A stretch of 64,000 nucleotides of DNA from Atopobium sp. Lineage in GTDB: Bacteria > Actinomycetota > Coriobacteriia > Coriobacteriales > Atopobiaceae. Below, one piece after another: positions 1-64,000 of this stretch (position 1 is the first letter of the stretch; each line of letters opens with the position of its first letter). The stretch spans positions 6,434 to 70,433 of the forward strand of contig JABZHP010000001.1 in the NCBI GenBank assembly GCA_015258785.1, read 5' to 3'. The position numbers and the translations under genes were made by a program. The notes under the pieces were generated by a model. It saw only the letters and a program-made list of their open reading frames with translations, was not told where the DNA came from and searched no databases.

Positions 1-60
1 CCATCAATCATGTTTACCAGGTTGTCAATCTGCTCGGAAGCTACTTCGTTGGACTTCATG
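1..60 (-). CDS. 5' end of an unidentified gene (MKSNEVASEQIDNLVNMIDG...) that runs off the window; product unknown
   Basis: ATG at 60-58 on minus strand preceded by AAGGAGAAAC RBS. In-frame TAA upstream separates it from pflB. Only 20 codons visible. Confidence 0.35.
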
Positions 61-82
61 AGTTTCTCCTTACGAGTTTGTT

Positions 83-116
83 GGCGAGAAGAAACGTGTA
101 GATAGATCTTCTCGCC
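83..116. repeat. Perfect 10-bp inverted repeat GGCGAGAAGA-N14-TCTTCTCGCC in pflB 3' intergenic region; member of the dispersed TTCTCGCC motif family
   Basis: Read directly: 83-92 ggcgagaaga, 107-116 tcttctcgcc. Lies between pflB stop (125) and the next start (60). Confidence 0.5.
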
Positions 117-124
117 AGGGCTTG

Positions 125-2281
125 TTATTTACGATCCTCAGCACCTTCAGCTGCGGATGGGTTTGCCTCACAGGCGCAATCAATCTTGTTCTCAATCTGA
201 ATATCAAGATTCATATCAGAGAAGTCGATGTGCTCAAGGTCAAGCTCACTGCCATGGAAGTAGACGTCAGAGCCCTTACCAAGAGCATTAGGAATGATTG
301 AGAAGGTATTGGAAATACCGTCCTGTGCGTCGTTAAATGGAAGCTTAGCAACGGAGGCTAGAGACGCAACAGCACCGTGGGTATCGCGGTGGTGCATTGG
401 GTTAGCGCCAGGAGCAAAAGGAACGCCCGCGCGGCGGCCGTCAGGGGTGTTGCCAGTAGCCTTACCATATACAACGTTTGAGGTAATGGTCAGGATAGAA
501 GTTGTTGGAACAGAATCACGGTAGGTGTGGTTCTGACGAATCATGTTCATGAAAATCTCAACGATGTCATGAGCAATGGTGTCAACGCGGTCGTCATCAT
601 TACCATACTTAGGGAAGTCGCCCTCAGTGACGTAATCGGTAACAAGGCCGGTCTCATCGCGGACAACCCTTACCTTTGCATACTTGATTGCAGAGAGGGA
701 GTCGGCAACAACAGAAAGGCCTGCGATACCTGTTGCAAACCAACGGTGAACATGCTCATCGTGCAGAGCCATCTGGATGCGCTCGTAGCTGTACTTATCG
801 TGCATGTAGTGGATTGCATTAAGAGCGTTGACATAAACGCCAGCAAGCCAGCGCATCATGTCCATATACTTGGAGAAGACATCGTCGTAATCAAGGTACT
901 CGCCCTCAACTGCACGGTACTTAGGACCAATCTGCTCGCCGGTCTTCTCGTCACGGCCACCATTGATTGCGTAAAGCAGGCATTTAGCAAGGTTGGCACG
1001 AGCACCAAAGAACTGCATCTCTTTACCAACGCGCATGGAGCTGACGCAGCAAGCAATTGCGTAGTCATCACCATGATAGACGCGCATAAGATCGTCGTTC
1101 TCGTACTGAATGGAGCTGGTGGTAATAGAGATTTTTGCGCAGTAGCGCTTAAAGCCCTCTGGAAGCTTGGTGGACCACAGAACAGTCAGGTTAGGCTCTG
1201 GGCTGGTACCCATGTTTTCAAGGGTGCGAAGCCAGCGGAAGGAGGACTTGGTAACCATAGAGCGGCCATCAACACCAATACCACCAATGGATTCAGTGAC
1301 CCACTGAGGGTCTCCAGAGAAAAGCTCATTGTATTCAGGAGTACGAGCAAACTTGACCATACGAAGCTTCATAACCAGGTGGTCAACAATCTCCTGAATC
1401 TCTGACTCAGTAAACGTACCACGAGCAAGATCGCGCTCTGCATAGATGTCCAGGAAGGTGGTGTTACGACCAATGGACATTGCAGCGCCATTCTGCTCTT
1501 TTACAGCAGCAAGGTAGCCCAGATAGAGCCACTGAACTGCCTCTTTGAAGTTCTCTGCGGGACGGCTCAAATCAAAGCCGTAAATCTCACCAAGCTGCTT
1601 AAGCTCCTTGAGAGCACGAATCTGCTCGGAGAGCTCCTCGCGATGACGAATGGTCTTCTCGTCCATGATGGTGCCGGTGCCGTTTTTCTGATTTGTCTTA
1701 TCAGTGATAAGAGCGTCAACACCATAGAGAGCAACACGACGATAATCGCCGATGATGCGGCCACGGCCATATGCGTCAGGCAGACCGGTAATGATATGGG
1801 AGTGACGGCATTTGCGCATGTCCTCGGTGTAGACATCAAAAACACCAGCGTTGTGAGTCTTGCGACGATAGGTGTAGAAGTCAACAATCTCTGGGTCAAC
1901 TTCATAACCGTAGGCCTTGCATGCAGCCATTGCCATACGAACGCCGCCGTCTACCATAAGGGCGCGCTTTAATGGCTTATCTGTTTGAAGGCCAACAATC
2001 TGCTCAAGCGGCTTATCAATGTAGCCGGCCTCGTGGGAGGTGATAGTGGAAACCTGCTTGGTATCCATATCAAGTACGCCACCATTTGCGGTCTCTTGAG
2101 CAAAGAGATCCATAACATCCGCCCAAAGCTTTGTAGTAGCCTCAGTTGGACCAGCGAGGAAGGAATCATCACCGTCATAAGGGGTGTAATTCTTCTGAAT
2201 GAAGTCTCGGACATCAACAGCTCTTTGCCAGTTACCACCGACAAAGCCGTCCCAAGCCTCCTGTGCTGGTGTTTCCTGCAT
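125..2281 (-). CDS. pflB: Formate C-acetyltransferase (pyruvate formate-lyase) lacking the C-terminal glycyl-radical motif
   Basis: 718-aa ORF. PFL N-terminus and the active-site Cys pair motif IACCVS are present. No RVSGY within the ORF. Confidence 0.9.
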
Positions 2282-2655
2282 AACACACTCCTTTTTACAC
2301 GAACAATTTATACGTCCGCGTTCATGCTGAGCGTGTTGAGTGGAGCATGGCCGCTCAGCAGTTTACAAATAGCAATCTTGAGACTAATTTTGACAGCAGG
2401 TATGTCTTTGGACAAATGACGTCAAATATTAGTTGCGACCTCTAACTTTACTCAATATGTAGTGCCAAGCAAGCGACAAATACGCAATATTTTGACAAGT
2501 TAGAAACGGTTTACATTTGCGCAGGTCAGAAATTTGCTAAAAAGAAAGCTATATAAAAATTGTTGAGAATTAGTCACATTTATTACGACAGGTGTCTATT
2601 TCTTCTCCAAATGTCCACAAAATTGTTGTTATTCTTAGCTATAGGGGAGGCTTCA

Positions 2656-3236
2656 TGGACATTGTGGCATTAGAAAAACAACGCTTGCGAGAAGAATGTC
2701 TAGCAGCAAGAGAAACTCTTTCTGAGAAAGAGAGAGTCAGACTTGATAACTGCATTACCCAGAAGCTTCTTGCATCCCCTGAATATGCAGAGGCAATTAC
2801 TGTTTTAACGTATGTTTCTGTCTCATCTGAAGTTTCTACGAGGATGTTTATTGAGCGCGCCCTATGCGATGGAAAAACGGTGGCGGTGCCTCGTTGTCTA
2901 CCTGGACATCGTTTAGAGTTTGTTGCCATTACTTCATTAGATCAGCTTGTGGCAGCTCCTTTTAATTTGCTTGAACCACCAAAAGACCTATCTGCTTTAG
3001 CAGAAGTCCAGATGAGCAACGCGATTTGTATTGTTCCAGCATTACTTGTTGATACAAAAGGATATCGCCTGGGTTATGGCGCAGGATTTTATGACCGATT
3101 CTTGTCAACGTATTCTGGCAAGAAGATCTGCCTTGCCTACCAGCAAAATTTGAGTAAGACAGAGCTTCCTCATACAGAATTTGACGTTGCCGTAGATATG
3201 GTGATAACAGAGTCAGACATACTTACGTGTGCATAA
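2656..3236 (+). CDS. 5-formyltetrahydrofolate cyclo-ligase
   Basis: GYGAGFYDR motif typical of 5-FCL. GGGGAGG RBS before ATG at 2656. The ORF track's start at 2592 looks like an upstream extension. Confidence 0.8.
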
Positions 3237-3240
3237 AAAA

Positions 3241-3277
3241 CCTGCTGCAATTTAGCATTACAGCAGGTTTGTGTTTC
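3241..3277. terminator. Rho-independent terminator between the convergent 5-FCL and aroQ genes (A-run before, T-run after)
   Basis: CCTGCTG-loop-CAGCAGG stem, then TTTGTGTTTC. AAAAAA precedes it, so it could act in both directions. Confidence 0.6.
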
Positions 3278-3302
3278 TCGCCAAGTGGTTATAAGCAACT
3301 GG

Positions 3303-4193
3303 TTATGCTTCATCTTTGAGATGAGCCGCCATCAGTTGGATTGCTTCTCTGTAGCTGTCAATTCCTTTACCAGCAACTGTAGCAAAGCATGCGTCTTTTA
3401 TATAAGAAATGTGCCTAAAGTCTTCTCTGGTAGAGATGTCAGTAAGATGTACCTCAATCATGGGAATTTGCACCGCTAGTGCCGCGTCGAGCAGGGCAAC
3501 TGAGGTGTGCGTATAGGCGGCAGGATTGATAACAATGCCATCGTAGCTGCCCAAGGCGTCCTGGATTGCATCAACTAGATCACCCTCATGGTTTGATTGA
3601 TAGCACACACAGTCAGAGAAACCTTGAGAGAGGGCTTCTTCCTTACAAGTCTCTATAAGGGTTCTGTAGTCAGCTTTTCCATAAACCTCTGGCTCACGAA
3701 TGCCCAGCATGTTGATGTTTGGGCCGTTGATTATGAGTAGGCGAGGAGCGTCGAGGTCATCCTCATAGTTGTCTTCAAAGTCGTCTGCGTCTAAGTCAGA
3801 GGCAAGACTGTCAAAGTATTCTTCGTCTTGATCAAGGGTATTTTTTTGAGTAAGCAAAGAGATTAGCTCATCCACCTCTTCGTTGTGCTGAGTGGGAAGA
3901 TCTGTTCGCTTCTCATCTAACGAACAAAAAGTCTTTTCTGGCTCACCCAAAATGTGATTAAGGGCATCATTTACTTGACGCACAAGATTAGGGCCAAAGA
4001 CTACCTCAAGTCCGTTGGCGCCTTTTCCTACAATACCAAGAACACCAGTGGCTGTGGCCAGCTGTTCATGGTCTATAAGCGTCATATCATTGATGGAAAG
4101 GCGAAGTCGCGTCATGCACACTTCGTTGTGAGTTAAGTTTTTTGAGCCGCCTATTGCATTTAGGATCTCGTGAGCAATAGCATTGCCGTCCAT
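3303..4193 (-). CDS. aroQ: Fusion protein: N-terminal PTS EIIB(Glc)-type domain, acidic linker, then type II 3-dehydroquinate dehydratase
   Basis: N-terminal GGSKNLTHNEVCMTRLRL...VVFG matches the EIIB domain, including the phospho-Cys context CxTRLR. C-terminal NGPNINMLGIREPEVYG...QSNHEG...INPAAYTHTS...HLTDISTREDFR matches type II DHQase. Likely start is the ATG at 4193 after GGGGAG; alternative starts at 4229 and 4220. Confidence 0.8.
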   Translation of the reverse strand: MDGNAIAHEILNAIGGSKNLTHNEVCMTRLRLSINDMTLIDHEQLATATGVLGIVGKGANGLEVVFGPNLVRQVNDALNHILGEPEKTFCSLDEKRTDLPTQHNEEVDELISLLTQKNTLDQDEEYFDSLASDLDADDFEDNYEDDLDAPRLLIINGPNINMLGIREPEVYGKADYRTLIETCKEEALSQGFSDCVCYQSNHEGDLVDAIQDALGSYDGIVINPAAYTHTSVALLDAALAVQIPMIEVHLTDISTREDFRHISYIKDACFATVAGKGIDSYREAIQLMAAHLKDEA

Positions 4194-4379
4194 TGGATAT
4201 CTCCCCAAGTATGACCACATATCAAACACTTAACCGTTTGACTTGGTCTAACATCCTTGTAGTCTTATGAATACACACCTACGAAGCATAAGTATAGGGG
4301 CTTTAACGTGCCAAAATTCAAAATCTACAAACCATCCGGTGAACGGTTAAAAAATAACTGCGAACGCTTACTGTTATGT

Positions 4380-5684
4380 TTAAAGTGTGTCGAGAAGACC
4401 CTTGGCATCTGCGTCTGGACTACAGAGACAAGAAAAGGTTACGTCAGCCCATGCTTCATAGAGCGGAATACGTACTGCAGCAAGATTCTGAACACCCATA
4501 CGTTCTGAAAGAGGTCTGCCGGCAATAGCTAGGTCTTCAAGCGGGCGCGTAAGGTAGACAAGCTTGCCGTTTTGACGGAGGAGCTGGTAGTTTGAAGGTG
4601 TAACAACTACGCCACCTCCACAAGAAATCACTGAGCCACTCATGCTAGAAATCTCTTGAATTACTTCATGTTCTAGATGCCTAAAAGCCGCTTCACCGTG
4701 TGTTTGTAGGTAGGTTGACGCTTTGCAGTGAGCTTTCTGCTTGATGAGAAAATCAGTGTCTATCCAGGGACGATTCAGGAGTTTTGCTAGAGCTTCTCCC
4801 GTAGAGGTTTTTCCAACTCCCGGCATACCAATAAGCACGATGTTTTCTTTTGAAGCATGGAGCTCACGCGAGATACTTTCTATCTGAGAGTCTGATACAT
4901 CCTGTCTCAAAAAGAGCGAGCTTGCTCTAGCTGCTTGAGCCACCAGCATTTTTAAACCATTTGCATTGAGTATTCCAAGACTTTCTGCGTCTAAAAGAAG
5001 CTGAGAGCGCAGCGGATTGTAGATAAGATCAATCACGCATTGTAGGGAAGTAAAAGCAGCGAGGCCATCTTTTGAAAGAGGAGAAACACCAGCATGTGGG
5101 AACATTCCTACTGGCGTTGCATTGACAAGAAGATCAGCGTCATAGTGGGATTGAAACTGGTCATACGTAATTGCGCAGTCTATATATGAAGAACTTTCGT
5201 GAGGGTTCCTGGAGACTCCCACAACATATGCACCGCCTTTTTTGAGTGCACAGCAAATTGCCCTGCCAGCGCCACCAAAGGCTCCTAAAACAACCACTAT
5301 CTTTTTGTTCAAGTTGACCTTGAGGCTTTTTACCAGATACTCAAAGCCATACACATCGGTGTTGTCTGCTGCTATAAAACCATTAGCATCTTTTACCAGG
5401 GTATTTGCCGCTCCCACAGCTTGCGCATCCTCAGAAACTGAGTCCGCAAGAGCGTAGGCATCCTTTTTGTAGGGGATAGTAACGTTCAAGCCCTGCCAAG
5501 GTTGGTCTTTGAGAAAACCTTTCAGCTCAGAAGCAGAAAGCTCATGAAGCTGGTAGGGAAATGACCCTAGCTTTTCATGAATTTCTGCTGACCAGCTATG
5601 AGAGAGTTTCTCGCCAATAAGCCCAAAAGGAGCAAGAGGAGCTGTAGGGTTACCTGAGGCTTGCTGTACGGTTTTAGAACTCAC
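4380..5684 (-). CDS. aroE-aroK: Bifunctional shikimate dehydrogenase (N-terminal) / shikimate kinase (C-terminal)
   Basis: N-terminal half resembles AroE (NVTIPYK, NTDVYGF). C-terminal half has the shikimate-kinase Walker A GMPGVGKTS. 434 aa. Confidence 0.85.
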   Translation of the reverse strand: MSSKTVQQASGNPTAPLAPFGLIGEKLSHSWSAEIHEKLGSFPYQLHELSASELKGFLKDQPWQGLNVTIPYKKDAYALADSVSEDAQAVGAANTLVKDANGFIAADNTDVYGFEYLVKSLKVNLNKKIVVVLGAFGGAGRAICCALKKGGAYVVGVSRNPHESSSYIDCAITYDQFQSHYDADLLVNATPVGMFPHAGVSPLSKDGLAAFTSLQCVIDLIYNPLRSQLLLDAESLGILNANGLKMLVAQAARASSLFLRQDVSDSQIESISRELHASKENIVLIGMPGVGKTSTGEALAKLLNRPWIDTDFLIKQKAHCKASTYLQTHGEAAFRHLEHEVIQEISSMSGSVISCGGGVVVTPSNYQLLRQNGKLVYLTRPLEDLAIAGRPLSERMGVQNLAAVRIPLYEAWADVTFSCLCSPDADAKGLLDTL

Positions 5685-5946
5685 GAGATGTCTCCTGAAC
5701 TGCCTTTGCAGCGTTCATCAAAACCTCAAGCAACTCTAAAGCATACGGTTCAAGTTCATTAGAAACAGTTGCTTTAACCTGTTCTCTTTTGGCATCTTCT
5801 CTTGAGAAATCAAGAACGGCGAGCTCATGCTCTTTTTTGTAAGCACCAATTTGTTTGGCAACCGTAATCCTTTGCTCAAAGAGGCCAAAGATTTGCGCAT
5901 CAATTGAATCGATTTCCTGGCGAAGCGTCTCTAATTGATTAGTCAT
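5674..5946 (-). CDS. Chorismate mutase (AroQ class, small helical type)
   Basis: 90-aa helical protein with a LRxEIDxID motif. Overlaps neighbours by 8-11 nt, so it is probably translationally coupled. Confidence 0.65.
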   Translation of the reverse strand: MTNQLETLRQEIDSIDAQIFGLFEQRITVAKQIGAYKKEHELAVLDFSREDAKREQVKATVSNELEPYALELLEVLMNAAKAVQETSREF

Positions 5947-7081
5947 TGTTATATCCGTTCTGCTCAGAGGGCCAGGAATATAAGGTGTCGAGAAGGGCTA
6001 GCGCAAAAGCACTTTCAACACAGGGAACAGCGCGCAAAACTGCAGTTACATCATGCCTGCCTCGAACAATAAGCTGCTCTGGTTCCATAGTTTGAAGGTT
6101 TACTGAGTTCTGTGGTAGACCAATGCTCGAGATAGGTTTTAATGCACATCTAAACCAGATGGGAGCGCCTGTTGAAATACCGCCCAGAATACCTCCAGCA
6201 TGATTGGTAGTTGGCATAACGAAGCCGTTACGCACTTCGTAAGCATCGTTATTTTCAGAGCCAAGGAGATTAGCAACTTCCATTCCGCTACCAAATTCTA
6301 TGGCTTTAACAGCGGGAACACCAAAGACTGCAGCAGAGATGGTATTTTCTAGTCCGTGGAAATGAGGGCATCCAATACCTGCAGGAACGCCCGTTGCTGC
6401 ACACTCGATTATGCCGCCAACGGTATTTTTCTCTGAGCGCAGCTGTGTAAGGAGTGCGCGGGTTTTCTCGCCAGCTTGAACATCGAGGAAGGGAAGCTCT
6501 TGAGGAGCAGTTTGGAGCAGCTGATCCATTTGGTAAGCAAGTAGCTTGTTGGCCTCAAGTGAGTTGTCTACGAGCTCAAGGGGAGTATCGCTGACGTCCT
6601 TTATTTTGAGAACGTGAGCGGCAATAGTTATGCCTTGAGCTTGCAAAATCTGGAGCGCTATGCCTCCTGCAATGCAGAGAGGAGCAGTGAGGCGAGCAGA
6701 AAAATGTCCTCCACCCGTTTGCTTGTACGAGTCTCCCCATTTTGCCCAGGCAGCAAAATCGGCATGTCCTGGTCGTGGGACAAGCTTTGTAGCTGCGTAA
6801 TCTTGTGGACGAACGCTTGTGTTAGGTAGCTCCGCCGTGAGCGGGGAGCCATCTAGAATGCCTTCTGCTGAAATTCCAGAGATAAACTCTGGATCATCAG
6901 TCTCTTTACGCGGGGTATCCCATGGATGCGATGGTGACCTTCTTTGAAGAAATGCTTTGAGAGCGGCTAGATCAACGGCAAAACCAGCAGGTAAACCTTC
7001 AATGGTGCAGCCGATTTTTGGAGCATGAGACTCGCCAAAAATAGATACTTTTACTGTTGTCCCAAAAGTTGAGGTCATCAT
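5939..7081 (-). CDS. aroC: Chorismate synthase
   Basis: GESHAPKIG-type N-terminus and full-length (380 aa) similarity to AroC. Confidence 0.9.
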   Translation of the reverse strand: MMTSTFGTTVKVSIFGESHAPKIGCTIEGLPAGFAVDLAALKAFLQRRSPSHPWDTPRKETDDPEFISGISAEGILDGSPLTAELPNTSVRPQDYAATKLVPRPGHADFAAWAKWGDSYKQTGGGHFSARLTAPLCIAGGIALQILQAQGITIAAHVLKIKDVSDTPLELVDNSLEANKLLAYQMDQLLQTAPQELPFLDVQAGEKTRALLTQLRSEKNTVGGIIECAATGVPAGIGCPHFHGLENTISAAVFGVPAVKAIEFGSGMEVANLLGSENNDAYEVRNGFVMPTTNHAGGILGGISTGAPIWFRCALKPISSIGLPQNSVNLQTMEPEQLIVRGRHDVTAVLRAVPCVESAFALALLDTLYSWPSEQNGYNND

Positions 7082-8362
7082 TTATGACTCCATACTGTGG
7101 CAGATGCCACCGAGCTGCTTAAAGTGCTCAAAGAAGAGCGGATACGACTTATTGATTGCCTCGGCATGGGTGATTATGACAGGACCCGTTGCATACGAAG
7201 CCAAAATAGTTGCCATCATCACCATGCGATGATCATTGCACGAGTCCACAATGCAGCTGACGGGCTGTTTTCCTCCCGTGACAATAAGCTCCGTTTGATC
7301 GTCAGAGAGCTCAACGCTCACACCAAATGCCCTAAGTACGCTGCAGATACTTTGAACGCGGTCGGACTCTTTAAGACGAAGGCGCTGAATATTGGTAAGC
7401 CTACTTGTTCCAGGGATAAACGCAGCTAATGCAGCAAGTACCGGAGCAAGATCGCACACCTCGGAGACAGAAATGGTAAACGGCCGCAGGTGATCCATCA
7501 TACAAGCTGCGCCCTTTTGCTGGCGAGAAACACGTGCGCCCACAAGCGATAACGCGGCCAAGATAGCTCTATCTCCCTGAACACTTTGCATTGAGAGCCC
7601 TGTGACCTCTACGCCTTGCCCAATTGCTCCTGCGGTAAGCCATGGCGCAGCGTTTGACCAATCTCCTTCGATTGAATAAACGCCTGGACAAACGTAGTGT
7701 TGAGGCTCAATGGTATAGGTAGCATTCTTTGCATCAAATTCAGTGGTGATGCCAAAGTCTTTCAATACGTGCTCTGTGATAGCCAGGTAGTCTTTTGAAT
7801 GGGTGGGCCCTGTAATTTGTAGTGTTGAAGATTCGTTCAACAAAGGTAATGCCAGCAAAAGTCCAGAAATAAATTGGGATGAGATATCTCCTGGTAGCTC
7901 AAATAAACCGCCAATAAGTTTGCCCGAAACTTCAAGGATCTTCTCGTCTTGCCAGCTAAAAGACATACCATGGGCAGAGAGTTCTGAGACAAGCGGCTCT
8001 AGAGGTCGAGAGAAGAGTCTTCCTTCTGCAGAAATTGTGGCGTTTACGTTTAGCACGCCCAGAAGGGGGAGTAAAAACCTGAGCGTTGTGCCAGATTCTT
8101 TGCAGTTAAGTTGCACACTTTGAGGGCGATTTTGCTCTTTTGCAGGGACAACTCTAAATCCCTGTTTAGTTCTAGCGATAGTGGTGCCTAAAGCTTTAAG
8201 ACAATCAACAGTCACTTGAATGTCCTCTGAGATGTACGGACAGGTAATGTTGGTAGTTCCGTCAGCAAATGAAGCGCAGATGAGCGCGCGATGAGCGCAT
8301 GATTTTGACGGGATGGCTACTACCGTTCCAAACAAATCATGAGGTGTTATTGAAACATCCAT
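7082..8362 (-). CDS. aroA: 3-phosphoshikimate 1-carboxyvinyltransferase (EPSP synthase)
   Basis: 426-aa ORF with EPSP synthase fold motifs. Directly abuts aroC. Confidence 0.9.
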   Translation of the reverse strand: MDVSITPHDLFGTVVAIPSKSCAHRALICASFADGTTNITCPYISEDIQVTVDCLKALGTTIARTKQGFRVVPAKEQNRPQSVQLNCKESGTTLRFLLPLLGVLNVNATISAEGRLFSRPLEPLVSELSAHGMSFSWQDEKILEVSGKLIGGLFELPGDISSQFISGLLLALPLLNESSTLQITGPTHSKDYLAITEHVLKDFGITTEFDAKNATYTIEPQHYVCPGVYSIEGDWSNAAPWLTAGAIGQGVEVTGLSMQSVQGDRAILAALSLVGARVSRQQKGAACMMDHLRPFTISVSEVCDLAPVLAALAAFIPGTSRLTNIQRLRLKESDRVQSICSVLRAFGVSVELSDDQTELIVTGGKQPVSCIVDSCNDHRMVMMATILASYATGPVIITHAEAINKSYPLFFEHFKQLGGICHSMES

Positions 8363-8464
8363 TTTTCACACGCTCCGTAACTTATTGCTTGATGTAAGAA
8401 TACCGCAGTTGAGTGTCAGAGAAGGATATGGTTAAAATTGTTTGAAGATTAAAGGAGGAAGCAA

Positions 8465-9091
8465 GTGAATAAGCCTTTTAGCGCCGTAACTCAGGTTTTA
8501 CGTGGCTATACGTACAATCAGGTTAAAGCTGTCGTTGAGGTTCTTATTGATTCTCCTGTACATAACGTTGAAGTAACCATGAACACTCCAGAAGCTGCTT
8601 CGTTAATTCAGAAGCTGTCCAGTGAATATGGTTCTGATATCAATATTGGTGCCGGTACCGTGCTTACTCTTGAAGATCTGCGGACGGCTCATAAAGCTGG
8701 TGCTACGTTTGTTTTAGCACCAACGCTGCTCTCTGAAGAGATGTTTGACTACTGCAAAGAGCATGAGATTTTGAGTGTTCCAGGAGCGTTTTCGCCAACA
8801 GAGATTGCTCATGCATTTGCTCTTGGTGCAGATATTGTCAAAGTATTCCCCGCAAATGAGGTTAGTTATGGATACGCCAAAAAGGTATGTGAGCCTTTAG
8901 GAAACTTGCCTCTTATGGCAGTTGGTGGCGTTGCAACAGACAATATTGCTGACGTATTTGCAGGTGGATATGCTTATGTAGGAACTGCTAACGGCATCTT
9001 CAACAAAAACGATATCCTAGCTGAAGATAAAACCGCTCTAAAACAGTCAGTACGTAAGCTTGCGGAAGAGTTGGAGCGTCTAGGACGTTAG
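8465..9091 (+). CDS. eda: KDPG/KHG aldolase family protein (Eda)
   Basis: GAGTVL...GATFVLAP...GAFSPTEI...GADIVKVFPA motifs of the Eda family. GTG start after an AAAGGAGGAAG RBS. Its 3' end overlaps aroB convergently by 4 nt. Confidence 0.7.
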   Translation: MNKPFSAVTQVLRGYTYNQVKAVVEVLIDSPVHNVEVTMNTPEAASLIQKLSSEYGSDINIGAGTVLTLEDLRTAHKAGATFVLAPTLLSEEMFDYCKEHEILSVPGAFSPTEIAHAFALGADIVKVFPANEVSYGYAKKVCEPLGNLPLMAVGGVATDNIADVFAGGYAYVGTANGIFNKNDILAEDKTALKQSVRKLAEELERLGR

Positions 9092-10167
9092 TCTTCTATT
9101 GCTAGCTCAATCAGCTGTTTAAGTTCTGCAAATGACTTGCGCTCAATACGTACATCACCAATGCCATAGATAAGCGCCATATCAATTGAATCTGCGTGGC
9201 TTTTCTTGTCATGAAGTGCTGCGCTGTAAAGTTCTTCCACAGTAAATGAAGTGCTGGTAGGAAGGTTATAAGCTTGTGTGAGCGTGGCGATGTTCTTAGC
9301 GTCTTCAACAGAGCAAAGACCAAGCTTGGAACAGGCTTTTGCCAACATGGAAGTTCCAGCAGCCACACAGGAGCCGTGTCCAAGTTCAAAGTTGCCGAGC
9401 GTCTCAATAGCATGGCCAAGTGTATGGCCCAGATTGAGCAATTTTCTAGACCCTGCTTCTTTGAAGTCTGCGTCAACGATTGACTTCTTTATTTCGATAC
9501 ATGCTTGAATGAGCTCTTGTCTATGCGGTACGTCGATGACCTGCACAGGGTTTCTCGCCAAAGAGATTTTATTGAAAAGCTCATGTCCAGAAAGAACGCC
9601 GTATTTAATAAGCTCTCCGCAGCTATCTTGCAAGAGGGGAGTCGGAATAGAGTTCAGCAGTTCAAGGTCAACAATAACGGCCTTGGGATTATAGAAGGCT
9701 CCAACCAGATTTTTCCCAAACGGTAGGTCAATAGCAGTTTTTCCACCAATTGAGGAGTCAATCATCGCTAAAAGAGAGGTGGGGATGTGTACGAGCGCAC
9801 AACCTCGCATGTAGGTTGCTGCAACAAATCCCGCAAGATCGCCAATGACGCCTCCGCCAAACGAGACGACAATGTCTTCTCGCGTAAAACGATTTTCTGC
9901 AAGGACGTTTACCAGCTTTTGATACGACTCAAATGATTTTGCGTGCTCACCTGTGGGTACTGCAGCAGTTGTGACAGAAAAGCCAGCTGACTCTAATGAG
10001 GCGAGAAGTTCTGTGCCAAAGAGCTTGTTCAAATTTGGATGAGTGACCACAAGAATCTTTGAACCCGAGGTGCAGGAATGAATAAGGTTGCCGGCCTGCG
10101 CAAGCAGGTGATGCCCTACATGAATTTGATATGAGTCGGATGTTAGGTCAACAGAAGTAGTATTCAT
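9088..10167 (-). CDS. aroB: 3-dehydroquinate synthase
   Basis: 359 aa with the Gly-rich NAD site GGGVIGDLAGF and metal-binding His residues typical of AroB. Confidence 0.9.
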   Translation of the reverse strand: MNTTSVDLTSDSYQIHVGHHLLAQAGNLIHSCTSGSKILVVTHPNLNKLFGTELLASLESAGFSVTTAAVPTGEHAKSFESYQKLVNVLAENRFTREDIVVSFGGGVIGDLAGFVAATYMRGCALVHIPTSLLAMIDSSIGGKTAIDLPFGKNLVGAFYNPKAVIVDLELLNSIPTPLLQDSCGELIKYGVLSGHELFNKISLARNPVQVIDVPHRQELIQACIEIKKSIVDADFKEAGSRKLLNLGHTLGHAIETLGNFELGHGSCVAAGTSMLAKACSKLGLCSVEDAKNIATLTQAYNLPTSTSFTVEELYSAALHDKKSHADSIDMALIYGIGDVRIERKSFAELKQLIELAIED

Positions 10168-10278
10168 GAGCTCCTCATTTGCTGGTTGTATTCATTTTAG
10201 CATGGGAAAATACCAGAAGAAAATTACGCAAACCGTTACAAAAGGCAGTAAGTAGGCTGAGGTATACTTATGCACCAT

Positions 10279-10353
10279 GACTCCGTAGCTCAGTGGATTA
10301 GAGCGTTTGCCTCCGGAGCAAAAGGTCGTGGGTTCGAAACCCACCGGGGTCAC
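10279..10353 (+). tRNA. tRNA-Arg (anticodon CCG)
   Basis: Cloverleaf read by hand: acceptor GACTCCG/CGGGGTC, D arm GCTC/GAGC, anticodon loop CTCCGGA, T arm GTGGG-TTCGAAA-CCCAC. CCA is encoded after the discriminator A. Confidence 0.85.
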
Positions 10354-10395
10354 CACGTGTAAAAAACCGGCCATCACTGACTGGAGATTGTTTAT

Positions 10396-12840
10396 ATGTC
10401 ATTGCAAGACACTGCAGGCAAGAGCAGCAAACGTTGTGAAGAAACGTATGAGGGTCTGACGTCAAAAGAAGTTGCAGAGAGAGTATCTGCAGGTAAAGTC
10501 AATACTAATACAGACGTCAAAACCAAATCTATTGCTCAGATTATTGCAGAGCACAGCTTTACGCTCTTTAACATAGTTAATGTTTTGATGGCGCTGCTTG
10601 TTGTTGTAACGGGACAGTACAGAAATGCACTGTTCATGAGCGTAGTTCTTGCAAACTTGGTCATTGGTATTGTGCAAGAGATTCGTGCAAAACGCATGGT
10701 TGACCGCCTGTCTCTTATGACAGCTCAGAGTGTTTGTGTAATTCGTGACGGAAAAGATACCTTTATCAAACCAGACGAGCTTGTCATCGATGATCTTGTG
10801 CGCTTGAAGACGGGCGATCAAATTCCTGCTGACAGTATTCTTGTGTCAGAGCACGTAAGCGTTGACGAAAGCCTTCTAACTGGTGAGGCAGAGCCCGTGC
10901 AAAAGACCACGGGAGACGAGCTTCTCTCTGGTAGTTTTGTCGAGAGAGGCAGTCTTGTTGGTAGGGTATGCCGTGTAGGTCAGGAAGGCTATGCTGCGCG
11001 TATTAACGCAGAAGCTAAGTTTGTAAAAGAGATCAATTCAGAGATTCTTACCACCATTAAGTCGATTATTCGCGCAGGTTCCATTGCATTGATTCCGCTG
11101 GGTATTGGTCTTTTTGTTCGTACCTATTTCATTGGTAACGACGATTTAAATGAAGCGCTTCTTTCGATGATTGCTGCTGTTATTGGCATGATTCCTCAAG
11201 GACTCGTTCTTCTCACTAGCTCGGTTCTTGCTATTGCAACCATTAGGCTTGGCCAGAAAAATGTTTTGGTTCAGCAGCAATACTGCATTGAAACGCTGGC
11301 ACGCGTAGATACCCTTTGTTTGGACAAGACGGGCACTATCACCACGGGAAACATGGAAGTTGCTCGTGTTTTGGATGCTTCGTTTACGCCAATTACTGAG
11401 GCTGCGGGTGCTCTGCAAGCGGCTGTAAACGTTGTCGGCGCAAACAAAGATGACGCTAACGATACGGCTACGGCAATCCTTGCGTACGCATCCAAGCAGG
11501 GGATTCAAAGCAAACGTCCTTCTCGCGTTGTGGCGTTTTCTTCCAAGAGAAAGTACTCTGGCTGCGTCACTGAGGACGGACAGGCATTTGTTATCGGTGC
11601 TGCTCAGTTTGTGCTTGGTCCCGAGGCAGCGGACGTTATCGCATCGTCCGATGCATTTGCGTCCATTGAACGCGTGCTGGTTGCCTGTACCGTTGATGGA
11701 TTTGACCAGAATGATAACTTCGAGGGAATTCCTCAGCTCCTAGGTTACGTAGTGCTTAGGGATCAGATTAGAGAGACCGCCCCACAAACCATTGCATACT
11801 TCCTTGAACAAGGCGTTGACCTGCGCGTTATTTCGGGCGATGACCCTCGTACCGTCTCCGCTATTGCTGAGCGAGCGGGAGTCCCTCATGCCGACGGTTG
11901 GGTAGATGCAACCACTCTGCGCACAGAGGCAGATATTGCTGCAGCTGTCGAGAAGTATCACGTATTTGGTCGCGTTACGCCAGAACAGAAGCGTGAACTT
12001 GTTATTGCACTCCAGAATCATGGCCACACGGTTGCCATGACCGGCGACGGCGTCAATGATATCTTGGCACTGAGGCAATCGGACTGTTCTATTTCTGTTG
12101 CTTCTGGTTCTGCTGCAGCTAGAAATGTTGCAGAGATTGTTCTGGCAGACAACGATTTTGCGCACATGCCAGAAGTTGTTGCCGAAGGTAGGCGCTCTAT
12201 CAATAACCTTCAGCGATCTGCTGCACTCATTCTTGTAAAGACGGTTTATACTGCGGCTTTAGCGCTCTATTGCATTATTGCGCCACCATACCCCTTTATT
12301 CCTGTTCAGATGTCGCTGCTTTCATTTGCAACCGTTGGCCTGCCATCGTTTGTGTTGGCGCTTGAGCCAAATCACGATCGCGTAAAGGGCAACTTCCTGG
12401 TCAACATTTTGCGCAAGTCACTACCTGCTTCTATTGCAGTAACTATCACGCTTGCACTTCTTATGACTGCAGGTCATCTGTTTAAGTTGAACCTGTCTCA
12501 GGTGTCTACGATGGCGCTTATCACCACCGCAACAGTTGGTTTTGCGCTGCTCAGAAGGATTTCTTTGCCTCTCACCAAGCTCCGCGTTGCACTTCTTGTT
12601 GTATGCATTGCCATTGTGGTTGGCGGATGCACGGTAGCGCAGGACTTCTTCCGCATTGCACCTCTCACCCCACGCATCTTGCCGTACTTGTCAATTTGTT
12701 TGGTGATTTCCGTTATTATCTTCAACAGAATTTCCGAGCGTTACATTCACAACTATACAAAGGATCGATTCTTTGACCTGGTTGTGAGATTAATGGGAGG
12801 AAAGTCAACTTATAGCTCTTCTGCTGATATAAACGATTAA
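10396..12840 (+). CDS. Cation-transporting P-type ATPase (Ca2+/Mg2+-type, P2/P3-like)
   Basis: DKTGTIT phosphorylation motif and TGDGVND hinge. 814 aa with N- and C-terminal TM bundles. Confidence 0.9.
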   Translation: MSLQDTAGKSSKRCEETYEGLTSKEVAERVSAGKVNTNTDVKTKSIAQIIAEHSFTLFNIVNVLMALLVVVTGQYRNALFMSVVLANLVIGIVQEIRAKRMVDRLSLMTAQSVCVIRDGKDTFIKPDELVIDDLVRLKTGDQIPADSILVSEHVSVDESLLTGEAEPVQKTTGDELLSGSFVERGSLVGRVCRVGQEGYAARINAEAKFVKEINSEILTTIKSIIRAGSIALIPLGIGLFVRTYFIGNDDLNEALLSMIAAVIGMIPQGLVLLTSSVLAIATIRLGQKNVLVQQQYCIETLARVDTLCLDKTGTITTGNMEVARVLDASFTPITEAAGALQAAVNVVGANKDDANDTATAILAYASKQGIQSKRPSRVVAFSSKRKYSGCVTEDGQAFVIGAAQFVLGPEAADVIASSDAFASIERVLVACTVDGFDQNDNFEGIPQLLGYVVLRDQIRETAPQTIAYFLEQGVDLRVISGDDPRTVSAIAERAGVPHADGWVDATTLRTEADIAAAVEKYHVFGRVTPEQKRELVIALQNHGHTVAMTGDGVNDILALRQSDCSISVASGSAAARNVAEIVLADNDFAHMPEVVAEGRRSINNLQRSAALILVKTVYTAALALYCIIAPPYPFIPVQMSLLSFATVGLPSFVLALEPNHDRVKGNFLVNILRKSLPASIAVTITLALLMTAGHLFKLNLSQVSTMALITTATVGFALLRRISLPLTKLRVALLVVCIAIVVGGCTVAQDFFRIAPLTPRILPYLSICLVISVIIFNRISERYIHNYTKDRFFDLVVRLMGGKSTYSSSADIND

Positions 12841-12873
12841 ACTGAAGCACAAGCAAAGAGTTGTGGAGGGTGT

Positions 12874-13995
12874 ATGCGTTGTCCAAACTGTGGATCTGAG
12901 GTCGATGAAGGGGCTTTAACCTGCCCTCATTGTCAGATTGATCTAAGTTTGACCCAAAGGATTCCTGTTACTCAAGCTCATTGGTGCCCTCATTGTGGCG
13001 CCCTGGTGGCTGCCGGCGCAGAAAGCTGCCCAAAGTGTGGCCTTCCTTTACCACAGGCAGTGCCTGCTGCTCGTCCAGCTCGAGCTATCAGGCCCACACG
13101 CAACATCAAGCTTCCAGAGATTGACGCCGCTCCAGCATCTGGCGAGAAGACCGATCCGCTCGTAGACGCAGAGTATGATGCATCCTCTTCTGTCGCAGCA
13201 GATCCCACTGTTTTGCAAGATATGCCAGCCGACAACGCTGACCCAGACACTACCAGCGCGTTTGCCTCGGTAAGTCGCAGGCCAGCTCCTCGCTTTGAGT
13301 CTGCAATCCCTTCCGAGCCTTCAAAAGAGAACCTCCCTGAAGCAGAGGGAATCCCGCGTACGCGCGTTATTCTGCTTTCAGCACTTCTTGTTACCTCGCT
13401 GGTAGTAGCTGCAATCTTTGTCATCACGCACCCGTGGGACCCTCAGGCAACCGACAATCGCGCAAAGGTTGACGCTCCAGTCTCATCTACTCCTACCACC
13501 ACTCCTGTTACGCACCTCACGGGTCAAGACACCAGTGCAAATCAGCAAAATACAAGTTCGGATGCTGTTTTTGACGCACTTGATAGTGATTATCAGAAGC
13601 TTGGAGACCTCTCAAAGCGCCTTGATGATAACGAGAAAACCTTTGATCAGCTTGCTATTACTGGCTCTGATCAGGAGCGTGCTGATGCTCAACAGGAAGC
13701 AGAGCAGATTTCGCTGGATATTAGTAATGTTATCTCTGACCTCTCTAGTCTTGATGACTCCAACGGAAACTATCGTCAGACTATTGAAAATCTCACCAAA
13801 CTGGGTAACTGGCTTCGTAATCGCTCCGATGCTTTGAGTGAGGGATGGAAGCGCTCAGTTGCTTCTAACAATCCTTCTCAGGACAAAGACAATATCTTGG
13901 CGCCAGTTGATAACATCAGAGACTCCAGCGGCTCCAGCTCATACCAGAAACTTTTTGATGAAAATTACGTGAATTGGAAGCCACAAAAGCAGTAA
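12874..13995 (+). CDS. Double zinc-ribbon membrane protein, function unknown
   Basis: Two CPxCG...CPxCG ribbons at the N-terminus, one TM helix (ILLSALLVTSLVVAAIFVI), then an acidic coiled-coil-like ectodomain. No family recognised. Confidence 0.55.
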   Translation: MRCPNCGSEVDEGALTCPHCQIDLSLTQRIPVTQAHWCPHCGALVAAGAESCPKCGLPLPQAVPAARPARAIRPTRNIKLPEIDAAPASGEKTDPLVDAEYDASSSVAADPTVLQDMPADNADPDTTSAFASVSRRPAPRFESAIPSEPSKENLPEAEGIPRTRVILLSALLVTSLVVAAIFVITHPWDPQATDNRAKVDAPVSSTPTTTPVTHLTGQDTSANQQNTSSDAVFDALDSDYQKLGDLSKRLDDNEKTFDQLAITGSDQERADAQQEAEQISLDISNVISDLSSLDDSNGNYRQTIENLTKLGNWLRNRSDALSEGWKRSVASNNPSQDKDNILAPVDNIRDSSGSSSYQKLFDENYVNWKPQKQ

Positions 13996-14132
13996 ATCTC
14001 TACCGTTCAGCTGCTTTAATTTCAAAAATCTCATCATACTGGTAAAATAATTAGGTTAGAAAAGAAGTTCTTTATTACTAAGGGTTTCTCGCGTTTTTTC
14101 TTCTCTTAGATGTAAAGAAGCTTGGAGGAATT

Positions 14133-14672
14133 ATGTTTGGACTTGATCCATTGTATACACCAGAGCGCCAGGTTACTGGTACTGAGGTTGCCGTCTTTGA
14201 TACCAACAAGGGAATCATTAAGGTTCAGCTTGATGGTAAGGGCGCACCTATTCATGTGGCAAACTTCTGCGAGCTTGCAGAGTCTGGCTTCTATGACGAT
14301 ACCAAGTTCCACCGTCTTGTCCCTGGCTTTGTTCTTCAGGGCGGAGACCCAAACACCCGTGAGATGAGTGTTGAGGATGTTGTGTTTGGTAACCCTGGTC
14401 CTGATGGAATTCCTGGTACCGGTGGTCCTGGTTATCGCATCAAAGAGGAGTTCACCACAAATCCTAACAACTCCCACGTTGACGGTGCCCTTGCTATGGC
14501 TCGTTCTCAAGATCCAAACTCCGCAGGTTCTCAGTTCTATTTCTGTCTTGGTCCACAGCATGGCTTGGATTCTGGATATACCGTATTTGGCACAACTATC
14601 GAGGGAATGGATGTCATTTCCCAGTTAAAGGTTGGCGATATCGTCAATTCCATTAGAATTGAAAACGCTTAA
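14133..14672 (+). CDS. ppiB: Peptidyl-prolyl cis-trans isomerase, cyclophilin type
   Basis: FHRLVPGFVLQGGDP and other cyclophilin motifs. GGAGG RBS. Confidence 0.9.
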   Translation: MFGLDPLYTPERQVTGTEVAVFDTNKGIIKVQLDGKGAPIHVANFCELAESGFYDDTKFHRLVPGFVLQGGDPNTREMSVEDVVFGNPGPDGIPGTGGPGYRIKEEFTTNPNNSHVDGALAMARSQDPNSAGSQFYFCLGPQHGLDSGYTVFGTTIEGMDVISQLKVGDIVNSIRIENA

Positions 14673-14703
14673 AGCCAAGTCGCACAGACTCTTGGAGGAT
14701 ATT

Positions 14704-16107
14704 GTGAATCAACAGGCATTTGAGTTAGGTAAATCTGCATATGATCAGGGCGACTGGTTTGTAGCTATCAGTCAGTTTGATGTGGCTAAAGAGCCAGGCG
14801 AGGTAAACGGTCAGATTGACCACCTTCTTGGAAACGCTTATATGAAGCTTGGACAGTTTGATTCCGCAGCTTCTGCTTACAAGTCCGCTCTTGCTGACGC
14901 TTCCTACGGCAAGGTTGGCGCTCTCTCTACTAATCAGGGTCGCGCACTTCTGGCTGCTGGTAGGGTACAGGAGGCTATTGCTGCCCTTACTAACGCTGTC
15001 CAGGACGCCTCTTACGCAACTCCTTATAAGGCACAGCTTGCTCTTGGTTCTGCATACGAGAAGATCGGTGATATTCGCAACGCCGGCATTGCTTACAGAA
15101 ACGCTGCAGTTGATGAGAAGAACCCTAATCCTTCATCAGCGCTTTGCAGCCTAGGCGCATGTTTCATGGGTTTGAACAGGCCTGTTGATGCTGTTGAGGC
15201 ATATCGTACTGCTCTTGATTTTGCTAATCCTCTGGATAATTCCAATAAGATTTATGCAGATCTTGGTCTTGCATACGTTGCAGCAAATCGCATGTCTGAG
15301 GCAGTTGATGCATTCACTCACGCTACTGCTGATGGCAGTTTTGTTCTGTCTAATCAGCAGCAGTCTGCTTTTGATGCAGCTCGCAAGGCTATTACTGCAA
15401 TGGCTTCTGGCAAGCCATCTGAGACTGATGCCTTCCTTCAGGCAGCTGGCTATGGTGCCTACGATCCACTGGATCCTACAGGTATGTCCGGCGAGCTCAT
15501 CCCTTCTGCAGAAGATACTGGCTTCTTCCAGATTACTGAGCAGGAGATTATTGAGCAGGATAAGAAGGACAAGAAGATTAGGCGTAAGCATCGCCACACC
15601 GGCCTTAAGGTCTTCATTACTATTCTTATTTTGCTTATCTTGGCTGTTGGTGGCGCTGGTTATGCTTACTATCGTGGCTATGGATGGCCAACTCAGCAGT
15701 CTGTTGTTCAGGATATTTTCAACGCTAAGGCACAGGGCACCGATATTGGTCGCTATGTCTCTAGCTCTGTCTCTAGTACAACGCTTCAGCAGATTTCTAA
15801 CAGCCTGCCAACAAGCTCCGCTGTTACCATCAACGGTGTTGACCAGAGCATGACTCACTCTACAGTTAATGCTTCTGTCAGTCTTTCTAATGGCGGCAAC
15901 GTTGACTACACCATTGAGCTTGTCCGTGATGGTATTGGCTGGAAGGTTGCAAGCGTTACCACTTCATACGTAAGCCAGAATAACCAGAACTCTGGCACAA
16001 CTTCTGGTACTAACGGCTCTAATTCGGGAACTACCTCTGGAACTAATGGATCTAACTCCTCAAATTCCTCTAATAGTTCCTCCAGCTCTTCAAAGTCTGG
16101 TAACTAG
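14704..16107 (+). CDS. TPR-repeat membrane protein with a Ser/Gly/Thr/Asn-rich C-terminal tail
   Basis: Repeated AxxAYxxAL TPR-like helices, one TM segment and a low-complexity SGTTSGTNGSNS tail. GTG start at 14704 after GGAGG; the track's start at 14632 overlaps ppiB. Confidence 0.65.
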   Translation: MNQQAFELGKSAYDQGDWFVAISQFDVAKEPGEVNGQIDHLLGNAYMKLGQFDSAASAYKSALADASYGKVGALSTNQGRALLAAGRVQEAIAALTNAVQDASYATPYKAQLALGSAYEKIGDIRNAGIAYRNAAVDEKNPNPSSALCSLGACFMGLNRPVDAVEAYRTALDFANPLDNSNKIYADLGLAYVAANRMSEAVDAFTHATADGSFVLSNQQQSAFDAARKAITAMASGKPSETDAFLQAAGYGAYDPLDPTGMSGELIPSAEDTGFFQITEQEIIEQDKKDKKIRRKHRHTGLKVFITILILLILAVGGAGYAYYRGYGWPTQQSVVQDIFNAKAQGTDIGRYVSSSVSSTTLQQISNSLPTSSAVTINGVDQSMTHSTVNASVSLSNGGNVDYTIELVRDGIGWKVASVTTSYVSQNNQNSGTTSGTNGSNSGTTSGTNGSNSSNSSNSSSSSSKSGN

Positions 16108-16168
16108 TACTAAACTGTTTTAACCGTTCTTTCTGCAGGATAATTACGCACACGCGTAGCACGTTTGA

Positions 16169-17221
16169 TTGGATATCATGTCTATCTTCGATTCGCTCTT
16201 CGGAGAATATGGCGGAGACCTAGCCATCGATCTGGGAACTGCAAACACCCTTGTTGCAGTTCGTGGTCAGGGTATTGTCATCAATGAGCCATCGGTTGTT
16301 GCAATCGATAAAAGCGAGAGCCGCGTTCTGGCTGTTGGCGCTGATGCAAAGCGCATGATTGGCCGTACTCCTGGCTCCATCATTGCTGAGCGCCCTCTTA
16401 AAGACGGCGTCATTGCAGACTTTGATGTTACTGAGGTTATGCTTCGTTACTTCATCGAGAAGGCACGTGAGCGCAAATATCCTTGGTCACCACGTCCACG
16501 CGTAGTTGTTTGCGTTCCTTCTGGCGTTACATCTGTCGAGAAACGCGCTGTTTTTGAAGCAACTATTCAGGCAGGCGCTCGCCAGGCATTCTTGATTGAA
16601 GAGCCTATGGCTGCAGCTATTGGCGCAGACCTTCCAATTGAGGATCCAACCGGTTCTATGGTTGTAGACATTGGTGGCGGTACTACCGAGGTTGCTGTTA
16701 TCTCCATGGGTGGTATTGTTGTCTCGCAGTCCATTAGAACTGCAGGTGACGAGTTTGATCAAACTATTCTTGAACATGTTCGTGATGCGTATAACCTCTC
16801 TATTGGTGAGCGTACCGCAGAAGACATCAAGATTAAGGTTGGCTCAGCAGCTCCTCTTGCAGAAGAGCTTGACGTTGAGGTAAACGGTCGTGACGTCATG
16901 AGTGGTCTTCCAAAGACAGTTCGTATTGAGTCAGAAGAGATTCGTCGTGCTCTTGATCGTCCTCTTGACGAGGTCACCAAGGCTGTCAAAGATGCGCTTG
17001 ATGTGACTCCACCAGATCTTGCATCTGATCTTATGTACTACGGTATTTTGCTTACCGGTGGTGGCGGAATGCTTCGCGGTCTTGACCAGAGACTTCGTGA
17101 AGAGACTGGCGTGCCTGTTAACGTAAGCCCAACCGCTCTAGAAAATGTTGTTACCGGTTGTGCAAAGGTTCTTGAGGCTAACGCATTGTCCGGTGGATTT
17201 GTTCAGAGTGCAGGCCAATAA
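16169..17221 (+). CDS. mreB: Rod shape-determining protein MreB
   Basis: Actin-like ATPase motifs DLGTANT and DIGGGTT. 350 aa. Confidence 0.95.
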   Translation: MDIMSIFDSLFGEYGGDLAIDLGTANTLVAVRGQGIVINEPSVVAIDKSESRVLAVGADAKRMIGRTPGSIIAERPLKDGVIADFDVTEVMLRYFIEKARERKYPWSPRPRVVVCVPSGVTSVEKRAVFEATIQAGARQAFLIEEPMAAAIGADLPIEDPTGSMVVDIGGGTTEVAVISMGGIVVSQSIRTAGDEFDQTILEHVRDAYNLSIGERTAEDIKIKVGSAAPLAEELDVEVNGRDVMSGLPKTVRIESEEIRRALDRPLDEVTKAVKDALDVTPPDLASDLMYYGILLTGGGGMLRGLDQRLREETGVPVNVSPTALENVVTGCAKVLEANALSGGFVQSAGQ

Positions 17222-17223
17222 AT

Positions 17224-18315
17224 ATGCCATTGTCTAATCAGATCCAGGGTGCTTCATCAGGCCTTGGATCTAACAATAATAAGCATACGGGCGGCCGTAG
17301 TTTTATTATTCTTTCGCTGCTTTCAATTGTGTTATTGACGGTTAGCGCTCGTATGGGTGCAGGGGGACCGCTCGAGATGGTTCGAGGCGGCTTCTCTACT
17401 ATTACCATGCCTTTTAGAATGGCAGGTTCTGCTATCGCTATGCCTTTCCAGGGCATTGGTAACATTTTTAGTAACTTAACAGCAGACCAGCAAACGCTTT
17501 CTGATCTTAAGGCAGAAAACGAGCAACTGCGTTCAAGAAACGCAGAGCTCGAAGAGACAAATCAGTCTACGCAGCGTCTGCAGGGTCTTCTCGACCTTAA
17601 AAATACCTATAACCTGCAGTCTACGGGTGCTCGTGTCATCTCTGGTTCTACTGACTCGTTCAATAACACCATTGTGATTGACAAGGGAACTTCATCCGGA
17701 CTGGCTGTTGGCATGCCTGTTGTTGATAGCGGCGGCGTTATTGGTCAGATCATTGAGTGCGGTCCTACAACTTCTACCGTTCGTCTTATTACTGACGAGA
17801 AGAGCGGTGTGGCTGCTATGGTTCAAAGCAGCCGAGCTCAGGGTATGCTTATGGGTTCCGCTTCAAGGCAGATTACTCTTAACCTAATCAACACCAACCA
17901 GAAGGTTGCCGTAGGCGATACAGTTGTTACCAGTGGTCTTGGTGGCGTATTCCCTAAGGGCCTTCCTCTAGGTAAAGTTACCAGCGTTGAGGCAGCTCCA
18001 GGATCGCTCTATTACACCATTGTTGTTGAGCCTTATGGAAATGTCAGCACTAACGAGGAGGTAATGGTTATCACGTCTCTTTCTGAGGAGCAAAAAGCTA
18101 CCGCAGATGATATTGCTGAGGCAGATAAGCAAAACACTCCAACTGCAACTAATTCAGACGGTAAGGATAAAGACTCAAAAGACGGATCTTCTACGTCTTC
18201 ATCGAGCGGTTCTACTGGCAGCGGTTCAACAAACAACACAACAAACACTCAGCAGAATGCAACAGTTGCTGCTCCAACGGGTACTACACAACATAACAGC
18301 GGAAGAACAGATTAA
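17224..18315 (+). CDS. mreC: Rod shape-determining protein MreC
   Basis: Follows mreB. N-terminal TM and coiled-coil, then beta-rich domain. Low-complexity Ser/Thr tail. Confidence 0.8.
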   Translation: MPLSNQIQGASSGLGSNNNKHTGGRSFIILSLLSIVLLTVSARMGAGGPLEMVRGGFSTITMPFRMAGSAIAMPFQGIGNIFSNLTADQQTLSDLKAENEQLRSRNAELEETNQSTQRLQGLLDLKNTYNLQSTGARVISGSTDSFNNTIVIDKGTSSGLAVGMPVVDSGGVIGQIIECGPTTSTVRLITDEKSGVAAMVQSSRAQGMLMGSASRQITLNLINTNQKVAVGDTVVTSGLGGVFPKGLPLGKVTSVEAAPGSLYYTIVVEPYGNVSTNEEVMVITSLSEEQKATADDIAEADKQNTPTATNSDGKDKDSKDGSSTSSSSGSTGSGSTNNTTNTQQNATVAAPTGTTQHNSGRTD

Positions 18316-18324
18316 GGGGGATGC

Positions 18325-18885
18325 ATGCAGGTTTCTGATAGAAATAAAAACACACGCAGCATCGCCGTTCTTGCTGTTGTTTGCTTCATTTTGCAGATTA
18401 TGCTTACACCACAGGTTTCTTTTGGTGGGGGAGTTATCAATTTTGCACTTATTTTCTCGGCAGCTATTGCGCTGAGATATGGTGGTAAAACCGGCGTGAT
18501 ATGCGGCTTTATTGCTGGTCTTATCTATGATTTGACTTCTGCTAATCCTATTGGCCTTATGGCACTCCTGCTTGTGGTCAGTTCTTATTTCATGGGCCAA
18601 GAGGTAAGAGACAGAATCTCTGGCAATTTTGGTACCTCTATGGGCTTTGTTGCCCTTCAAACTTTTGGTGTCACCTTTATGTATCAACTCATTAATTCTT
18701 TGATTGGCTCTGGTGGCAACTTCTTTGAGGGGCTGCTGTTTAAGTCTTTCCCCACCATGTTGTTTACCATTTTGGCAGCGCTGCCTGTTTTCTATGTACT
18801 TTCTCATTCCCAAAGGTCTCATTCATCTTTGGGTGGAACTTCGCTCTATCGCGGATCTCATCGAGCTCCACAGCGCCTTAAATAA
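18325..18885 (+). CDS. mreD: Rod shape-determining protein MreD
   Basis: Small polytopic membrane protein directly after mreC. Confidence 0.65.
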   Translation: MQVSDRNKNTRSIAVLAVVCFILQIMLTPQVSFGGGVINFALIFSAAIALRYGGKTGVICGFIAGLIYDLTSANPIGLMALLLVVSSYFMGQEVRDRISGNFGTSMGFVALQTFGVTFMYQLINSLIGSGGNFFEGLLFKSFPTMLFTILAALPVFYVLSHSQRSHSSLGGTSLYRGSHRAPQRLK

Positions 18886-18894
18886 GGGGTTAGT

Positions 18895-20904
18895 ATGAAT
18901 TTCACCCTTGTTATCCTTGCTTGTTGCGCTGTTGCAGCAATTGGTTTGATCATTGTTTATCTCACCTTTGGTAGAAAAGACTCGCCGTTTACCTTTGATA
19001 TTGGTGGCGGCGCTCCCAAGGCGTCTGGTGGTTCTGACGGCTCTGCCGAGAAGACCCTCTCGTCCAGACTTATCGGATTTGCAATTGCTGTTGGCGGCAT
19101 GTTTGCCGTGCTTATTGGTCGTCTTTGGACCATGCAGCTCTTATCGTCAGCTGACTATACCGAGCAAGCAGAGAGAAACCGTACGCGCACCGTTACTACT
19201 GCAGCTCCTCGTGGTCGTATTTTGGACAGAAATGGCGTAGAGATTGTTACTAACAGGCCAAGTCCAACGGTAGTAGCTCGCGCAGACGTTGCAGAAGACT
19301 ACATTAAGCTGCAGATTCTTGCTAACCTTTTGGGCATGCCTATGTTGGCGGTGCGCAGAAAAATCATGGATACCTCTGATGGCGCCCAAGCGCTTCGCAC
19401 GGTTTCTGTAGATGTTTCTAGGCGCGTAGTTGCCTACATTTACGCTCATGGCGCTTTGCTTGATGGCGTTTCAATTGAGGAGCGCACCCAGCGCGCCTAT
19501 CCAAACGGTTCTCTTGCAGCTCATGTTGTTGGCTACACCGGAACCGTTACACAAGAGCAGCTTGAAAGCAGTAAAACTGCGGATGGTGGCTTTGTATATG
19601 CCCACGGCGATATCGTGGGACAAACGGGTGTTGAGTATCAGTACGAGTCCGCTCTTCAGGGTGTTCGTGGTGAGCAAACGGTGTATGTTGATGCTGCTGG
19701 TAATGTTTTATCTCACTCAACATCCATTGCTCCTCAGAGCGGCTCAGATGTTGTTTTGACCATTGATGCAAACATTCAAAAAGCAGCAGAAGCATCCCTT
19801 GTCAGTGTTATCAACACAGTTAGATCACAAGATTACCAAGGTCGCAGTGCAAGTGTGGTGGCACTTGATTGCACCAATGGTGAAGTTATTGCTATGGCAA
19901 GCTATCCAACGTATTCACCTTCAATGTTTGTTGGAGGTATTTCCAGTTCTGACTGGGATACGCTTTCTTCTGAAGAGGCAAACTATCCGCTGATGAATCG
20001 TGCCATTGCTGGACAGTATCCATCTGGATCTACCATCAAAGCACTTACTGCCTTTGCCGGACTCAAATACGGCATTTGTGACGGAAATTCCAGCTGGTAT
20101 TGCACGGGTTTCTGGACTGGTTTTGGCGAGCAGTACGGCATGCACTGTTGGCTTCTTTCTGGCCACGGCACGGTCAATCTTATTACCGGTATTACTAACT
20201 CTTGCGATATTGTTTTTTATGAGATTGGTAAGGGCTTCTTCTATAACAACGATCATCCAGAGGGCATGCAAGAGACATTCCGTGCCTTTGGACTTGGTGC
20301 GCTTTCTGGTATTGACCTTCCAGAAGAGGCATCTGGCCGCGTTCCTGATGCAGAGTGGAAGTGGAACTACTTTACCAGCTCGCCTGATGATGCTCGTAAG
20401 TGGCAGGGTGGCGATAACTGTAACCTTGCTATTGGTCAGGGCGATCTTTTGGTAACCTGCCTTCAGATGGCAAATGCGTATTGTGGTATTGCAAACCGAG
20501 GTCCAATTTACAAACCACATGTTTTGAAGAGCATTAACGCCAGAAATGGCAATGGCTCTGTTATTGAGTACAAAAACGAGGTCATTCTGTCGCCAGAAGA
20601 AAAAGATGAGCACCGAGACATTGTTGCTCGCGGTCTGTATGGCGTTGTCTACGAGGAATCCGCTTCTCAGACTATCCACTGGACCAATCTTGATGTCACG
20701 GTTAATGGCAAGACGGGTACTGCTGAGCAGCAGTCTATTGGCGAGCCCGTTGGTTGGTTTGTTGGCTATGCACCTGCTGACAAGCCTCAGTATGTTGTTG
20801 CTGCAAATCTAGACTGCGCACCTTCTGGCGCAGGTTCTGGTATGTATATTGTTCGAGACGTCTTTGGTGCAATTTATAATCAGCCAGACAACGTTGGTAG
20901 GTAA
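18895..20904 (+). CDS. mrdA: Penicillin-binding protein 2 (elongation-specific transpeptidase)
   Basis: Transpeptidase motifs STIK (PSGSTIK), SxN and KTGT, plus an N-terminal TM. 669 aa. Confidence 0.9.
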   Translation: MNFTLVILACCAVAAIGLIIVYLTFGRKDSPFTFDIGGGAPKASGGSDGSAEKTLSSRLIGFAIAVGGMFAVLIGRLWTMQLLSSADYTEQAERNRTRTVTTAAPRGRILDRNGVEIVTNRPSPTVVARADVAEDYIKLQILANLLGMPMLAVRRKIMDTSDGAQALRTVSVDVSRRVVAYIYAHGALLDGVSIEERTQRAYPNGSLAAHVVGYTGTVTQEQLESSKTADGGFVYAHGDIVGQTGVEYQYESALQGVRGEQTVYVDAAGNVLSHSTSIAPQSGSDVVLTIDANIQKAAEASLVSVINTVRSQDYQGRSASVVALDCTNGEVIAMASYPTYSPSMFVGGISSSDWDTLSSEEANYPLMNRAIAGQYPSGSTIKALTAFAGLKYGICDGNSSWYCTGFWTGFGEQYGMHCWLLSGHGTVNLITGITNSCDIVFYEIGKGFFYNNDHPEGMQETFRAFGLGALSGIDLPEEASGRVPDAEWKWNYFTSSPDDARKWQGGDNCNLAIGQGDLLVTCLQMANAYCGIANRGPIYKPHVLKSINARNGNGSVIEYKNEVILSPEEKDEHRDIVARGLYGVVYEESASQTIHWTNLDVTVNGKTGTAEQQSIGEPVGWFVGYAPADKPQYVVAANLDCAPSGAGSGMYIVRDVFGAIYNQPDNVGR

Positions 20905-20919
20905 GGAGGCGAGAAACCC

Positions 20920-22146
20920 ATGGCACTTGATTCATCTGCAGTTACAAAACAGAGAATGAACTCACCTTTTAGGAGGCGTGGAGGTATTCCTTCAGGCGGC
21001 CTTGCCAAGAAAGAGAAGCTTACTGGTAAGAATATCTTGAGTAATCTCTATCTAGCACAGCTTGTTCCCGCGGCACTTCTCGTCCTCATCGGTATTGTGG
21101 TTATTTGGACCGCATCGATGAACATTGCCGAAGCCAGTTTTCCTAGGCACCTTCTGGGTATTGGCTTGGGCCTTGTTTTTGCCACACTCATGTGGCGCTA
21201 TGACTACAGAGCACTTTCAAATATGACAAACGTGCTGCTTGTCGGCGTTGTTGTATTGATGATTTTGCCTAAGGTTCCAGGCTTTGGCGTCTCGGTTAAG
21301 GGTATGACTGGTTGGGTTAATATCCCGCTAGTTGGATTTAGATTTCAGCCGTCTGAGCTGGGAAAGATTGTCACAATCTTCCTTATGGCATCGGTATGTG
21401 CTCAGTATAACGGTAAGGTTGAAACGCTCAGAGACTATGTAAAGCTTTGTGGAACATTGATGGTTCCATTCGGCTCCATTATGCTTTTGCCTGATCTGGG
21501 AACTGGCCTGATTATTTTAGTTATCGGAGCCACCATCATTATTTGCTCTGGTGCAAAACGTTCTTGGATTCTTGTGACCGTTCTTTTGCTCATTGCTGTT
21601 GTTGCACTTGTTGTTGTGACTTCTATGATTCCTGGTATTCCTCACATTCTTAAGGAGTACCAGATGAAGCGTCTTACCGTCTTCTTGGATCCTTCCGTTG
21701 ATCCGTCGGGAGACGGCTATAACCTGCAACAGGCAAAGATTGCCGTAGGTTCTGGTGGCTTTATTGGAAAAGGACCAGGTAACGCTACACAGGCAAGTGG
21801 ACGATTCTTACCAGAGGCACACACAGACTTTGTTTTTGCACTCTTCTCGGAAGAGTTTGGCTTCCTTGGTGCATTCATTATGCTTTCGCTCTTTGCGTGG
21901 ATGATTTTTGCAACTATTCTGTTTGCAATGAAGACCGAGAATACCTTCTCTAAGCTGGTACTTGTTGGTTGTGCAGCCATGTGGTCGTTCCAGGTTTTAC
22001 AGAATGTTGGCATGTGCATTGGTATCATGCCTATTACTGGTATTCCATTGCCTTTTATCAGCTTTGGATCAACATCGATGATTGCCCAGCTCGTTTCTGT
22101 AGGAATCGTCCAGTCTGTTTACAGACATAGAACAAAGGCGGCATAA
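20920..22146 (+). CDS. rodA: Peptidoglycan glycosyltransferase RodA (SEDS family)
   Basis: FtsW/RodA family polytopic protein (408 aa) directly after mrdA. Its RBS region contains the GGCGAGAAACCC motif. Confidence 0.9.
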   Translation: MALDSSAVTKQRMNSPFRRRGGIPSGGLAKKEKLTGKNILSNLYLAQLVPAALLVLIGIVVIWTASMNIAEASFPRHLLGIGLGLVFATLMWRYDYRALSNMTNVLLVGVVVLMILPKVPGFGVSVKGMTGWVNIPLVGFRFQPSELGKIVTIFLMASVCAQYNGKVETLRDYVKLCGTLMVPFGSIMLLPDLGTGLIILVIGATIIICSGAKRSWILVTVLLLIAVVALVVVTSMIPGIPHILKEYQMKRLTVFLDPSVDPSGDGYNLQQAKIAVGSGGFIGKGPGNATQASGRFLPEAHTDFVFALFSEEFGFLGAFIMLSLFAWMIFATILFAMKTENTFSKLVLVGCAAMWSFQVLQNVGMCIGIMPITGIPLPFISFGSTSMIAQLVSVGIVQSVYRHRTKAA

Positions 22147-22149
22147 GCC

Positions 22150-23142
22150 ATGGCAAAAAGAAACAGCTTGGGCAAACTTGCTACCTCTGTATTACAAGAA
22201 TTCCGCGGGTCGCTTTCATCTCTAGAGCCAACTTATACGCATATCTACGTTGATTCCCTTGCTTCTGAAGAGGTAATCCTGGCTGTACATTCGTATTTTA
22301 TGCCAGAGAGAACAGATGCAACGGTGCGCGTCTCTAAACTTGCTGACGGTGTTTCGTTTGTTTCTGGAGGCATTGGTCGCACGGGAAAGAATGCTGCTAT
22401 TCCTGATATTGCGGTGATTATTCCTACGCCAACATCACAGTACGAGGATGCCCTTACCATGTTGGTAAGTCATTCAATTCCTTGTGCGGTGGTTGTGGAG
22501 TCTGCGGTCGAAGCGCCAAAAATTGCTAATACGCTCTACAACACGGGGCTTATTAGCATTGTTGCAGGTACCACTGAAGAAGTGCTCTTTGATCGACTCT
22601 CTTCATGGATTGCAACGGCAACAGAAAAATCAGTCTCTTTTGCGGCAGCGTATCCTCTTTGTAGAACTCAAGTGGTCAAACAGATAACAGCTGCTTGCGC
22701 TAAAGAAAATGCAGCTATTGGAGCTGTGGCGATTGTTCCTGGCTCTGATATGCCGCTGATGACAGCGCGCCAGATTAGGCTGGCACTTGATATTACCGCC
22801 GCCTATAACATCAATATGAGTGTTGAAACCATCGCCGAACTTCTCGGCGTTGTGGGTGCGGGCTTTGGATACCGTACGGTTGCACGCACGGTCGCAGGCA
22901 CAGTTCCAGGGTTTGGCTGGGCGCTTAAGGCTGGCATGGGGTACGCAGGAACTCACACTACCGCCCGCGTCATTCACGCGTACGCTCGCAAAATTGCCGA
23001 GAAACGCGACGGGGTAGCAGCTGATTCTTCTACCAAAACCGGAGCTTCGAGTGCTTCTACAGACGCAAGCGCAACAGCAGATACAAATTCACAACCAAAT
23101 ACCGTGGAGATAGCAACCACACAGTCCCTCGCCAAAAGATAG
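22150..23142 (+). CDS. Hypothetical protein with a degenerate P-loop-like N-domain and Gly-rich C-domain
   Basis: GGIGRTGKN resembles GxxxxGK but with Asn in place of Ser/Thr. C-terminal GAGFGYRTVARTVAGTVPGFGWALKAGMGYAGT region. No confident family assignment. Confidence 0.45.
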   Translation: MAKRNSLGKLATSVLQEFRGSLSSLEPTYTHIYVDSLASEEVILAVHSYFMPERTDATVRVSKLADGVSFVSGGIGRTGKNAAIPDIAVIIPTPTSQYEDALTMLVSHSIPCAVVVESAVEAPKIANTLYNTGLISIVAGTTEEVLFDRLSSWIATATEKSVSFAAAYPLCRTQVVKQITAACAKENAAIGAVAIVPGSDMPLMTARQIRLALDITAAYNINMSVETIAELLGVVGAGFGYRTVARTVAGTVPGFGWALKAGMGYAGTHTTARVIHAYARKIAEKRDGVAADSSTKTGASSASTDASATADTNSQPNTVEIATTQSLAKR

Positions 23143-23155
23143 AAAGTAGACTATC

Positions 23156-25021
23156 GTGCGTGTTAAACGAGAAAATCTCTTCCATCTCATTGAGCCCATG
23201 CTTCCGCATGTCGAGAAACCCTCAAGATACTTAAATCACGAGTGGGGAGCAGTAGAGGAGCAAGAAGGTCCTTTTCACGTTTGTATGGTTTACGCTGACG
23301 TGTACGAGGTGGGTCAGCCTAATTTGGGCATTGCCATTCTCTATAACGCTTTGAATAAGGCGCCTCATATTTCTTGTGAGCGCGCCTATCTGCCTTGGGT
23401 CGATATGGCAGCTTTGATGCGCAAGCGCAATGTTCCTCTGCTTTCGTTGGAGGGTGCTGCGCCTTTAGCATCTTTTGATGTAGTGGGCTTCACCCTTGCG
23501 CATGAAATGATTGCAACCAATATTATAGAAACGCTTGATTTAGCAGACATTCCATTGCTCGCTGAAGAACGTGATGAAGAGGACCCGCTTATTTTTGGTG
23601 GCGGTCCATCTGTTTGGAACTCAGAGCCCGTGGCCCCGCTCTTTGATGCAATTCTTTTAGGTGATGGCGAAGAAGCGCTGGTAGAGATGTGTGAGTGCGT
23701 AAGAACTTCCAAGCTTGAAGGAGTTTCTCGCCAAGACATTTTGCAGAGGTTGTCTGAGATTCAAGGTGTCTACGTGCCGTCGCTTTATCAGATTGTGCAC
23801 GATAATACCTCAACACGCTGGGGATATGCGGTTCCTAAAGAGGGAAGTAGTGCACCAAGCGTGGTTTATAAACGTTGCCTGTCAGACCTTTCGGTGACTG
23901 ATCCTGTTGCGCAGCGCATTGTTCCGTATACCGAGATTGTTCAGGACAGGCTGGCTCTAGAGATTCAGCGTGGCTGTGCTCGTGGCTGCAGATTCTGTCA
24001 GGCTGGTATGACATATCGTCCTGTTCGCGAGCGTCCTGCTCAGCAGATTGTTAAAGCAGGCGAGGAAGGCCTTTTGAAGAGTGGCTACGATGAGGTTTCG
24101 CTCACGTCGCTCTCTACAACGGATCACTCTCAGTGCGGCTACATTCTGCGCCGTATGAACTCTGATTTGCGTAAACGCGGCGTGCGAATCTCCATTCCTT
24201 CCCAGCGTATGGACGCGTTTGGCGCGGAGATGGCAGACGCTGTTTCTACTTCAAGGCGTGGCGGACTGACGTTTGCTCCAGAAGCAGGTTCTCAGCGCAT
24301 GCGTGATGTCATCAACAAAAATGTTACCGAGGATGATCTTGAATCGGCAGCTAGAAATGCGTTTGAAAACGGCTGGCGCCGCATGAAGCTCTACTTTATG
24401 ATGGGCCTTCCAACAGAAACCGATGAAGACATTCAAGCCATTCCCGCAGTTGCAAAGCGTATTTTAGATATCGGTCGAGAAATTGGCGGCAAGGGCGTTA
24501 CGGTTTCTGCTTCTGTTGCCGTATTTGTGCCCAAGTCCTACACGCCATTCCAGTGGGTTGGCCAGATTTCTCGTGAGGAAGCCCAGCGTAGACAGCAGTT
24601 GCTCTTGTCGTCAAATCACGATAGGGGACTCAAGATTGCCTATCATGATTCTGGAACGTCCCTGGTAGAAGGTGCGCTTTCAAAGATGGGCCGCGACGGT
24701 TTTGATTTGATTTACCGGGCTTGGAAAAATGGTTGTAAGTTTGATGCATGGACCAGCGAGTTTAATCTTGATGCTTGGAATGCGGCAGCAGAAAGTCTGG
24801 GTTTCTCGCTCTCTGATATTGCAACAGAAACCTTTGATATCCAGGCAAAACTTCCATGGGATCACACGTCTCCTGGCGTCTCCAAGGGCTATTTACAGCG
24901 AGAATATCGTAAAGCGATGGACGAGGTTACCACACCAGACTGCACGTTTACCTCTTGTACGGGATGTGCGGTATGCCAGACCTTGAAGGTCGACAACGTG
25001 TTGATGGGGGTGCGCTCATGA
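23156..25021 (+). CDS. Radical SAM protein, TIGR03960-like (B12-binding-like N-domain plus radical SAM core)
   Basis: CxxxCxxC cluster CARGCRFCQAG. 621 aa. This family is typically paired with the next gene. Confidence 0.75.
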   Translation: MRVKRENLFHLIEPMLPHVEKPSRYLNHEWGAVEEQEGPFHVCMVYADVYEVGQPNLGIAILYNALNKAPHISCERAYLPWVDMAALMRKRNVPLLSLEGAAPLASFDVVGFTLAHEMIATNIIETLDLADIPLLAEERDEEDPLIFGGGPSVWNSEPVAPLFDAILLGDGEEALVEMCECVRTSKLEGVSRQDILQRLSEIQGVYVPSLYQIVHDNTSTRWGYAVPKEGSSAPSVVYKRCLSDLSVTDPVAQRIVPYTEIVQDRLALEIQRGCARGCRFCQAGMTYRPVRERPAQQIVKAGEEGLLKSGYDEVSLTSLSTTDHSQCGYILRRMNSDLRKRGVRISIPSQRMDAFGAEMADAVSTSRRGGLTFAPEAGSQRMRDVINKNVTEDDLESAARNAFENGWRRMKLYFMMGLPTETDEDIQAIPAVAKRILDIGREIGGKGVTVSASVAVFVPKSYTPFQWVGQISREEAQRRQQLLLSSNHDRGLKIAYHDSGTSLVEGALSKMGRDGFDLIYRAWKNGCKFDAWTSEFNLDAWNAAAESLGFSLSDIATETFDIQAKLPWDHTSPGVSKGYLQREYRKAMDEVTTPDCTFTSCTGCAVCQTLKVDNVLMGVRS

Positions 25022-25839
25022 CGGATGTGCAGGCAGAGAGCGTAGCTCCTGAGGCGGCTGAGCCCATGAAGAAGGACTGGCGTGCCGGTAGGCCACAGAT
25101 TCAGCCAGAGATTATGACGGAGCGTGGAGCAGAGATTTTTAGGCTTCGCGTGGCTTACAAGAAAGATGACCGCCTTGCGTTTCTAGGACACCTTGAACTT
25201 ATTGGCACCATTGAGCGCTGTGTTCGTAGAGCCCAGCTGCCGTTTAGGGTAGGCAATGGCTTTGCAAAGCGCATGGGCGTTCAGTTCTCTCAGGCGCTTC
25301 CTGTTGGTGCTTCGTCTGAGGTGGAGTACTTTGACTTGAAGCTCACAGAATACGTGGACCCGGATGAAGCGTTAGAGAGGCTGTTGTCGGCTACGCCTCC
25401 CGCGCTTGCTCCGTTTGCTGCCAGCTACGTTGATCGGTCGCTGCCAGCGCTTGAAGCATGGTTGAATGCCGCTCACTGGAGATGCGACATTTTGGGAGAA
25501 GGTCTTAGGTCAGATGCGCTGCGTTGGGGGTTTGAGGATCTTCTCGCCAAAAAAGAGCTGCCATACATGCGCGGAGACAAGCAAAAAGTGGTCAATTTAG
25601 AGACAACGTTTGCGGGCTATAAGATTTCTGACAGCTCATCTGAAACGTGCATTTCATTTGAGCTTGATACACTCCAAGATCCAAGAGCAGCGCTTAGACC
25701 TGCAGTTTTGATTTATGAGGCTCAAAGAATTGCAGCTCAAGCCGGAGTGGATGGCCTACAAGGCATTGACTCGTTGAAGGTGTGCCGAGTCTCACAGGCA
25801 CACGTTTCAGAAAATGGACTCCTTGTGAAGCCTCTATAA
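25018..25839 (+). CDS. Radical SAM-linked protein (DUF2344/TIGR03936-like)
   Basis: ATGA start/stop overlap with the preceding radical SAM gene. Conserved partner of TIGR03960. Confidence 0.6.
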   Translation: MTDVQAESVAPEAAEPMKKDWRAGRPQIQPEIMTERGAEIFRLRVAYKKDDRLAFLGHLELIGTIERCVRRAQLPFRVGNGFAKRMGVQFSQALPVGASSEVEYFDLKLTEYVDPDEALERLLSATPPALAPFAASYVDRSLPALEAWLNAAHWRCDILGEGLRSDALRWGFEDLLAKKELPYMRGDKQKVVNLETTFAGYKISDSSSETCISFELDTLQDPRAALRPAVLIYEAQRIAAQAGVDGLQGIDSLKVCRVSQAHVSENGLLVKPL

Positions 25840-26034
25840 CATGTAGTTTTGTCTTGGAATTTTCTGAAATATGCAGTAGACTATTTCGAGTTGTGTTTCT
25901 CGCCGAGGGACATGGGACACCGACAGTTTCCCGCGGATGTCACAGGTCACGGCGGCGAAGATCTTTGCTCGGATCTTCAGAAATACAAAGATAGTATTAA
26001 TCGTTGCAAGAATCAGCAATGAAGGGTTACACAC

Positions 26035-26385
26035 ATGTACGCAATCGTAGCAACTGGTGGCAAGCAGTATAAGGTTGCCAAGGGCGACGTAATCAGCGTC
26101 GAGAAGCTTGATGCGCAGCCTGGCGATAAGGTAAAGCTTGATGTTCTTATGCTTAACGACGGCAAGAAGGTTGTTGCTGACGCTGCCACTCTTTCCTCTA
26201 AGAAGGTTACCTGTGAGGTTCTTGAGCAGTACAAGGACAAGAAGGTCCTCGTCTTCAAGTTCCACAAGCGTAAGCGCTATCACCGCGCCAATGGTCACCG
26301 TCAGAACCTTACTAAGCTGAAGGTTACCGCGCTCCCTACCGCTCGTAAGGCTGCTGCTAAGGCATCCGACGAGTCTGCAGAGTAA
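26035..26385 (+). CDS. rplU: 50S ribosomal protein L21
   Basis: MYAIVATGGKQYKV N-terminus, characteristic of bL21. Confidence 0.95.
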   Translation: MYAIVATGGKQYKVAKGDVISVEKLDAQPGDKVKLDVLMLNDGKKVVADAATLSSKKVTCEVLEQYKDKKVLVFKFHKRKRYHRANGHRQNLTKLKVTALPTARKAAAKASDESAE

Positions 26386-26423
26386 TTGGTCACTTCTGAT
26401 ATTGAGATAGGCAGGTAGCATTT

Positions 26424-26678
26424 ATGGCACACAAGAAAGGTCTCGGCTCTTCCCGCAATGGTCGCGACTCACAAGCACAGCGCCTTGGCGTTAAGATTTA
26501 CGGTGGTCAGGCAATCAAGGCTGGCCAGATTATCATCCGTCAGCGTGGTACTCACATCACTCCTGGCGTAAACGTTGGTCGCGGCAAGGATGACACTCTC
26601 TTTGCACTTTGCGATGGCGTTGTTGAGTTCAAGAAGGGTGCTAAGCACGTCGTTAACGTCGTTGCTGCTGAGGCATAA
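26424..26678 (+). CDS. rpmA: 50S ribosomal protein L27
   Basis: [17 protein letters not shown]-terminus, characteristic of bL27. Confidence 0.95.
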
Positions 26679-26705
26679 GTTTTCTTGAACATTCGCAGTT
26701 CATTC

Positions 26706-26734
26706 AAGGGGTCCTTCGGGACCCCTTTTTATTT
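26706..26734 (+). terminator. Rho-independent terminator after rpmA
   Basis: AAGGGGTCC-TTCG-GGACCCCTT followed by TTTATTTC. Confidence 0.8.
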
Positions 26735-26798
26735 CTCGCGGTATTTTGCTCTTGCCGCGTACCGTTCACAGTTTCTAATTTGTTTCTTAATGTATTTC

Positions 26799-26829
26799 TT
26801 GACACAATCAGGCTAAGTAATGGTATTCT
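26799..26829 (+). promoter_or_regulatory. Candidate sigma-70 promoter for the trpP leader (TTGACA -35, extended -10 TGnTATTCT)
   Basis: TTGACA at 26799-26804 and TGGTATTCT at 26821-26829. Spacing is slightly long (about 19 nt). Confidence 0.3.
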
Positions 26830-26869
26830 TCTTACATTGCAATTTACGCTTTTGGGAGGAGGACATATC

Positions 26870-26932
26870 ATGCGCGCTACATGCACTCAGCAGTGGTGGT
26901 GGAACAACTTGTCTTTCTCCGGTCAGCGATGA
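26870..26932 (+). CDS. 20-aa leader peptide MRATCTQQWWWNNLSFSGQR with three consecutive Trp codons (trp attenuator-type leader)
   Basis: Strong GGGAGGAGG RBS 7 nt upstream of the ATG. TGG TGG TGG at 26894-26902. An intrinsic terminator lies 25 nt after the stop, and a TrpP-family transporter gene follows. Confidence 0.5.
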   Translation: MRATCTQQWWWNNLSFSGQR

Positions 26933-26957
26933 GTTGCTTCTGCATACGCATTTAGAG

Positions 26958-26985
26958 GCTCTCGGGTGACCGAGAGCTTTTTTTT
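26958..26985 (+). terminator. Intrinsic terminator (attenuator) between the Trp leader peptide and trpP
   Basis: GCTCTCGG-GTGA-CCGAGAGC followed by eight T. Confidence 0.7.
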
Positions 26986-27077
26986 GTGCGTACGTTTCTT
27001 GCTAAATCCGGATGGCGAGAAACCCGTGTTGTTAAAAATTTGTTTGTACGTTTTAGTTTTGCGTTAAAGGAGTTTGT

Positions 27078-27671
27078 ATGTCTACAGAAAATCTCAATCA
27101 GGTCAACGCCGCAGACACAGAGACAGGATCTGCAGAGCAGGCACCACGTGTTGTTACTGTTTCAAAGTCTTCAGGTGTTTTGGATGTTACTTCTCTAGTT
27201 CTTGTCGCTGTTCTTATTGCCGCAGGTTTTATTCTTAACCTAACCGTTGGCAAGGCAATTAGTGCTATTGGAATTGGTCCAGAGTTCATTATCGCGTCGT
27301 TCTGCCTGGCTATTCTTCTTTTGAAGCCAAACGCTGTTCAGAGCCTGGTTATTGGTCTTATCGCAGCTACTGTTATTCAGCTGACCACCTCTGTCCCTGG
27401 CGCTGATTTTGTTGCAGAGGGCGCGGCTTCACTTGTTATGTTTGCCTTCACAAGGTCCGCTCTTGCAGATAAGCCAGTAATGCCAGCAATTGGTTCTTTT
27501 GTAACCACTCTTATCTCTGGCCTCATTTTTGCTGCCATTGCTATTCCAGCCAAGGGTGCAACTATTGAGCTTTTCTACGTAATGCTTCCTGTCATCGTGG
27601 GAACTGCATTCTTTAATGCTATTGTTGTTCAGGTTCTTGCGGCTCCTCTTAAGAAGGTTTTGGGCCGATAA
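27078..27671 (+). CDS. trpP: ECF transporter substrate-specific (S) component, TrpP family (probable tryptophan transporter)
   Basis: Small polytopic protein. The IGPEFIIASFCLAILLL...LVIGLIAATVIQLTTSVPG region aligns with B. subtilis TrpP (YhaG) as I recall it. Followed by EcfA/EcfT genes. Confidence 0.7.
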   Translation: MSTENLNQVNAADTETGSAEQAPRVVTVSKSSGVLDVTSLVLVAVLIAAGFILNLTVGKAISAIGIGPEFIIASFCLAILLLKPNAVQSLVIGLIAATVIQLTTSVPGADFVAEGAASLVMFAFTRSALADKPVMPAIGSFVTTLISGLIFAAIAIPAKGATIELFYVMLPVIVGTAFFNAIVVQVLAAPLKKVLGR

Positions 27672-27706
27672 GTTCTTAGATACGCACTTATTTTCTGGAG
27701 AACACT

Positions 27707-29632
27707 GTGTCTATTATCGAAGTTCAATCTGTGTCATATAGCTATCCAGATAGCTCAGCACGCGCTCTGAATGAACTTTCTCTGAGCGTTCAGGAGGGTG
27801 ACTTTGTAGGTATTGTTGGCCCTTCTGGTGCAGGTAAGTCTACGCTTGCTCTTGCACTCTCTGGTGCCATTCCACATCACTTTAGAGGTAATTTCTTTGG
27901 CAAGATTCTTGTCTCTGGAATGGATACCTGTACGGTTGCCTTAACTGATATCTCTAAGATTGTGGGTTCTGTAACCCAGGATATCAACGCGCAGATGGTT
28001 GCTTCAATTGTTGAGGATGAACTTCTCTTTGGCCTTGAGAACTTTGCGGTTCCTCATGCAGAGATTCCAGAGCGCATTACCTATGCTCTGGAGACAGTTG
28101 GTATTGCCAACCTTCGCTTTAGAGAGATTGCTTCTCTTTCTGGTGGACAGAAGCAAAAGGTTGCTATAGCAGCACTTTTGGCGCTTCAGCCACAGGTTAT
28201 GGTGCTTGATGAGCCAACAGCAGCCTTAGATCCAACGTCGTCTGAGTTAATCTTCCAGACGCTTTCAGAGCTCAACAAAACCAAAGGTATTACGGTTGTG
28301 GTAATTGAGCAGAAAGTTGGTCTTCTCGCTAAGTATTGCTCAAAGATTGCCGTTATGGATAAGGGCTCCATTTGTGCATACGGTAGCGGTGAGGAAGTGT
28401 TCTCACAGGTAGATTTGCTGCAAGAGGTTGGTGTTGACGTTCCTCGTTGCGTGCGCGTTTCAAAGGGTGTCCACGAGCTCTCACATCAGGTGGAATATTC
28501 TCATCTACTCAGCGAGGCTGACCAGGCTGTCTGCGATGAAACTGCGCTATCAGTTCAGTTAGCCGCCAAGCAGCTTGCGTGCTGTGTAGGCGCTTTCCAG
28601 CATCGCAGCATTTCCCTTACAGAGGACTCTCAACCATTAGCTACTAATGACGTTGAATTAGCAGGGAAGACATATCTTCCAAAAATAGATGGCCCTGTGA
28701 TTGCTGAATCGAGCGGGCCTTTTGACAGAATTGGTGTTCTTCAAGACGCAGAGCAGTCATGCGTTCAATCTGTTCTTGACGTTATCGATGCCACCTTCAA
28801 ATATCAGGATAGTACTGATGGCGTTGAGCGCGTCTCTCTCAGTTTGCATCCTGGCGAGCTTGTGGCACTTGTGGGTCAAAACGGCGCAGGTAAAACCACT
28901 TTAACTAAGCTGGTTAATGGCCTGTTGCGTCCTCGATCGGGAGACATTCATATTAAGGGCTCTTCATGCAAGGATTGGAAGACGTCGCAGATTGCCCAGC
29001 ATGTCTCAACGCTGTTCCAAAATCCCGATTACCAGATTTGCAAAGAGAGTGTCCTTGAGGAGATTGCGTTTGGTCTTGAGCTCAAGGCTGTGTCTGCAGA
29101 AGATGCTCGCAAGAAAGCGCGTGAAGTAATTGATCGCATGGGGCTTGATGCGGACGCGTCGCCGTTTATGCTTTCTCGCGGTCAGCGTCAGATGGTAGCA
29201 CTTGCTTCTGTGGTTGCCTGCGAGCCAGATATTCTTGTGCTTGATGAGCCAACTTCGGGCCTGGATTACAAAGAGTGCATGCAGGTCATGAATATGGTCA
29301 AATCACTGTGCGAGAAGGGCTGTGCAGTTCTTATGGTCTGTCATGACATGGAGGTTGTGCTGGACTTTGCCACAAGAATTGTCGTTATGGCGCATGGCAG
29401 CGTGTTAGATGATGGGGAAGTTACACAGATCTTCTCGACAGATGAGGTTTTGAAGGAAGCATATGTTGAGGCTCCTCAGATGATTCAGCTGTCAAAGCTT
29501 GCTGGAGCGCACGTGGATTCATCATTTACTGGGCTTAGCAGTGCTTCAGAGGTGCTTGACGCATTGCAGCATCAGTTTGAGATTGCTCGTATTGCAGCCA
29601 CGCTTAATGGTAAGGAGGCTCCTCGTGGGTAG
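27707..29632 (+). CDS. ecfA: ECF transporter fused ATPase components (EcfA1-EcfA2 in a single polypeptide)
   Basis: Two ABC ATPase domains. Walker A GPSGAGKST and GQNGAGKTT, LSGGQ-type signatures and D-loops. Confidence 0.9.
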   Translation: MSIIEVQSVSYSYPDSSARALNELSLSVQEGDFVGIVGPSGAGKSTLALALSGAIPHHFRGNFFGKILVSGMDTCTVALTDISKIVGSVTQDINAQMVASIVEDELLFGLENFAVPHAEIPERITYALETVGIANLRFREIASLSGGQKQKVAIAALLALQPQVMVLDEPTAALDPTSSELIFQTLSELNKTKGITVVVIEQKVGLLAKYCSKIAVMDKGSICAYGSGEEVFSQVDLLQEVGVDVPRCVRVSKGVHELSHQVEYSHLLSEADQAVCDETALSVQLAAKQLACCVGAFQHRSISLTEDSQPLATNDVELAGKTYLPKIDGPVIAESSGPFDRIGVLQDAEQSCVQSVLDVIDATFKYQDSTDGVERVSLSLHPGELVALVGQNGAGKTTLTKLVNGLLRPRSGDIHIKGSSCKDWKTSQIAQHVSTLFQNPDYQICKESVLEEIAFGLELKAVSAEDARKKAREVIDRMGLDADASPFMLSRGQRQMVALASVVACEPDILVLDEPTSGLDYKECMQVMNMVKSLCEKGCAVLMVCHDMEVVLDFATRIVVMAHGSVLDDGEVTQIFSTDEVLKEAYVEAPQMIQLSKLAGAHVDSSFTGLSSASEVLDALQHQFEIARIAATLNGKEAPRG

Positions 29633-30374
29633 TGTTATTGATTACACCGAAGGAACAAGCTTCCTTCATAAGGCAAATCCTGTGGCCAAGCTTGTGTTTG
29701 CGCTTGAGCTCTTTGTGGCCGCCTTTGCCGCTCAAGGAACGCTTGAGGTGCTTGCAGTGCTCGCGCTCACTATTTGCGTGGGAGTTGTCTCACAGAATGC
29801 TCAGAAGACTTTTAAGCTGGTATTTGGCTTTGCTGTCTTAGGTCTTATCTTGTGTGTTGTACAGACGCTTGTTGCCCCTGCTGGTCAAACGTTCTTTTTA
29901 TTCATCACGGTAGGCGGTTTGGAGCGCGGCTTTAACGTTGCCCTAAAAACAATTGCGCTGGCACTGCCGCTGCTTTCTATGCTCTCGCTTATGCGCGTAG
30001 AAGACCTCATGAATGCGCTGGTAGAAGTGGCGCATGTCCCATACCCCTATGCATTTACCATTGCAACGGTTTTGCGCTTTGTGCCTGTCTTTGCTTCAGA
30101 GATGAACCATATCATGGAGGCTCAGATGGCTCGCGGTGTTGAGTTTGATACCAAAAATCCAATTAAGAAGCTCCAGCTCACCATGCCTTTGATTGTTCCT
30201 TTGCTGGTAAGTTCCGTTAAAAAAGCTGATGCTTCGGCACTTGCGGCTGAGCAGCGAGGATTCTATTTAAGGAACGCTTCATCTGCATTTAAACGCTATC
30301 CTTTGGCTCCATCAGACTTTGCTTTGATGATTTTTGGTGTTGCAGTAATTGTTGTTATCCTCGTGTTCTCATAA
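29625..30374 (+). CDS. ecfT: ECF transporter transmembrane (T) component
   Basis: GTG at 29625 after AAGGAGG, overlapping the ecfA stop. EcfT-like polytopic protein with an ARG-containing coupling helix (AQMARG). Confidence 0.8.
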   Translation: MGSVIDYTEGTSFLHKANPVAKLVFALELFVAAFAAQGTLEVLAVLALTICVGVVSQNAQKTFKLVFGFAVLGLILCVVQTLVAPAGQTFFLFITVGGLERGFNVALKTIALALPLLSMLSLMRVEDLMNALVEVAHVPYPYAFTIATVLRFVPVFASEMNHIMEAQMARGVEFDTKNPIKKLQLTMPLIVPLLVSSVKKADASALAAEQRGFYLRNASSAFKRYPLAPSDFALMIFGVAVIVVILVFS

Positions 30375-31892
<1,518 letters not shown>

Positions 31893-31895
31893 AGT

Positions 31896-32582
31896 ATGGC
31901 AGCCGATGTCTTAAATAACATGCACCCTGGCCTGCCTCGTTTGGGACAGGATAAAAACCGCACCTATCGTCTGGGAATCATGGGTGGAACCTTTGACCCC
32001 ATTCATAACGGTCACTTGGTAGCCGCTGAGCAGGCATATGATGACCTCGATCTTGATGTTGTTGTCTTTATGCCTGCTGGTCGCCCTGCGTTCAAACAAA
32101 ATAAGGGAGTTACCAGGGGAGAAGACCGTTACTCAATGACGCTTCTGGCAACCTCAGATAATCCTCATTTTGTTGCTTCTCGTTTTGAGGTGGATTATGA
32201 GGGCATCACTTACACCGCTGATACGCTCAGAAGATTGCGTAAGGTATATCCTTCTAACGTTGAATTTTTCTTTATTACTGGTGCAGATGCAATTGCTGAT
32301 ATTGTCGCCTGGAAAGATGCACAGACCGTAGCTGAGCTTGCTCACTTTGTTGCTGCAACGCGTCCTGGTTATGAGCTGAGTCGTGCTCAAAAGGTTATTG
32401 CTGACTCACCTTATGACTTCAAGGTAACCTATCTTGAGGTTCCCGCACTAGCAATCTCATCAAGCTATCTGCGTAGTAGAGTTCAAAATGGTCAGAGCCT
32501 CAGATACCTAACTCCCGATTCTGTAACAGGTTACATTCACAAGCATGGGCTTTATGGCGCCGACACAACGCCACTCAATTAA
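31896..32582 (+). CDS. nadD: Nicotinate-nucleotide adenylyltransferase
   Basis: GGTFDPIHNGH nucleotidyltransferase motif. Position after obg is conserved. Confidence 0.9.
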   Translation: MAADVLNNMHPGLPRLGQDKNRTYRLGIMGGTFDPIHNGHLVAAEQAYDDLDLDVVVFMPAGRPAFKQNKGVTRGEDRYSMTLLATSDNPHFVASRFEVDYEGITYTADTLRRLRKVYPSNVEFFFITGADAIADIVAWKDAQTVAELAHFVAATRPGYELSRAQKVIADSPYDFKVTYLEVPALAISSSYLRSRVQNGQSLRYLTPDSVTGYIHKHGLYGADTTPLN

Positions 32583-32686
32583 GTGGTCAAGCCAAAGCGA
32601 CCCGCTGCTCAGATTGACATACGCTCGTATTAGGGCAGTGTCAAACAGGTAGAGCTCAGATTTGATTCAAAACTTTGTAGGACATA

Positions 32687-33325
32687 ATGGAAAGAACACT
32701 TATAGCAAAAGATATTGTCTACACCGCAGAACAACAGGCGCTTATTGATCAGCTTGAGTCTGATTTGAAGAGTCATATGTATCACAAGAACTCTAAGCGT
32801 TTTGCGCATTCTATCTCTGTGGGACATTGTGCAGAAACGCTTGCGCAGGCTTATGGTGCAGATATGTTGAGCGCTCGCGTTGCAGGTATTTTGCATGATT
32901 GGGAGAAACTTCTTCCTGATGCAGAAACCATTGAACTGGCAGAGCGCTTTCGTATCCAGACAGAAGCTCCTTATCAGAAAATCGTAGGGCTCTTACACGG
33001 TCCTCTCGCCGCAAAAACGCTACCAGCCATCTATCCTTGGCTTTCTGAGCAGATTCTCAGCGCCATTCAGAAGCACACTACGGGTGACCGTCAGATGAGC
33101 AAGCTAGACAAAATCTTGTATGCAGCTGATCTTATTGAGCCTCTGCGTCCAAACTTTACATCGGTCGAAGAAGCAAGAAACGTATATTTACGTGGCGGTT
33201 CTCTCAATGAGCTTTATGAGACGGCGTTTTGTAGCGTTATGATGTATGTGATTTCATCAAGGAGTTATTTGTATCCAAACTCAATTGCCCTATACAATGA
33301 GATGATTGAGAAGACATCTAAGTAG
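32687..33325 (+). CDS. yqeK: HD-domain bis(5'-nucleosyl)-tetraphosphatase YqeK
   Basis: HSISVGHCAE...ILHDWEK HD motifs. Conserved nadD-yqeK-rsfS context. Confidence 0.8.
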   Translation: MERTLIAKDIVYTAEQQALIDQLESDLKSHMYHKNSKRFAHSISVGHCAETLAQAYGADMLSARVAGILHDWEKLLPDAETIELAERFRIQTEAPYQKIVGLLHGPLAAKTLPAIYPWLSEQILSAIQKHTTGDRQMSKLDKILYAADLIEPLRPNFTSVEEARNVYLRGGSLNELYETAFCSVMMYVISSRSYLYPNSIALYNEMIEKTSK

Positions 33326-33354
33326 CCTGGCTACATGAGAAAACGGAGAAATAC

Positions 33355-33831
33355 ATGGCTGTAACTTCACTTGAGCTTGCAAAGACTGCTGCAATTGCTG
33401 CAGATCAGAAGAAAGCTGAAGATATTCTTGTGCTTGACCTCACTGGTCTCAGTGACGTTTGCGATTATTTTGTTATCTGCACTGGTGGAAATGCTCGTTT
33501 AGCTGACGCTATTGTTGATGAGGTTCGCGAGAAGGTCACGGCAAACTGTGGCATTCGTCCAATTTCTACTGAGGGTCGTGACGGTCTTAATTGGATTCTT
33601 ATTGATTACGGTTCAGTTGTTGTTCACGTATTCCAGCCTGAGGTAAGGTCCTACTATCGTCTTGAGCGACTTTGGGCAGATGCTCCTCGTGTAGAGCTGG
33701 ATATTGAGGGCGCTATGACTTCTGAGATTCCTTATGCTGATCTTCCAGAGGATGCTTTGGCTCCAGCCTTTGAGCTTTCCGAGGATGACTTGGTAGACAA
33801 TCTTCCAGAATCTGCTGATCCTACTGAGTAG
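33355..33831 (+). CDS. rsfS: Ribosomal silencing factor RsfS (Iojap)
   Basis: DILVLDLTGLSDVCDYFVICTGGN...VHVF Iojap motifs, with an acidic C-terminal tail. Confidence 0.9.
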   Translation: MAVTSLELAKTAAIAADQKKAEDILVLDLTGLSDVCDYFVICTGGNARLADAIVDEVREKVTANCGIRPISTEGRDGLNWILIDYGSVVVHVFQPEVRSYYRLERLWADAPRVELDIEGAMTSEIPYADLPEDALAPAFELSEDDLVDNLPESADPTE

Positions 33832-33841
33832 TTTTGGTGTA

Positions 33842-35176
33842 CTAGATTTGTTCGTTTTTGCCTGTAGGCATAGTGTCTGAGACGCGATGCTCAAAGCGTA
33901 GGTCTCTACCGTACTGCACAGCATCAGCGCCAAATTTATCTTTGAGTTTATCGGTTACCTCGGAGAGATGACGTAAGTCACTCCGAGGTTTCTTTTTTGT
34001 TGTAGGCCCAGGGGCTGCAACGTCAAACGTAGCTTCATATTTGTCAAAAAGTGACTCTTGCACTGGTTTGGCATGCTCCTCATCTGTAAATGAGCTAATG
34101 CCAACGCCAAGCAGTCTTACTGGCTGACCTTCTTTCCAAATGGATGAAAGAAGACCAACGGCAATCTCTGCAAAGAGGTGCTCATCGTCAGTTGGAGTAG
34201 ACATTCTTTTTTGAGCGGTATGAGACTCTGTTGCAGAGGCTTTTACCTTAAGCGTTACGGTATAACCTTGTAACTGTTTGCGGCGAAGACGTCTGCCTAC
34301 AACACCAGAAATATGTCTGATGGCTTCTTCTATTTCTTGTTTATCAAACAAATCTGTTTCAAAGGTTCTCTCGTTAGAAACAGACTTAACGTCACGAGGC
34401 TGGGCAGCTTCATGAACTTCAGAGACTTCTTTTCCTTGCGCGCGCAAAATCATTTTTGAGGCAGTATTGCCTACAAGGGAAGTGAGATACGTTGCATCTG
34501 CTCTTGAGAGCTCTCCAAGCGTTTTGATTCCCTGTTGATGAAGTGTCTTTGCCATAGCAGGACCAATACCACTCATTGCTTCAATGGGCAGTGGCGCCAG
34601 AAAGCGACCTTCTGTACCAGGAAACACCGCAGTAAGACCGCGAGGCTTTTCTTGCTCAGAGGCAATCTTAGCAATTGTCTTGTTTGTTCCCAGACCAATG
34701 GAACAGGTAACACCTAGCGCAGCAACTTTCTTTTGTATGCGCTTACAGATCTCCAAAGGATTTTCTTTAGAGAATCTGCCTGGAGTGATGTCAAAAAATG
34801 CCTCATCAATAGAAACCTGCTCAACAAGGGGAGTCTCATCTTTGAGAAAACCCATAACAAGAGCACTCATTTCAGAGTATCTGTCATAACGTCCTGAAGT
34901 CCAAATTGCTTGCGGACAGAGCCTTACTGCAGTAGCTGAAGGCATGGCAGAATGAACGCCAAACTTCCTTGCTTCATAAGAGGCGGTTGAAACAACTCCT
35001 CGTTTTTGAGGAGAACCTCCTACAATTACTGGTTTTCCGCGCCACTCAGGATGATCAAGTTGTTCTACGGACGCAAAGAACGCATCAAGATCTAGAAGGC
35101 CGATGGCTTTACCATGCCACTCAAAATCACACGATTTACGTGCGTTTTTATCTGATATGTCCTTTGATGTTTCCAT
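33842..35176 (-). CDS. dinB: DNA polymerase IV (Y-family translesion polymerase)
   Basis: [13 protein letters not shown] and SIDEAFFD catalytic motifs. Likely start is the ATG at 35176 (METSKD...); the track's longer start at 35224 is also possible. Confidence 0.85.
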
Positions 35177-35204
35177 AGAAATAGTGTATACTTTTTGTAC
35201 AAAT

Positions 35205-35218
35205 AGAACAAGTGTTTC
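35205..35218. promoter_or_regulatory. Candidate LexA (SOS) box aGAACaagtGTTTc upstream of dinB
   Basis: GAAC-N4-GTTT is one mismatch from the GAAC-N4-GTTC core and sits about 30 nt upstream of the dinB start. dinB is a canonical SOS gene. Confidence 0.3.
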
Positions 35219-35363
35219 ATACATAAATTACGAGTACTTTTTGAAGAGAGCAAATTTATACTTTTCGAGGTTAATGCGTTGTTGTACACTTGTAACCCGA
35301 TTTGTGGCTTTGCGGTGCAGCCCATCTAACATCCGAGGCACCGCTCGTATGGAGGAGTTTTCA

Positions 35364-35732
35364 TTGGCAGTTAAGATTCGTCTGGCCCGTCACGGTGCCA
35401 AGAAGCGTCCGTACTATCGCGTAGTTGTCGCTGATGGTCGTATGCCTCGCGATGGTCGTTACATTGAAGAAGTCGGTCGTTATAACCCACTGACTAGCCC
35501 AAAGACGATTGATATCAACCTCGAGAAGGTTGATGAGTGGGTAGCAAAGGGCGCTCAGCCAACAAGCGCAGTTTCTCACCTCATTGAGATCGCTCGTACT
35601 GGTGCTCCAGTTGCAGAGAAGAAGACCAAGCTCTCCAAGAAGGCACAGGCAAAGGCTGCTGCAGCTGCAGAGGCTGCTGCTGAGGCTGCTGCCGCAGCTG
35701 CTGAGGAGTCCGAGGCTCCAGAGGCTGAGTAA
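35364..35732 (+). CDS. rpsP: 30S ribosomal protein S16 with Ala/Glu-rich C-terminal extension
   Basis: TTG start after a GGAGGAG RBS gives the canonical (M)[19 protein letters not shown]-terminus. An in-frame ATG at 35349 is the alternative. Confidence 0.9.
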
Positions 35733-35735
35733 ATC

Positions 35736-36038
35736 GTGTCTGAATTCACAGAGCCCACTGAGGTAGACGCTGTCGATCAAGACATTCAGGAGATGCCTTC
35801 TGACAAGGTAGCTGACCTTGTTGAGTACATCGTTTGTGGTCTTGTCGATAATGAAGATGCTGTTGCACTCGACGTCACCGATCGCGAGGATGGAGCCTTA
35901 ATTGAGGTTTCTTGCTCTGAGGAAGACGCTGGACGTGTCATCGGCCGCAAGGGTAGAACCATTAAGGCTATTCGTACTTTGGCTCGTGCTCTTGGCCAGC
36001 GTGTTGGCACCTCTGTTGATGTCGAGGTTGTAGGCTAA
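35736..36038 (+). CDS. KH-domain RNA-binding protein (YlqC/UPF0109 family)
   Basis: VIGRKGRTIKAIRTLARA KH motif. Conserved position between rpsP and rimM. Confidence 0.85.
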   Translation: MSEFTEPTEVDAVDQDIQEMPSDKVADLVEYIVCGLVDNEDAVALDVTDREDGALIEVSCSEEDAGRVIGRKGRTIKAIRTLARALGQRVGTSVDVEVVG

Positions 36039-36040
36039 TT

Positions 36041-36562
36041 TTGCGTAAACACTGGCGAGCAATTGCTCAAATTGTTAAAACGCATGGTAAAAGAGGGGAG
36101 GTTGTGACGGTTCCCGTTCACAGCCTTCCTTCTCTTATAGCTGATGGCATGACAGTTGTTCCTGTTCCGCCTGCGCTTAAGGGCCCTAGAGAGTTCTCAG
36201 TTGTCTCTGTTGAGTCAGATGATAGAGAAGGTAGTCTTGTCACTTTTGAAGATGTAACTACCATCTCTGATGCAGAAGAGCTTGTTGGTAAAACGCTTCT
36301 GGTAGAAGAAGATTGTCTTCCAGAAAACTTTGGTCTGGTAAATGTTTCTCTACTTGTGGGTAGAGAAGTACGTGATACAGAACATGGTTCTCTGGGTGAA
36401 ATTACAGAGGTTCTTGTTGGACCTACACAAAATGTGTGGGTCATTGAGGGGCCTTTTGGACAGGTGCTGATGCCTGCCGTGGATGAATTTATCAAAGAGG
36501 CTCCAGCCGAGGGCTCCATTACCGTCTCAATTCCTCAGGGCCTTCTTAGGTTAGGTGAGTAG
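36041..36562 (+). CDS. rimM: Ribosome maturation factor RimM
   Basis: IVKTHGKRGEVV N-domain and C-terminal PRC barrel. TTG start. Confidence 0.85.
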   Translation: MRKHWRAIAQIVKTHGKRGEVVTVPVHSLPSLIADGMTVVPVPPALKGPREFSVVSVESDDREGSLVTFEDVTTISDAEELVGKTLLVEEDCLPENFGLVNVSLLVGREVRDTEHGSLGEITEVLVGPTQNVWVIEGPFGQVLMPAVDEFIKEAPAEGSITVSIPQGLLRLGE

Positions 36563-37313
36563 CATGCGTCTAGAAACGCTCTCAGTATTTCCTGAGGTCT
36601 TCTCGCCCTATTTAAATGCTTCTATTATGGGCAGAGCCCAGAAGGCAAACATTTTTGAGTTCTATGCGCATGACTTGCGTGACTGGACGCATGATAGGCA
36701 TCGTACGGTAGATGATGCTCCTTTTGGTGGTGGACAAGGCATGCTTATGAAGCCTGCTCCCATTTTTGAGGCAGTTCGTGAGATTTCTGATCAAGCGGAA
36801 CCTAAGCCCCACGTGGTGTTTTTCTCGCCAGTTGGTAGGCCGTATTCTCAGGCTATTGCCCAAGAGTTTGCTCAAAAGGAGCGCATTCTGTTTGTTTGTG
36901 GTCGCTATGAGGGCATGGACGAGCGTGTCTATGAGCTGGCAGATGACGTTATTTCTCTGGGAGATTACGTGCTGACGGGCGGAGAGCTGCCTGCGCTTAC
37001 CGTGATTGACTCGGTTGTGCGCTTGCTTCCTGGTGCGCTTGGCGATGAGATGAGCTCGCAGGATGAGTCCTTCTCTGACGATGGTCTTCTTGAGTATGCT
37101 CAGTACACGCGACCAGCAAATTTTGAGGGGCGAGAAGTTCCGTCTGTGCTTCTATCTGGAGACCACGGAGCGGTTGCAATCTGGAGACGACAATCTGCAC
37201 TTGCTCGCACTCGTGCATGGCGTCCAGACCTTTTAGAGAGCGCTCAGCTCACAGAGAAGGACAGAGTGTATTTAGCAGAGCTTGATCAACAATCAGGTGA
37301 TAATGATGAGTAG
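36555..37313 (+). CDS. trmD: tRNA (guanine37-N1)-methyltransferase
   Basis: SPOUT knot motifs (CGRYEGMDERV, SLGDYVLTGGELPA). Confidence 0.95.
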   Translation: MSSMRLETLSVFPEVFSPYLNASIMGRAQKANIFEFYAHDLRDWTHDRHRTVDDAPFGGGQGMLMKPAPIFEAVREISDQAEPKPHVVFFSPVGRPYSQAIAQEFAQKERILFVCGRYEGMDERVYELADDVISLGDYVLTGGELPALTVIDSVVRLLPGALGDEMSSQDESFSDDGLLEYAQYTRPANFEGREVPSVLLSGDHGAVAIWRRQSALARTRAWRPDLLESAQLTEKDRVYLAELDQQSGDNDE

Positions 37314-37860
37314 TGGACATTCCAAAGTACTTGAAATTTTTGAATACCTGGTAATTGTTGCGGTTGCCGTTGCGTTGGCATTTTTTATCAGGACTTTTGT
37401 TGCTGAGGTGTATGAGGTTCCAACAGGGTCCATGCTCAATACCATCCAGCTGGGGGATCGTTTGGTAGGAGAGAAGCTTACCTATCGTTTTGGCGGTACT
37501 CCGCAAGCGGGTGATGTGGTTACTTTTACCAGTCCTCAGAATCCCGATACGCTTTTAGTTAAGCGCGTCATTGCTACAGCAGGTCAAACGGTAGATTTGC
37601 GCGACGGTGCTGTGTATGTTGACGGTCATCTTATGGACGAGCCTTACACTGAAGGCAAGCCAACCTATTCTCTTGCGGATCGCAACGGTGCCGTAATTCA
37701 GAATTATCCGTATACTGTTCCTGCAGGTCATATTTTTGTTATGGGGGATAACAGAACAAACTCGCTGGATTCCAGATATTTTGGAGCTGTTGCGGTTTCT
37801 ACCGTGACCTCTAAGGCAATGTTTATTTTCTGGCCCTTTGACCATGCTCGCGGGCTATAG
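37303..37860 (+). CDS. lepB: Signal peptidase I
   Basis: Catalytic Ser region PTGSM and GDNRTNSLDSRYFG box E. Start overlaps the trmD stop. Confidence 0.85.
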   Translation: MMSSGHSKVLEIFEYLVIVAVAVALAFFIRTFVAEVYEVPTGSMLNTIQLGDRLVGEKLTYRFGGTPQAGDVVTFTSPQNPDTLLVKRVIATAGQTVDLRDGAVYVDGHLMDEPYTEGKPTYSLADRNGAVIQNYPYTVPAGHIFVMGDNRTNSLDSRYFGAVAVSTVTSKAMFIFWPFDHARGL

Positions 37861-37893
37861 TACTTACGTCGGACATTTGAGAGAAAGAACATC

Positions 37894-38808
37894 ATGGGCG
37901 CAACACCACTTACGTTTCAAGATATGATTTTGACCCTTGAACACTATTGGGCAGAAAAGGGTTGCACGGTCATGCAGCCATATGATTCCGAGGTAGGTGC
38001 CGGTACCTTCCACACCGCAACTATCCTGCGCTCACTTGGCCCCGATGCCTGGCGTACCTGCTATCCACAGCCTTGCCGTCGTCCAGCTGATGGACGCTAT
38101 GGTGAGAACCCCAACCGCCTGCAGCATTACTATCAATTCCAGGTTTTGATTAAGCCATCTCCTGCAGACTCTCAAGACCTTTATCTTGGCTCACTTGCCG
38201 CTATTGGCCTTGATCCAAAAGACCACGACGTTCGCTTTGTTGAGGACGATTGGGAGAGTCCAACGCTTGGTGCCTGGGGTCTTGGCTGGGAGGTCTGGCT
38301 CAACGGCATGGAGGTTACTCAGTTCACGTACTTCCAGCAGGTGGGCGGTATTGAGGTAGATCCAGTTCCTGTAGAGATTACCTATGGTCTTGAGCGTATT
38401 GCTATGTATGCTCAGGGTGTAGATTCCGTCTATGACCTGGTATGGAGTTACCTGCCAGATGGCACGCCAATGACGTATGGGCAGGTATTTTTGGAGAACG
38501 AGCGTGAGTTCTCAACTTATAACTTTGAGGTAGCCAACATTGAGCTTATGCGCGAGAAGTTCGACGAGTATGAGGCAGAGTGCCACAGCTGCCTTGAGCG
38601 CAAGCTTCCACTACCTGCATATGACTGCGTTATGAAGTGCAGCCATGCATTCAACCTACTTGACTCTCGTGGTGCTCTTTCTGCTGTTGAGAGAGCTAAC
38701 TATATTCTTCGCGTTCGCACCGTTGCTAAGGCATGCTGCGAATCGTATTTGGAGGAGGTTGCTTCTAAGAAAGCACCTGCAGCAACTACTCAGGAGGAGG
38801 TGGCTTAA
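37894..38808 (+). CDS. glyQ: Glycine--tRNA ligase alpha subunit
   Basis: Highly conserved GlyQ sequence ([17 protein letters not shown]...). Confidence 0.95.
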
Positions 38809-40896
38809 ATGGCTGAGGTTAGAGACTTCCTTTTTGAGATTGGTTCTGAAGAGATGCCTTCTGCTCCATTGCAGAAAGCTATTGCTCAGTTCAATAAGCT
38901 CGTCGTTTCCGGACTTAAAGACTCTGGTTTGTCATTTGGAGAGGTTAAGATCCTCTCGACACCTCGTCGTTTAACCGCCTACGTTAAGGACGTTGCTGAG
39001 GCAACAGAAGAGATTTCTGAGGTCAAGCGTGGTCCTAAGGCAGAAATTGCTTTTGATGCAGAGGGCAGGCCAACCAAGGCTGCTGAAGGATTTGCTCGTA
39101 AGTGCGGTGTAAGTGCTGATGCACTGACCCGTCGCGTAGATACCGACGGTCATGAGTACGTTTTTGCGGAGCTCAATATTCCTTCAGTTCCTGCTACAAA
39201 GATTCTCTCTGAGCTGGCAACTTCTTGGATTGCTGCTCTTGACTGGCCTCGCAGCCAGCGCTGGGGTTCTTTCCACGAGCGCTATGTTCGTCCTGTTCGC
39301 TGGTTGTGCGCTCTTTTTGGTTCAGAGATTGTTCCTGTTACGTACGCTGATGTAACCAGCTCAAACACCACCCAAGGCCATCGTGTTCTTGGTCCTGGTT
39401 ACCATGAGGTAGCCAGTCCAGCAGACTATAAGCAGGTACTTAAAGATGCCGGCGTTTTGCTTCAGGAGCAGAGAAAAGACGTTATTCTCGCCGGCATTAA
39501 AGAGGTTGAGGCAGCTCGTCCAGGATCTCACGTCGATATGCCAGAGAAGGTCTTTGAGGAGGTCATTAACTTAACTGAGTGGCCTCAGGTTCTTGTGGGT
39601 ACCTTTGACGAGGAATTCCTTAACGTTCCTTCAGAGATTATTACTGAGTCCATGCTTTCCAACCAGCGCTATTTCCCAATCTATGACGCTCATGGCAAGC
39701 TGACTCGCGAGTTTATTGTGGTTTCTAATGCAGACCCATCTTGCGCCGAGCGCGTCATTGACGGCAACGAGCGCGTTGTTCGTGCTCGCCTCGACGACGC
39801 TAAGTTCTTCTTTGAGGAGGACTTGAAGCACACGCTTGACGAGTTTGCTCAGCGTCTAGAGACTGTTGTTTTCCAGGAGAAGCTTGGTACGGTTCTGCAG
39901 AAGACCCAGCGAATGGAGGCTCTTGCTGCAGAGATTGCGCTCGACGAGACATCCAGCAAGGAAGAGGCAGAGCTTGCTGCTCGAGCCGCTCATCTTGCTA
40001 AGGCAGACCTTGTCAGCCAGGCAGTTGTCGAGTTCACCAGTCAGCAGGGCGTCATGGGTGGCTACTACGCAGAGGCAGCTGGCGAGAAGAGCGATGTAGC
40101 TGCAGCTATTCGCGAGCACTATCGTCCTCGCTTTGCTGGCGACGAGCTCCCAAGTGGCCAGATTGGTCGCTTTGTAGCTATTGCTGACAAGCTTGATACC
40201 ATCTGCGGTATCTTTGCTATCAACGAGCCACCAACCGGCTCTTCCGATCCTTACGCTGTTCGTCGTGCAGCAATTGGCGTCATTGCGCTGGTCCGTTCTA
40301 CCTCCAACCTTGACCTCAAGAAGCTTATTGCAAGCTCTCTAGAGCTTTACCGCCAGCAGGGTCTTGCTGTTGACGAGTCTGTTCAGTCCCAGGTTGAGCA
40401 GTACTTTATTGGTCGCCTTGCATCTATTGCTAAGGACGAGAAGATCTCTGCAGATGCTATTGAGGCTGTCAGCGCAATTGGTGTTATCAATCCTGATGAG
40501 TTCCTTCAGCGTGCTCGCGCACTTGATGAAGCGCGTCAGAACGAGCCTGAGCTCTTTGAGGACCTTGCTACTGCTTATGCACGTGCAGCTCACCTCAGTG
40601 ACGCTTCTCTTGGCGTAGAAGTTGATACAGAGCTTCTCACTGAGCCAGAGATGTCATTGCTCGCTGCTTGCGAAGAGGGCCAGAAGCAAGTGGCTGCTGC
40701 TCTTGCTAGCGCGGACTATGCCGCTGCTGTTTCTGCGCTGTCTCAGCTGCGTGAGCCAATTGATATTTTCTTCGATAAAGTGCTTGTCATGGACGAAAAT
40801 GATACCGTTCGCCGAAATCGCTTGCGTCTTTTGAACAAGTTTGCCCAGGTATTTAGTAATGTCGCCGATATTAGTGTGCTTTCTCGCAAGAAGTAG
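38809..40896 (+). CDS. glyS: Glycine--tRNA ligase beta subunit
   Basis: Directly follows glyQ. 695 aa with GlyS-type domains. Confidence 0.9.
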   Translation: MAEVRDFLFEIGSEEMPSAPLQKAIAQFNKLVVSGLKDSGLSFGEVKILSTPRRLTAYVKDVAEATEEISEVKRGPKAEIAFDAEGRPTKAAEGFARKCGVSADALTRRVDTDGHEYVFAELNIPSVPATKILSELATSWIAALDWPRSQRWGSFHERYVRPVRWLCALFGSEIVPVTYADVTSSNTTQGHRVLGPGYHEVASPADYKQVLKDAGVLLQEQRKDVILAGIKEVEAARPGSHVDMPEKVFEEVINLTEWPQVLVGTFDEEFLNVPSEIITESMLSNQRYFPIYDAHGKLTREFIVVSNADPSCAERVIDGNERVVRARLDDAKFFFEEDLKHTLDEFAQRLETVVFQEKLGTVLQKTQRMEALAAEIALDETSSKEEAELAARAAHLAKADLVSQAVVEFTSQQGVMGGYYAEAAGEKSDVAAAIREHYRPRFAGDELPSGQIGRFVAIADKLDTICGIFAINEPPTGSSDPYAVRRAAIGVIALVRSTSNLDLKKLIASSLELYRQQGLAVDESVQSQVEQYFIGRLASIAKDEKISADAIEAVSAIGVINPDEFLQRARALDEARQNEPELFEDLATAYARAAHLSDASLGVEVDTELLTEPEMSLLAACEEGQKQVAAALASADYAAAVSALSQLREPIDIFFDKVLVMDENDTVRRNRLRLLNKFAQVFSNVADISVLSRKK

Positions 40897-40957
40897 GGTA
40901 CGCTTAGACTGATAAATGTTTGTATCTTTCTGAATAGTTGACTGAAAGGGTTACAGC

Positions 40958-41353
40958 ATGAGCACACTTGATATTGACAACAACTCTCTTGGTGATGGTC
41001 TGCCTATCGTCTATGTTTTGTCAGATTCCCGCGGAGAGACCGGTGCTGCAGTAGTTAAGGCTGCTGCTGCTCAGTTTGGCGATGATTCCGTAGAGATCGT
41101 AAGGGTTCCAAACATTCACAGCGTTGAAGACGTTCGCGCGTATTTCAACGAGCATGAAGATGAGAATCGCCCTCGTGCAGTCTTCCACACCTTTGCAGAT
41201 GGCTCTCTCAGAAGAGAGATTCGTCGTGAGCTTGATCAGCGCCTCATCCCATCAATCGATCTTCTGGGACCAGCAGTAAACGTTATTTCTACGCTTACCG
41301 GCGAAGAGCCAAGCCACGCAATTGGCGCATTCTTTGAGGGAGTTACGCGCTAA
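40958..41353 (+). CDS. Truncated PPDK regulatory protein (PDRP/DUF299) retaining only the N-terminal domain; possible gene remnant
   Basis: PIVYVLSDSRGETGAAVVKAAAAQF...RVP...DLLGP aligns with the N-terminal half of B. subtilis YqfL/PDRP as recalled. The ORF stops at 131 aa, before the P-loop C-domain. Only 280 nt of non-coding sequence follow. Confidence 0.55.
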   Translation: MSTLDIDNNSLGDGLPIVYVLSDSRGETGAAVVKAAAAQFGDDSVEIVRVPNIHSVEDVRAYFNEHEDENRPRAVFHTFADGSLRREIRRELDQRLIPSIDLLGPAVNVISTLTGEEPSHAIGAFFEGVTR

Positions 41354-41390
41354 GAGAGTGCCGACGCCTCAAAATATCAAAAAGTTAAAT

Positions 41391-41420
41391 GAGCATCCAT
41401 TTGGGGTGCTCATTTTCTTT
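41391..41420 (+). terminator. Rho-independent terminator after the PDRP fragment
   Basis: GAGCATCC-ATTT-GGGTGCTC (one G-U pair), then ATTTTCTTT. Confidence 0.5.
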
Positions 41421-41634
41421 ATGGAGAATTTCACAATTTGCAATCATAAGTTTGTAAATAATTCTGTGAACGGTCGATATTGACCGCTCACCGTTATTTT
41501 GTTCAGATGAATCGCGTAGGTTGGTAACATACTATGAATGTGAGGACAGAACTAACTTTGTTTGGTTTGATGTCTTTGCGTTCAATTGTGTTGGTGCACG
41601 CTTTGCGTGTGACAGTTTGAGAGTTTGGAGTGTT

Positions 41635-44397
41635 ATGTCCGAGAAGCACGTTTACAGCTTCGGAAAGGACCACGCCGGTAACGATGTTACTGAGGTCGCT
41701 GGCGCATCCGTAGAAGAGGCAAAGTGGATTGTTGGTGGCAAGGGAGCAAACCTTGCAGAGATGTCTAAGATTGGTCTGCCTGTACCTCCAGGATTCTCAA
41801 TTACTTGCCAAACTTGCGTTGCTTATTCCAACAACGGCAACGTCTGGCCTGAGGGCGTCACTGATGAGATTGACGCAGCTATGGCTACCCTTGAGGAGCG
41901 CATGGGCAAGAAGCTCGGCGATGCAGAAGATCCACTGCTTGTCTCCGTCCGTTCTGGTGCACCATTCTCCATGCCTGGCATGATGGACACTGTTCTTAAC
42001 CTTGGTCTTAACGATGAGTCCGTTCAGGGCCTCATTAAGCAGACTGGTAACGAGCGCTTTGCTTGGGACTCTTACCGTCGTTTTGTTCAGATGTTCTCTG
42101 GCGTTGTTATGGGCGTCTCTGGACAGCTCTTTGAGGATGCAATTGCTGCTAAGAAGGCCGAGAAGGGCGTTAAGCTTGATACAGAGCTGGACGCAAATGA
42201 CCTTCGTGACCTTGTAACTTGGTTCAAGGGCATCTTTGCTGCAAACGTTGACGTTAAGGAGCACCCAGAGGTCTCCAAGAACGGCTACGCTGTCTTTCCA
42301 TCTGATCCTTACCTCCAGCTCCGCCTTGCTGAGCAGGCAGTCTTTGGTTCTTGGATGAATGACCGCGCAATCCTTTACCGCAAGCAGAACAAGATTCCTG
42401 ATGAGCTTGGTACTGCAGTTAACGTTCAGGTCATGGTCTTTGGTAACAAGGGTGAGACTTCTGCAACTGGCGTTGCATTTACTCGTAACCCTGCAGATGG
42501 TACTAACGAGCGCTACGGCGACTTCCTGATCAACGCTCAGGGCGAGGACGTTGTTGCTGGTATTCGTAATACTGAGCCTATTGCAGACCTCGTTAAGGTT
42601 CCTGCACTCAAGGAGGCAGGCGAGGAGCTCTTCCACGTCTTTGAGATTCTTGAGGATCACTACGCAGACATGATGGACATCGAGTTCACCATTGAGAATG
42701 GTAAGCTCTGGATGCTTCAGACTCGTGTTGGTAAGCGTACTGCTCTCTCTGCACTTAAGGTTGCAATTCAGATGTACGAAGAGGGTCGTATTACTAAGGA
42801 GCAGGCTGTTTCTCGCGTTGCTCCTGAGCAGCTCGATCAGCTTCTGCACCCACAGTTTGATCCTAACGCTGAGTATGAGACCATTGCTAAGGGTCTTAAC
42901 GCTTCTCCTGGTGCAGCTGTTGGTGCTGCAGTCTTCTCTTCTGCAGACGCTGAGGCTTTTGCAGAGGCAGGCAAGCCTTGTATTCTTGTTCGCTGGGAGA
43001 CCACTCCAGATGACCTCCACGGCATGGTTGCTGCAGAGGGCATCCTAACTTCCCACGGTGGCAAGACCAGCCACGCTGCTGTTATTGCTCGTGGTATGGG
43101 CGCTCCTTGCGTCTGCGGTGTTGATACACTCCGTATTGATGCTGCTAACAAGCGCTTCACCGTTGCTGATTCCGGCCTTGTTGTTAACGAGGGCGATGTT
43201 ATCTCCATCGACGGCACCACTGGTGACGTCATCCTTGGTGCTGTTGAGCTTGTTCAGCCAGAGCTTTCTGGTGACCTTCAGACCATCCTTGCATGGGCAG
43301 ACGAGGTCCGTCTTGACGAGTCCCGTGGTCGCGTCATTGGTGTTCGTGCAAACGCTGATAACCCAGCAGACGCTCAGACTTCCGTTGATAACGGCGCTGA
43401 GGCAATCGGTCTTGACCGTACTGAGCACATGTTCCTTGGTGAGCGTAAGCACCTCATTCAGGACTTCATCCTTGCAGACTCTGAGGACGTTAAGCAGCTT
43501 GCTATTGAGCAGCTTGGTCGTGCTCAGAAGGGTGACTTCCTTGGTATGTTCAAGGTAATGGACGGTAAAGACGTTGTTGTCCGTCTTCTTGACCCACCAC
43601 TGCACGAGTTCCTTGATTCCCCACGTGAGCTTGACGTTGAGATTGCTCGCGATGAGGAGCAGGGTAAGGACACCGCTGCAAAGCGTGCTCTTCTCGCTAA
43701 GTTTGACGCCTTCCAGGAGGCAAACCCAATGCTCGGCCTCCGTGGCTGCCGCCTTGGCCTTGTCTATCCAGAGCTCAACGTTATGCAGGTCCGCGCTATC
43801 GCAAGCGCAGCTGCAGAGCTCAAGCGCGTTGGTCTTGACCCTCGTCCAGAGATCATGGTTCCTCTGGTTGGCTTCGAAGAGGAGCTTATCCAGGTCCGTG
43901 AAGAGGTTGAGGAGACCATCAAGCAGGTTGCTGATGAGTACGGTGTTGAGCTCAACATCCCAGTTGGTACCATGATCGAGCTTCCACGTGCAGCTATCAT
44001 GTCTGAGGAGATTGCTAAGCACGCAGACTTCTTCTCCTTTGGTACTAACGACCTCACCCAGACATGCCTTGGCTTCTCTCGTGATGACGTTGAGTCCGCA
44101 TTCATGCCTCTCTACCTTGAGCGCAAGATTGTTAAGACCAACCCATTTGCAACCCTTGATAAGGGCGTTGCAGAGCTTGTCCGCATGGGTGTTGAGGGTG
44201 GCCGTAAGGGTAATCCTAACCTCACCATTGGTGTCTGCGGTGAGACTGGTGGCGATCCAGAGTCCATCCACATGTACTACAACCTTGGTCTTGACTATGT
44301 CTCCTGCTCACCATACCGCGTGCCAATCGCACGTCTTGCTGCAGCACAGGCAAAGATTCAGGCTAACGGTGGTCCACAGAAGATTGCTACTAAGTAG
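41635..44397 (+). CDS. ppdK: Pyruvate, phosphate dikinase
   Basis: PEP-utilising enzyme motifs including GGKTSHAAVIARG (catalytic His and regulatory Thr) and the C-terminal TIM barrel. ATG at 41635 after a GGAG RBS; the track's longer ORF lacks an RBS. Confidence 0.95.
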   Translation: MSEKHVYSFGKDHAGNDVTEVAGASVEEAKWIVGGKGANLAEMSKIGLPVPPGFSITCQTCVAYSNNGNVWPEGVTDEIDAAMATLEERMGKKLGDAEDPLLVSVRSGAPFSMPGMMDTVLNLGLNDESVQGLIKQTGNERFAWDSYRRFVQMFSGVVMGVSGQLFEDAIAAKKAEKGVKLDTELDANDLRDLVTWFKGIFAANVDVKEHPEVSKNGYAVFPSDPYLQLRLAEQAVFGSWMNDRAILYRKQNKIPDELGTAVNVQVMVFGNKGETSATGVAFTRNPADGTNERYGDFLINAQGEDVVAGIRNTEPIADLVKVPALKEAGEELFHVFEILEDHYADMMDIEFTIENGKLWMLQTRVGKRTALSALKVAIQMYEEGRITKEQAVSRVAPEQLDQLLHPQFDPNAEYETIAKGLNASPGAAVGAAVFSSADAEAFAEAGKPCILVRWETTPDDLHGMVAAEGILTSHGGKTSHAAVIARGMGAPCVCGVDTLRIDAANKRFTVADSGLVVNEGDVISIDGTTGDVILGAVELVQPELSGDLQTILAWADEVRLDESRGRVIGVRANADNPADAQTSVDNGAEAIGLDRTEHMFLGERKHLIQDFILADSEDVKQLAIEQLGRAQKGDFLGMFKVMDGKDVVVRLLDPPLHEFLDSPRELDVEIARDEEQGKDTAAKRALLAKFDAFQEANPMLGLRGCRLGLVYPELNVMQVRAIASAAAELKRVGLDPRPEIMVPLVGFEEELIQVREEVEETIKQVADEYGVELNIPVGTMIELPRAAIMSEEIAKHADFFSFGTNDLTQTCLGFSRDDVESAFMPLYLERKIVKTNPFATLDKGVAELVRMGVEGGRKGNPNLTIGVCGETGGDPESIHMYYNLGLDYVSCSPYRVPIARLAAAQAKIQANGGPQKIATK

Positions 44398-44428
44398 GTT
44401 TTCTTCTAGACACACTGCAACAAACTCA

Positions 44429-44455
44429 AGAGGGCGGCTTCGGTCGCCCTCTTTT
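44429..44455 (+). terminator. Rho-independent terminator after ppdK
   Basis: AGAGGGCG-GCTTCGGT-CGCCCTCT followed by TTTG. Confidence 0.75.
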
Positions 44456-44511
44456 GCTAGACAGCAATAACCTGCTATTATGTGATAAAGATGCAGGTAC
44501 AAGGAGGTTTC

Positions 44512-45570
44512 ATGTTATCCATTAGACGAGAAGATCTTGAAGCTCGCGAGCATCAAATCTTATCTCCTGAGGCGGCTTTTTCTGATCAAAGTAAAGGTCG
44601 CGCGGTAGCAGAGGAACCTGACCAGTACCGTACCTGTTACCAGTGCGATAGAGACCGTATCCTGCATAGTAAGAGCTTCCGAAGGCTTGCCCACAAGACA
44701 CAGGTTTTTCTCGCCCCAGAAGGGGACCACTATAGAACTCGTCTTATTCATACACTTGAGGTTTCGCAGATTGCGCGCTCAATCGCGAGACCTTTGGGAT
44801 TAAACGAAGACCTTACTGAGGCAATTGCGCTTGGACATGACTTGGGCCATACACCGTTTGGTCATATTGGCGAGAAGGCGCTTTCGCACGCTATTAGCCT
44901 GTATAGGGGAATGGACCCCGATGCTCCAGAAAATGAGTATATTTTTGCCCATAATCAGCAGAGTGCCCGCATTGTTGAGTATCTGGAGAAAGACGGTCAG
45001 GGTCTTAATCTTTCTCATGAGGTTATTGATGGAATTAGATGCCACTCAGGTAATCTACGTGCAGAAACAGCAGAAGGAAGAATTGTTGCTATTTCGGACC
45101 GCATTGCGTATGTAACGCACGATATTGATGACGCAAAACGAGCAGGACTTCTTTCGGAGGAGTATCTCCCAACTGAAGCTCGAGAGGTTCTTGGAAATAG
45201 CTCACCTGAGCGCATTGAAAACATGGTTCACGATATTGTCTCTGAGAGCTCTCGCGTAGGCGATATTAAAATGACCGACTCCATGTGGGGCGCCATGATG
45301 ACCATGAGAGCATTCCTGTTTGCTAATCTGTATGCATCAGGAGATGCAAAATACGAAGAGCCCAAGGCATATGACCTCATCATTGAGCTGTTTGATTACT
45401 TTGTTAACCATTTAGATGAGGTTCCCGCAGAATATAAGTGTCATGACTTTGATCATCCAGAAATCCAAGTAGCAGATTACGTGTCTGGTATGACCGATAG
45501 ATATGCAACCAGAGTGTTTGAAGATCTTCGCCTTCCTCGTTCCTGGGGTAAAAGAAGATATGTAAAGTAA
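44512..45570 (+). CDS. dgt: dGTPase-like HD-domain phosphohydrolase (deoxyguanosinetriphosphate triphosphohydrolase-like protein)
   Basis: RTRLIHTLEVSQIAR...GHDLGHTPFGH HD motifs. ATG at 44512 after AAGGAGG. Confidence 0.8.
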   Translation: MLSIRREDLEAREHQILSPEAAFSDQSKGRAVAEEPDQYRTCYQCDRDRILHSKSFRRLAHKTQVFLAPEGDHYRTRLIHTLEVSQIARSIARPLGLNEDLTEAIALGHDLGHTPFGHIGEKALSHAISLYRGMDPDAPENEYIFAHNQQSARIVEYLEKDGQGLNLSHEVIDGIRCHSGNLRAETAEGRIVAISDRIAYVTHDIDDAKRAGLLSEEYLPTEAREVLGNSSPERIENMVHDIVSESSRVGDIKMTDSMWGAMMTMRAFLFANLYASGDAKYEEPKAYDLIIELFDYFVNHLDEVPAEYKCHDFDHPEIQVADYVSGMTDRYATRVFEDLRLPRSWGKRRYVK

Positions 45571-45598
45571 GTTTTATCCAAACTAACCCTTGTACAGT

Positions 45599-45621
45599 GG
45601 AAAGTATTCACGTATACTTTC
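45599..45621 (+). promoter_or_regulatory. Perfect 9-bp stem hairpin GGAAAGTAT-tcacg-ATACTTTCC in the rplS 5' leader (candidate L19 autoregulatory/leader element)
   Basis: Read directly. About 60 nt upstream of the rplS start, with no T-run after it. Confidence 0.3.
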
Positions 45622-45683
45622 CGTCTGTGTGTTAACTATGTGTCGTTCGCAAGGGCGTCGGCACCTCTAGAGATGAGGAAACA

Positions 45684-46025
45684 ATGGACTACATTCGCGC
45701 TATTGAGCGTCAGCAGATCCGCGAGGACATTCCTGAGGTCCGCGTTGGTGACAACGTAAAGGTTCACTATCGCATTGTCGAGGGTGACCGTACTCGTGAG
45801 CAGGTCTTCCAGGGTGACATCATTCGTCTTTCCGGCGAGGGTTCCCGTGAGACTTTTACCGTTCGTAAGATCAGCTTTGGCATTGGTGTTGAGCGTACTT
45901 TCCCACTTCACTCACCAAAGATTGCTAAGCTTGAGGTTCTTCGCCACGGTGTTGTTCACCGCGCTAAGCTCTACTTCCTGCGCGATCGTGTTGGTAAGGC
46001 TGCTCGTCTTCGCGAGAAGCGCTAA
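45684..46025 (+). CDS. rplS: 50S ribosomal protein L19
   Basis: Typical bL19 sequence ([14 protein letters not shown]...[12 protein letters not shown]...). Confidence 0.95.
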
Positions 46026-46044
46026 TCAACTTCATATGCTCTTT

Positions 46045-46069
46045 AAAGCCGCCTCCGGGCGGCTTTTTT
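46045..46069 (+). terminator. Rho-independent terminator after rplS
   Basis: AAAGCCGCC-TCCG-GGCGGCTTT followed by TTTA. Confidence 0.8.
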
Positions 46070-46099
46070 AGTACCATAATCGTGTGGTTTGGAGAAAAC

Positions 46100-46873
46100 A
46101 TGGCTGATTCTGCTAAAGATATACTTGCTCGTTTAAGCGATGCCCCAGAGACTGAGGTATACGAACTCATAGCTCGTTATAGCGAGGACCCCCGTAAACA
46201 GGTTATCAAGGCTCTAGAGTCAGCTAAAAAGCGCATTGAAAAAGAACATGCCGAGAAGACCCGTGTAGAAGAAATGTATCGCTTTCAGAAGGAGCTTTCT
46301 GGGGGTGGACTTGTTGTTGGTGTTGATGAGGTGGGCAGAGGTTCTGTAGCTGGCCCTTTATCGGTTTGTGCGGTATGTTTGCCAGAGGATCCTATCATCT
46401 ATGGACTAAACGATTCCAAAAAATTAACCGCAACAAAGCGAGAGATTCTAGCGGCACAAATTCAAGAAGTTGCTACAGCAATTGGCATTGCTCATATTGC
46501 TCCTCAAAGAATTGATGAAGTTGGCATGGCACAGTGTTTAAGAGACGCTATGCTTCAGGCTGTCAAAAACACAGGTATTGAGCCTGAATGCGTCTTGATT
46601 GATGGAAATCCTATGCATATCCACCCCAAAGAAAAGACTCTTGTTAAGGGTGATGCACGCATTGCTTCTATTGCTGCTGCTTCAATTGTGGCAAAGGTAA
46701 CAAGAGATGCTCTTATGGTGGCCTATGACGAGGAGTACCCTGGCTATCACCTGGCAGAATGTAAAGGATATGCCTCTGCTGAACACATTGAAGCTATTGG
46801 TGAGATGGGACTTTCTCCCATACATCGTGCGTCGTTTTGTGGAAACTTTGTTAAGACGCAAAGACTGTTTTAA
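46100..46873 (+). CDS. rnhB: Ribonuclease HII
   Basis: GVDEVGRGSVAGPLSV active-site motif and RNase HII-type DSK. ATG at 46100 after GGAGA. Confidence 0.85.
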   Translation: MADSAKDILARLSDAPETEVYELIARYSEDPRKQVIKALESAKKRIEKEHAEKTRVEEMYRFQKELSGGGLVVGVDEVGRGSVAGPLSVCAVCLPEDPIIYGLNDSKKLTATKREILAAQIQEVATAIGIAHIAPQRIDEVGMAQCLRDAMLQAVKNTGIEPECVLIDGNPMHIHPKEKTLVKGDARIASIAAASIVAKVTRDALMVAYDEEYPGYHLAECKGYASAEHIEAIGEMGLSPIHRASFCGNFVKTQRLF

Positions 46874-46920
46874 TACATCCAATTCAAGCAATCAGATTAA
46901 CTTTCAGACGCAAACAGGGA

Positions 46921-46956
46921 CCCGTTCATTCTAAGAGGAGTGAACGGGCTTTTTAT
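46921..46956 (+). terminator. Rho-independent terminator after rnhB
   Basis: CCCGTTCA-loop-TGAACGGG followed by CTTTTTAT. Confidence 0.65.
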
Positions 46957-47085
46957 AGAGTCGAAAGCCCGTAATATCAAATTTTTTACTTTCGTCAGAA
47001 TCATTACGCTGTTTAGACAGACAGCAGTCAAGTTAGTGTCAAAGTGCTCCTGCAAACTGAACTCTCCCACTATGAAAGGAGAGTT

Positions 47086-47604
47086 ATGAGCAAGAAAGAC
47101 ACAAGCAAGTATCCAGGTTCTTTGCCTAATGAGGTAGAAGAGAAACCCTCACCACAGGAGGAGCCAAAAGATCAGGACAAGGTTTCTGAAGAGGATGACG
47201 CACAAGAGGGAAGAATTCCGCTAGAAGAGATGTCTTCTCGCCAAATTGGCGAGAAAGGCGAGGAGATCGCTGCAAAATACCTCATCAAAAGAGGCTACAA
47301 AATTATCCAAACTAACTGGACGTGTCAGATTGGTGAGGTTGATATTGTTGCTCAAGATGGCGATAACGTTGTGCTTGTTGAGGTAAAGACAAGACGTATT
47401 TTGAACAAAGACGATAGCATCATGCCTGAGCTGGCTGTAAATAGGGCAAAGCAGGAAAAATACAGAACGCTTGCGCTTATGTATGCAGCGCTTCATCCAG
47501 CACTTACCTCTATTAGATTTGATGTTGTTGCTATTAATCTGGTAGCTCCAAGCACAGCAAGCCTAAGGCATTTAATTGGAGCATTTAGCTGGGACGAGCA
47601 ATGA
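47086..47604 (+). CDS. yraN: YraN-family (UPF0102) endonuclease with a charged N-terminal extension
   Basis: GEKGEEIAAKYL...EVDIVAQDG...LVEVKTRR matches the YraN family. ATG at 47086 after AAAGGAGAG. Confidence 0.8.
   Translation: MSKKDTSKYPGSLPNEVEEKPSPQEEPKDQDKVSEEDDAQEGRIPLEEMSSRQIGEKGEEIAAKYLIKRGYKIIQTNWTCQIGEVDIVAQDGDNVVLVEVKTRRILNKDDSIMPELAVNRAKQEKYRTLALMYAALHPALTSIRFDVVAINLVAPSTASLRHLIGAFSWDEQ
47234..47257. repeat. Inverted pair of the dispersed motif inside yraN coding sequence: CTTCTCGCC-aaatt-GGCGAGAAAG
   Basis: Read directly. In-frame coding for SSRQIGEKGE. Confidence 0.5.
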
Positions 47605-49097
47605 GTCAAGCAACCATCTGCGTTCATACCGCAACTCTTAGAGGAATTGAGGCAATACCCGTTGATGTGGAAGTGGGTATTTCAGGCGGCATTCCTGGAA
47701 TAACCATCGTAGGGATGCCTGACAGCTCCATTATGGAATCTCGTTCTCGTGTGCGCTGTTCATTAAAAGCCGCTGGTTTTACCATCCCTCGATTGCTGGT
47801 AACAATCAATTTGACGCCTGCGGATATAAAGAAGACAGGTACTGGATTTGATTTGCCTATAGCCGTTGCTATTCTTGCAGCTACTGGACAGATTCCTCAA
47901 GAGATTGTGCATAACAGGCTGTTTGTTGGAGAACTCTCATTAAACGGCAAGATCTCTTCAGTTAGAGGTATGGCAGCGTATGCAATACTTGCTAAGAAAC
48001 TGGGAATGAAACTGATCTCCTCTTCAGATTGCAATTTGTTTGGTTCTGACTGGAGTCATGTCATAGGAATTCAATCATTGCTCAACCTGAGTTTAAGAGA
48101 CCAATCATTCTGTAAGCCATTGGTTCAGCGCAAGCATGCTGTTGAAACAGCAATGCTCAGCGAGAATTTAGACTTTGAAGAGGTAATTGACCAGGAATTA
48201 GTCAAGCGAGCTATCGTTGTCGCAGCTACAGGAAACCTGGGGATGCTCATGATTGGCCCGCCAGGTGCAGGTAAAACCATGCTTGCTAAAAGAATTCCAA
48301 CTATCCTCCCAGAGCTCTCTAAAGAAGAACGAGATGAGGTATTACTCATACATTCTGTAGCGGGGTGTGAAACAGATTCTATTCAAGCAGGTGTAAGACC
48401 CTTTAGATCTCCACATCACTCGGCTTCTGTAGCAGGCATGATCGGTGGAGGTAGACCTGTTATTCCAGGTGAGATTTCCCTTGCTCATAAAGGTGTGCTC
48501 TTTCTAGATGAGCTGCCTGAGTTCGCTTCTAATACATTGCAAGTTTTACGTCAGCCTATTGAAGATGGATACGTTCGTCTTGCGCGAGTGGATGGCATCT
48601 ATAAGTTTCCTTCTCAGTTCCAGCTCATCGCTGCAGCTAACCCCTGTCCCTGCGGATACTTTGGAGATAAAACTCACACCTGCAAGTGCTCTCCAGGAAA
48701 GATTTCTACGTATCAATCAAAAATTGGAGGTCCTTTAATGGATCGAATAGATATTGTGTGTGATGTTGCCCGACCTTCTTCTGATCGAATAATTCAAGGT
48801 GAGCTAGGACTCACTTCAGCAGGTATGCGCTCACTTGTTGTCTCTGGTAGAGACTTTGCTTCTTGGCGAGAAACCCGTGGAGTGGATGGCATTTCTCGCC
48901 AAAAGTACGTGGAGAGCTTTGATGAATCGGCATTGCAGCTGCTACATAGATTTGCTCGAGGACTTCATTTAGGAGGTAGAGCAATAACGCGTACCTGCAG
49001 AGTTGCAAGGACTATCGCAGACATTGCTCACCATGAAAAAGTGACAAAAGAAGACGTATCTGAGGCGGTTGCCTATAGGTCTCGTTCTTTGGAGTAG
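47601..49097 (+). CDS. yifB: Mg-chelatase-like AAA+ ATPase YifB/ComM
   Basis: N-terminal Lon-like domain, Walker A GPPGAGKT, C-terminal ChlI domain. Confidence 0.9.
   Translation: MSQATICVHTATLRGIEAIPVDVEVGISGGIPGITIVGMPDSSIMESRSRVRCSLKAAGFTIPRLLVTINLTPADIKKTGTGFDLPIAVAILAATGQIPQEIVHNRLFVGELSLNGKISSVRGMAAYAILAKKLGMKLISSSDCNLFGSDWSHVIGIQSLLNLSLRDQSFCKPLVQRKHAVETAMLSENLDFEEVIDQELVKRAIVVAATGNLGMLMIGPPGAGKTMLAKRIPTILPELSKEERDEVLLIHSVAGCETDSIQAGVRPFRSPHHSASVAGMIGGGRPVIPGEISLAHKGVLFLDELPEFASNTLQVLRQPIEDGYVRLARVDGIYKFPSQFQLIAAANPCPCGYFGDKTHTCKCSPGKISTYQSKIGGPLMDRIDIVCDVARPSSDRIIQGELGLTSAGMRSLVVSGRDFASWRETRGVDGISRQKYVESFDESALQLLHRFARGLHLGGRAITRTCRVARTIADIAHHEKVTKEDVSEAVAYRSRSLE
48865..48900. repeat. 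Inverted pair of the dispersed motif inside yifB coding sequence: GGCGAGAAACCCGTG-N12-TTTCTCGCC
   Basis: Read directly. The 15-mer GGCGAGAAACCCGTG is identical to the intergenic copy at 27014-27028. Confidence 0.5.
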
Positions 49098-49099
49098 CA

Positions 49100-49975
49100 A
49101 TGGAGAAATGGGAGATTTCATCAGAAGATGAGGACTATCCAAAAGAATTGCTACTGCTTAACCATCCGCCTGAAATTATCTATGGAATGGGGGATAGAAG
49201 CGTTTTGCAACAACCTTGTATGTCTGTAATTGGGGCTCGTAGGGCCACCCCATACGGCATGGCAATTGCAGAAATGGCTGGTAGATGTGCTGCAGATAAC
49301 AATATTGTGGTGGTATCTGGTGGAGCTCTTGGCTGCGATTATAGGGCGGGTATGGCTTCTCTTAATGCTGGTGGAAAGACTGTTGTAGTGGCAGGCTGTG
49401 GTGCAGACGTGACATATCCAACTACTTCTGCAGAGCTTTTTGAAGCAGCACGAGAAGGAAGGGGAGCAGTCATTTCTCTAGACAGGTGGGGAACGCCTCC
49501 TAGACGCTATGCCTTTCCTAGAAGAAATGCGGTTATTGCAGCATTAGGAAAAGTGCTTTTGGTAACGGAAGCAGGACTTTGTTCGGGCACGATGAGCACT
49601 GCCGAATTTGCTAACTCACTTGGTAAAACTATTTATGCAATACCTGGGTCTATTTTTTCTCCAGCTTCTGCTGGTACTAATAGGCTAATTGCTGAAGGTG
49701 CTCAAATAATTCCTGATGAGACTTCGTTGGGCCTTGCAATTTCTTTAGATTTTGATTGTTTGGTTCAAGAACAAATGAAGCATGATAAGAAATTAACACC
49801 ACTTTTATCTGCTCTTATAGCTTCTCCTTCAAGACCAGAAGAGCTTGCATGGCGGTTATCGGAAAACGTTCTTACTGTGCTTAATTCTCTTACTGATTAT
49901 GAAGCTCGTGGAATGGTAAAAAGATTACCGGATGGAAGGTATACTCCTTCTAAAGACTTTTATTTGGACTCGTAG
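49100..49975 (+). CDS. dprA: DNA processing protein DprA (Smf)
   Basis: Rossmann-like DprA core (SGGALGCDYRA...). Conserved yifB-dprA arrangement. Confidence 0.85.
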   Translation: MEKWEISSEDEDYPKELLLLNHPPEIIYGMGDRSVLQQPCMSVIGARRATPYGMAIAEMAGRCAADNNIVVVSGGALGCDYRAGMASLNAGGKTVVVAGCGADVTYPTTSAELFEAAREGRGAVISLDRWGTPPRRYAFPRRNAVIAALGKVLLVTEAGLCSGTMSTAEFANSLGKTIYAIPGSIFSPASAGTNRLIAEGAQIIPDETSLGLAISLDFDCLVQEQMKHDKKLTPLLSALIASPSRPEELAWRLSENVLTVLNSLTDYEARGMVKRLPDGRYTPSKDFYLDS

Positions 49976-49992
49976 TGTGTGATAGGTGAAAA

Positions 49993-51327
49993 ATGACGCA
50001 AAAAGTTACTGTAGTAGGCGCTGGTTTAGCTGGAAGTGAATGTGCCTTACAGCTTGCTTCTCGTGGTATTTCTGTAGAGCTCATTGAGCAGCGCCCTGTT
50101 GTTTCTTCTCCAGCACACCACACAGATATGTTTGCTGAACTGGTATGTTCCAACTCTTTGAAATCTACTAAAGAAGACTCTGCAGCTGGAATTTTAAAGT
50201 CTGAGCTTAAGAAGATGGGCAGTTTTCTGCTTCGTATAGCAGAAGAAAACTCTGTTCCTGCAGGTGGTGCACTGGCGGTAAATAGGGAAGAGTTTTCAAA
50301 AGCAGTAACTGAGCAGATTAAAAATCATCCCAACATCTCTGTGACTCATGCAGAGGTTACAGAGTTAACTGAAGAGCCAACAGTTATTGCTGCAGGACCT
50401 CTGTGCTCAGATAGCTTGTACGAAGCAATTTCTAAGCGTGTTGGAACTAACAGAATGTCGTTTTTTGATGCAGCAGCGCCTATTGTGTCTTATGAATCAA
50501 TTGACCATTCAATTGCATTTTCTCAATCTCGTTATGAGGACTTGGGAATTGGCGATTACCTCAATTGCCCCATGAGTAAAGAGGAATATGACACATTTGT
50601 AGATGAGCTGCTTGCAGCTAAACGTGTTATTGGCCACGATTTTGAGCAGTCTGATTTGTTCCAAGCTTGTCAGCCTATTGAGGAAGTAGCAAGAACAGGA
50701 CATGATTCCATTAGATTTGGCGCTTTGAAGCCAGTAGGACTTATTGATCCCAGAACGGGTAAACGCCCCTGGGCAGCAGTTCAGCTTCGTGCAGAAAATG
50801 CAGCTAAGACAGCATTTAATCTGGTTGGTTTTCAGACAAATCTTACCTGGGGAGAGCAAAAACGCGTATTTACCCTCATCCCAGGGTTGGAAGACGCTGA
50901 GTTTGTTCGCTACGGCGTCATGCACAGAAACTCTTTTGTTGACTCTCCTCATGCGCTTGACGGCTCGTTTGGAATTCCGGGAACTTCTACTATTCTTGCA
51001 GGTCAAATTACGGGTACAGAAGGCTATGTTGAGGCTATAGCATCTGGTTTGCTTGCTGCACTAAACATGTATGCTCGTCTGTTGGGCAAAGAGGAAGTCA
51101 GGCTTCCTTTGACCACTTCGTTTGGCTCTCTTGTGGGTTATGCAACAAACCAAAACACCAAAGATTATCAGCCCATGCATGTTAACTTTGGAATTTTTGA
51201 GCCACTGGATGAGCACGTCAAAAGAAAAGACGAGCGCCGTCAAAAGATGGCAGAGCGCGCTCATAAAGACTTTGATGACTACATCTCTTCTCGTCAGGAA
51301 CTTTTTGATTGCACGAAGTGTGATTAA
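49993..51327 (+). CDS. trmFO: Methylenetetrahydrofolate--tRNA-(uracil54-C5)-methyltransferase TrmFO
   Basis: FAD-binding N-terminus VTVVGAGLAGSE and TrmFO/Gid-family length. Confidence 0.9.
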   Translation: MTQKVTVVGAGLAGSECALQLASRGISVELIEQRPVVSSPAHHTDMFAELVCSNSLKSTKEDSAAGILKSELKKMGSFLLRIAEENSVPAGGALAVNREEFSKAVTEQIKNHPNISVTHAEVTELTEEPTVIAAGPLCSDSLYEAISKRVGTNRMSFFDAAAPIVSYESIDHSIAFSQSRYEDLGIGDYLNCPMSKEEYDTFVDELLAAKRVIGHDFEQSDLFQACQPIEEVARTGHDSIRFGALKPVGLIDPRTGKRPWAAVQLRAENAAKTAFNLVGFQTNLTWGEQKRVFTLIPGLEDAEFVRYGVMHRNSFVDSPHALDGSFGIPGTSTILAGQITGTEGYVEAIASGLLAALNMYARLLGKEEVRLPLTTSFGSLVGYATNQNTKDYQPMHVNFGIFEPLDEHVKRKDERRQKMAERAHKDFDDYISSRQELFDCTKCD

Positions 51328-51328
51328 T

Positions 51329-52246
51329 GTGGCTATTTCAAAAGAGCAGGGTAGTCACGTTGAACAATTTATTGAGTATCTAAGTAAGGTCAGGAATCTC
51401 TCCGAGAATACCCTAAGGTCATATCAGACTGATCTTTTGGCATTTGAGCAGTGGTGCAGTAGGGAAGGTGTTGCGGTAACTCGGGTTGATCACAGAAGCC
51501 TTCGTCTCTATTTGGCCTATCTCAAACAGGCTCAATATTCAGCAAAAACACTAAATAGGCATTTATCTGCGTTGCGTGGTTTTTACAAATGGATGCAGCG
51601 AGAAAAACTGATTGCTACAGATCCTGCTCTTGCGCTCAGCAATCCTCGAGCACCACGAAATCTTCCACATACCATGGCTGATTCTGATGTAAATAGGCTT
51701 TTAGAATCATGTGATGTTTCAACCGCGGTAGGGCTTAGAGATAGAGCTTTTCTTGAGTTTTTGTATGCAACAGGAGCTCGTATTTCTGAGGTAGCATCAC
51801 TTACGCTTGATCAGGTTGATTTGCAAAATGGAACAGTGCGTCTCTTTGGTAAAGGCTCTAAAGAGCGAATTGTTCCTCTCTATGAGTCAGCTATCGAGTG
51901 GCTTAAAAAGTACCTAAGTTCTTCTCGACCTACGCTTTTGTTGAAAGATAAAGCGGGCCGTGCACATTCGGCTCTTTTTATTTCCGTAAGAGGAAATAAC
52001 ATGAGCGCGGATTCTTTGCGCAAGGTTTTCTCGTCGTATTTAGTGGCTGCAGGACTAGACAGCTCACTTTCTCCACATGCAATGAGGCATACGTACGCCA
52101 CGGAGCTTCTTGGCGGTGGAGCAGACTTGCGTATTGTCCAGGAACTTTTAGGCCATGAGTCGCTCTCAACTACACAGGTGTATACGCATTTGTCAGTTGA
52201 CAGGCTCAAAGAAGCAGCAAAAGCAGCTCATCCAAGATCAAAATAA
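51329..52246 (+). CDS. xerC: Tyrosine recombinase XerC/XerD (chromosome dimer resolution)
   Basis: R...HxxR...Y catalytic motifs (HAMRHTYATELL, LGHESLSTTQVYTH). GTG start immediately after the trmFO stop. Confidence 0.85.
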   Translation: MAISKEQGSHVEQFIEYLSKVRNLSENTLRSYQTDLLAFEQWCSREGVAVTRVDHRSLRLYLAYLKQAQYSAKTLNRHLSALRGFYKWMQREKLIATDPALALSNPRAPRNLPHTMADSDVNRLLESCDVSTAVGLRDRAFLEFLYATGARISEVASLTLDQVDLQNGTVRLFGKGSKERIVPLYESAIEWLKKYLSSSRPTLLLKDKAGRAHSALFISVRGNNMSADSLRKVFSSYLVAAGLDSSLSPHAMRHTYATELLGGGADLRIVQELLGHESLSTTQVYTHLSVDRLKEAAKAAHPRSK

Positions 52247-52415
52247 ACTGTGCATTGTTGTGGGAGATCTTGCGCAGGGAAGTTAGATGTATTTGCGCAG
52301 TATTTGAAGAGGTTATGGTCTAAATTCTTTATAGACGCAGCCCTTGTTTTCCTGCTATACTTTCAAAAGTTGTGTAGAAGCACGACATGCTGTTACCAAA
52401 CAGCACAAAATCGCA

Positions 52416-52497
52416 CGTACGACTACTTGTTTGCCGTGGTGCCTAACGCTAAGCCAGGTGTTGGGTGGTTTTAACAAGGCTTGAACTCGTACGGAGG
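52416..52497 (+). promoter_or_regulatory. Nested helices in the rpsB 5' leader ending at the SD (candidate S2 autoregulatory structure)
   Basis: CGTACGA (52416-22) pairs with TCGTACG (52487-93). CTTGTT (52426-31) pairs with AACAAG (52473-78). GGAGG at 52493-97 abuts the outer helix. Confidence 0.3.
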
Positions 52498-52517
52498 AAC
52501 AACCAATGGAGGTAAAA

Positions 52518-53258
52518 ATGGCTGCAAAGATTACTATTCAGACTCTTCTGGATGCTGGTTGCCACTATGGTCACCAGACTCGTCGTTGGAACCCTAAGAT
52601 GAAGCCATACATCTTTGGTGATCGTAACGGCATTTACATTCTTGACCTTAAGCAGACCATGCTTGGTGCAGATGCTGCTTACACTTTCCTGAAGAATGTT
52701 GCATCTAAGGGTGGCCGCGTTCTCTTTGTCGGCACCAAGAAGCAGGCTCAGGAGCCAATCGCTACTGAGGCAGCTCGTGCAAACATGCCTTACATCAACC
52801 AGCGTTGGCTTGGTGGTATGCTCACCAACTTTGTCACCATGCGTTCCCGCATCAAGCGCCTTGAGGAGCTTGAGGCAATGGTAGAGGATGGCCGTATGGC
52901 AACTCTTCCTAAGAAGGAGCAGGCTCTTAAGAACAAGGAGCTTCTGAAGCTTCAGCTTAACCTCGGTGGCGTCCGTGATATGACTTCTCTTCCACAGGCT
53001 CTCTTTGTTGTTGACTCCAAGCGTGAAGAGAACGCAATCCGTGAGGCAAACCGTCTTCACATTCCAGTTGTCTCCCTGCTTGACACCAACTCTGATCCAG
53101 ATGTTGTTGATTACGGCATTCCTGCAAATGACGATGCTATTCGTTCCATTTCTCTTATGTGCCAGCTTGCTGCAGACGCAATTCTTGCAGGTAGCGGCAA
53201 GGAGCAGATTTCTGCTGAAGAGATGGGCGCTGAGTCCGAGACCCCAGCTGCTGAGTAA
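52518..53258 (+). CDS. rpsB: 30S ribosomal protein S2
   Basis: MAAKITIQTLLDAGCHYGHQTRRWNPKM N-terminus. ATG at 52518 after GGAGGT. Confidence 0.95.
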   Translation: MAAKITIQTLLDAGCHYGHQTRRWNPKMKPYIFGDRNGIYILDLKQTMLGADAAYTFLKNVASKGGRVLFVGTKKQAQEPIATEAARANMPYINQRWLGGMLTNFVTMRSRIKRLEELEAMVEDGRMATLPKKEQALKNKELLKLQLNLGGVRDMTSLPQALFVVDSKREENAIREANRLHIPVVSLLDTNSDPDVVDYGIPANDDAIRSISLMCQLAADAILAGSGKEQISAEEMGAESETPAAE

Positions 53259-53313
53259 CTCTTAGCAACGGGTTAAATAATTTAGTTATTCAGTAGATTT
53301 TTGGGAGGAAAAC

Positions 53314-54186
53314 ATGGCAGAGATTACCGCAGCACTTGTTAAGCAGCTTCGTGATATGACCAGCTCTCCTATGATGGAGTGCAAGAAGGCACTCGTCGAG
53401 GCTGAGGGCGATATTGAGAAGGCAGTAGATATTCTTCGTACTATGGGCGTTGCTAAGGCAGTTAAGCGCGCTGGACGCGACACCAACGAGGGTACCATTG
53501 CTACCTTCATCAGCCCAGACGGCAAGACTGGCGCAATCCTCGAGCTCTCCTGCGAGACTGACTTTGTAGGTACAAACCCACAGTTCACCGGCTTTGCTGG
53601 CGATCTTGCTGCAGTTGTTGTTGAGAGCAACCCAGCTGACGTTGAGGAACTCAAGACTGCTAAGCTCGGCGACGAGACCGTCGACGAGGCAATCACCGAT
53701 AAGATTCACAACATCGGCGAGAACATGCGTGTTCTTCGTTTCCAGCGTGTTGAGGCTGCAAACGGTGCACTTGCTAGCTACATCCACCTTGGTGGCAAGC
53801 TTGCTGACATTGTTACCTTTGAGTTCAACAAGCCAGAGACCGCTGAGTCTCAGGACTTCAAGAACTTTGCACACGACGTTGCAATGCAGGTAGCTGCAGC
53901 TGCTCCAGTTGCTGCTCGCCGTGAGGATGTTCCACAGGACATCGTTGATCACGAGCTCTCCATTTACAAGGCACAGGCTGCTGAGTCCGGCAAGCCTGAG
54001 GCTATTCAGGAGAAGATGGCTTATGGTCGTCTCGAGAAGTACTACAAGGAGTATGTCCTTACTGAGCAGGCATTTGTTAAGGACCCAGATATGACCATTT
54101 CTGAGTACGCAAAGCTGCTCTCCAAGAAGGTTGACGACGAGGTTAAGATTGTCAGCTTCGTGCGTTTTGCTTTTGGTGAAGAGTAA
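53314..54186 (+). CDS. tsf: Elongation factor Ts
   Basis: [28 protein letters not shown]-terminus. Confidence 0.95.
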
Positions 54187-54207
54187 GACTTTTTACTTCA
54201 ATTATTT

Positions 54208-54238
54208 TGAGCCGGTTGTCTTCAACCGGCTCTTTTTT
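54208..54238 (+). terminator. Rho-independent terminator after tsf
   Basis: GAGCCGGTTG-TCTTC-AACCGGCTC followed by seven T. Confidence 0.85.
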
Positions 54239-54290
54239 TAACGCGATTCCTGCAAAACTTACGGTGTCGTTTGTTAAAATTATTACAACT

Positions 54291-55040
54291 ATGGCAAACG
54301 GAGAGAGCGAGGAAGCTTTGTCTTCAGCTAAATACAAAAGAGTACTTTTAAAGCTTTCTGGTGAAGCATTGATGGGTGAGCAATCCTTTGGTATTGACCC
54401 TTCAATTCCAGAAATGCTTGCTAAAGAAATTAAGCCTGTTTGGGAGTCTGGCGTTCAGGTTGCCATTGTTGTTGGCGGCGGAAACATCTTTAGAGGCGTT
54501 TCTCAGGCAGCTGCTGGCATGGATCGTGCTCAGGGCGATAATATGGGCATGCTTGCAACAGTAATCAACGCTCTCTCACTCCAGGATTGTTTTGAGCGCA
54601 ATGGCATGGATTGCCGTGTTATGAGTGCAATTTCTATGGCTCAGGTTGCAGAGCCTTATATTCGCCGTCGTGCTATTAGGCACCTTGAGAAGGGCCGTAT
54701 TGTCATCTTTGCTGCAGGTACCGGTAACCCTTACTTCACCACTGATACTGCTGCAGCTCTTCGCGCTTGCGAGATTGGTGCAGAGGCTCTGATGAAGGCA
54801 ACAAAGGTAGATGGTATTTACGACTGCGATCCAGTTACTCATGCAGATGCAGTTAAGTTTGACACTGTCACCTACAAAGATGTTCTCGCCAAAGAACTTA
54901 AGGTTATGGACGCTGCAGCAATTGCGCTGTGCAAAGACAATAAGATGCCAATTCTTGTATTTGACATGCAGTCTGAAGGCGTTTTCATGAAGGCAATTTC
55001 CGGAGAAGAAGTCGGTACTACTGTCGTTGAGGAGGACTAA
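54291..55040 (+). CDS. pyrH: UMP kinase
   Basis: [12 protein letters not shown] and [10 protein letters not shown] motifs. Start placed after the tsf terminator. Confidence 0.9.
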
Positions 55041-55585
55041 TGAGCGTTCATTCTGATAAAGCTAAGCAGTCTATGGAGAAGTGCATCGAGGCACTTAAGA
55101 ATAACTTTGGTCGTGTTCGTACTGGTCGTGCAAATCCACATGCGCTTGATCACATCAAGGTAGACTACTATGGCCAGCCAACCCCAATTTCTCAGCTTGC
55201 AGCTATCAAGGTTCCTGAGGCATCTATGCTGCTTGTTGAGCCATGGGATAAGACTGCTCTAAAGAGCATCGAGAAGGCCATTGAGACTTCTGACCTTGGT
55301 ATTACTCCATCTAATGATGGCTCTGCTATCAGGCTTCCTTTCCCAATGCCAACCGAGGAGCGCCGTCGTGAGCTTGCTAAAGAGTGCTCTCAGATTGCTG
55401 AGGAAGCTCGCGTAGCTGTTCGTAACGTCCGTCGTGACGTTAATGGCAAGATTGAGCGCGATGAGGAGCTGTCTGAGGACGATCAGAAGCGCGAGAAGAA
55501 CGGTATTCAGAAGTTGACCGATACCTATATTGCACAGATTGAGTCTCTTCTTAAGACCAAGACTTCGGAAATCATGGAGATTTAA
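55040..55585 (+). CDS. frr: Ribosome recycling factor
   Basis: Typical RRF sequence. ATGA overlap with the pyrH stop. Confidence 0.95.
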   Translation: MSVHSDKAKQSMEKCIEALKNNFGRVRTGRANPHALDHIKVDYYGQPTPISQLAAIKVPEASMLLVEPWDKTALKSIEKAIETSDLGITPSNDGSAIRLPFPMPTEERRRELAKECSQIAEEARVAVRNVRRDVNGKIERDEELSEDDQKREKNGIQKLTDTYIAQIESLLKTKTSEIMEI

Positions 55586-56365
55586 GTGCAGTTTGATACA
55601 GACAAGCTCGTCCAGTATTTCTCTGACGCACCAGAAGATATCAGTCTTTCTGATATCAATTTAGAAACTATTCCGTCTCACGTTTCCATCATTATGGATG
55701 GAAACGGTAGATGGGCTACGGCTCGCGGACTTGACAGAACCGAAGGTCATAAGGCCGGTGTTCTTTCTTTGCGTGAGGCTGTTACTACAAGTGTGCGCCT
55801 TGGATTGGACGTTTTGTCGGTTTATGCGTTCTCCACAGAAAACTGGAAACGTCCTCAGCGTGAGGTTGACTTGCTCATGCGTCTGTTTGCAGAGACGCTT
55901 CTTAAAGAACTTCCACTTTTCCACCAAGAGAACGTTAAGCTGCGTTTCTTTGGTGACCTTGAGGCTTTGCCAGAGAAGACCCGTAGGACCTTCCAGCGCG
56001 GACTTGATGAGACTGCACAAAACACTGGTATGACGTTTGCGCTTGCTGTTAATTATGGCTCCCGCGCGGAGCTGACTAGGGCAGCTGTTCTTCTCGCTAA
56101 TCAAATTTCTGAGGGTGCCATATCTGCTGATTCGGTAACTCCTGCAGATTTTGAGAAGAACCTCTATACGACAGGTCTTCCTGATCCAGATCTGTTGATT
56201 CGTACGTCAGGAGAGCTGAGGCTTTCTAACTATTTGCTATGGCAGCTGGCTTACTCGGAGCTGTATGTCACGCAAACTTACTGGCCTGACTTCTCTAAGT
56301 GGGATTTTTTGCGCGCCATTAAGGACTATCAGGCTCGCGAAAGGCGATTCGGAGGAGTGAAATAG
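55586..56365 (+). CDS. uppS: Ditrans,polycis-undecaprenyl-diphosphate synthase
   Basis: HVSIIMDGNGRWA and YAFSTENWKRP motifs. GTG start. Confidence 0.9.
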   Translation: MQFDTDKLVQYFSDAPEDISLSDINLETIPSHVSIIMDGNGRWATARGLDRTEGHKAGVLSLREAVTTSVRLGLDVLSVYAFSTENWKRPQREVDLLMRLFAETLLKELPLFHQENVKLRFFGDLEALPEKTRRTFQRGLDETAQNTGMTFALAVNYGSRAELTRAAVLLANQISEGAISADSVTPADFEKNLYTTGLPDPDLLIRTSGELRLSNYLLWQLAYSELYVTQTYWPDFSKWDFLRAIKDYQARERRFGGVK

Positions 56366-57393
56366 TGGTGGACAATACGCGCGATTCCAGAAGGCCTACC
56401 TCTAGGATTCCTGCTGATGCTCAGCCTAATCCTGAAGAAACAGGTAGCGTTGGAATTGATAGACAGATTGAAAAGCTGGAGATTCGTCGCTCAATTAAAG
56501 AGCTGCAACGAGCCGCTGGTAACCTTATGGGTCAGCGAGTTCGTGGCGTTACCGAGAAGCTTTTGACAAGGACTCTGTCTGGCGTAGTTTACGCAGCTAT
56601 TGTGCTTGCTGCGCTGTTTGTTGGCAAAGAAGCCACTATTGTTTTGATTGCTGGCATGGCATGGCTCTGCTGCTCTGAGTTCTTCCATATTTGCCGTATG
56701 GGCGGACGTATGCCAAACGAGCCTCTTGGCCTTGTCTTCTCGCTTGTTTTTCCCATAATTGCGTATTTTGGTCACGTCTTTCCGCTGGTATTTTCTCTGC
56801 TTTTGATTATTCTTTGCGGACTTTGGTATGTTTTAACACCGCGAGCAAACCTTGCAGACGTGGCAGTTACGGCTTTTGGACCACTGTATACCTCGCTTTC
56901 ACTTTCAACGGTAGTGCTTCTGAGGTCCACAGAGCCTAGTTTTTCTATTCCTTGGATTACGCTTGCTGTCATGCTCTCTGTGTGGGCTAACGATTCATTT
57001 GCGTATTTGTTTGGATCAAAATTTGGCAAACATAAACTAGCGCCAAGAATTTCTCCTAATAAGAGCTGGGAAGGCTTCTTTGGTGGTCTTCTTGGATCAA
57101 TGTTGGTGTGGTTCTTGATGGCAGTTTTTGGTGCAATTGATATGAATCCACTGTTTGCGCTGCTTTTTGGCGTAACAGAAGGCATCTTCTCCGTTGTTGG
57201 AGACCTCTTTGAGTCTCGCATTAAGCGAGGAGTGGGCCTCAAGGATTCTGGTTCAATTATGCCTGGTCATGGTGGTCTACTTGATAGAACCGATTCGATG
57301 ATTTTTGGAACTATGGCGGCGTTTCTTCTCTTCCAGCTTGCCGTGCTCTTTAGCCAGGTCAAGCTACCTATTGCGCTGCCGTTTGGAGCATAG
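56365..57393 (+). CDS. cdsA: Phosphatidate cytidylyltransferase
   Basis: CdsA C-terminal signature SxxKRxxGxKDxGxxxPGHGGxxDR (SRIKRGVGLKDSGSIMPGHGGLLDR). Confidence 0.85.
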   Translation: MVDNTRDSRRPTSRIPADAQPNPEETGSVGIDRQIEKLEIRRSIKELQRAAGNLMGQRVRGVTEKLLTRTLSGVVYAAIVLAALFVGKEATIVLIAGMAWLCCSEFFHICRMGGRMPNEPLGLVFSLVFPIIAYFGHVFPLVFSLLLIILCGLWYVLTPRANLADVAVTAFGPLYTSLSLSTVVLLRSTEPSFSIPWITLAVMLSVWANDSFAYLFGSKFGKHKLAPRISPNKSWEGFFGGLLGSMLVWFLMAVFGAIDMNPLFALLFGVTEGIFSVVGDLFESRIKRGVGLKDSGSIMPGHGGLLDRTDSMIFGTMAAFLLFQLAVLFSQVKLPIALPFGA

Positions 57394-57396
57394 GTT

Positions 57397-58584
57397 TTGA
57401 GCATTTTTGAAGATACCGCGCCTCGTGCTGTAAGGCATGAGCCACTGCGTGTTGCTGTCCTTGGAGCTTCGGGTTCTGTGGGTATGCAGACGCTTGATGT
57501 ATGCCGTCATTTTCCGCAAAAGGTGGAGGTTGCAGCCCTTGCAGTGAGGTCGTCGGTTGAGTTTGCAGTGAAGGCAGCAACTGAGTTCAACTGCAAATAC
57601 GTTGCTTTTGCCGATGCAAGTGTCAAGGGCAACGCCCTTCTCGACTCACTGCCACAAGGCTGCAAAGCAAGCTTTGGTCCTGAGGCCGTTCAGGCGCTTG
57701 CTGAGCTGGATGAGGTTGACTGCGTAGTCAACGCAGTGGTGGGAGAGGCCGGCATTTACGCTGGTCTGGCCGCTGTGAAGGCTGGCAAAGTGCTGGCTTA
57801 CGCTAACAAGGAGTCAATTGTTGTTGGCGGAGACCTCCTGATGCCTCTGGTCAAGCCTGGTCAGCTCATCCCCGTTGATTCTGAGCACAGCGCCATCTTC
57901 CAGTGCCTTATTGGCGAGAACCCTGCTGATATCCAGAGGATTTGGCTCACCTGTTCTGGAGGCCCGTTCTTCGGATATTCTCGTGAGCAGCTCAAGCATG
58001 TCTCGGCCGACGACGCTTTGGCGCATCCAACCTGGAAGATGGGTGCCAAGATTACCATCGATTGCGCCACGCTCATGAATAAGGGTCTTGAGCTCATTGA
58101 AGCTCATCACCTCTTTGACACTCCAATGGATAAGCTTGAGGTGTTGGTACATCGTCAGAGTCGCATTCACTCTATGGTTGAGTTTGTTGACGGCTCTGTT
58201 AAAGCGCAGCTCGGAGCCTCTGATATGAGGCTGCCTATCCAGTTTGCGCTGAGCTATCCACATCGTTGGCCTGCAATTGCAAAGCCGGTTAAGTGGCAAG
58301 AAACCACTCCTCTCACAGGCGATTATGCTGACGAGAAGACCTTTGGATGCCTAGCTCTTGCTCGTCATGCAGGAACTGTTGGAGGAACGCTTCCTTGCAT
58401 TATGAATGCAGCTAATGAAGTTGCTAACCATGCATTTAGACGAGGAAGATGTTCATTTCTTGATATTGAGCGCATTGTTGCTGAGACTATGAATGCCTCT
58501 GAAGTTCAAAGGGTAGAAGACCTTCAACAATTGACGCTTGTAGACGCAGAGGCACGAGCTTTAGCCCGTTCTTTTGTGGGATAG
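57397..58584 (+). CDS. dxr: 1-deoxy-D-xylulose 5-phosphate reductoisomerase
   Basis: GASGSVG NADPH site, ANKESIV, and C-terminal Dxr domain. TTG start. Confidence 0.9.
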   Translation: MSIFEDTAPRAVRHEPLRVAVLGASGSVGMQTLDVCRHFPQKVEVAALAVRSSVEFAVKAATEFNCKYVAFADASVKGNALLDSLPQGCKASFGPEAVQALAELDEVDCVVNAVVGEAGIYAGLAAVKAGKVLAYANKESIVVGGDLLMPLVKPGQLIPVDSEHSAIFQCLIGENPADIQRIWLTCSGGPFFGYSREQLKHVSADDALAHPTWKMGAKITIDCATLMNKGLELIEAHHLFDTPMDKLEVLVHRQSRIHSMVEFVDGSVKAQLGASDMRLPIQFALSYPHRWPAIAKPVKWQETTPLTGDYADEKTFGCLALARHAGTVGGTLPCIMNAANEVANHAFRRGRCSFLDIERIVAETMNASEVQRVEDLQQLTLVDAEARALARSFVG

Positions 58585-58591
58585 GAATTTT

Positions 58592-59956
58592 GTGAATTTG
58601 ATAGCTATTCTTTCACCAATTTTTTGGGGACTCTTGGTCCTCTCGCTCCTTGTATTTGTTCACGAGGCTGGTCATTACGGTATGGCTCGCCTGTGTGGCG
58701 TCCGTGTAACTGAGTTTTTCTTGGGCATGCCGTTCAAGTACAAGCTTTCTCATAAGAGCAAAAAATATGGTACTGAGGTTGGCGTGACTCCACTTCTTTT
58801 TGGTGGCTATACGCGCATCTGCGGTATGGAAGGCGAGCTAGATGAGCTGCTTCCACAAGCTCTGATGAGCGTTCAAGAGGCGGGTTCACTTGAGGTTGGC
58901 GCTCTTGCAGCAAAACTTAACTGTGAGGATGAGCGCGCCTACAATCTGCTGTACACCCTTGCAGACTGGGGCTCCATTGAGCTTGTTAAAGAGTCAGATG
59001 AGCTAGCGCACACCACGTTTCAGACGCTTGCGCGAGACGCTGAGCTTCGCTGTGAGTATGATCGTGGTAACAACTTTGAGCTTGAAGGCTCTACAGCAGC
59101 AGGGGAGCCTCGTGTTCCACAGATGTCCGCTGATGATTTCTTTGCTCAAGAGAAGGCTCATACCTATGTTGGTGTAAATGTTCCCAAACGCTTGCTCATG
59201 ATCTTGGGCGGACCTCTAGTCAATATTGCGCTGGCCTTTGTGCTGGTTGTTGGCTCTTTGATGTTTGTTGGCATTCCTGCTGCTCAGAATAAGGCTCAGC
59301 TGGGCTCTGTTGAATCTGGCTCTCTTGCTGCTATTTCAGGCCTTACTGCCGGAGACACTATTCTTACCTTTAACAAGGTAGAGGTACATACCTGGGAAGA
59401 CCTTACTGCTGCTATCAAGGATGCAATGTCCAATGGAGGCAAGGATATCCCTGTCACGTATGAGCGCAATGGCATTCAACTTGAAACTACCATTAAACCT
59501 GTTTTGCGTTCTGACGATAAAATCATCGGCGTGACACCTGTCATGACCACCTATCACTTCTCGTTTATTGACGCATCAGCTGCAGCTGTATCGTATGCCG
59601 CGCAGGTTGGCCAGTTTGCACTCAGACTGCTCATCCCAACGCAGACCATGGAAGTTCTCAATCAGTCGTCTTCCGTTGTTGGAATTTCTGTAATGGCATC
59701 AGAAGCTGCTGCAGAGGGTTTCTCGACCCTTATTATGCTGGTAGCAGCCATTTCTATGTCACTTGGCTTTATGAATCTTTTACCTATTCCACCTCTTGAC
59801 GGTGGAAAGATTCTGATTGAGGTAATTCAGGTGATTATCAGAAAGCCTCTGTCTATCAAAGTTCAAAACATTTTGTCTTACATTGGACTGGCATTTTTCC
59901 TGTTTGTGTTTGTCGTTGCACTGAGAAACGATATTCTTCATTTACTTTTTAGGTAG
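58592..59956 (+). CDS. rseP: RIP site-2 metalloprotease RseP/Rip1
   Basis: HEAGHY zinc site, PDZ domain, LLPIPPLDGG motif. GTG at 58592; the in-frame TTG at 58574 is the alternative. Confidence 0.85.
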   Translation: MNLIAILSPIFWGLLVLSLLVFVHEAGHYGMARLCGVRVTEFFLGMPFKYKLSHKSKKYGTEVGVTPLLFGGYTRICGMEGELDELLPQALMSVQEAGSLEVGALAAKLNCEDERAYNLLYTLADWGSIELVKESDELAHTTFQTLARDAELRCEYDRGNNFELEGSTAAGEPRVPQMSADDFFAQEKAHTYVGVNVPKRLLMILGGPLVNIALAFVLVVGSLMFVGIPAAQNKAQLGSVESGSLAAISGLTAGDTILTFNKVEVHTWEDLTAAIKDAMSNGGKDIPVTYERNGIQLETTIKPVLRSDDKIIGVTPVMTTYHFSFIDASAAAVSYAAQVGQFALRLLIPTQTMEVLNQSSSVVGISVMASEAAAEGFSTLIMLVAAISMSLGFMNLLPIPPLDGGKILIEVIQVIIRKPLSIKVQNILSYIGLAFFLFVFVVALRNDILHLLFR

Positions 59957-59963
59957 TGATTTT

Positions 59964-61037
59964 ATGTCTGAGATTGCTCGCACAAAGACGCATCCCGTTA
60001 TGGTTGGATCTGTCCAGGTTGGCGGCGGTGCTCCCGTTTCCGTTCAGTCTATGTGCACCACTAAAACAGATGATCCAGACGCAACGCTCCTTCAGATCAA
60101 AGGGCTTGCTGAGGCAGGGTGCGAGATTATCCGTGTGGCAATTCCTGATGCAAAGGCCCTCGATGGCTTTGAAAAGATTTGCAAATACTCGCCACTTCCT
60201 GTTGTTGCCGATATTCACTTTGACTATAAGCTGGCGCTTGAAGCTGCAAAGCGAGGTGCGGCAGCTCTTCGTATTAACCCAGGAAACATTGGCTCCATGG
60301 AGCGTGTTGATGCTGTCATTGAGGCAGCTAAAGAGGCACATATTCCCATTAGAATTGGCGTTAACGCAGGCTCTCTTGCTAAAGAATTTGATACAAGACA
60401 AGATATGACCCTTGTCGAGAAACTCGTGGCGTCGTCAAAGTCATTTGTAGAGCACTTTTCTTCTCGCGGTTTTGACGACATTGTTTTGTCTGCAAAAGCT
60501 CACGATGTCCCCACTACGCTTGCGGTCTATCGTGCGCTTTCAAAAGAGCTTCCACAGATTCCTTTGCATGTAGGTGTAACAGAGGCTGGCGCGCTGAGGC
60601 AGGGAACGGTAAAGAATTCTGCCGCAGTTGGCATTCTGCTTGAGAGCGGCATTGGTGATACCATGCGCCTGTCTTTGACGGCCGACCCTGTGGAAGAGGT
60701 TCATGTAGCATGGGAGCTTCTTGCAGCCCTTGGTATGCGCCGCATTAAGCCAGAGCTGGTAAGTTGTCCTACGTGCGGCAGGTGTGGCGTTGACATGATT
60801 CCTATTGCAGAGGAAGTTACCAAGCGCCTAGATGGCGTTCGTGCTCCAATTTCTGTGGCGGTCATGGGTTGCGTTGTTAACGGACCTGGTGAGGCTAGGG
60901 GCGTTGACCTTGGCGTTGCCTGCGGTAAAGGTCAGGCAGTGTTGTTTGAAAATGGCAATCCCATTAGAAAAGTGCCTGAAGATAAGATTGTTGATGAGCT
61001 ATTCGCCGAAATTGAGAATCGTTTTGGCAAAAAATAA
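59964..61037 (+). CDS. ispG: 4-hydroxy-3-methylbut-2-en-1-yl diphosphate synthase
   Basis: GcpE family: TIM-barrel N-domain (RVAIPD...RINPGNIG) and 4Fe-4S CPTCGRC motif. Confidence 0.9.
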   Translation: MSEIARTKTHPVMVGSVQVGGGAPVSVQSMCTTKTDDPDATLLQIKGLAEAGCEIIRVAIPDAKALDGFEKICKYSPLPVVADIHFDYKLALEAAKRGAAALRINPGNIGSMERVDAVIEAAKEAHIPIRIGVNAGSLAKEFDTRQDMTLVEKLVASSKSFVEHFSSRGFDDIVLSAKAHDVPTTLAVYRALSKELPQIPLHVGVTEAGALRQGTVKNSAAVGILLESGIGDTMRLSLTADPVEEVHVAWELLAALGMRRIKPELVSCPTCGRCGVDMIPIAEEVTKRLDGVRAPISVAVMGCVVNGPGEARGVDLGVACGKGQAVLFENGNPIRKVPEDKIVDELFAEIENRFGKK

Positions 61038-61077
61038 GTAAACTATACGTATTACTTCATATTGAAAGGAAACTACC

Positions 61078-62793
61078 TTGAAGCACTGGATGCGCATGTC
61101 TTCTTTGTATGCACCAACACTCAAAGAAGACCCAGCTGAGGCTGTACTTGCAAGTCACCGCCTGCTCCTTCGTGCTGGCATGATTAGAAAGACCGCTGCT
61201 GGTCTGTACTCTTATCTGCCACTTGCATGGCGCTCTCTTTTAAAGATTGAGGCCATCATCCGCGATGAGATGGACGGTATTGGTGCTCAGGAGATTCTTG
61301 TTCCTATTATGACCCCCGCTGAGCTCTGGGAAGAGTCTGGTCGTTGGGACGTCTACGGCGACGAGCTCATGCGTATGCATGATCGCCACGATCGTCAGTT
61401 TGCTCTTGGTCCAACTCACGAGGAGACCTTTACAGACCTCATTAGAAATGAGCTTAAGAGCTATAAGCAGCTTCCTGTAACGCTCTATCAGATTCAGGAT
61501 AAGTTCCGTGACGAGCGCCGTCCACGCTTTGGTCTTATGCGTGGCCGTGAGTTCATTATGAAAGACGGTTATTCCTTCTCGGCAAATCAAGAGTCACTGC
61601 AGGAATGCTATGACCAGGAGAAGGTTGCTTACCAGAACGTTTGTGACCGTACACGTCTTAAGGCTCTGCAGGTAGTTGCTGACTCTGGTCAGATTGGTGG
61701 AGACACCTCTGTTGAGTTTATGGCTCTGGCAGAGGCTGGCGAGGCAAGCCTAGTCTATTGCGATTGCGGTTACGCTGCAGATACCGAAGCAGCTGCTGCA
61801 AAGATTAACGTAGAAGAGCGTGAGTCTGGCAAGATGTGTGAGATTCACACTCCTGGTATTGGCTCCATTGATGACGTTGCAGAGTTCCTCCACGTTTCAC
61901 CTGCAGCAACCCGCAAAGCTCTTGCGCTTGTTGACGGAAATGGCAAGCCAGTTGTGTGCTTTGTTCCAGGCACTCATGAGCTCAACGAGGTAAAAGCTGA
62001 GCATGCTTTTGGTGAGTATCACATGATGACTGATGAAGAGCTAGAAGAGTATGGTCTCATCAAGGGCTTCATTGGACCTGTTGGTCTACCTGAGGGTATC
62101 CGCGTTGTTGGAGACCTCTCTCTTGAGGATACTCAGTGGTGGCTCTGCGGTGCTAATAAGGCAGACTACCACCTTGATCACGTTGAACTTGGCCGTGACT
62201 TTGAGATTAACGAGTGGAAAGACCTTGTAACTTCTCAGGAGGGCGATATTTGTCCTGAGTGTGGACTTCCTCTGCACGCTGCTCGCGGTATTGAGGTTGG
62301 CCAGGTCTTCCAGCTTGGCACCAAGTACTCTTCAGCCCTTAACGCTACCTTCACCGATGAAAACGGTGAGGACAAGCCTCTGGTTATGGGCTGCTACGGC
62401 ATTGGTGTTTCCAGACTGCTTGCTGCTGTTGTTGAGCAATACAATGACGAGAAGGGCATCAAGTGGCCAGTCTCTGTTGCCCCTTATGAGGTTTCTGTTC
62501 TTTGCCTCTCTGACAAAGATCCAGAGATTTGGAATGCAGCGGGTTCTGTAGCTGACGCCTGTGTTGCTGCTGGTCTTGAGACGGTTGTTGATGATCGTGC
62601 AGAGCGTCCTGGTGTTAAGTTTGCAGACGCAGATCTTATTGGCTTCCCATGGCAGGTTATTGTGGGCAAGAAGGGCGTTGCAAACGGCATCGCAGAAGTC
62701 AAAGAGCGTGCTACCGGCGAGCGCTTTGAGGTTGCCCTTGATGAGGTTGCTTCTTGGTTGGCAGAGAAGATTCTTCCAGAGCGAGAGCTTTAA
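61078..62793 (+). CDS. proS: Proline--tRNA ligase
   Basis: Class II aaRS motifs and typical ProS N-terminus (LKEDPAEAVLASHRLLLRAGMIR), with editing-domain insertion. 571 aa. Confidence 0.9.
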   Translation: MKHWMRMSSLYAPTLKEDPAEAVLASHRLLLRAGMIRKTAAGLYSYLPLAWRSLLKIEAIIRDEMDGIGAQEILVPIMTPAELWEESGRWDVYGDELMRMHDRHDRQFALGPTHEETFTDLIRNELKSYKQLPVTLYQIQDKFRDERRPRFGLMRGREFIMKDGYSFSANQESLQECYDQEKVAYQNVCDRTRLKALQVVADSGQIGGDTSVEFMALAEAGEASLVYCDCGYAADTEAAAAKINVEERESGKMCEIHTPGIGSIDDVAEFLHVSPAATRKALALVDGNGKPVVCFVPGTHELNEVKAEHAFGEYHMMTDEELEEYGLIKGFIGPVGLPEGIRVVGDLSLEDTQWWLCGANKADYHLDHVELGRDFEINEWKDLVTSQEGDICPECGLPLHAARGIEVGQVFQLGTKYSSALNATFTDENGEDKPLVMGCYGIGVSRLLAAVVEQYNDEKGIKWPVSVAPYEVSVLCLSDKDPEIWNAAGSVADACVAAGLETVVDDRAERPGVKFADADLIGFPWQVIVGKKGVANGIAEVKERATGERFEVALDEVASWLAEKILPEREL

Positions 62794-62811
62794 AAAATGA
62801 GCGCCTGGTTT

Positions 62812-63612
62812 TTAACCAAGCGCTACATCAAGGGTCATCATTACGGTAAATCCTAATGCGAAGGCAAGTACTCCAACGTTTGAGTGCTTGCCTTCACTCA
62901 TTTCTGGAATAAGTTCTTCCACAACTACGTACATCATGGCGCCTGCTGCAAAACTCAGTAGATAGGGAAGAATGGGAATGACAAGCTCTGCAGCAAGAAT
63001 AGTAAGTACTGCTCCAATAGGCTCAACTATGCCAGATATAATTCCCAAGATGAGCGACTTGCCTTTAGAGGTACCTCCTGCATGGAGAGGCATAGAGATG
63101 ATGGCACCTTCAGGAAAGTTCTGAATAGCAATTCCAAGTGCTAAAGCCATAGCACCTGCATAGGTAATATTTGAGTTACCCGAGACCCATCCAGCAAAAA
63201 CTACACCAACTGCCATTCCTTCAGGAATGTTGTGGAGCGTTACTGCTAACGCCATAAGCGTTGATTTTTGCCAGCTTGTTTTAATGCCTTCAGCCTCATC
63301 GTCTGTCTCGCCCAGGTGAAGGTGGGGGATTACGTGGTCAAGCAAGAGCAAGAAAAGAGTGCCTACCCAAAATCCAACTACCGCGGGAACAAAAGCAAAC
63401 TGTCCCATTGCCTCCGAAGATTCAATGGCTGGAATCAATAAACTCCAGATAGAAGCGGCAACCATGACGCCGGCGGCAAAGCCCGTAAGAGCACGCTCTA
63501 CTGTGCGATTCAGAGCCTTCTTCATAAACAGTACCATCGCTGCGCCCAGCGAAGTTCCTGCAAAAGGAATCAAAATTCCTTGTACCAGTTCTATATTCAT
63601 CAAAAACTCCAA
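62812..63612 (-). CDS. zupT: ZIP-family zinc transporter
   Basis: Polytopic protein with ZIP signature helices (HNIPEGMAVG, HNFPEGAI). Confidence 0.85.
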   Translation of the reverse strand: MEFLMNIELVQGILIPFAGTSLGAAMVLFMKKALNRTVERALTGFAAGVMVAASIWSLLIPAIESSEAMGQFAFVPAVVGFWVGTLFLLLLDHVIPHLHLGETDDEAEGIKTSWQKSTLMALAVTLHNIPEGMAVGVVFAGWVSGNSNITYAGAMALALGIAIQNFPEGAIISMPLHAGGTSKGKSLILGIISGIVEPIGAVLTILAAELVIPILPYLLSFAAGAMMYVVVEELIPEMSEGKHSNVGVLAFALGFTVMMTLDVALG

Positions 63613-63751
63613 TTAAGTGTTATTTAAGAGTAATCATTACTACTTGTGTACCCAGTAAAACTTATGCAAATTCGTTTTATATGCAACCAATTAGAAAATT
63701 GTCGAGAAAAACAGAGCTTTGGTTTGCTATAGTATTTCCCGCACCACGTTC

Positions 63752-63824
63752 GGGGAATTAGCTCAGCTGGGAGAGCGCATGACTGGCAGTCATGAGGTCA
63801 GGGGTTCGATCCCCCTATTCTCCA
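63752..63824 (+). tRNA. tRNA-Ala (anticodon GGC)
   Basis: Cloverleaf by hand: acceptor GGGGAAT/ATTCTCC with a G3:U70 Ala identity pair, anticodon loop CTGGCAG. CCA encoded. Confidence 0.85.
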
Positions 63825-63836
63825 CCACGCATTCTG

Positions 63837-63863
63837 GCGGCGGCATCTGTCGCCGCTTTTTTC
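63837..63863 (+). terminator. Short GC hairpin plus T-run between tRNA-Ala and tRNA-Met
   Basis: GCGGCG-loop-CGCCGC followed by TTTTTTC. Confidence 0.5.
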
Positions 63864-63867
63864 TTAC

Positions 63868-63940
63868 GGGCTCATGGCGCAACGGTTAGCGCAGGGGACT
63901 CATAATCCCTGGGTTGGGGGTTCAAATCCCTCTGGGCCCA
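63868..63940 (+). tRNA. tRNA-Met (anticodon CAU), elongator type; tRNA-Ile2 (lysidine) cannot be excluded
   Basis: Acceptor GGGCTCA/TGGGCCC. G1:C72 is paired, so it is not an initiator. Anticodon loop CTCATAA. CCA encoded. Confidence 0.8.
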
Positions 63941-63954
63941 CCAAATACACATGT

Positions 63955-63990
63955 GGCGAGAAATCCTTTGGTTTTCTCGCCATTTCTTTT
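63955..63990 (+). terminator. Terminator hairpin built from the dispersed motif: GGCGAGAAA-N9-TTTCTCGCC, then a T-rich tract
   Basis: Read directly at 63955-63963 and 63973-63981. Followed by ATTTCTTTT. Confidence 0.6.
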
Positions 63991-64000
63991 ACCGAAACTC

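Follow-up and report, generated by a model that had tools for sequence, protein, structure and literature searches.

What is the short word that recurs along the 64-kb stretch of chromosome analysed here (the window), and what keeps it there? The DNA comes from a Lancefieldella (Atopobium) parvula-like organism, and a sequence-only reading had counted about 13 exact copies of a 9-mer. We found 16 copies of TTTCTCGCC/GGCGAGAAA in the window, compared to 0.65 expected and a maximum of 4 in dinucleotide shuffles. All 13 copies listed earlier were present, two of them one base away from the position given (correct: 23724 and 25896), and those at 5607, 6464 and 7522 had been missed. The earlier finding holds, and it is stronger than first stated. 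Longer identities were found with GGGTTTCTCGCC at 9548, 20908, 27014 and 48865, with GTGTTTCTCGCC at 3271 and 25893 plus an additional copy at 7522, and with GATCTTCTCGCC at 105, the second copy of which lies at 25537 and not at 25547. The one-mismatch variant TTTCTCGCG occurs at 14085, 26732 and 29172 as well as, in addition to what had been noted, at 42809.

The motif extends beyond the 9-10-mer noted earlier. Positional preferences around the 107 TTCTCG cores in the window (G at position -4 in 76 of them, Y at -1, and C, C and A downstream) define a full motif of ~13 nt, G-N-N-Y-TTCTCG-[C/A]-C-A, with the consensus GGGTTTCTCGCCA. Sites of the form G..YTTCTCG number 69, roughly one per kb, and extrapolation from the window and 381 kb of other Lancefieldella DNA gives roughly 1,700 sites for a 1.6-Mb genome; DNA uptake sequences are words of about 9-12 nt with hundreds to thousands of copies in a genome. 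Every one of the most enriched 8-10-mers is contained in the motif, and the excess of 10-13-mers over a third-order Markov expectation is far above the 6-13-fold excess over the codon-aware null. Between strong flanks, TTCTCG occurred 191 times and any single-base variant at most 14 times, indicating a sharp core. No similarity was found beyond ~13 nt around the sites, so the motif is not part of a longer repeat.

The motif had been described as mostly intergenic, which proved wrong: only 6 of 16 9-mers, 8 of 30 8-mers and 10 of 69 extended sites lie between genes, and the other 59 G..YTTCTCG sites are intragenic. The density per kb is greater between genes, where sites are ~33-fold enriched, yet the majority of copies are intragenic. 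As the sequence-only reading had recognized, intragenic copies occupy all three reading frames, and they do so in both orientations. A single frame, NNC-GAG-AAR, is shared by 39 of the 107 cores, and coding therefore accounts for part of the raw hexamer count. However, codon bias is ruled out as the cause, in agreement with the earlier argument, since the enrichment survives protein-preserving and codon-permutation nulls. With proteins fixed, coding DNA holds 58 G..YTTCTCG sites versus 9.8 expected (z=17) and 26 G..YTTCTCG[CA]C sites versus 1.9 expected; synonymous-shuffle and codon-permutation nulls together gave z = 17-24. Sense and antisense orientations are both used. The window, which lies on one replichore, carries 52 cores on the plus and 55 on the minus strand. 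The leading-strand share of sites is 45-49%, showing that replication polarity is absent; transcription polarity is absent too. Spacing is over-even (CV 0.71-0.76 versus 0.98, P<=0.001).

Solitary intergenic sites occur in varied surroundings. One at 3271..3283 (+, GTGTTTCTCGCCA) adjoins a bidirectional terminator hairpin between convergent genes, and another at 20907..20919 (-, GGGTTTCTCGCCT) follows the stop codon of pbp2 and overlaps the spacer between the ribosome-binding site and the start codon of rodA. The site at 25893..25905 (+, GTGTTTCTCGCCG) lies upstream of rplU, where no Rfam leader was matched, and the one at 27013..27025 (-), which carries the consensus itself, is located between the Trp-leader attenuator terminator and a 197-aa ORF. 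A further intergenic site upstream of tRNA-Ala (63700..63712, -, GTTTTTCTCGACA) is polymorphic between species, with the motif in 10 and TTTTTATCG in 14. Within genes, the aro operon (4388..10011) contains eight sites at 4388(-), 5604(+), 5986(-), 6461(+), 7521(-), 9548(+) and 9999(-), counting a weaker one at 7937(+). Other strong intragenic sites, accompanied by weaker G..YTTCTCG sites, are found at 13140(-), 16534(-), 17584(+), 23209(-), 23721(+), 25537(+) and 29428(+) in the region 13140..29440, and at 36596(+), 36818(+), 37128(-), 40080(-), 44704(+), 51918(+), 57634(+), 59716(+) and 60413(-) in the region 36596..62457, again with weaker sites besides.

The motif is not confined to the window. 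In the 381 kb of other Lancefieldella DNA, TTCTCGCC and TTCTCGAC were 11-fold enriched, compared to about 1-2-fold for controls, and the core density was about 1.5 per kb. Enrichment under the protein-preserving null was also observed for a lineage with 60% ComM identity, for Olsenella profusa (70% GC) and for Thermophilibacter (66% GC); the motif is also enriched in L063 and L046. The enriched Atopobiaceae-like genomes span 43 to 70% GC, and their site positions are mostly different. In the high-GC relatives, codon usage accounts for much of the motif count, and the downstream A is lost in the high-GC genera. Conservation in related Coriobacteriia, which the sequence-only reading had proposed to check, thus extends to several Atopobiaceae genera but is patchy: the motif is weak in a sister Lancefieldella and in Parafannyhessea, and absent in one Coriobacteriales genome (L130).

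Orthologous sites were compared for conservation and turnover. The core was invariant at 74% of strong sites versus 36% of random hexamers (p=7e-6), and the degenerate N-N-Y positions vary across species while the core stays. Orthologous sites differ by substitutions alone, without insertions, indicating gain and loss by point mutation; most observed losses were CpG transitions. Turnover is high, with 38 of 58 orthologous positions unique to one lineage. Such positional turnover at constant density suggests that density matters and location does not. Divergence grows with distance to the nearest motif site. A recurrent 3.6-kb low-GC motif desert encodes SpaA-fold surface proteins, although gaps that long are not very improbable. 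Together, these results show a free-standing motif of ~13 nt that several Atopobiaceae genera have in common and that is maintained at the DNA level.

We tentatively read the motif as a new uptake-signal-like sequence, possibly a DNA uptake signal analogous to the neisserial DUS and the pasteurellacean USS, and place this somewhat short of probable. The properties of DUS and USS used for comparison were taken from PMC1852404 and bioRxiv 10.1101/2025.10.24.684340. Matching hallmarks include the density of ~1 per kb, the sharp core, the lack of strand polarity, intragenic and intergenic occurrence with frame bias, an excess of inverted pairs, even spacing, family-wide conservation with turnover, and origin by point mutation. 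Of the two possibilities raised earlier, uptake-signal-like or REP-like, the former therefore finds its resemblance in these sequence hallmarks, while the latter does not fit the lack of extended similarity, the mostly intragenic location and the substitution-only differences. What these features establish is that something maintains the motif; uptake as the force behind it is our inference.

As a DNA uptake signal, the motif would be bound on double-stranded DNA by a surface-exposed receptor of a competence system; ComEA, or a pilin from a Com or Tad-type pilus, would be candidates. DNA of the same organism or close relatives would be preferentially imported and then recombined via DprA, ComM and RecA. 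New copies arising by point mutation would spread through biased uptake and recombination, and mutations that destroy the motif would be replaced. The resulting balance of mutation and drive could account for a high and even density, a conserved core, turnover between genera and frames encoding common peptides. Facing copies would form hairpins, a few of which may act as terminators.

Both dprA and comM are present in the window. They are part of the common yraN-comM-dprA arrangement and are not evidence of competence; it had already been cautioned that they are no evidence for uptake. No comEA, comEC or pilin gene was found within the 64-kb window or the sampled loci, and our literature search found neither work on natural competence in any Atopobiaceae nor a prior report of the motif. 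We know of no DNA uptake signal reported from Gram-positive bacteria, and uptake in those that have been studied is, to our knowledge, not sequence-specific, which counts against an uptake signal. The patchy enrichment within the family and the weak association with terminators weigh against it as well.

Selection could instead keep ~1 site per kb for an abundant sequence-specific chromosomal DNA-binding protein, with no DNA uptake involved. Such a protein might organise the nucleoid or act in segregation, or the motif might be a self-marker that a defence or repair system reads. A selected binding site would be expected to show the sharp core, conserved flanks, even spacing, absence of polarity and maintenance across species seen here, and gain or loss of the protein could yield the patchy family distribution. 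However, positional turnover at constant density suggests that location is unimportant. Noc, SlmA, MatP and ParB each have tens of sites in a genome, and we know of no chromosomal protein with a 10-13-nt site at ~1 per kb mostly in coding sequence. Taking both sides together, we consider this explanation rather unlikely.

A by-product of sequence-specific mutation or repair bias, turning near-matches into the motif, appears improbable. VSP-like mismatch correction tied to a motif-recognising methyltransferase would be an example. It is known that biased repair can distort oligomer frequencies. The motif holds a CpG, and most of the losses observed are CpG transitions; the process would also act regardless of strand and location, as seen here. 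Nevertheless, known biases amount to less than ~2-fold on 4-6-nt sites, compared to 6-13-fold over the codon-aware null and a specificity over 13 nt for the motif. Neither the over-even spacing nor the excess of inverted pairs is predicted. In addition, TTCTCA, the deamination product, is the commonest core variant rather than depleted.

The inverted pairs themselves raise the question of a function at the RNA level, in which hairpins of inverted copies would act in termination or stabilise RNA, with single copies as their decayed halves. The four close pairs reported earlier were confirmed, with ~0.34 expected for the 8-mer within 45 bp. The first (83..117, GGCGAGAAG ... GATCTTCTCGCCA) lies just downstream of the stop of pflB, which is on the minus strand, before a grcA-like gene; its minus-strand RNA hairpin (-20.6 kcal/mol) lacks a T-tail, and it is therefore not a canonical terminator. 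The second (47235..47259) is a near-perfect palindrome, TTCTCGCCAAATTGGCGAGAA, within yraN (UPF0102; -19.4 kcal/mol). The third (48864..48901, TGGCGAGAAACCC-N-GCATTTCTCGCCA, -23.2 kcal/mol) lies within comM and is kept in L001, L002 and L080; one arm is common to the 60%-identity lineage, the other confined to the lineage of the window. The fourth (63954..63982, TGGCGAGAAATCCTTTGGTTTTCTCGCCA then TTTCTTTT, -18.4 kcal/mol) folds into a terminator-like hairpin behind the tRNA-Ala and tRNA-Met genes, with conserved arms and a variable loop across about 24 Lancefieldella species genomes. It alone looks like a canonical intrinsic terminator, in line with its earlier description as the terminator after tRNA-Met, which lies just upstream (63868-63943). 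Consistent with an RNA element are thus the excess of pairs, this conserved hairpin and several single copies that flank terminators. Yet only one of four pairs is a canonical intrinsic terminator, a much weaker link than had been implied; two (the second and third) sit inside ORFs, and clear terminators in the window are mostly without the motif. Some 59 of the 69 sites stand alone within genes, in both orientations to transcription, and solitary intragenic sites are conserved irrespective of orientation. An RNA-level or terminator element is accordingly very doubtful.

Still less credible is a polar chromosome signal, such as a Chi-like hotspot for AddAB/RecBCD or a KOPS-like orienter of FtsK. 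The motif is an over-represented core-genome oligomer with a density near that of Chi or KOPS. However, its G..YTTCTCG sites are split 31 plus to 38 minus in the window on one replichore, and of 338 unique sites across loci 157 (46%) lie on the G-rich, inferred leading strand versus 181 on the other, which largely refutes polarity. The skew of Chi is ~75% and that of KOPS is higher, and frequent head-to-head pairs would defeat polarity. Finally, the preferred NNC-GAG-AAR frame and the codon usage of high-GC relatives might point to codon usage, a conserved peptide motif or chance as the source, and a small repeat that moves (REP, BIME, MITE) would be a further option. These readings are refuted for the window and overall barely conceivable, given the survival of enrichment under the protein-preserving and codon-permutation nulls, the use of all frames and both orientations, the intergenic enrichment, the lack of similarity past ~13 nt, and orthologues that show substitutions and not insertions.

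How does the motif compare with known systems? REP/BIME and MITEs also include hairpin-forming intergenic copies, but their units are longer (at least 20 nt), have terminal structure, are restricted to intergenic regions and move as a whole by insertion, whereas the Atopobiaceae motif is a 13-mer without extended similarity, with 59 of 69 sites in genes and orthologues differing by substitutions; it does not belong among them. Chi and KOPS are likewise over-represented short core-genome words but show a strong leading-strand skew, and a motif with 45-49% co-orientation with replication is not one of them. Cyanobacterial HIP1 (GCGATCGC) is likewise an abundant short oligomer of genic and intergenic DNA that is preserved at the DNA level and has no established function; it is an 8-nt palindrome, whereas the Atopobiaceae motif is asymmetric, ~13 nt long and present in both orientations.

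The Neisseriaceae DUS (GCCGTCTGAA, which is the 12-mer AT-DUS, plus dialects; its reader is the minor pilin ComP) is alike in being a non-palindromic word of 10-13 nt at ~1 per kb, on both strands, within and between genes, with frame bias, an apparent association with core DNA, an excess of hairpin-forming close inverted pairs and family-wide conservation with sequence variants. Differences are the sequence, the monoderm actinobacterial host and the location: about half of DUS copies lie in terminators, as do about 75% of inverted DUS pairs, also given as more than 70-90% (bioRxiv 10.1101/2025.10.24.684340), whereas the Atopobiaceae motif is mostly intragenic with one of four pairs a terminator. 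The Pasteurellaceae USS (Hin-type AAGTGCGGT, Apl-type ACAAGCGGT, with flanking AT tracts) shares a sharp core with weaker flanks, ~1 site per kb, over-even spacing, preferred frames encoding common peptides, point-mutation origin and turnover between genera; it differs in sequence and phylum, and its uptake bias is experimental whereas that of the Atopobiaceae motif is putative. With no identity to these words, the consensus belongs to neither family. If the motif is indeed a DNA uptake signal, it would represent a self-DNA tag of the type that Neisseria and Haemophilus use, in a Gram-positive host.

The window contained 16 copies of the 9-mer TTTCTCGCC and its reverse complement, compared with a mean of 0.65 and a maximum of 4 in 100 dinucleotide-preserving shuffles. 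This bears out the over-representation proposed in a sequence-only reading, which had counted about 13 exact copies (those at 5607, 6464 and 7522 were missed) and had a few coordinates 1-10 bases off. The top enriched 8- to 10-mers in an unbiased k-mer scan of the window were all substrings of one pattern, including GGGTTTCTCG (8 observed, 0.06 expected) and TTTCTCGCCA (13 observed, 0.26 expected). There are 107 copies of its core, TTCTCG (52 on the plus and 55 on the minus strand), with G at position -4 in 76 of these, a pyrimidine at -1 in 96, and C, C and A downstream. Built on 441 unique contexts drawn from the window and the 54 Lancefieldella loci among the matches listed, the logo was identical and yielded the consensus G-N-N-Y-TTCTCG-[C/A]-C-A; the commonest 13-mers were GGGTTTCTCGCCA, GATCTTCTCGCCA and GTTTTTCTCGCCA. 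This core is sharply defined, with 191 TTCTCG and at most 14 of any one-base variant between strong flanks. We found no similarity past ~13 nt around the copies and no repeat family containing the motif, and no known RNA family in an Rfam-type search of the window overlapped any copy.

The motif had been described as mostly intergenic, which the corrected gene map contradicts, as only 6 of the 16 9-mers, 8 of the 30 copies of the 8-mer TTCTCGCC and 10 of the 69 extended sites (G..YTTCTCG) are intergenic. Density per kb is greater between genes, though the majority of copies lie within them; the ~5.7 kb of intergenic DNA hold ~10 extended sites versus ~0.3 estimated from base composition. Genic copies occupy all three frames and both orientations. 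Since a single antisense frame, NNC-GAG-AAR, accounts for 39 of the 107 cores, coding contributes something to the pattern. We therefore applied a protein-preserving null in which synonymous codons were shuffled within each gene, leaving proteins and per-gene codon usage unchanged. Coding DNA contained 58 G..YTTCTCG (9.8 expected, z = 17), 26 G..YTTCTCG[CA]C (1.9 expected) and 22 TTCTCGCC (4.8 expected), and the excesses were larger under a codon-permutation null. With z = 17-24 under both nulls, a codon or peptide artefact was rejected as the main cause, and the earlier denial of codon bias as the explanation stands.

Exact protein matches of window genes came from human-associated metagenome contigs. 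We scanned 185,579 species, each represented by one genome, with the inverted pair TGGCGAGAAA-N3-25-TTTCTCGCCA and obtained at least 119 loci. Among the matches listed were 54 Atopobium or Lancefieldella loci, including L. parvula CP097092.1, and two more high-GC loci with high motif density, one from an Atopobiaceae MAG (L063) and one labelled 'bacterium' (L046). Loci orthologous to the window were 93-96% identical to it. After the seeding pair was masked, we counted 586 TTCTCG (157 expected), 113 TTCTCGCC (10.3 expected) and 71 TTCTCGAC (6.4 expected) in 381 kb of Lancefieldella DNA; control taxa reached ~1-2-fold.

Conservation in related Coriobacteriia, proposed earlier as a check, was partial. 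Relatives were compared at syntenic loci around ComM homologues under the protein-preserving null, which corrects for codon usage that accounts for much of the raw count in high-GC relatives. G..YTTCTCGCC was enriched in the 60%-ComM lineage (52% GC; 7 versus 0.5 expected), Olsenella profusa (70% GC; 6 versus 1.3) and Thermophilibacter provencensis (66% GC; 7 versus 1.1), more weakly in a sister Lancefieldella (43% GC, z ~4), marginally in Parafannyhessea (61% GC, z <=3) and not in a Coriobacteriales MAG, L130 (66% GC, z ~1-2). The motif is thus a family-level feature persisting over a 27-point GC range, though patchy in its distribution. In the sister Lancefieldella L124 (81% ComM identity), where the motif is generally weaker, TTCTCG is absent for 4.8 kb (9635-14430) across yraN-comM-dprA-trmFO; these genes hold several sites in the window, including two inverted pairs.

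Solirubrobacterales/Thermoleophilia MAGs (~70% GC) carry long intergenic hairpins with outer arms TGGCGAGAAA ... TTTCTCGCCA (loci L003, L028, L047, L059, L087, L088, L106, L037/L042/L043/L078 and others). Spacer length is constant at 17-18 nt, many spacers are themselves palindromic, and several hairpins occur per genome, at times as 2-3 tandem units ~22-25 nt apart; no single-arm enrichment was found around them. They look like a separate REP/BIME-like family sharing the arm sequence of the Atopobiaceae motif, and these taxa were ruled out as carriers of the same motif because the hairpins are clustered and intergenic and single copies are not enriched. A scan of viral contigs for the motif pair gave 38 matches, approximately the chance level, none of them as dense in the motif as host DNA. 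The only viral contig with host-like motif density, L132 (IMG/VR contig 3300026519_000003, 61% GC), carried TTCTCG at 1.5 per kb, seven of these copies flanked by G..Y, together with four TTCTCGCC; this contig may be a prophage of an Olsenella-like host or host DNA classed as viral. A search for motif deserts revealed one suggestive accessory region only, ~3.6 kb of lower GC without TTCTCG at 1735-5394 of the related locus L025, ~1.7-5.4 kb beyond the 3' end of the window. Also present in L076, L034, L012 and L061, it lies just downstream of tRNA-Ala, tRNA-Met and a further tRNA, includes two SpaA-fold, Pro-rich surface proteins and is probably an adhesin locus of variable or accessory nature.

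Among species-level orthologues, 25 of 34 strong sites had an unchanging core, compared with 36% of random hexamers (p = 7e-6), and the N-N-Y positions were polymorphic in 21-26% of sites; conservation at the motif follows information content. Site differences were all substitutions, mostly CpG transitions in single lineages. Across 16 syntenic genes in five genomes, 38 of 58 motif positions were unique to one lineage and 8 were common to at least three. Between genera, motif density is maintained while positions change. Divergence showed a trend with distance from the nearest site in the predicted direction, but this is confounded. Sites are spaced over-evenly, as USS are, with a gap CV of 0.71-0.76 versus 0.98 for random placement (P <= 0.001) and a largest gap of 1,994 bp versus 3,122 expected.

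Maintenance of a specific motif at the DNA level is thus demonstrated, and from its properties we infer uptake. The likeness to DUS/USS suggested earlier held for the sequence properties tested, and on this basis a DNA uptake signal ranks as the best-supported mechanism, a choice we make tentatively and at less than even confidence. These properties are a density near one site per kb, an asymmetric core that is sharp and has weaker flanks, symmetry between strands, genic and intergenic sites with preferred frames, more close inverted pairs than expected, over-even spacing, conservation at family level with variants, and origin by point mutation with turnover. Most of them are covered in descriptions of DUS/USS (PMC1852404; bioRxiv 10.1101/2025.10.24.684340). 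Mutation plus biased uptake and recombination would keep such a signal in the genome. Several points count against uptake: no competence is known in Atopobiaceae; to our knowledge, uptake in the Gram-positives studied is not sequence-specific; yraN-comM-dprA is a common actinobacterial arrangement; terminator use of the motif is far below the DUS/USS norm; and within the family the motif is patchily distributed. Regular-expression searches for ComEA helix-hairpin-helix, prepilin, pilus-ATPase and Flp motifs, together with one for ORFs resembling ComEC, gave no match in ~0.6 Mb of sampled Atopobiaceae DNA, a negative that is uninformative because so little of a genome is covered.

The nearest rival to an uptake signal, appreciably less probable yet worth serious thought, is that the motif is bound by an abundant chromosomal DNA-binding protein or acts as a self-marker. 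Sequence-specific repair or mutation bias would be an improbable source of the motif.

An RNA or terminator element is more improbable still. The four closely spaced inverted pairs described earlier are all present (83-117, 47235-47259, 48864-48901 and 63954-63982), and TTCTCGCC pairs within 45 bp exceed random placement (4 versus ~0.34 expected). Pair 4, directly after tRNA-Met (63868-63943), is indeed terminator-like, with an 11-bp stem followed by TTTCTTTT after tRNA genes; its arms are conserved in ~24 species and its loop is variable. Pair 1, after pflB, has a good fold without a T-tail. Pair 2 falls within yraN and pair 3 within comM, and the window's clear terminators, which follow rpmA, tsf, rnhB, proS and tRNA-Ala, consist of ordinary GC-rich hairpins that lack the motif, so the motif is not primarily a terminator element. 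The genes yraN (UPF0102), comM and dprA (47086-49975) form a tight unit with overlapping or abutting ends, an arrangement conserved in every Atopobiaceae locus compared; yraN and comM hold two of the four inverted pairs.

Chi and KOPS are strongly strand-skewed. GC skew is positive over the whole window, yet the extended sites number 31 on the plus and 38 on the minus strand. When loci were oriented by GC skew, the G-rich strand held 157 of 338 unique sites, which indicates no replication polarity; there was no transcription polarity either. Lacking skew, the motif was rejected as Chi or KOPS, which we consider very unlikely. Least credible of all is a mobile repeat or artefact: a MITE, REP or IS, including the small REP-like repeat of the sequence-only reading, was ruled out by the lack of extended similarity and by orthologues that differ through substitution, never insertion.

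The window has other features of note. In the spacer 26679-27077, at 26870-26985, a ribosome-binding site and a 20-codon ORF MRATCTQQWWWNNLSFSGQR with three consecutive Trp codons are followed 3' by a strong hairpin, GGCTCTCGGGTGACCGAGAGC, and T8 (26957-26985). Downstream lie a 197-aa ORF and then ECF-transporter ATPase and EcfT genes. The ORF had no Pfam match and the leader no Rfam match; the region resembles a Trp leader-peptide attenuator that would act on the gene of a TrpP-like tryptophan transporter. The palindrome CTCTAGAG, despite containing CTAG, has six sites (7997, 22220, 23955, 40337, 45665 and 46212), ~10-fold over Markov expectation, and CTGCAG is the commonest hexamer (n = 70); both may be connected with restriction-modification or with runs of Ala/Leu/Gln codons. 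GCTGCWG repeats, which dominate the direct-repeat output of the window, give ribosomal protein S16 (35388-35732) a C-terminal Ala/Glu-rich tail of ~30 residues.

If the motif is an uptake signal, oral, gut and vaginal commensals would be naturally transformable through a novel sequence-specific DNA receptor, and its patchy density across genera would record gains and losses of the uptake system. This would make testable the independent evolution of self-DNA tagging in monoderms, a receptor that reads the tag without an outer membrane or ComP-type pilin, and the natural transformability of Lancefieldella, Olsenella and relatives. The Atopobiaceae hosts are common commensals of the human mouth, gut and vagina that are genetically hard to manipulate, and motif-bearing constructs would be a possible practical genetic tool if the motif promotes uptake. 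Even if it does not, a 13-mer at about one per kb, evenly spaced from 43 to 70% GC, is without an established explanation.

In full-text literature searches, neither the motif sequence nor any account of uptake sequences, competence or natural transformation came to light for Atopobiaceae or Coriobacteriia. The literature searched treats sequence-specific DNA uptake as a property of two proteobacterial families, and a 2025 comparative study still assigns uptake-enhancing sequences to Neisseriaceae and Pasteurellaceae (bioRxiv 10.1101/2025.10.24.684340). It is possible, with doubt outweighing confidence, that G-N-N-Y-TTCTCG-C-C-A is a genuine Atopobiaceae DNA uptake sequence, in which case it would be without precedent both outside the Proteobacteria and in monoderm (Gram-positive, Actinomycetota) lineages. 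In sequence, it differs from both the neisserial DUS and the pasteurellacean USS.

What the first reader, a model, noticed from the sequence alone, without database searches (positions are those of the whole stretch)
3303..4193. PTS EIIB(Glc)-type domain, with its phospho-Cys motif intact, fused to type II 3-dehydroquinate dehydratase at the end of the shikimate operon
The N-terminal 80 aa (GGSKNLTHNEVCMTRLRLS...VVFGPN) is a clear glucose-family EIIB domain with the conserved CxTRLR phospho-cysteine context.

A roughly 60-aa highly acidic linker joins it to a complete type II DHQase with all catalytic-region motifs: REPEVYG, SNHEG, YTHTS, HLTDISTREDFR.

No EIIC or EIIA gene is nearby, so the EIIB module is more likely a regulatory or phospho-acceptor domain than part of a transporter.

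PEP is the phosphoryl donor of the PTS and a substrate of DAHP and EPSP synthases. A PTS-phosphorylatable dehydroquinase could therefore couple aromatic biosynthesis to PEP or sugar status. I am not aware of this fusion being characterised.
Basis: partly seen in the sequence, partly recalled or inferred. Interest (0 to 1): 0.55.

Follow-up and report, generated by a model that had tools for sequence, protein, structure and literature searches.

The report
PTS EIIB domain fused to dehydroquinase
The last gene of this bacterium's aromatic amino-acid operon encodes a normal dehydroquinase carrying an extra, intact sugar-phosphotransferase (PTS EIIB) phospho-acceptor domain; relatives that lost the enzyme's active site still keep the EIIB site, which suggests an uncharacterised signalling link between sugar/PEP status and aromatic biosynthesis.

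Summary
Window 3303-4193 (minus strand) encodes a 296-aa protein with three parts:
- a PTS_EIIB domain (Pfam 42.4 bits, cut-off 27; Cys26 in C-M-T-R-L-R);
- a 69-aa disordered linker with net charge -19;
- a type II dehydroquinase with 10 of 10 catalytic residues.

It is the last gene of the aro operon of a Lancefieldella-like bacterium (family Atopobiaceae). None of the 47 window ORFs scanned is a PTS gene.

The fusion is conserved across Atopobiaceae: about 30 GTDB species and 28 of the top 149 clusters at 50% identity. It is always the last gene of the aro operon. The sister group Collinsella has the same operon with a plain aroQ.

The EIIB domain is under strong purifying selection (dN/dS 0.065, against 0.039 for the enzyme domain and 0.20 for the linker).

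A new result: one deep clade has lost 4-8 of the 10 dehydroquinase catalytic residues. It has 56 clusters at 90% identity, and 54 of them keep the EIIB Cys/Thr/Arg/Arg site. It still sits at the end of an intact aro operon.

The EIIB function is therefore separable from catalysis and at least as constrained. That favours a non-transport, phosphorylation-based signalling role. Phosphorylation, its donor and its effect are untested, and I found no literature on the fusion.

Verdict: new variant of a known kind; interest about 0.6.

The parts
3303..4193 (-). Coding sequence of the EIIB-linker-AroQ fusion protein (296 aa plus stop codon at 3303-3305)
   Evidence: ORF list; Pfam PF00367 plus PF01220; homologs of 292-296 aa
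3942..4193 (-). PTS EIIB (glucose/sucrose-family) domain, aa 1-84
   Evidence: Pfam 42.4 bits against cut-off 27. PDB sequence match to E. coli IIB(Glc), E=2e-7. AF2 pLDDT about 87 with alpha-beta-beta-alpha-beta-beta-alpha order. dN/dS 0.065.
4116..4118 (-). Codon of Cys26, the predicted phospho-acceptor cysteine (C-M-T-R-L-R)
   Evidence: Aligns with Cys421 of E. coli IIB(Glc). Invariant in alignments A1 and A2. Present in 105 of the 107 clusters classified (51 DHQ-intact plus 54 of 56 degenerate).
3744..3941 (-). Acidic, disordered linker, about aa 85-150 (counted as aa 83-151: net charge -19)
   Evidence: Composition. AF2 pLDDT below 50 for 85-103 and 116-146. dN/dS 0.20, rising to about 1 in Olsenella pairs.
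3852..3875 (-). Conserved linker motif V-D-E-L-I-S-L-L (aa 107-114), inside a weakly predicted helix (aa 103-120)
   Evidence: S112 is nearly invariant and L114 invariant in A2. The strict motif occurs in 17 of 32 species. Looser acidic D/E-x-L-x-x-L-L forms are visible in most of the other linkers I read. Helix pLDDT is about 52.
3306..3743 (-). Type II 3-dehydroquinate dehydratase domain, aa 151-296, with all catalytic residues
   Evidence: Pfam 175.9 bits. NCBIfam aroQ subfamilies pass their cut-offs. Foldseek TM 0.95 and rmsd 1.0 A to 8idr. N156 R166 Y171 N223 H229 D236 E247 H249 R256 R260 are all present.
4200..4206 (-). Shine-Dalgarno-like GGGGAGA, 6 nt upstream of the ATG
   Evidence: Read from the sequence; conserved in the L003-L008 alignment
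4285..4348 (-). Conserved hairpin (4330-4348, terminator-like) followed by a promoter-like site and a conserved TATACT, in the 186-bp gap after aroE/aroK. This is possibly the fusion gene's own transcription signals.
   Evidence: Consensus scan, not above the shuffle expectation. Conservation with paired changes in the hairpin. No Rfam family matched.
4380..5684 (-). aroE-aroK fusion (shikimate dehydrogenase plus shikimate kinase), immediately upstream gene
   Evidence: Pfam Shikimate_dh_N plus SKI; NCBIfam
5674..8362 (-). Chorismate mutase (5674-5946), chorismate synthase (5939-7081) and EPSP synthase (7082-8362): the rest of the operon
   Evidence: Pfam
9088..10167 (-). aroB (3-dehydroquinate synthase), which produces the DHQase substrate
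   Evidence: Pfam DHQ_synthase plus DHQS_C

Best explanation
The gene encodes the aro operon's type II dehydroquinase (AroQ). In the ancestor of Atopobiaceae it acquired an N-terminal PTS EIIB domain of the MurP/ScrA/BglF N-terminal type, on a flexible acidic tether.

The enzyme half is a normal, catalytically complete DHQase. This is shown by residues and fold.

The EIIB half is not part of a sugar transporter. It is a conserved phospho-acceptor or phosphotransfer module. I infer that it is phosphorylated on Cys26 by an EIIA(Glc)-class protein of the PEP -> EI -> HPr -> EIIA relay. Its phosphorylation state would then report PTS sugar flux and the PEP/pyruvate ratio.

I further infer that the signal is read out through phosphorylation-dependent protein-protein contacts. 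These would involve the EIIB surface (the C-M-T-R-L-R and E-V-V-F-G-P motifs) and the short conserved linker motifs. The (presumably oligomeric) DHQase fold would serve as a scaffold, so that aromatic amino-acid biosynthesis is tuned to carbon and PEP supply.

The comparative data show that this EIIB-dependent function is separable from DHQase catalysis. The regulated target therefore need not be the DHQase active site itself.

Shown here: the architecture, its conservation, the selection pattern, the operon linkage, and the separability from catalysis. Inferred: phosphorylation, its donor, its direction and its effect.
For: Architecture and active sites.

Purifying selection on EIIB: dN/dS 0.065, against 0.039 (DHQ) and 0.20 (linker), over 21 Lancefieldella pairs. 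The motifs C-M-T-R-L-R, G-V-L-G and V-V-F-G-P are invariant over 62 sequences down to about 48% identity.

Distribution:
- 28 of the top 149 representatives at 50% identity carry the fusion, always with EIIB N-terminal.
- About 30 GTDB species carry it, nearly all labelled Atopobiaceae or Coriobacteriales. L030 is also fused.

Operon linkage: the fusion is always the last aro-operon gene. Collinsella and other Coriobacteriaceae have the same operon ending in a plain aroQ.

Separability from catalysis:
- A monophyletic clade has lost 4-8 of the 10 DHQase catalytic residues, and 54 of its 56 clusters keep C/T/R/R.
- In that clade EIIB is more conserved than the DHQ-like domain (0.60 against 0.47 pairwise identity). 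The canonical set shows 0.45 against 0.65.
- dN/dS for the one unsaturated pair is 0.06 (EIIB) and 0.12 (DHQ-like).
- Members of the clade remain in intact aro operons.

No EIIC, EIIA, EI or HPr gene lies in the 64-kb window or within about 10 kb in any locus.

An Olsenella isolate encodes and expresses a fructose PTS, so a phosphorelay exists in the family (PMC9748033).

Precedent for EIIB fused to a metabolic enzyme: NCBIfam NF011497, triosephosphate isomerase/EIIB.
Against: - No experiment or computation here shows phosphorylation.
- EI, HPr and an EIIA(Glc)-class donor were not demonstrated in Lancefieldella genomes. The tools could not scan whole genomes.
- AlphaFold2 monomer models of two family members show no confident contact between EIIB, the linker motifs and the DHQase domain (pTM 0.52 and 0.51; linker pLDDT below 50).
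- DHQase is an unusual control point for the pathway; DAHP synthase is the usual one (textbook knowledge).
- One representative (P0140) has Cys->His and degraded motifs with an intact DHQase. The EIIB site is therefore dispensable in at least one lineage.
- In the pseudo-enzyme clade the source of DHQase activity is unknown, so the state of the pathway there is uncertain.
Confidence: 0.5

Rival explanations
1. Real transport EIIB acting in trans. The domain would be the working IIB of a separately encoded, B-less EIIC permease of the Glc/Scr/Bgl/MurP family. The fusion to AroQ would only provide co-expression or be incidental.
For: The domain has the full catalytic signature, including both arginines (R29, R31 = Arg424, Arg426 of E. 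coli IIB(Glc)). From my memory of Lanz & Erni 1998, these are needed for transfer to the sugar. It is closest to the N-terminal IIB of IIBC permeases. It is retained when DHQase catalysis is lost.
Against: No EIIC gene lies in the 64-kb window or within 10 kb in over 30 loci. The gene never leaves the end of the aro operon. The conserved DHQ-like core and linker motifs are still under selection in the pseudo-enzyme clade, which a mere carrier would not explain. Tethering to a probably dodecameric enzyme would be awkward for docking on a membrane EIIC (inference).
Confidence: 0.15
2. Reverse signalling, or a decoy. When the aro operon is expressed, the soluble and probably multivalent EIIB would titrate or buffer EIIA~P. 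It would thereby modulate PTS activity or PTS-dependent regulation, for example to spare PEP for DAHP and EPSP synthases. Information would flow from the aro operon to the PTS.
For: The fusion is co-transcribed with, or adjacent to, aro genes in all species. The function is independent of DHQase catalysis. The oligomer-core motifs of the DHQ fold are retained in the pseudo-enzyme clade. Competition between the PTS and the shikimate pathway for PEP is well known in metabolic engineering (for example PMC2089068, listed).
Against: A phospho-acceptor without an outlet cannot drain phosphoryl groups at steady state. There is no evidence for EIIA binding. The benefit is unclear, since slower sugar uptake also lowers PEP production (inference).
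Confidence: 0.12
3. PEP-dependent phosphoryl donor to a small molecule or enzyme, analogous to DhaM. Cys26~P would pass its phosphoryl group to a pathway intermediate or partner enzyme bound at or near the DHQ-like domain.
For: Both arginines and the F-G-P loop, which serve onward phosphotransfer in EIIB(Glc), are invariant. A precedent exists for PTS domains feeding non-transport kinases (DhaM/DhaL/DhaK; my own knowledge).
Against: The operon already encodes an ATP-dependent shikimate kinase fused to AroE. The ligand-binding residues of the DHQ domain are lost in the pseudo-enzyme clade. No candidate acceptor is known.
Confidence: 0.08
4. Phosphorylation-independent structural or interaction module. 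The EIIB fold would serve as a docking, solubility or assembly domain, and the cysteine would be conserved for other reasons such as redox.
For: P0140 keeps the domain with Cys->His and Arg->Cys. L031 has a degraded E-V-V-F-G-P motif. A fused-family-specific C-x-C motif lies in the DHQ domain.
Against: The whole phosphotransfer signature (C, T, R, R plus the F-G-P loop) is invariant in more than 100 clusters, not only the Cys. In P0140 both motifs decay together, as expected if they work as one phosphotransfer site.
Confidence: 0.1
5. Neutral relic of a gene-fusion accident, with no function.
For: The distribution is confined to one family.
Against: dN/dS is 0.065. The motifs are invariant across family-level divergence. 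The domain is retained when the enzyme half decays.
Confidence: 0.02

Closest known systems
Type II 3-dehydroquinate dehydratase (AroQ; Pfam PF01220, e.g. C. glutamicum 8idr, S. coelicolor 1d0i, M. tuberculosis 2dhq)
   Same: The C-terminal 146 aa share the fold (TM 0.95, rmsd 1.0 A), have all ten catalytic or binding residues, and occupy the same operon position as the plain aroQ of Collinsella.
   Different: The protein carries about 150 extra N-terminal residues (an EIIB domain plus an acidic linker). A sister clade of the same fusion has lost the active site and is a pseudo-enzyme.
EIIB(Glc) domain of PTS permeases (PtsG 3bp3/1o2f; N-terminal IIB of MurP, ScrA, BglF)
   Same: It has the Pfam PTS_EIIB signature, with Cys26/Thr28/Arg29/Arg31 equivalent to Cys421/Thr423/Arg424/Arg426, the F-G loop, and the alpha-beta-beta-alpha-beta-beta-alpha order.
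   Different: It is not linked to any EIIC or EIIA, either covalently or in the gene neighbourhood. It is fused to a soluble biosynthetic enzyme in an amino-acid operon.
EIIB(Glc)-Mlc and EIIB(Mtl)-MtlR sequestration (PTS IIB domains acting as phosphorylation-dependent regulatory partners; PMC13482132 and PMC13421365, listed)
   Same: An EIIB domain is used for signalling rather than only for transport, with its phosphorylation state as the signal.
   Different: In those systems the IIB is part of a membrane permease and its partner is a transcription factor. Here the IIB is on a soluble enzyme scaffold and its partner is unknown.
Triosephosphate isomerase/PTS EIIB fusion (NCBIfam NF011497, PRK14905)
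   Same: A central-metabolism enzyme is fused to a Glc/Scr-type EIIB domain. The window protein matches that model's EIIB part weakly.
   Different: The enzyme differs, the domain order is opposite (EIIB is C-terminal there), and the taxa differ. To my knowledge that fusion is also functionally uncharacterised.
PTS domains recruited into non-PTS proteins (PRD regulators with EIIB(Gat)/EIIA(Mtl)-like domains; DhaM of dihydroxyacetone kinase; HPr-phosphorylated glycerol kinase). Cited from my own knowledge (Deutscher et al. reviews).
   Same: The general logic is shared: PEP-derived phosphoryl groups control or feed a non-transport protein.
   Different: Those cases use different PTS domain superfamilies and different targets. 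None involves the shikimate pathway or an EIIB(Glc)-family domain on a biosynthetic enzyme.

Membership tests
PTS EIIB, glucose/sucrose family (PF00367) | Profile match above the curated threshold | tested here: met
   42.4 bits against a gathering score of 27. NCBIfam IIBC models align over aa 3-115. PDB IIB(Glc) match, E=2e-7.
PTS EIIB, glucose/sucrose family (PF00367) | Active-site Cys followed by x-T-R-x-R, with both arginines | tested here: met
   C26-M-T-R-L-R aligns with E. coli C421-I-T-R-L-R and is invariant in A2.
PTS EIIB, glucose/sucrose family (PF00367) | Split alpha/beta fold with a four-stranded antiparallel sheet and three helices | tested here: inconclusive
   AF2 gives H-E-E-H-E-E-H with pLDDT about 87, consistent with the fold. 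No structural superposition of the isolated domain was possible, because Foldseek hits were dominated by the DHQase half.
PTS EIIB, glucose/sucrose family (PF00367) | Phosphorylation of the Cys by a cognate EIIA~P | not testable with these tools
   This needs biochemistry. Even the presence of an EIIA(Glc) gene in the genome could not be checked.
PTS Enzyme II sugar permease complex | EIIB covalently or genomically associated with an EIIC (and EIIA) of the same family | tested here: not met
   No PTS Pfam family was found among 47 window ORFs. There were no HPr, Crr, EI or extra EIIB tblastn hits in the window or 82 loci. No PTS families appear in the annotated neighbourhoods.
Type II 3-dehydroquinate dehydratase (AroQ) | Profile match | tested here: met
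   PF01220 scores 175.9 bits. NF003806, NF003807 and NF003805 score above their cut-offs. The TIGR01088 equivalog scores 165.1, just under its 169.85 cut-off.
Type II 3-dehydroquinate dehydratase (AroQ) | Catalytic and binding residues Asn12, Arg19, Tyr24, Asn75, His81, Asp88, Glu99, His101, Arg108, Arg112 (M. tuberculosis numbering; the mapping rests on my own knowledge of the family) | tested here: met
   N156 R166 Y171 N223 H229 D236 E247 H249 R256 R260 are all present.
Type II 3-dehydroquinate dehydratase (AroQ) | Flavodoxin-like fold superposable on solved enzymes | tested here: met
   Foldseek: TM (target) 0.95, rmsd 1.0 A, 46% identity to 8idr; 136 PDB hits with E<=1e-3.
Type II 3-dehydroquinate dehydratase (AroQ) | Dodecameric (tetramer of trimers) assembly and measured DHQase activity | not testable with these tools
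   Only monomer models were available. The N-terminal extension is assumed, not shown, to be compatible with the dodecamer.
Type II 3-dehydroquinate dehydratase (AroQ) | Shikimate-pathway gene context | tested here: met
   It is the last gene after aroE/aroK in the window and in all related loci.
PTS-regulated non-PTS enzyme (functional class) | Activity or interaction changes with PTS-dependent phosphorylation | not testable with these tools
   Only indirect support exists: selection on the phospho-site, and its retention without catalysis.

The most novel reading that the evidence does not exclude
EIIB-AroQ would define a previously unrecognised class of PTS output device. An oligomeric (probably dodecameric) dehydroquinase scaffold would display many phosphorylatable EIIB(Glc) domains on acidic tethers carrying short docking motifs. 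It would transmit the PTS phosphorylation state (sugar influx, PEP/pyruvate) to aromatic amino-acid biosynthesis through phosphorylation-dependent binding of a partner, either an enzyme or a regulator. In one deep clade the scaffold has become a pure pseudo-enzyme regulator.
Probability: 0.3. Interest if true: 0.75.

Novelty: new variant of a known kind. Interest (0 to 1): 0.6.

Why it matters
The PTS is the main carbon-status sensor of many bacteria. Its known outputs are transporters, transcription regulators, adenylate cyclase, glycerol kinase and a few others. None of these is in amino-acid biosynthesis.

The shikimate pathway uses two PEP per chorismate and competes with the PTS for PEP. 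That trade-off is exploited in metabolic engineering, but no natural regulatory link is known.

This fusion is family-wide and selectively maintained. Its EIIB site outlives the enzyme's own active site in one clade. It therefore offers a concrete, testable candidate for such a link in common human oral and gut and ruminant Actinomycetota (Lancefieldella, Olsenella and relatives).

It also supplies a natural enzyme-to-pseudo-enzyme series for study.

It also flags an annotation gap: hundreds of database entries named 'type II 3-dehydroquinate dehydratase' carry an unmentioned EIIB domain, and many of them are probably not dehydratases at all.

Tried and rejected
1. Upstream GTG start at 4229. 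Rejected because homolog lengths and the conserved Shine-Dalgarno site support the ATG at 4193.

2. EI-like tblastn hit in the window (42979-44325). It is pyruvate phosphate dikinase, not EI.

3. Riboswitch, T-box or RAT-like element upstream of the gene. No Rfam match at E<=1. The promoter and terminator consensus hits are not above the shuffle expectation, although the hairpin and a TATACT are conserved.

4. Intramolecular docking of EIIB or the linker motifs on the DHQase. AF2 of the window protein and of P0077 gave pTM of about 0.5 and linker pLDDT below 50, so there is no support.

5. Single origin of the fusion from a DHQ-domain NJ tree. The tree is unresolved, with long branches and Collinsella and Clostridia nested among the fused sequences. 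Taxonomy and synteny, not the tree, support a single origin.

6. Apparent loss of EIIB in Olsenella intestinalis (L030). This was an artefact of tblastn reporting only the best segment; the ORF is fused.

7. Representatives with two matched stretches (P0143, P0149, P0230). They are tandem DHQase-DHQase proteins, not reversed fusions.

8. Replacement DHQase next to the pseudo-enzyme copies. I found no DHquinase_I, no second DHquinase_II and no E. coli AroD-like tblastn hit within about 10 kb.

9. Direct evidence for EI, HPr or EIIA in Lancefieldella. The tools could not provide it. Literature searches gave only an Olsenella fructose PTS.

10. Prior description of the fusion in the literature. 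None found.
Full report
**1. What is in the window**

The ORF listing shows one long ORF on the minus strand, 3303-4229 from a GTG or 3303-4193 from an ATG. The ATG is the real start. Close and distant homologs are 292-296 aa and begin at the equivalent Met. A GGGGAGA Shine-Dalgarno-like site 6 nt upstream is conserved in seven related genomes, while the sequence around the GTG is not.

The 296-aa product has two domains by Pfam:
- PTS_EIIB (PF00367), 42.4 bits against a gathering score of 27, aa 9-41;
- DHquinase_II (PF01220), 175.9 bits, aa 152-288.

NCBIfam confirms the aroQ assignment: three subfamily models score above their cut-offs, and the TIGR01088 equivalog is just below at 165.1 against 169.85. 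The N-terminal domain is closest to the N-terminal IIB of MurP, ScrA and BglF-type IIBC permeases.

Against solved structures, the two halves match type II dehydroquinases and E. coli IIB(Glc) separately. No solved protein has both. In the residue-level alignment, C26, T28, R29 and R31 fall on Cys421, Thr423, Arg424 and Arg426 of IIB(Glc). The E-V-V-F-G-P motif falls on Q-A-I-F-G-T.

The linker (aa 83-151) has 24 acidic and 5 basic residues.

AlphaFold2 with a 62-sequence alignment gives two confident domains: EIIB with pLDDT of about 87 and alpha-beta-beta-alpha-beta-beta-alpha order, and DHQase with pLDDT above 90. The linker between them is disordered. pTM is 0.52, so no inter-domain packing is predicted. 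The DHQase half superposes on C. glutamicum, S. coelicolor and M. tuberculosis enzymes with TM 0.95 and rmsd 1.0 A.

All ten catalytic or binding residues are present: Asn12, Arg19, Tyr24, Asn75, His81, Asp88, Glu99, His101, Arg108 and Arg112 in M. tuberculosis numbering. That mapping rests on my own knowledge of the family.

**2. Surroundings**

The gene is the last of a minus-strand aro cluster:
- aroB, 9088-10167;
- aroA, 7082-8362;
- aroC, 5939-7081;
- a 90-aa chorismate mutase, 5674-5946;
- an aroE-aroK fusion, 4380-5684;
- the EIIB-aroQ gene.

A KDPG/KHG-aldolase-family gene on the other strand (8465-9091) lies between aroB and aroA. A convergent 5-formyl-THF cyclo-ligase gene follows the cluster.

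A 186-bp gap precedes the fusion gene. It contains a conserved hairpin followed by a conserved TATACT and matches no Rfam family. The gene may therefore have its own transcription signals, but this is only suggestive.

I scanned 47 ORFs of the 64-kb window with Pfam. I also ran tblastn with HPr, EIIA(Glc), EI and the EIIB domain. No PTS component is present. The single EI-like hit is pyruvate phosphate dikinase.

**3. Who has it**

The window is 98% identical at this gene to an 'Atopobium sp.' oral MAG and 84-88% identical to Lancefieldella parvula.

In the 1.84-billion-protein representative library, 28 of the top 149 clusters at 50% identity carry both domains, always with EIIB at the N-terminus.

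Among GTDB species representatives, about 30 species have the full-length fusion. They comprise Lancefieldella/Atopobium, Olsenella, Olegusella, Parafannyhessea and Candidatus Coprovicinus, plus Atopobiaceae and Coriobacteriales MAGs and a few MAGs labelled only bacterium or actinobacterium. One contig from an 'Oscillospiraceae' MAG is probably misbinned. Olsenella intestinalis, which looked unfused in the table, is fused.

Collinsella and other Coriobacteriaceae have the same operon, DAHPS-tyrA-aroB-aroA-aroC-CM/PDT-aroE/K. It ends in a plain aroQ at the same position. The fusion is therefore an EIIB-plus-linker module added to the 5' end of the resident aroQ, confined to one family.

A DHQ-domain NJ tree was too poorly resolved to prove a single origin. 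All databases name these proteins only 'type II 3-dehydroquinate dehydratase'. NCBIfam has no model for the fusion. Eight literature searches found no description of it.

**4. Is the EIIB domain functional?**

Across 62 sequences down to about 48% identity, these residues are invariant: N19, N23, C26-M-T-R-L-R31, G50-V-L-G53 and V64-V-F-G-P68.

Nei-Gojobori dN/dS over 21 pairs of Lancefieldella-group genes is 0.065 for EIIB, 0.039 for DHQase and 0.20 for the linker. In Olsenella pairs the linker approaches neutrality while EIIB stays low. A relic is excluded.

The linker is not featureless. An acidic amphipathic V-D/E-x-L-x-S-L-L motif (aa 107-114 here) is conserved. In most genera other than the window's clade, a strand-like h-x-V-x-I-S/T element precedes it. 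AlphaFold2 does not dock either element in two different family members. This is what one expects of motifs that bind in trans or between subunits, but it proves nothing.

**5. The unexpected result: a pseudo-dehydroquinase clade that keeps the EIIB site**

While comparing fused and unfused DHQase domains, I found that two GTDB species (L037, L045) and several representatives lack the Arg19/Tyr24 lid, His81, Glu99/His101 and Arg108/Arg112.

A dedicated search with the L037 protein returned 108 new clusters at 90% identity:
- 56 have at least 4 of the 10 catalytic residues changed. Of these, 54 retain the complete C/T/R/R signature; one is N-terminally truncated and one has C-E-R-R.
- 51 have at most one catalytic residue changed (48 have none), and all of them have C/T/R/R. 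The remaining cluster has two residues changed.

The degenerate proteins form one deep clade. Within it the conservation pattern is inverted:

| Measure | Degenerate clade | Canonical set |
|---|---|---|
| Mean pairwise identity, EIIB | 0.60 | 0.45 |
| Mean pairwise identity, DHQ or DHQ-like domain | 0.47 | 0.65 |
| Positions at least 90% conserved, EIIB | 44% | 35% |
| Positions at least 90% conserved, DHQ or DHQ-like domain | 26% | 59% |

The DHQ-like domain still scores as PF01220 (91 and 74 bits).

For the one pair with unsaturated synonymous sites (L045-L085), dN/dS is 0.06 for EIIB, 0.16 for the linker and 0.12 for the DHQ-like domain. The inactive domain is thus maintained as a fold, but less tightly than EIIB. 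What it keeps is N-G-P-N, L-L-E-L-C-K..A...G-F-x-R-C-D-C-x-Q-S-N-H-E-G-D-L-V-D-x-I-Q-D-A, N-P and G-Y-x-x-A-I.

In four of the five genomic contexts examined, the pseudo-enzyme is still the last gene after aroE/K in an apparently complete aro operon. The fifth contig (L045) starts within aroC, so only its distal part is seen. No type I DHQase, second type II copy or PTS gene lies within about 10 kb.

The reverse situation, a degraded EIIB site with an intact DHQase, was seen in only one representative, P0140. There the Cys, the third Arg and the F-G-P loop have decayed together.

**6. Interpretation**

The window's protein is a working AroQ. This inference from sequence and fold is very strong.

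Its EIIB domain has every feature needed for phosphoryl transfer and is under strong constraint. It is never associated with a permease, and it is evolutionarily tied to the aro operon rather than to DHQase chemistry.

The best-supported reading is a non-transport, phosphorylation-based signalling module. Cys26 would be phosphorylated by an EIIA(Glc)-class protein. Such proteins serve IIB domains of this type in trans in E. coli ScrA and MurP (my own knowledge). The phosphorylation state would report PTS flux and PEP/pyruvate. The readout would be through protein-protein contacts involving the EIIB face and the linker motifs, with the DHQase fold as an oligomeric scaffold.

Because the function survives loss of the active site, DHQase catalysis is probably not the regulated step, or not the only one.

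A functioning PTS exists in the family: an Olsenella isolate encodes four FruA genes plus FruB and expresses them in vivo (PMC9748033). I could not verify EI, HPr and EIIA(Glc) in Lancefieldella itself.

The rivals are listed with their tests:
- a trans-acting transport IIB for an orphan EIIC;
- a decoy or buffer that feeds back on the PTS;
- a DhaM-like phosphoryl donor;
- a phosphorylation-independent module.

A neutral relic is rejected.

**7. Comparison with what is known, and novelty**

The protein is a member of the AroQ family (profile, residues, fold and context all met). It carries a bona fide member of the EIIB(Glc) domain family (profile and active site met; fold consistent). It is not a member of a PTS permease complex, because association with EIIC or EIIA was tested and not met.

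The recruitment of PTS domains as regulatory phospho-acceptors is a known principle. Examples are Mlc-EIIB(Glc), MtlR-EIIB(Mtl), PRD regulators and DhaM. One other enzyme-EIIB fusion is curated in NCBIfam (triosephosphate isomerase/EIIB, NF011497).

What is new is the target pathway (shikimate and aromatic biosynthesis), the architecture, and the natural enzyme-to-pseudo-enzyme series. Hence the rating 'new variant of a known kind'.

**8. Limits**

Everything about phosphorylation and its consequences is inferred. Further limits:
- Oligomer state was not modelled.
- Only about 10 kb on each side of each homolog could be inspected.
- MAG incompleteness limits statements about missing genes.
- The dN/dS for the pseudo-enzyme clade rests on one unsaturated pair.
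- The NJ trees are crude.

Noticed in passing
L037:9616-10470, L045:6348-7235, L083-L085:10001-10894; proteins P0270-P0294, P0314-P0349 etc.: A deep clade of EIIB-'AroQ' proteins has lost 4-8 of the 10 DHQase catalytic residues but keeps the EIIB C/T/R/R site. It still sits at the end of intact aro operons. All are annotated as 'type II 3-dehydroquinate dehydratase', which is probably wrong. Where DHQase activity comes from in these genomes is unknown.
   Followed up: yes
window 8465-9091 (+) and the whole window; L003-L009: The Lancefieldella-group aro cluster lacks DAHP synthase, tyrA and prephenate dehydratase anywhere in the 64-kb window or the flanks; Olsenella, Parafannyhessea and Collinsella have all three in the operon. 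It has a stand-alone 90-aa chorismate mutase instead of CM-PDT. A KDPG/KHG-aldolase-family gene is inserted on the opposite strand between aroB and aroA.
   Followed up: partly
window 4380-5684 (-): Shikimate dehydrogenase and shikimate kinase are fused in one 434-aa protein (AroE-AroK). This fusion is conserved in all the Atopobiaceae and Collinsella loci examined.
   Followed up: partly
window 4285-4348 (-), alignment A4: The 186-bp gap between aroE/K and the fusion gene holds a hairpin conserved with paired substitutions, followed by a conserved TATACT. This may be a terminator plus an own promoter, or an uncharacterised leader. It matches no Rfam family.
   Followed up: partly
window protein aa 195-197 (nt 3603-3611); all fused proteins: A C-x-C motif lies just before Q-S-N-H-E-G. 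C195 is present in 94% of fused but only 10% of unfused DHQase domains, and it is retained in the pseudo-enzyme clade. Its significance is unknown (a redox or contact site?).
   Followed up: partly
P0140 (representative at 50% identity): This is the only fused protein with a degraded EIIB site: Cys->His, the third Arg->Cys, and E-V-V-F-G-P -> D-I-V-F-T-S. Its DHQase site is intact.
   Followed up: partly
P0143, P0149, P0230: These are tandem DHQase-DHQase proteins (two type II domains in one chain) found among the representatives. They are unrelated to the EIIB fusion.
   Followed up: no
L045:3072-5504 and L085:7022-9491: In one sub-lineage of the pseudo-enzyme clade, an S15 X-Pro dipeptidyl-peptidase gene is inserted between aroE/K and the fusion gene. 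L085 also has a TfoX_N gene there.
   Followed up: no
window 41521-44397 (+): A 958-aa pyruvate phosphate dikinase, another PEP-handling enzyme, gave the only EI-like hit in the window.
   Followed up: yes
window 51122-52246 (+): A tyrosine recombinase (Phage_integrase plus SAM-like N-domain) lies between a GidA-family gene and rpsB/tsf. It is probably XerC/D-like rather than a prophage integrase.
   Followed up: no
L017 (CAVDXJ010000075.1): A contig carrying a typical Atopobiaceae fusion is nearly identical in organisation to L016 but is binned in an 'Oscillospiraceae bacterium' MAG. This is probably a binning error.
   Followed up: no
L001, L037, L045, L084, L085 downstream of the fusion: A class I Trp/Tyr-type aminoacyl-tRNA synthetase gene, a YgjP-like metallopeptidase gene and the 5-formyl-THF cyclo-ligase gene recur downstream of the aro operon, in varying order.
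   Followed up: no

Follow-up and report, generated by a model that had tools for sequence, protein, structure and literature searches.

We identified, in a 64,000-nucleotide stretch of Atopobium sp. DNA (the window), a leader that is very probably a ribosome-mediated transcription attenuator sensing charged tRNA-Trp and controlling an ECF importer operon, most likely for tryptophan. This would be classical ribosome-mediated attenuation, here applied to a TrpP-family ECF importer operon, and the leader's most likely effect is to increase synthesis of the importer at low tryptophan. The attenuator is absent from Rfam, and we found no published description of it. A preliminary description of this DNA had proposed trp-type leader-peptide attenuation of an importer; the conserved leader, the mutually exclusive helices and the TrpP match reported below support that proposal.

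The leader and the importer operon

Direct reading of the sequence confirmed the 20-codon ORF with three TGG codons and a strong RBS that had been noted previously (Table 1). Its codons are ATG CGC GCT ACA TGC ACT CAG CAG TGG TGG TGG AAC AAC, followed by TTG TCT TTC TCC GGT CAG CGA TGA, and its product is MRATCTQQWWWNNLSFSGQR*. The RBS, GGGAGGAGGA at 26854-26863, has its GGAGG core 7 nt 5' of the ATG. By chance, the sequence TGGTGGTGG should occur 0.28 times in 64 kb, counting both strands; the window has a single further copy, at 36725, where it is intragenic and read in a Gly-Gly-Gly frame. Because of this low expectation and the recurrence of the leader in 77 of 77 informative genome loci, we judge the arrangement to be far beyond chance.

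Table 1. Features of the leader and importer operon, in window coordinates
Feature	Position	Strand	Details
Putative promoter	26799-26829	+	-35 TTGACA 26799-26804; extended -10 TGgTATTCT 26821-26829; sequence reading
P1 5' strand (5' UTR and Shine-Dalgarno region)	26839-26865	+	Pairs with 26910-26937
Leader ORF	26870-26932	+	RBS, ATG, WWW and stop kept in 77/77 informative loci
Three consecutive Trp codons, UGG UGG UGG	26894-26902	+	Proposed sensing site; invariant in alignments A2 and A3
P1 3' strand (anti-antiterminator)	26910-26937	+	Shares 21 nt with antiterminator 5' strand
Predicted antiterminator 5' strand	26917-26943	+	Centred on leader stop codon, 26930-26932
Predicted antiterminator 3' strand	26954-26976	+	Terminator 5' arm, loop and first 3'-arm bases
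Intrinsic terminator	26954-26985	+	Terminator scan; -19.2 kcal/mol
ECF S-component gene, 197 aa (predicted)	27078-27671	+	Pfam TrpP; RBS AAGGAG 6 nt 5' of ATG
Fused EcfA-EcfA' ATPase, 641 aa, GTG start	27707-29632	+	TIGR04520 443 bits, TIGR04521 417 bits, both above cut-off
EcfT transmembrane component	29625-30374	+	Pfam CbiQ 89.8 bits; GTG start read from sequence

The putative promoter has a 19-nt spacer. Both hexamers are conserved in 19 close relatives, in which the intervening spacer varies. Our consensus promoter scan admits spacers of 16-18 nt only and hence did not list it. From its position, transcription of the leader would start near 26836-26838.

The intrinsic terminator that the preliminary description had placed soon after the leader stop codon was also confirmed. 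Its stem (26954-26981; 12 pairs in the terminator scan) begins 21-25 nt past that codon and consists of a 5' arm at about 26955-26965, a GUGA loop (26966-26969) and a 3' arm (26970-26980), with a run of eight U at 26978-26985.

The TrpP-like S-component and the ecfA-A' and ecfT genes expected to follow it were recognised by their Pfam TrpP, TIGR04520/TIGR04521 and CbiQ matches. The ecfT gene has an RBS (AAGGAGG, 29612-29618), and its first 8 nt overlap the end of ecfAA'. Its true start is the GTG at 29625; the mechanically assigned one at 29499 was rejected. We collected 80 genome loci with homologous S-components, from Lancefieldella/Atopobium, Olsenella, Collinsella, Enorma, Thermophilibacter and Gardnerella, and the order S-component, ecfAA', ecfT was identical in all of them as far as the retrieved DNA extends. 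By its predicted gene content, the operon is a dedicated (group I-like) ECF transporter, with EcfA, EcfA' and EcfT encoded together with the S-component.

Assignment of the S-component to TrpP was upheld in part. TrpP (PF17099) is the sole Pfam family match of the window protein, a 197-aa membrane protein, and covers profile positions 4-168 of 169, but the score is 17.5 bits (E = 0.0037) against a cut-off of 27.2 bits. Homologues 49-54% identical to it pass this cut-off, at 30.4-31.7 bits. Seven of 16 family members matched TrpP at E ≤ 0.01, and only one of the 16 matched another family (DUF7942, E = 0.0011). The window protein had no NCBIfam match and no sequence-level match in the PDB, and its family is annotated as hypothetical only. 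An AF2 model (pLDDT 81.9) has six long helices and one short helix. When it was compared with the PDB using Foldseek, the best seven matches were ECF S-components (RibU, ThiT and FolT; probability 0.85-0.99, TM 0.46-0.64), with weak E-values of at least 0.19, and BioY and PanT chains ranked lower. The window protein is thus predicted to be an ECF S-component from a divergent branch of the TrpP family.

This homology, together with the Trp-codon leader, makes tryptophan the most likely substrate. It is unlikely, though conceivable, that the attenuator operates as described and the transporter imports not tryptophan itself but indole, a precursor of Trp or a metabolite derived from it; if so, this may hold chiefly at loci where one leader precedes two S-component paralogues in tandem. 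Many loci do carry two diverged paralogues behind one leader (~45-55% identical to the window protein), and these loci, the sub-threshold TrpP score, the missing NCBIfam match and the hypothetical annotation all fit such a substrate. Tryptophan is favoured by TrpP being the only Pfam family matched, over the full profile length, by the homologues that exceed the cut-off, and by the Trp codons themselves, as control of this kind is the regulatory logic generally used to assign amino-acid transporters.

Alternative structures of the leader RNA

Mutually exclusive terminator and antiterminator helices had been anticipated, and folding predicted them, correctly placed relative to the Trp and stop codons. 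Transcribed from about 26837, the leader RNA would adopt three mutually exclusive structures: P1, the antiterminator and the terminator. The minimum free energy of the P1 region (26837-26940) was -42.8 kcal/mol (z = -4.8), and none of 200 shuffled sequences folded as well. P1-like pairing of the 5' UTR and RBS with the WWW-to-stop segment was present in most representatives, with shuffle z-scores from +0.4 to -5.1.

The conserved alternative hairpin 26917-26943:26954-26976, which is mutually exclusive with the terminator, is supported as the predicted antiterminator. In the window it folds at -24.9 kcal/mol (z = -2.3). When the folded segment began just past a ribosome stalled at WWW and ended 5 nt into the terminator 3' arm, 27 of 29 genome representatives gave this same extended hairpin, with energies of -18 to -31 kcal/mol. 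Its 5' strand contains an element X (CGGUCA, 26920-26925, in the window; GGUCGA or GGUCAA in other Coriobacteriia; GUUUAC in Gardnerella), which pairs with an element X' in the terminator loop region (UGACCG, 26967-26972, in the window). Most Coriobacteriia have the X:X' pair GGUCGA:UUGACC; the window has CGGUCA:UGACCG, and Gardnerella has GUUUAC:GUAAAC. This closing helix was found in every one of 25 distinct metagenome leaders, and the complete hairpin in 19 of them.

Energy tests gave a similar picture. Pairing of a stop-centred 32-mer with the terminator 5' arm and loop was better than the dinucleotide-shuffle mean in 33 of 33 sequences (z-scores -1.2 to -5.6, mean -2.6). Cognate antiterminator strands outpaired strands swapped between clades: the Gardnerella 5' strand gave -13.8 with its own 3' strand, compared with -6.5 and -8.7 when paired with those of Coriobacteriia. 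Codon choice in X also suggests a constraint at the RNA level, since 29 of 30 Coriobacteriia sequences use GGU for the Gly inside X, and nearly all 30 have CGA or CAA as the next codon, despite their high GC content. In the same 30 sequences, terminator covariation exceeded all 500 shuffles. Antiterminator covariation within Coriobacteriia was not above the shuffle control (42 of 500 shuffles matched the score and 158 of 500 the percentage paired), because the antiterminator columns are highly conserved within this class. Support for the predicted antiterminator therefore comes from conservation, energy tests and one deep clade split.

Lineages differ in the interior of the antiterminator. Six distinct C. 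aerofaciens-type metagenome leaders had a minimum-energy fold in which the terminator 5' arm was not paired with the stop region, and in most of the six this arm paired with sequence just upstream instead. The preliminary description had suggested a pairing of ATGCA (26881-26885) with UGCAU (26941-26945). This pairing appeared in no predicted structure and is broken without compensation in three close relatives (26882 T>G); the antiterminator predicted here is larger and different.

When only a ribosome footprint of 26-29 nt at WWW was masked, equilibrium folding of the window and of each representative still returned P1 together with the terminator. The antiterminator became the minimum-energy fold only when the RBS/AUG strand was also made unavailable. 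These results indicate that the switch has to be kinetic or steric, as in E. coli trpL.

We propose the following order of events. When tryptophan is plentiful, the first ribosome would pass WWW and reach the stop codon at 26930. With this codon in its A site, it would cover about 26915-26942, that is, the antiterminator 5' strand, so that the terminator forms and halts RNA polymerase at the U-run. When tryptophan is scarce, the ribosome would stall with UGG in the A site and a footprint ending at about 26906-26912. It would then occupy the P1 apex and leave the antiterminator 5' strand free, with P1 presumably held open by the stalled or a trailing ribosome. The antiterminator would sequester the terminator 5' arm, loop and first 3'-arm bases, and polymerase would read into the importer genes. 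Without translation, P1 would hide both the RBS and the antiterminator 5' strand, making termination the default.

A quite improbable alternative is that the leader encodes a TnaC-like arrest peptide, whose nascent chain senses free tryptophan while the ribosome stalls at the stop codon. Such a peptide would fit the constant WWW-to-stop distance (exactly 9 codons in all 25 Coriobacteriia representatives) and the conservation, within this class, of a C-terminal xxG(R/Q)x. However, the C-terminal peptide differs in Gardnerella (QTSLWRSLL, QSSLWREFTLKF), where the spacing is 9, 12 or 13 codons and the RNA architecture is nonetheless kept. The conserved Gly and Arg/Gln codons also show almost no synonymous variation and pair with the terminator loop, an explanation at the RNA level. 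Furthermore, TnaC acts on Rho-dependent termination, unlike this leader with its intrinsic terminator.

We consider it extremely improbable that the small ORF is untranslated and that its UGG repeats are incidental to an RNA switch that binds a protein, a tRNA or a ligand (TRAP-like, T-box or riboswitch), even though in free RNA the RBS lies buried within the long P1 helix. No Rfam family matched the leader (26837-26985) even at E = 1; at E up to 10, only chance-level ROSE_2 and suhB matches arose, on the terminator only. At gathering thresholds, the whole window yielded three tRNAs only, and RF00513 was not matched. No T-box covariance-model match was found at E up to 10 in 26600-27200. TRAP binds 9-11 spaced (G/U)AG repeats, whereas the leader has only three UGG triplets, which are contiguous. 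Moreover, the sequence and length of the N-terminal peptide vary freely among relatives, while the RBS, the ATG, a frame that stays open through WWW and a stop in that frame are always kept, as expected only if the frame is read.

Conservation of the leader with the operon

The preliminary description had proposed a search of related genomes, and relatives do carry a WWW-containing small ORF upstream of the same S-component. The leader was present in all 77 genome loci with intact upstream DNA (WWW in 76, WW in one), each time with a terminator between it and the first S-component gene, as in the window. Ten apparently leader-less exceptions were second copies of tandem paralogues, in which the leader precedes the first S-component gene. 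Of 31 metagenome leaders for which 700 nt or more of DNA lay downstream, 30 were followed by the S-component, and ecfAA' and ecfT came next wherever the retrieved DNA extended that far. The arrangement thus recurs in gut, oral and vaginal Actinobacteria (Coriobacteriia and Gardnerella).

Among the representatives, the terminator starts 61-76 nt past the first Trp codon. Across 20 close relatives, 10 of 149 leader columns varied, compared with 34 of 101 columns immediately upstream, and no variable column fell in WWW, the antiterminator strands or the terminator stems.

The rplU-rpmA and obg genes flank the leader-operon unit in some genera only; judged from these comparisons, the leader travels with the operon and not with the flanking genes. 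A chance ORF beside a constitutive terminator that insulates the operon from rplU-rpmA transcription would suit the position of the element just downstream of rpmA in this genome, but the comparative data effectively refute it: rpmA has a separate terminator of its own (26706-26727, terminator scan), the leader stays with the operon in genomes lacking rplU-rpmA upstream, and the Trp codons are kept as counted above.

Relation to known systems

As proposed here, the leader follows the same logic as E. coli trpL (Rfam Trp_leader, RF00513), with a 1:2 anti-antiterminator, a 2:3 antiterminator and a 3:4 terminator. In both, a ribosome at the stop codon would block 2:3 and one at the Trp codons would permit it; the terminator is favoured at equilibrium, and the decision is kinetic. 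Strand 1 is formed by the 5' UTR and RBS, upstream of the ribosome, in this leader, and by the Trp-codon segment in E. coli trpL. Unlike that of E. coli, the predicted antiterminator also spans the terminator loop and reaches into the 3' arm. This leader has three Trp codons with nine codons to the stop, compared with two and three, respectively, in E. coli trpL.

In Firmicutes, tryptophan transporter genes are regulated by TRAP, which acts on B. subtilis trpP (yhaG), or by Trp T-boxes. B. subtilis trpP and, by prediction, the present operon share the cargo family (TrpP, PF17099) and the aim of producing more importer at low tryptophan. The Firmicutes sensors are a protein (TRAP) or an uncharged tRNA (T-box) binding the RNA, whereas this leader has no T-box or TRAP site. 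The 'TrpP' of Corynebacterium glutamicum (cg3357) belongs to the SdpI/YhfL family, has three TM helices and is of doubtful function in transport (PMC11995493); it shares only the name and is unrelated to the S-component family PF17099.

Actinobacterial trp leaders carry tandem or triple UGG (PMC1262725, PMC11995493), which backs the likeness to the WWW of Streptomyces trpL mentioned in the preliminary description. The trpL leaders of Corynebacterium and Streptomyces and the trpS2 leader of S. avermitilis belong to the same phylum as this leader (PMC1262725, PMC11995493). Compared by description only, they resemble it in having a short ORF in which UGG is repeated two or three times in tandem, and an intrinsic terminator that is GC-rich and ends in a U-tract; they also have an overlapping antiterminator, of the kind predicted here. 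They control Trp biosynthesis or a tRNA synthetase rather than an ECF importer operon. In some Firmicutes, predicted His leader-peptide attenuators stand in front of his operons and of the hisXYZ transporter (PMC9413887). These attenuators differ from the present leader in amino acid, transporter class and phylum, and provide a precedent, likewise from comparative genomics alone, for leader-peptide attenuation of amino-acid uptake genes.

The leader and its operon in the window

The preliminary description had placed a leader ORF with three consecutive Trp codons (WWW), a strong ribosome-binding site (RBS) and an intrinsic terminator ahead of a TrpP-like ECF transporter operon. Direct reading and a terminator scan bore out each of these elements at its position. 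Transcription likely starts near 26837, judging from the promoter sequence and from the retention of both promoter hexamers in close relatives.

Features of the leader region, the operon and the predicted antiterminator (AT; X and X', strands of its closing helix), in window positions
Feature	Position	Strand	Basis
Terminator of upstream rpmA (separate)	26706-26727		terminator scan
Likely promoter, -35 TTGACA	26799-26804	+	read from sequence, hexamer kept in close relatives
Likely promoter, extended -10 TGgTATTCT	26821-26829	+	read from sequence, hexamer kept in close relatives
Shine-Dalgarno purine run GGGAGGAGGA, strong	26854-26863, 7 nt before ATG	+	direct reading
Leader ORF, MRATCTQQWWWNNLSFSGQR	ATG 26870, TGA 26930-26932, 20 codons	+	direct reading
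Trp codons UGG UGG UGG	26894-26902	+	direct reading
Intrinsic terminator	stem 26954-26981, 12 pairs, loop GUGA; eight U to 26985	+	terminator scan
AT, X:X'	26920-26925 (CGGUCA) with 26967-26972 (UGACCG)		predicted fold
AT, stop-codon part	26930-26933 (UGAG) with 26961-26964		predicted fold
AT, inner helix	26936-26941 with 26954-26959		predicted fold
AT, possible extension	26917-26919 with 26974-26976		predicted fold
S-component gene, 197-aa membrane protein	27078-27671	+	Pfam TrpP (PF17099)
Fused EcfA-EcfA', single 641-aa polypeptide	27707-29632	+	TIGR04520 and TIGR04521, both above cut-off
ecfT	GTG 29625 to 30374, behind AAGGAGG	+	CbiQ

The start of ecfT overlaps the ecfAA' stop by 8 nt, an arrangement that suggests translational coupling; the start given in the ORF list (TTG 29499) was an artefact. 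The operon lies between rplU-rpmA upstream and obg downstream (26035-31892), genes that usually adjoin each other. This upstream context recurred in L. rimae, at two Olsenella loci and in Olegusella (L020-L022 and L054 among the loci retrieved for comparison) and was absent in Collinsella and Gardnerella. A simple scan of 30375-30443, from the ecfT stop (30374) to the obg start (GTG 30444), detected no terminator-like or consensus promoter site, so that transcription from the Trp-attenuated operon might run on into obg, which encodes an essential GTPase.

Several minor features of the region were noted. The terminator tail differed at window 26978, with eight U in the window and seven in 19/19 close relatives. 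Directly downstream, a second hairpin (GTTTCTTGCTAAATCCGGATGGCGAGAAAC, 26994-27023, 11 pairs) without a U-run was kept in the L. parvula group but seems dispensable, since the region is deleted in the comparison locus L006. The rpmA terminator hairpin (26688-26734) matched the 3' end of Pseudomonas CrcZ in Rfam at 18.1 bits (gathering score 95; E = 0.0099); we attribute this to a generic GC-rich terminator likeness rather than homology. The sequence TGGTGGTGG has a chance expectation of 0.28 in the window, and its only other copy there (36725-36733) was rejected as a leader: it is read as Gly-Gly-Gly (...PFGGGQG...) inside ORF 36555-37313, which we take, from its sequence, to resemble TrmD.

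Distribution and shared anatomy of the leader

Searching with an S-component profile brought up 80 genome loci, distributed over Lancefieldella/Atopobium, Olsenella, Olegusella, Tractidigestivibacter, Thermophilibacter, Collinsella, Enorma and Gardnerella. The S-component of one of them (L001) was identical to that of the window, and loci labelled Lancefieldella parvula were ~95% identical at the protein level. In most of the 80 loci, a small WWW ORF lay 120-300 nt upstream of the S-component gene. Ten loci seemingly without a leader represented the second copy of tandem S-component paralogues, and in nine of these the leader preceded the first copy. Three loci were broken off at contig ends, one of which, L057, still contained the 3' half of the leader and the terminator. 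The proposed link between a WWW ORF and the S-component gene thus held in relatives: a leader was present in 77/77 informative loci, with WWW in 76 and WW in one, and all 77 had a hairpin with a U-rich tail. TGGTGGTGG occurred 83 times on both strands of 955 kb of locus DNA, nearly all copies being the leaders themselves. The gene order of leader, one or two S-component genes, ecfAA' and ecfT held at every locus over the extent of DNA retrieved, whereas flanking genes varied between genera, which ties the leader to the operon.

Scanning metagenomes with a loose DNA pattern yielded 39 further leaders after filtering, which removed about two thirds of 120 matches as chance. An S-component gene followed in 30 of the 31 leaders with at least 700 nt of downstream DNA, with ecfAA' and ecfT where the DNA reached that far.

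All representatives shared one plan: an RBS and ATG, 8-19 variable codons, then WWW. The distance from WWW to the stop was exactly nine codons in 25/25 Coriobacteriia representatives and 9, 12 or 13 in Gardnerella, and the terminator hairpin began 61-76 nt after the first Trp codon. The N-terminal peptide varied freely in sequence and length while the frame, WWW and stop were kept, which is the signature of a ribosome-read frame. After WWW, conservation was at the nucleotide level. Element X, GGUCGA or GGUCAA, precedes the stop, and its partner X' (UUGACC) runs across the terminator loop into the beginning of the 3' arm. The Gly codon in X was GGU in 29/30 Coriobacteriia sequences, and nearly all had CGA or CAA as the codon after it, even in GC-rich Collinsella; such near-fixed codons despite high GC suggest that it is the RNA and not the peptide that is constrained. 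Across 20 close relatives of the window, 10/149 leader columns were variable, compared with 34/101 directly upstream, while WWW, both AT strands and the terminator stems were free of variation.

Some loci departed from the common form. The Collinsella provencensis leader L077 (NNWWRSFRFAGQR, ~119 nt upstream of the S-component gene) was the only one with two Trp codons, and it keeps the X element, stop codon and terminator. The metagenome locus L105 (1908-2563), the exception among the 31, is a decayed operon remnant that retains the leader and terminator and has no S-component gene; its next ORF fuses an EcfA-like N-terminus to an EcfT-like N-terminal motif. Two loci labelled Prevotella sp. 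CAG:279 (L037) and Alloprevotella sp. (L067) contain a Coriobacteriia-type leader and operon and are probably mis-binned contigs.

Predicted antiterminator, terminator and a third structure

We folded the RNA available at the decision point, starting just past a ribosome that has stalled at WWW and ending five bases into the terminator 3' arm. The same extended hairpin formed in 27/29 genome representatives (-18 to -31 kcal/mol), and among distinct metagenome leaders the X:X' closing helix was found in 25/25 and the full hairpin in 19/25. In the window this antiterminator had an energy of -24.9 kcal/mol (z = -2.3; 5/200 shuffles as good), compared with -19.2 for the terminator alone. In the AT fold the terminator's 5' arm is fully engaged, along with three of its four loop bases and between three and seven bases at the beginning of its 3' arm. 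The terminator therefore cannot form alongside AT, which would block the pairs next to the loop, where nucleation of the terminator hairpin begins. With a leader in every informative locus and an AT and terminator predicted to be mutually exclusive, the reading that attenuation would act on an importer rather than on biosynthesis genes was supported. The specific helix suggested in the preliminary description, ATGCA (26881-85) with UGCAU (26941-45), did not survive: it appeared in no predicted fold, and three relatives have T>G at 26882 without compensation.

AT pairing was also favoured beyond the window. In 33/33 non-redundant sequences, the stop-centred 32-nt segment paired with the terminator 5' arm and loop more strongly than dinucleotide shuffles did on average (z from -1.2 to -5.6, mean -2.6), and it usually beat random 32-mers of the same locus. 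X and X' were complementary in every clade, as GGUCGA:UUGACC, CGGUCA:UGACCG or GUUUAC:GUAAAC (or GUAAGC). When strands were swapped between clades, the Gardnerella 5' strand reached -13.8 kcal/mol with its own 3' strand and -6.5 to -8.7 with Coriobacteriia 3' strands, while Coriobacteriia cognate pairs reached about -21 and fell to -11 to -13 with Gardnerella 3' strands.

In a column-wise test on a MAFFT alignment, 85.8% of cells in the AT columns were paired within Coriobacteriia, compared with 23-58% when the partner was slid. AT covariation was not above the shuffle control in this test (42/500), because AT columns hardly vary; sequences with 4-5-nt loops also sit one column out of register, which depresses the AT counts. 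In its place, AT was assessed by per-sequence folding, duplex-energy shuffles and clade swaps. For the terminator, the same test gave 90.6% paired, and 0/500 shuffles reached its covariation.

In free RNA, a third structure (P1) was predicted, in which the 5' UTR and RBS (26839-26865) pair with 26910-26937 (-42.8 kcal/mol, z = -4.8; 0/200 shuffles as good). P1 buries the RBS and shares 21 nt with the AT 5' strand. Pairing of the 5' UTR/RBS/AUG with the WWW-to-stop segment was found in most representatives, with shuffle z from +0.4 to -5.1; in Collinsella, it is the Trp codons themselves that pair with GCCACCA beside the start codon.

By its pairing, AT would exclude the terminator. Equilibrium folding of full-length or truncated RNAs, with or without a ribosome-footprint mask, always favoured the terminator together with P1 and gave no switch. 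With the footprint of a stalled ribosome masked alone, P1 and terminator remained the minimum-energy fold, and AT won only when the RBS/AUG strand was also unavailable. The terminator is likewise favoured at equilibrium in E. coli trpL, where the decision is kinetic.

We took the standard footprint of a ribosome, which reaches ~12 nt upstream and ~15 nt downstream of its P site. A ribosome whose A site holds the stop codon would cover about 26915-26942, essentially the whole AT 5' strand, and the terminator would form. With a UGG in the A site, coverage would end at about 26906-26912, leaving the AT 5' strand free and the ribosome on the P1 apex, where it may keep P1 from zipping down; a trailing 30S subunit on the strong RBS could also hold P1 open. 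Without a ribosome, P1 would form and termination would be the default. This scheme would match classical three-helix attenuation logic, and its predicted outcome, more importer at low charged tRNA-Trp, would be physiologically sensible.

Identity of the S-component and relation to known attenuators

The assignment of the S-component to TrpP passed the Pfam cut-off for some homologues and fell short of it for the window protein itself. TrpP was its only Pfam match and the whole profile was covered, but it scored 17.5 bits where the cut-off is 27.2. Homologues with 49-54% identity to the window protein scored 30.4-31.7 bits, above the curated cut-off, and 7/16 family members matched TrpP at E <= 0.01. 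An AF2 model (pLDDT 81.9) contained six long helices and one short one. Its seven best PDB matches were ECF S-components (RibU, ThiT, FolT; probability 0.85-0.99, TM 0.46-0.64, with weak E-values), with BioY and PanT chains ranking below these. The protein matched nothing in NCBIfam, and querying PDB sequences with the family profile also came up empty. All database names of the family are 'hypothetical protein', and a profile search of 5.8 billion proteins for a named Firmicutes TrpP returned the same unnamed family in all of the best 120 matches listed. C. glutamicum TrpP was rejected as a relative, since the shared name is a collision and the protein belongs to the unrelated SdpI/YhfL family. 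As the support consists of weak homology and the Trp-codon leader, we infer tryptophan as the substrate.

Three tandem Trp codons also occur in C. glutamicum trpL (PMC11995493), and His attenuators have been predicted before his operons and the hisXYZ transporter in some Firmicutes (PMC9413887). The leader matched no Rfam family at permissive or gathering thresholds, and for Coriobacteriia or Gardnerella we found no description of a Trp leader that precedes TrpP or an ECF transporter in a search that took in part of the subscription literature. The evidence supports a well-conserved member of a known regulatory class, previously undescribed in the literature found, that is attached to an importer and not to biosynthesis genes.

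We consider it unlikely that the attenuator gates the entire energizing module EcfA-A'-T and more than a substrate-binding subunit, that its switch is an architectural variant and that an actinobacterial trpL has been re-deployed to a transporter in lineages without Trp synthesis. If that were true, and these small, host-associated genomes encoded no ECF module besides EcfA-A'-T, the charging of tRNA-Trp would determine their capacity for every kind of ECF-dependent vitamin uptake. In the variant switch, AT would clamp the terminator loop through X:X', and the RBS/5' UTR would pair with the Trp codons and the AT strand, limiting the leader to essentially one round of translation.

For the supported reading, attenuation of a putative tryptophan importer, specialists would find nothing surprising in the mechanism; what the element offers is an annotation for an unnamed transporter family of medically relevant Actinobacteria, together with a clean RNA family open to modelling and experiment. 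The leader provides a regulatory, sequence-independent argument that the widespread 'hypothetical' membrane proteins of Collinsella, Olsenella, Lancefieldella/Atopobium and Gardnerella are the tryptophan-uptake S-component of a dedicated ECF transporter, and it would extend leader-peptide attenuation in Actinobacteria from biosynthesis to uptake. Its hosts are gut, oral and vaginal bacteria, in settings where host Trp depletion and microbial Trp competition matter, and the element predicts that Trp scavenging is raised when charged tRNA-Trp falls. This well-populated, cleanly conserved attenuator family is missing from Rfam and could be modelled and annotated.

The number and kind of S-components behind a leader also varied. 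A metagenome leader (L190, MVSKNAMNWWWRGVETVGRS) was followed by a more distant S-component (38% identity) and directly then by an EcfT-like gene, with no EcfAA' match within 2.2 kb after the terminator on the contig. The window has one S-component gene. In many loci of Collinsella, Olsenella and Tractidigestivibacter, and in one of Gardnerella, a single leader precedes two diverged tandem paralogues (L021, L023-L025, L028, L030, L037-L039, L041, L043, L045-L048, L056, L058, L066, L067, L072 and L080), which may differ in substrate or affinity.
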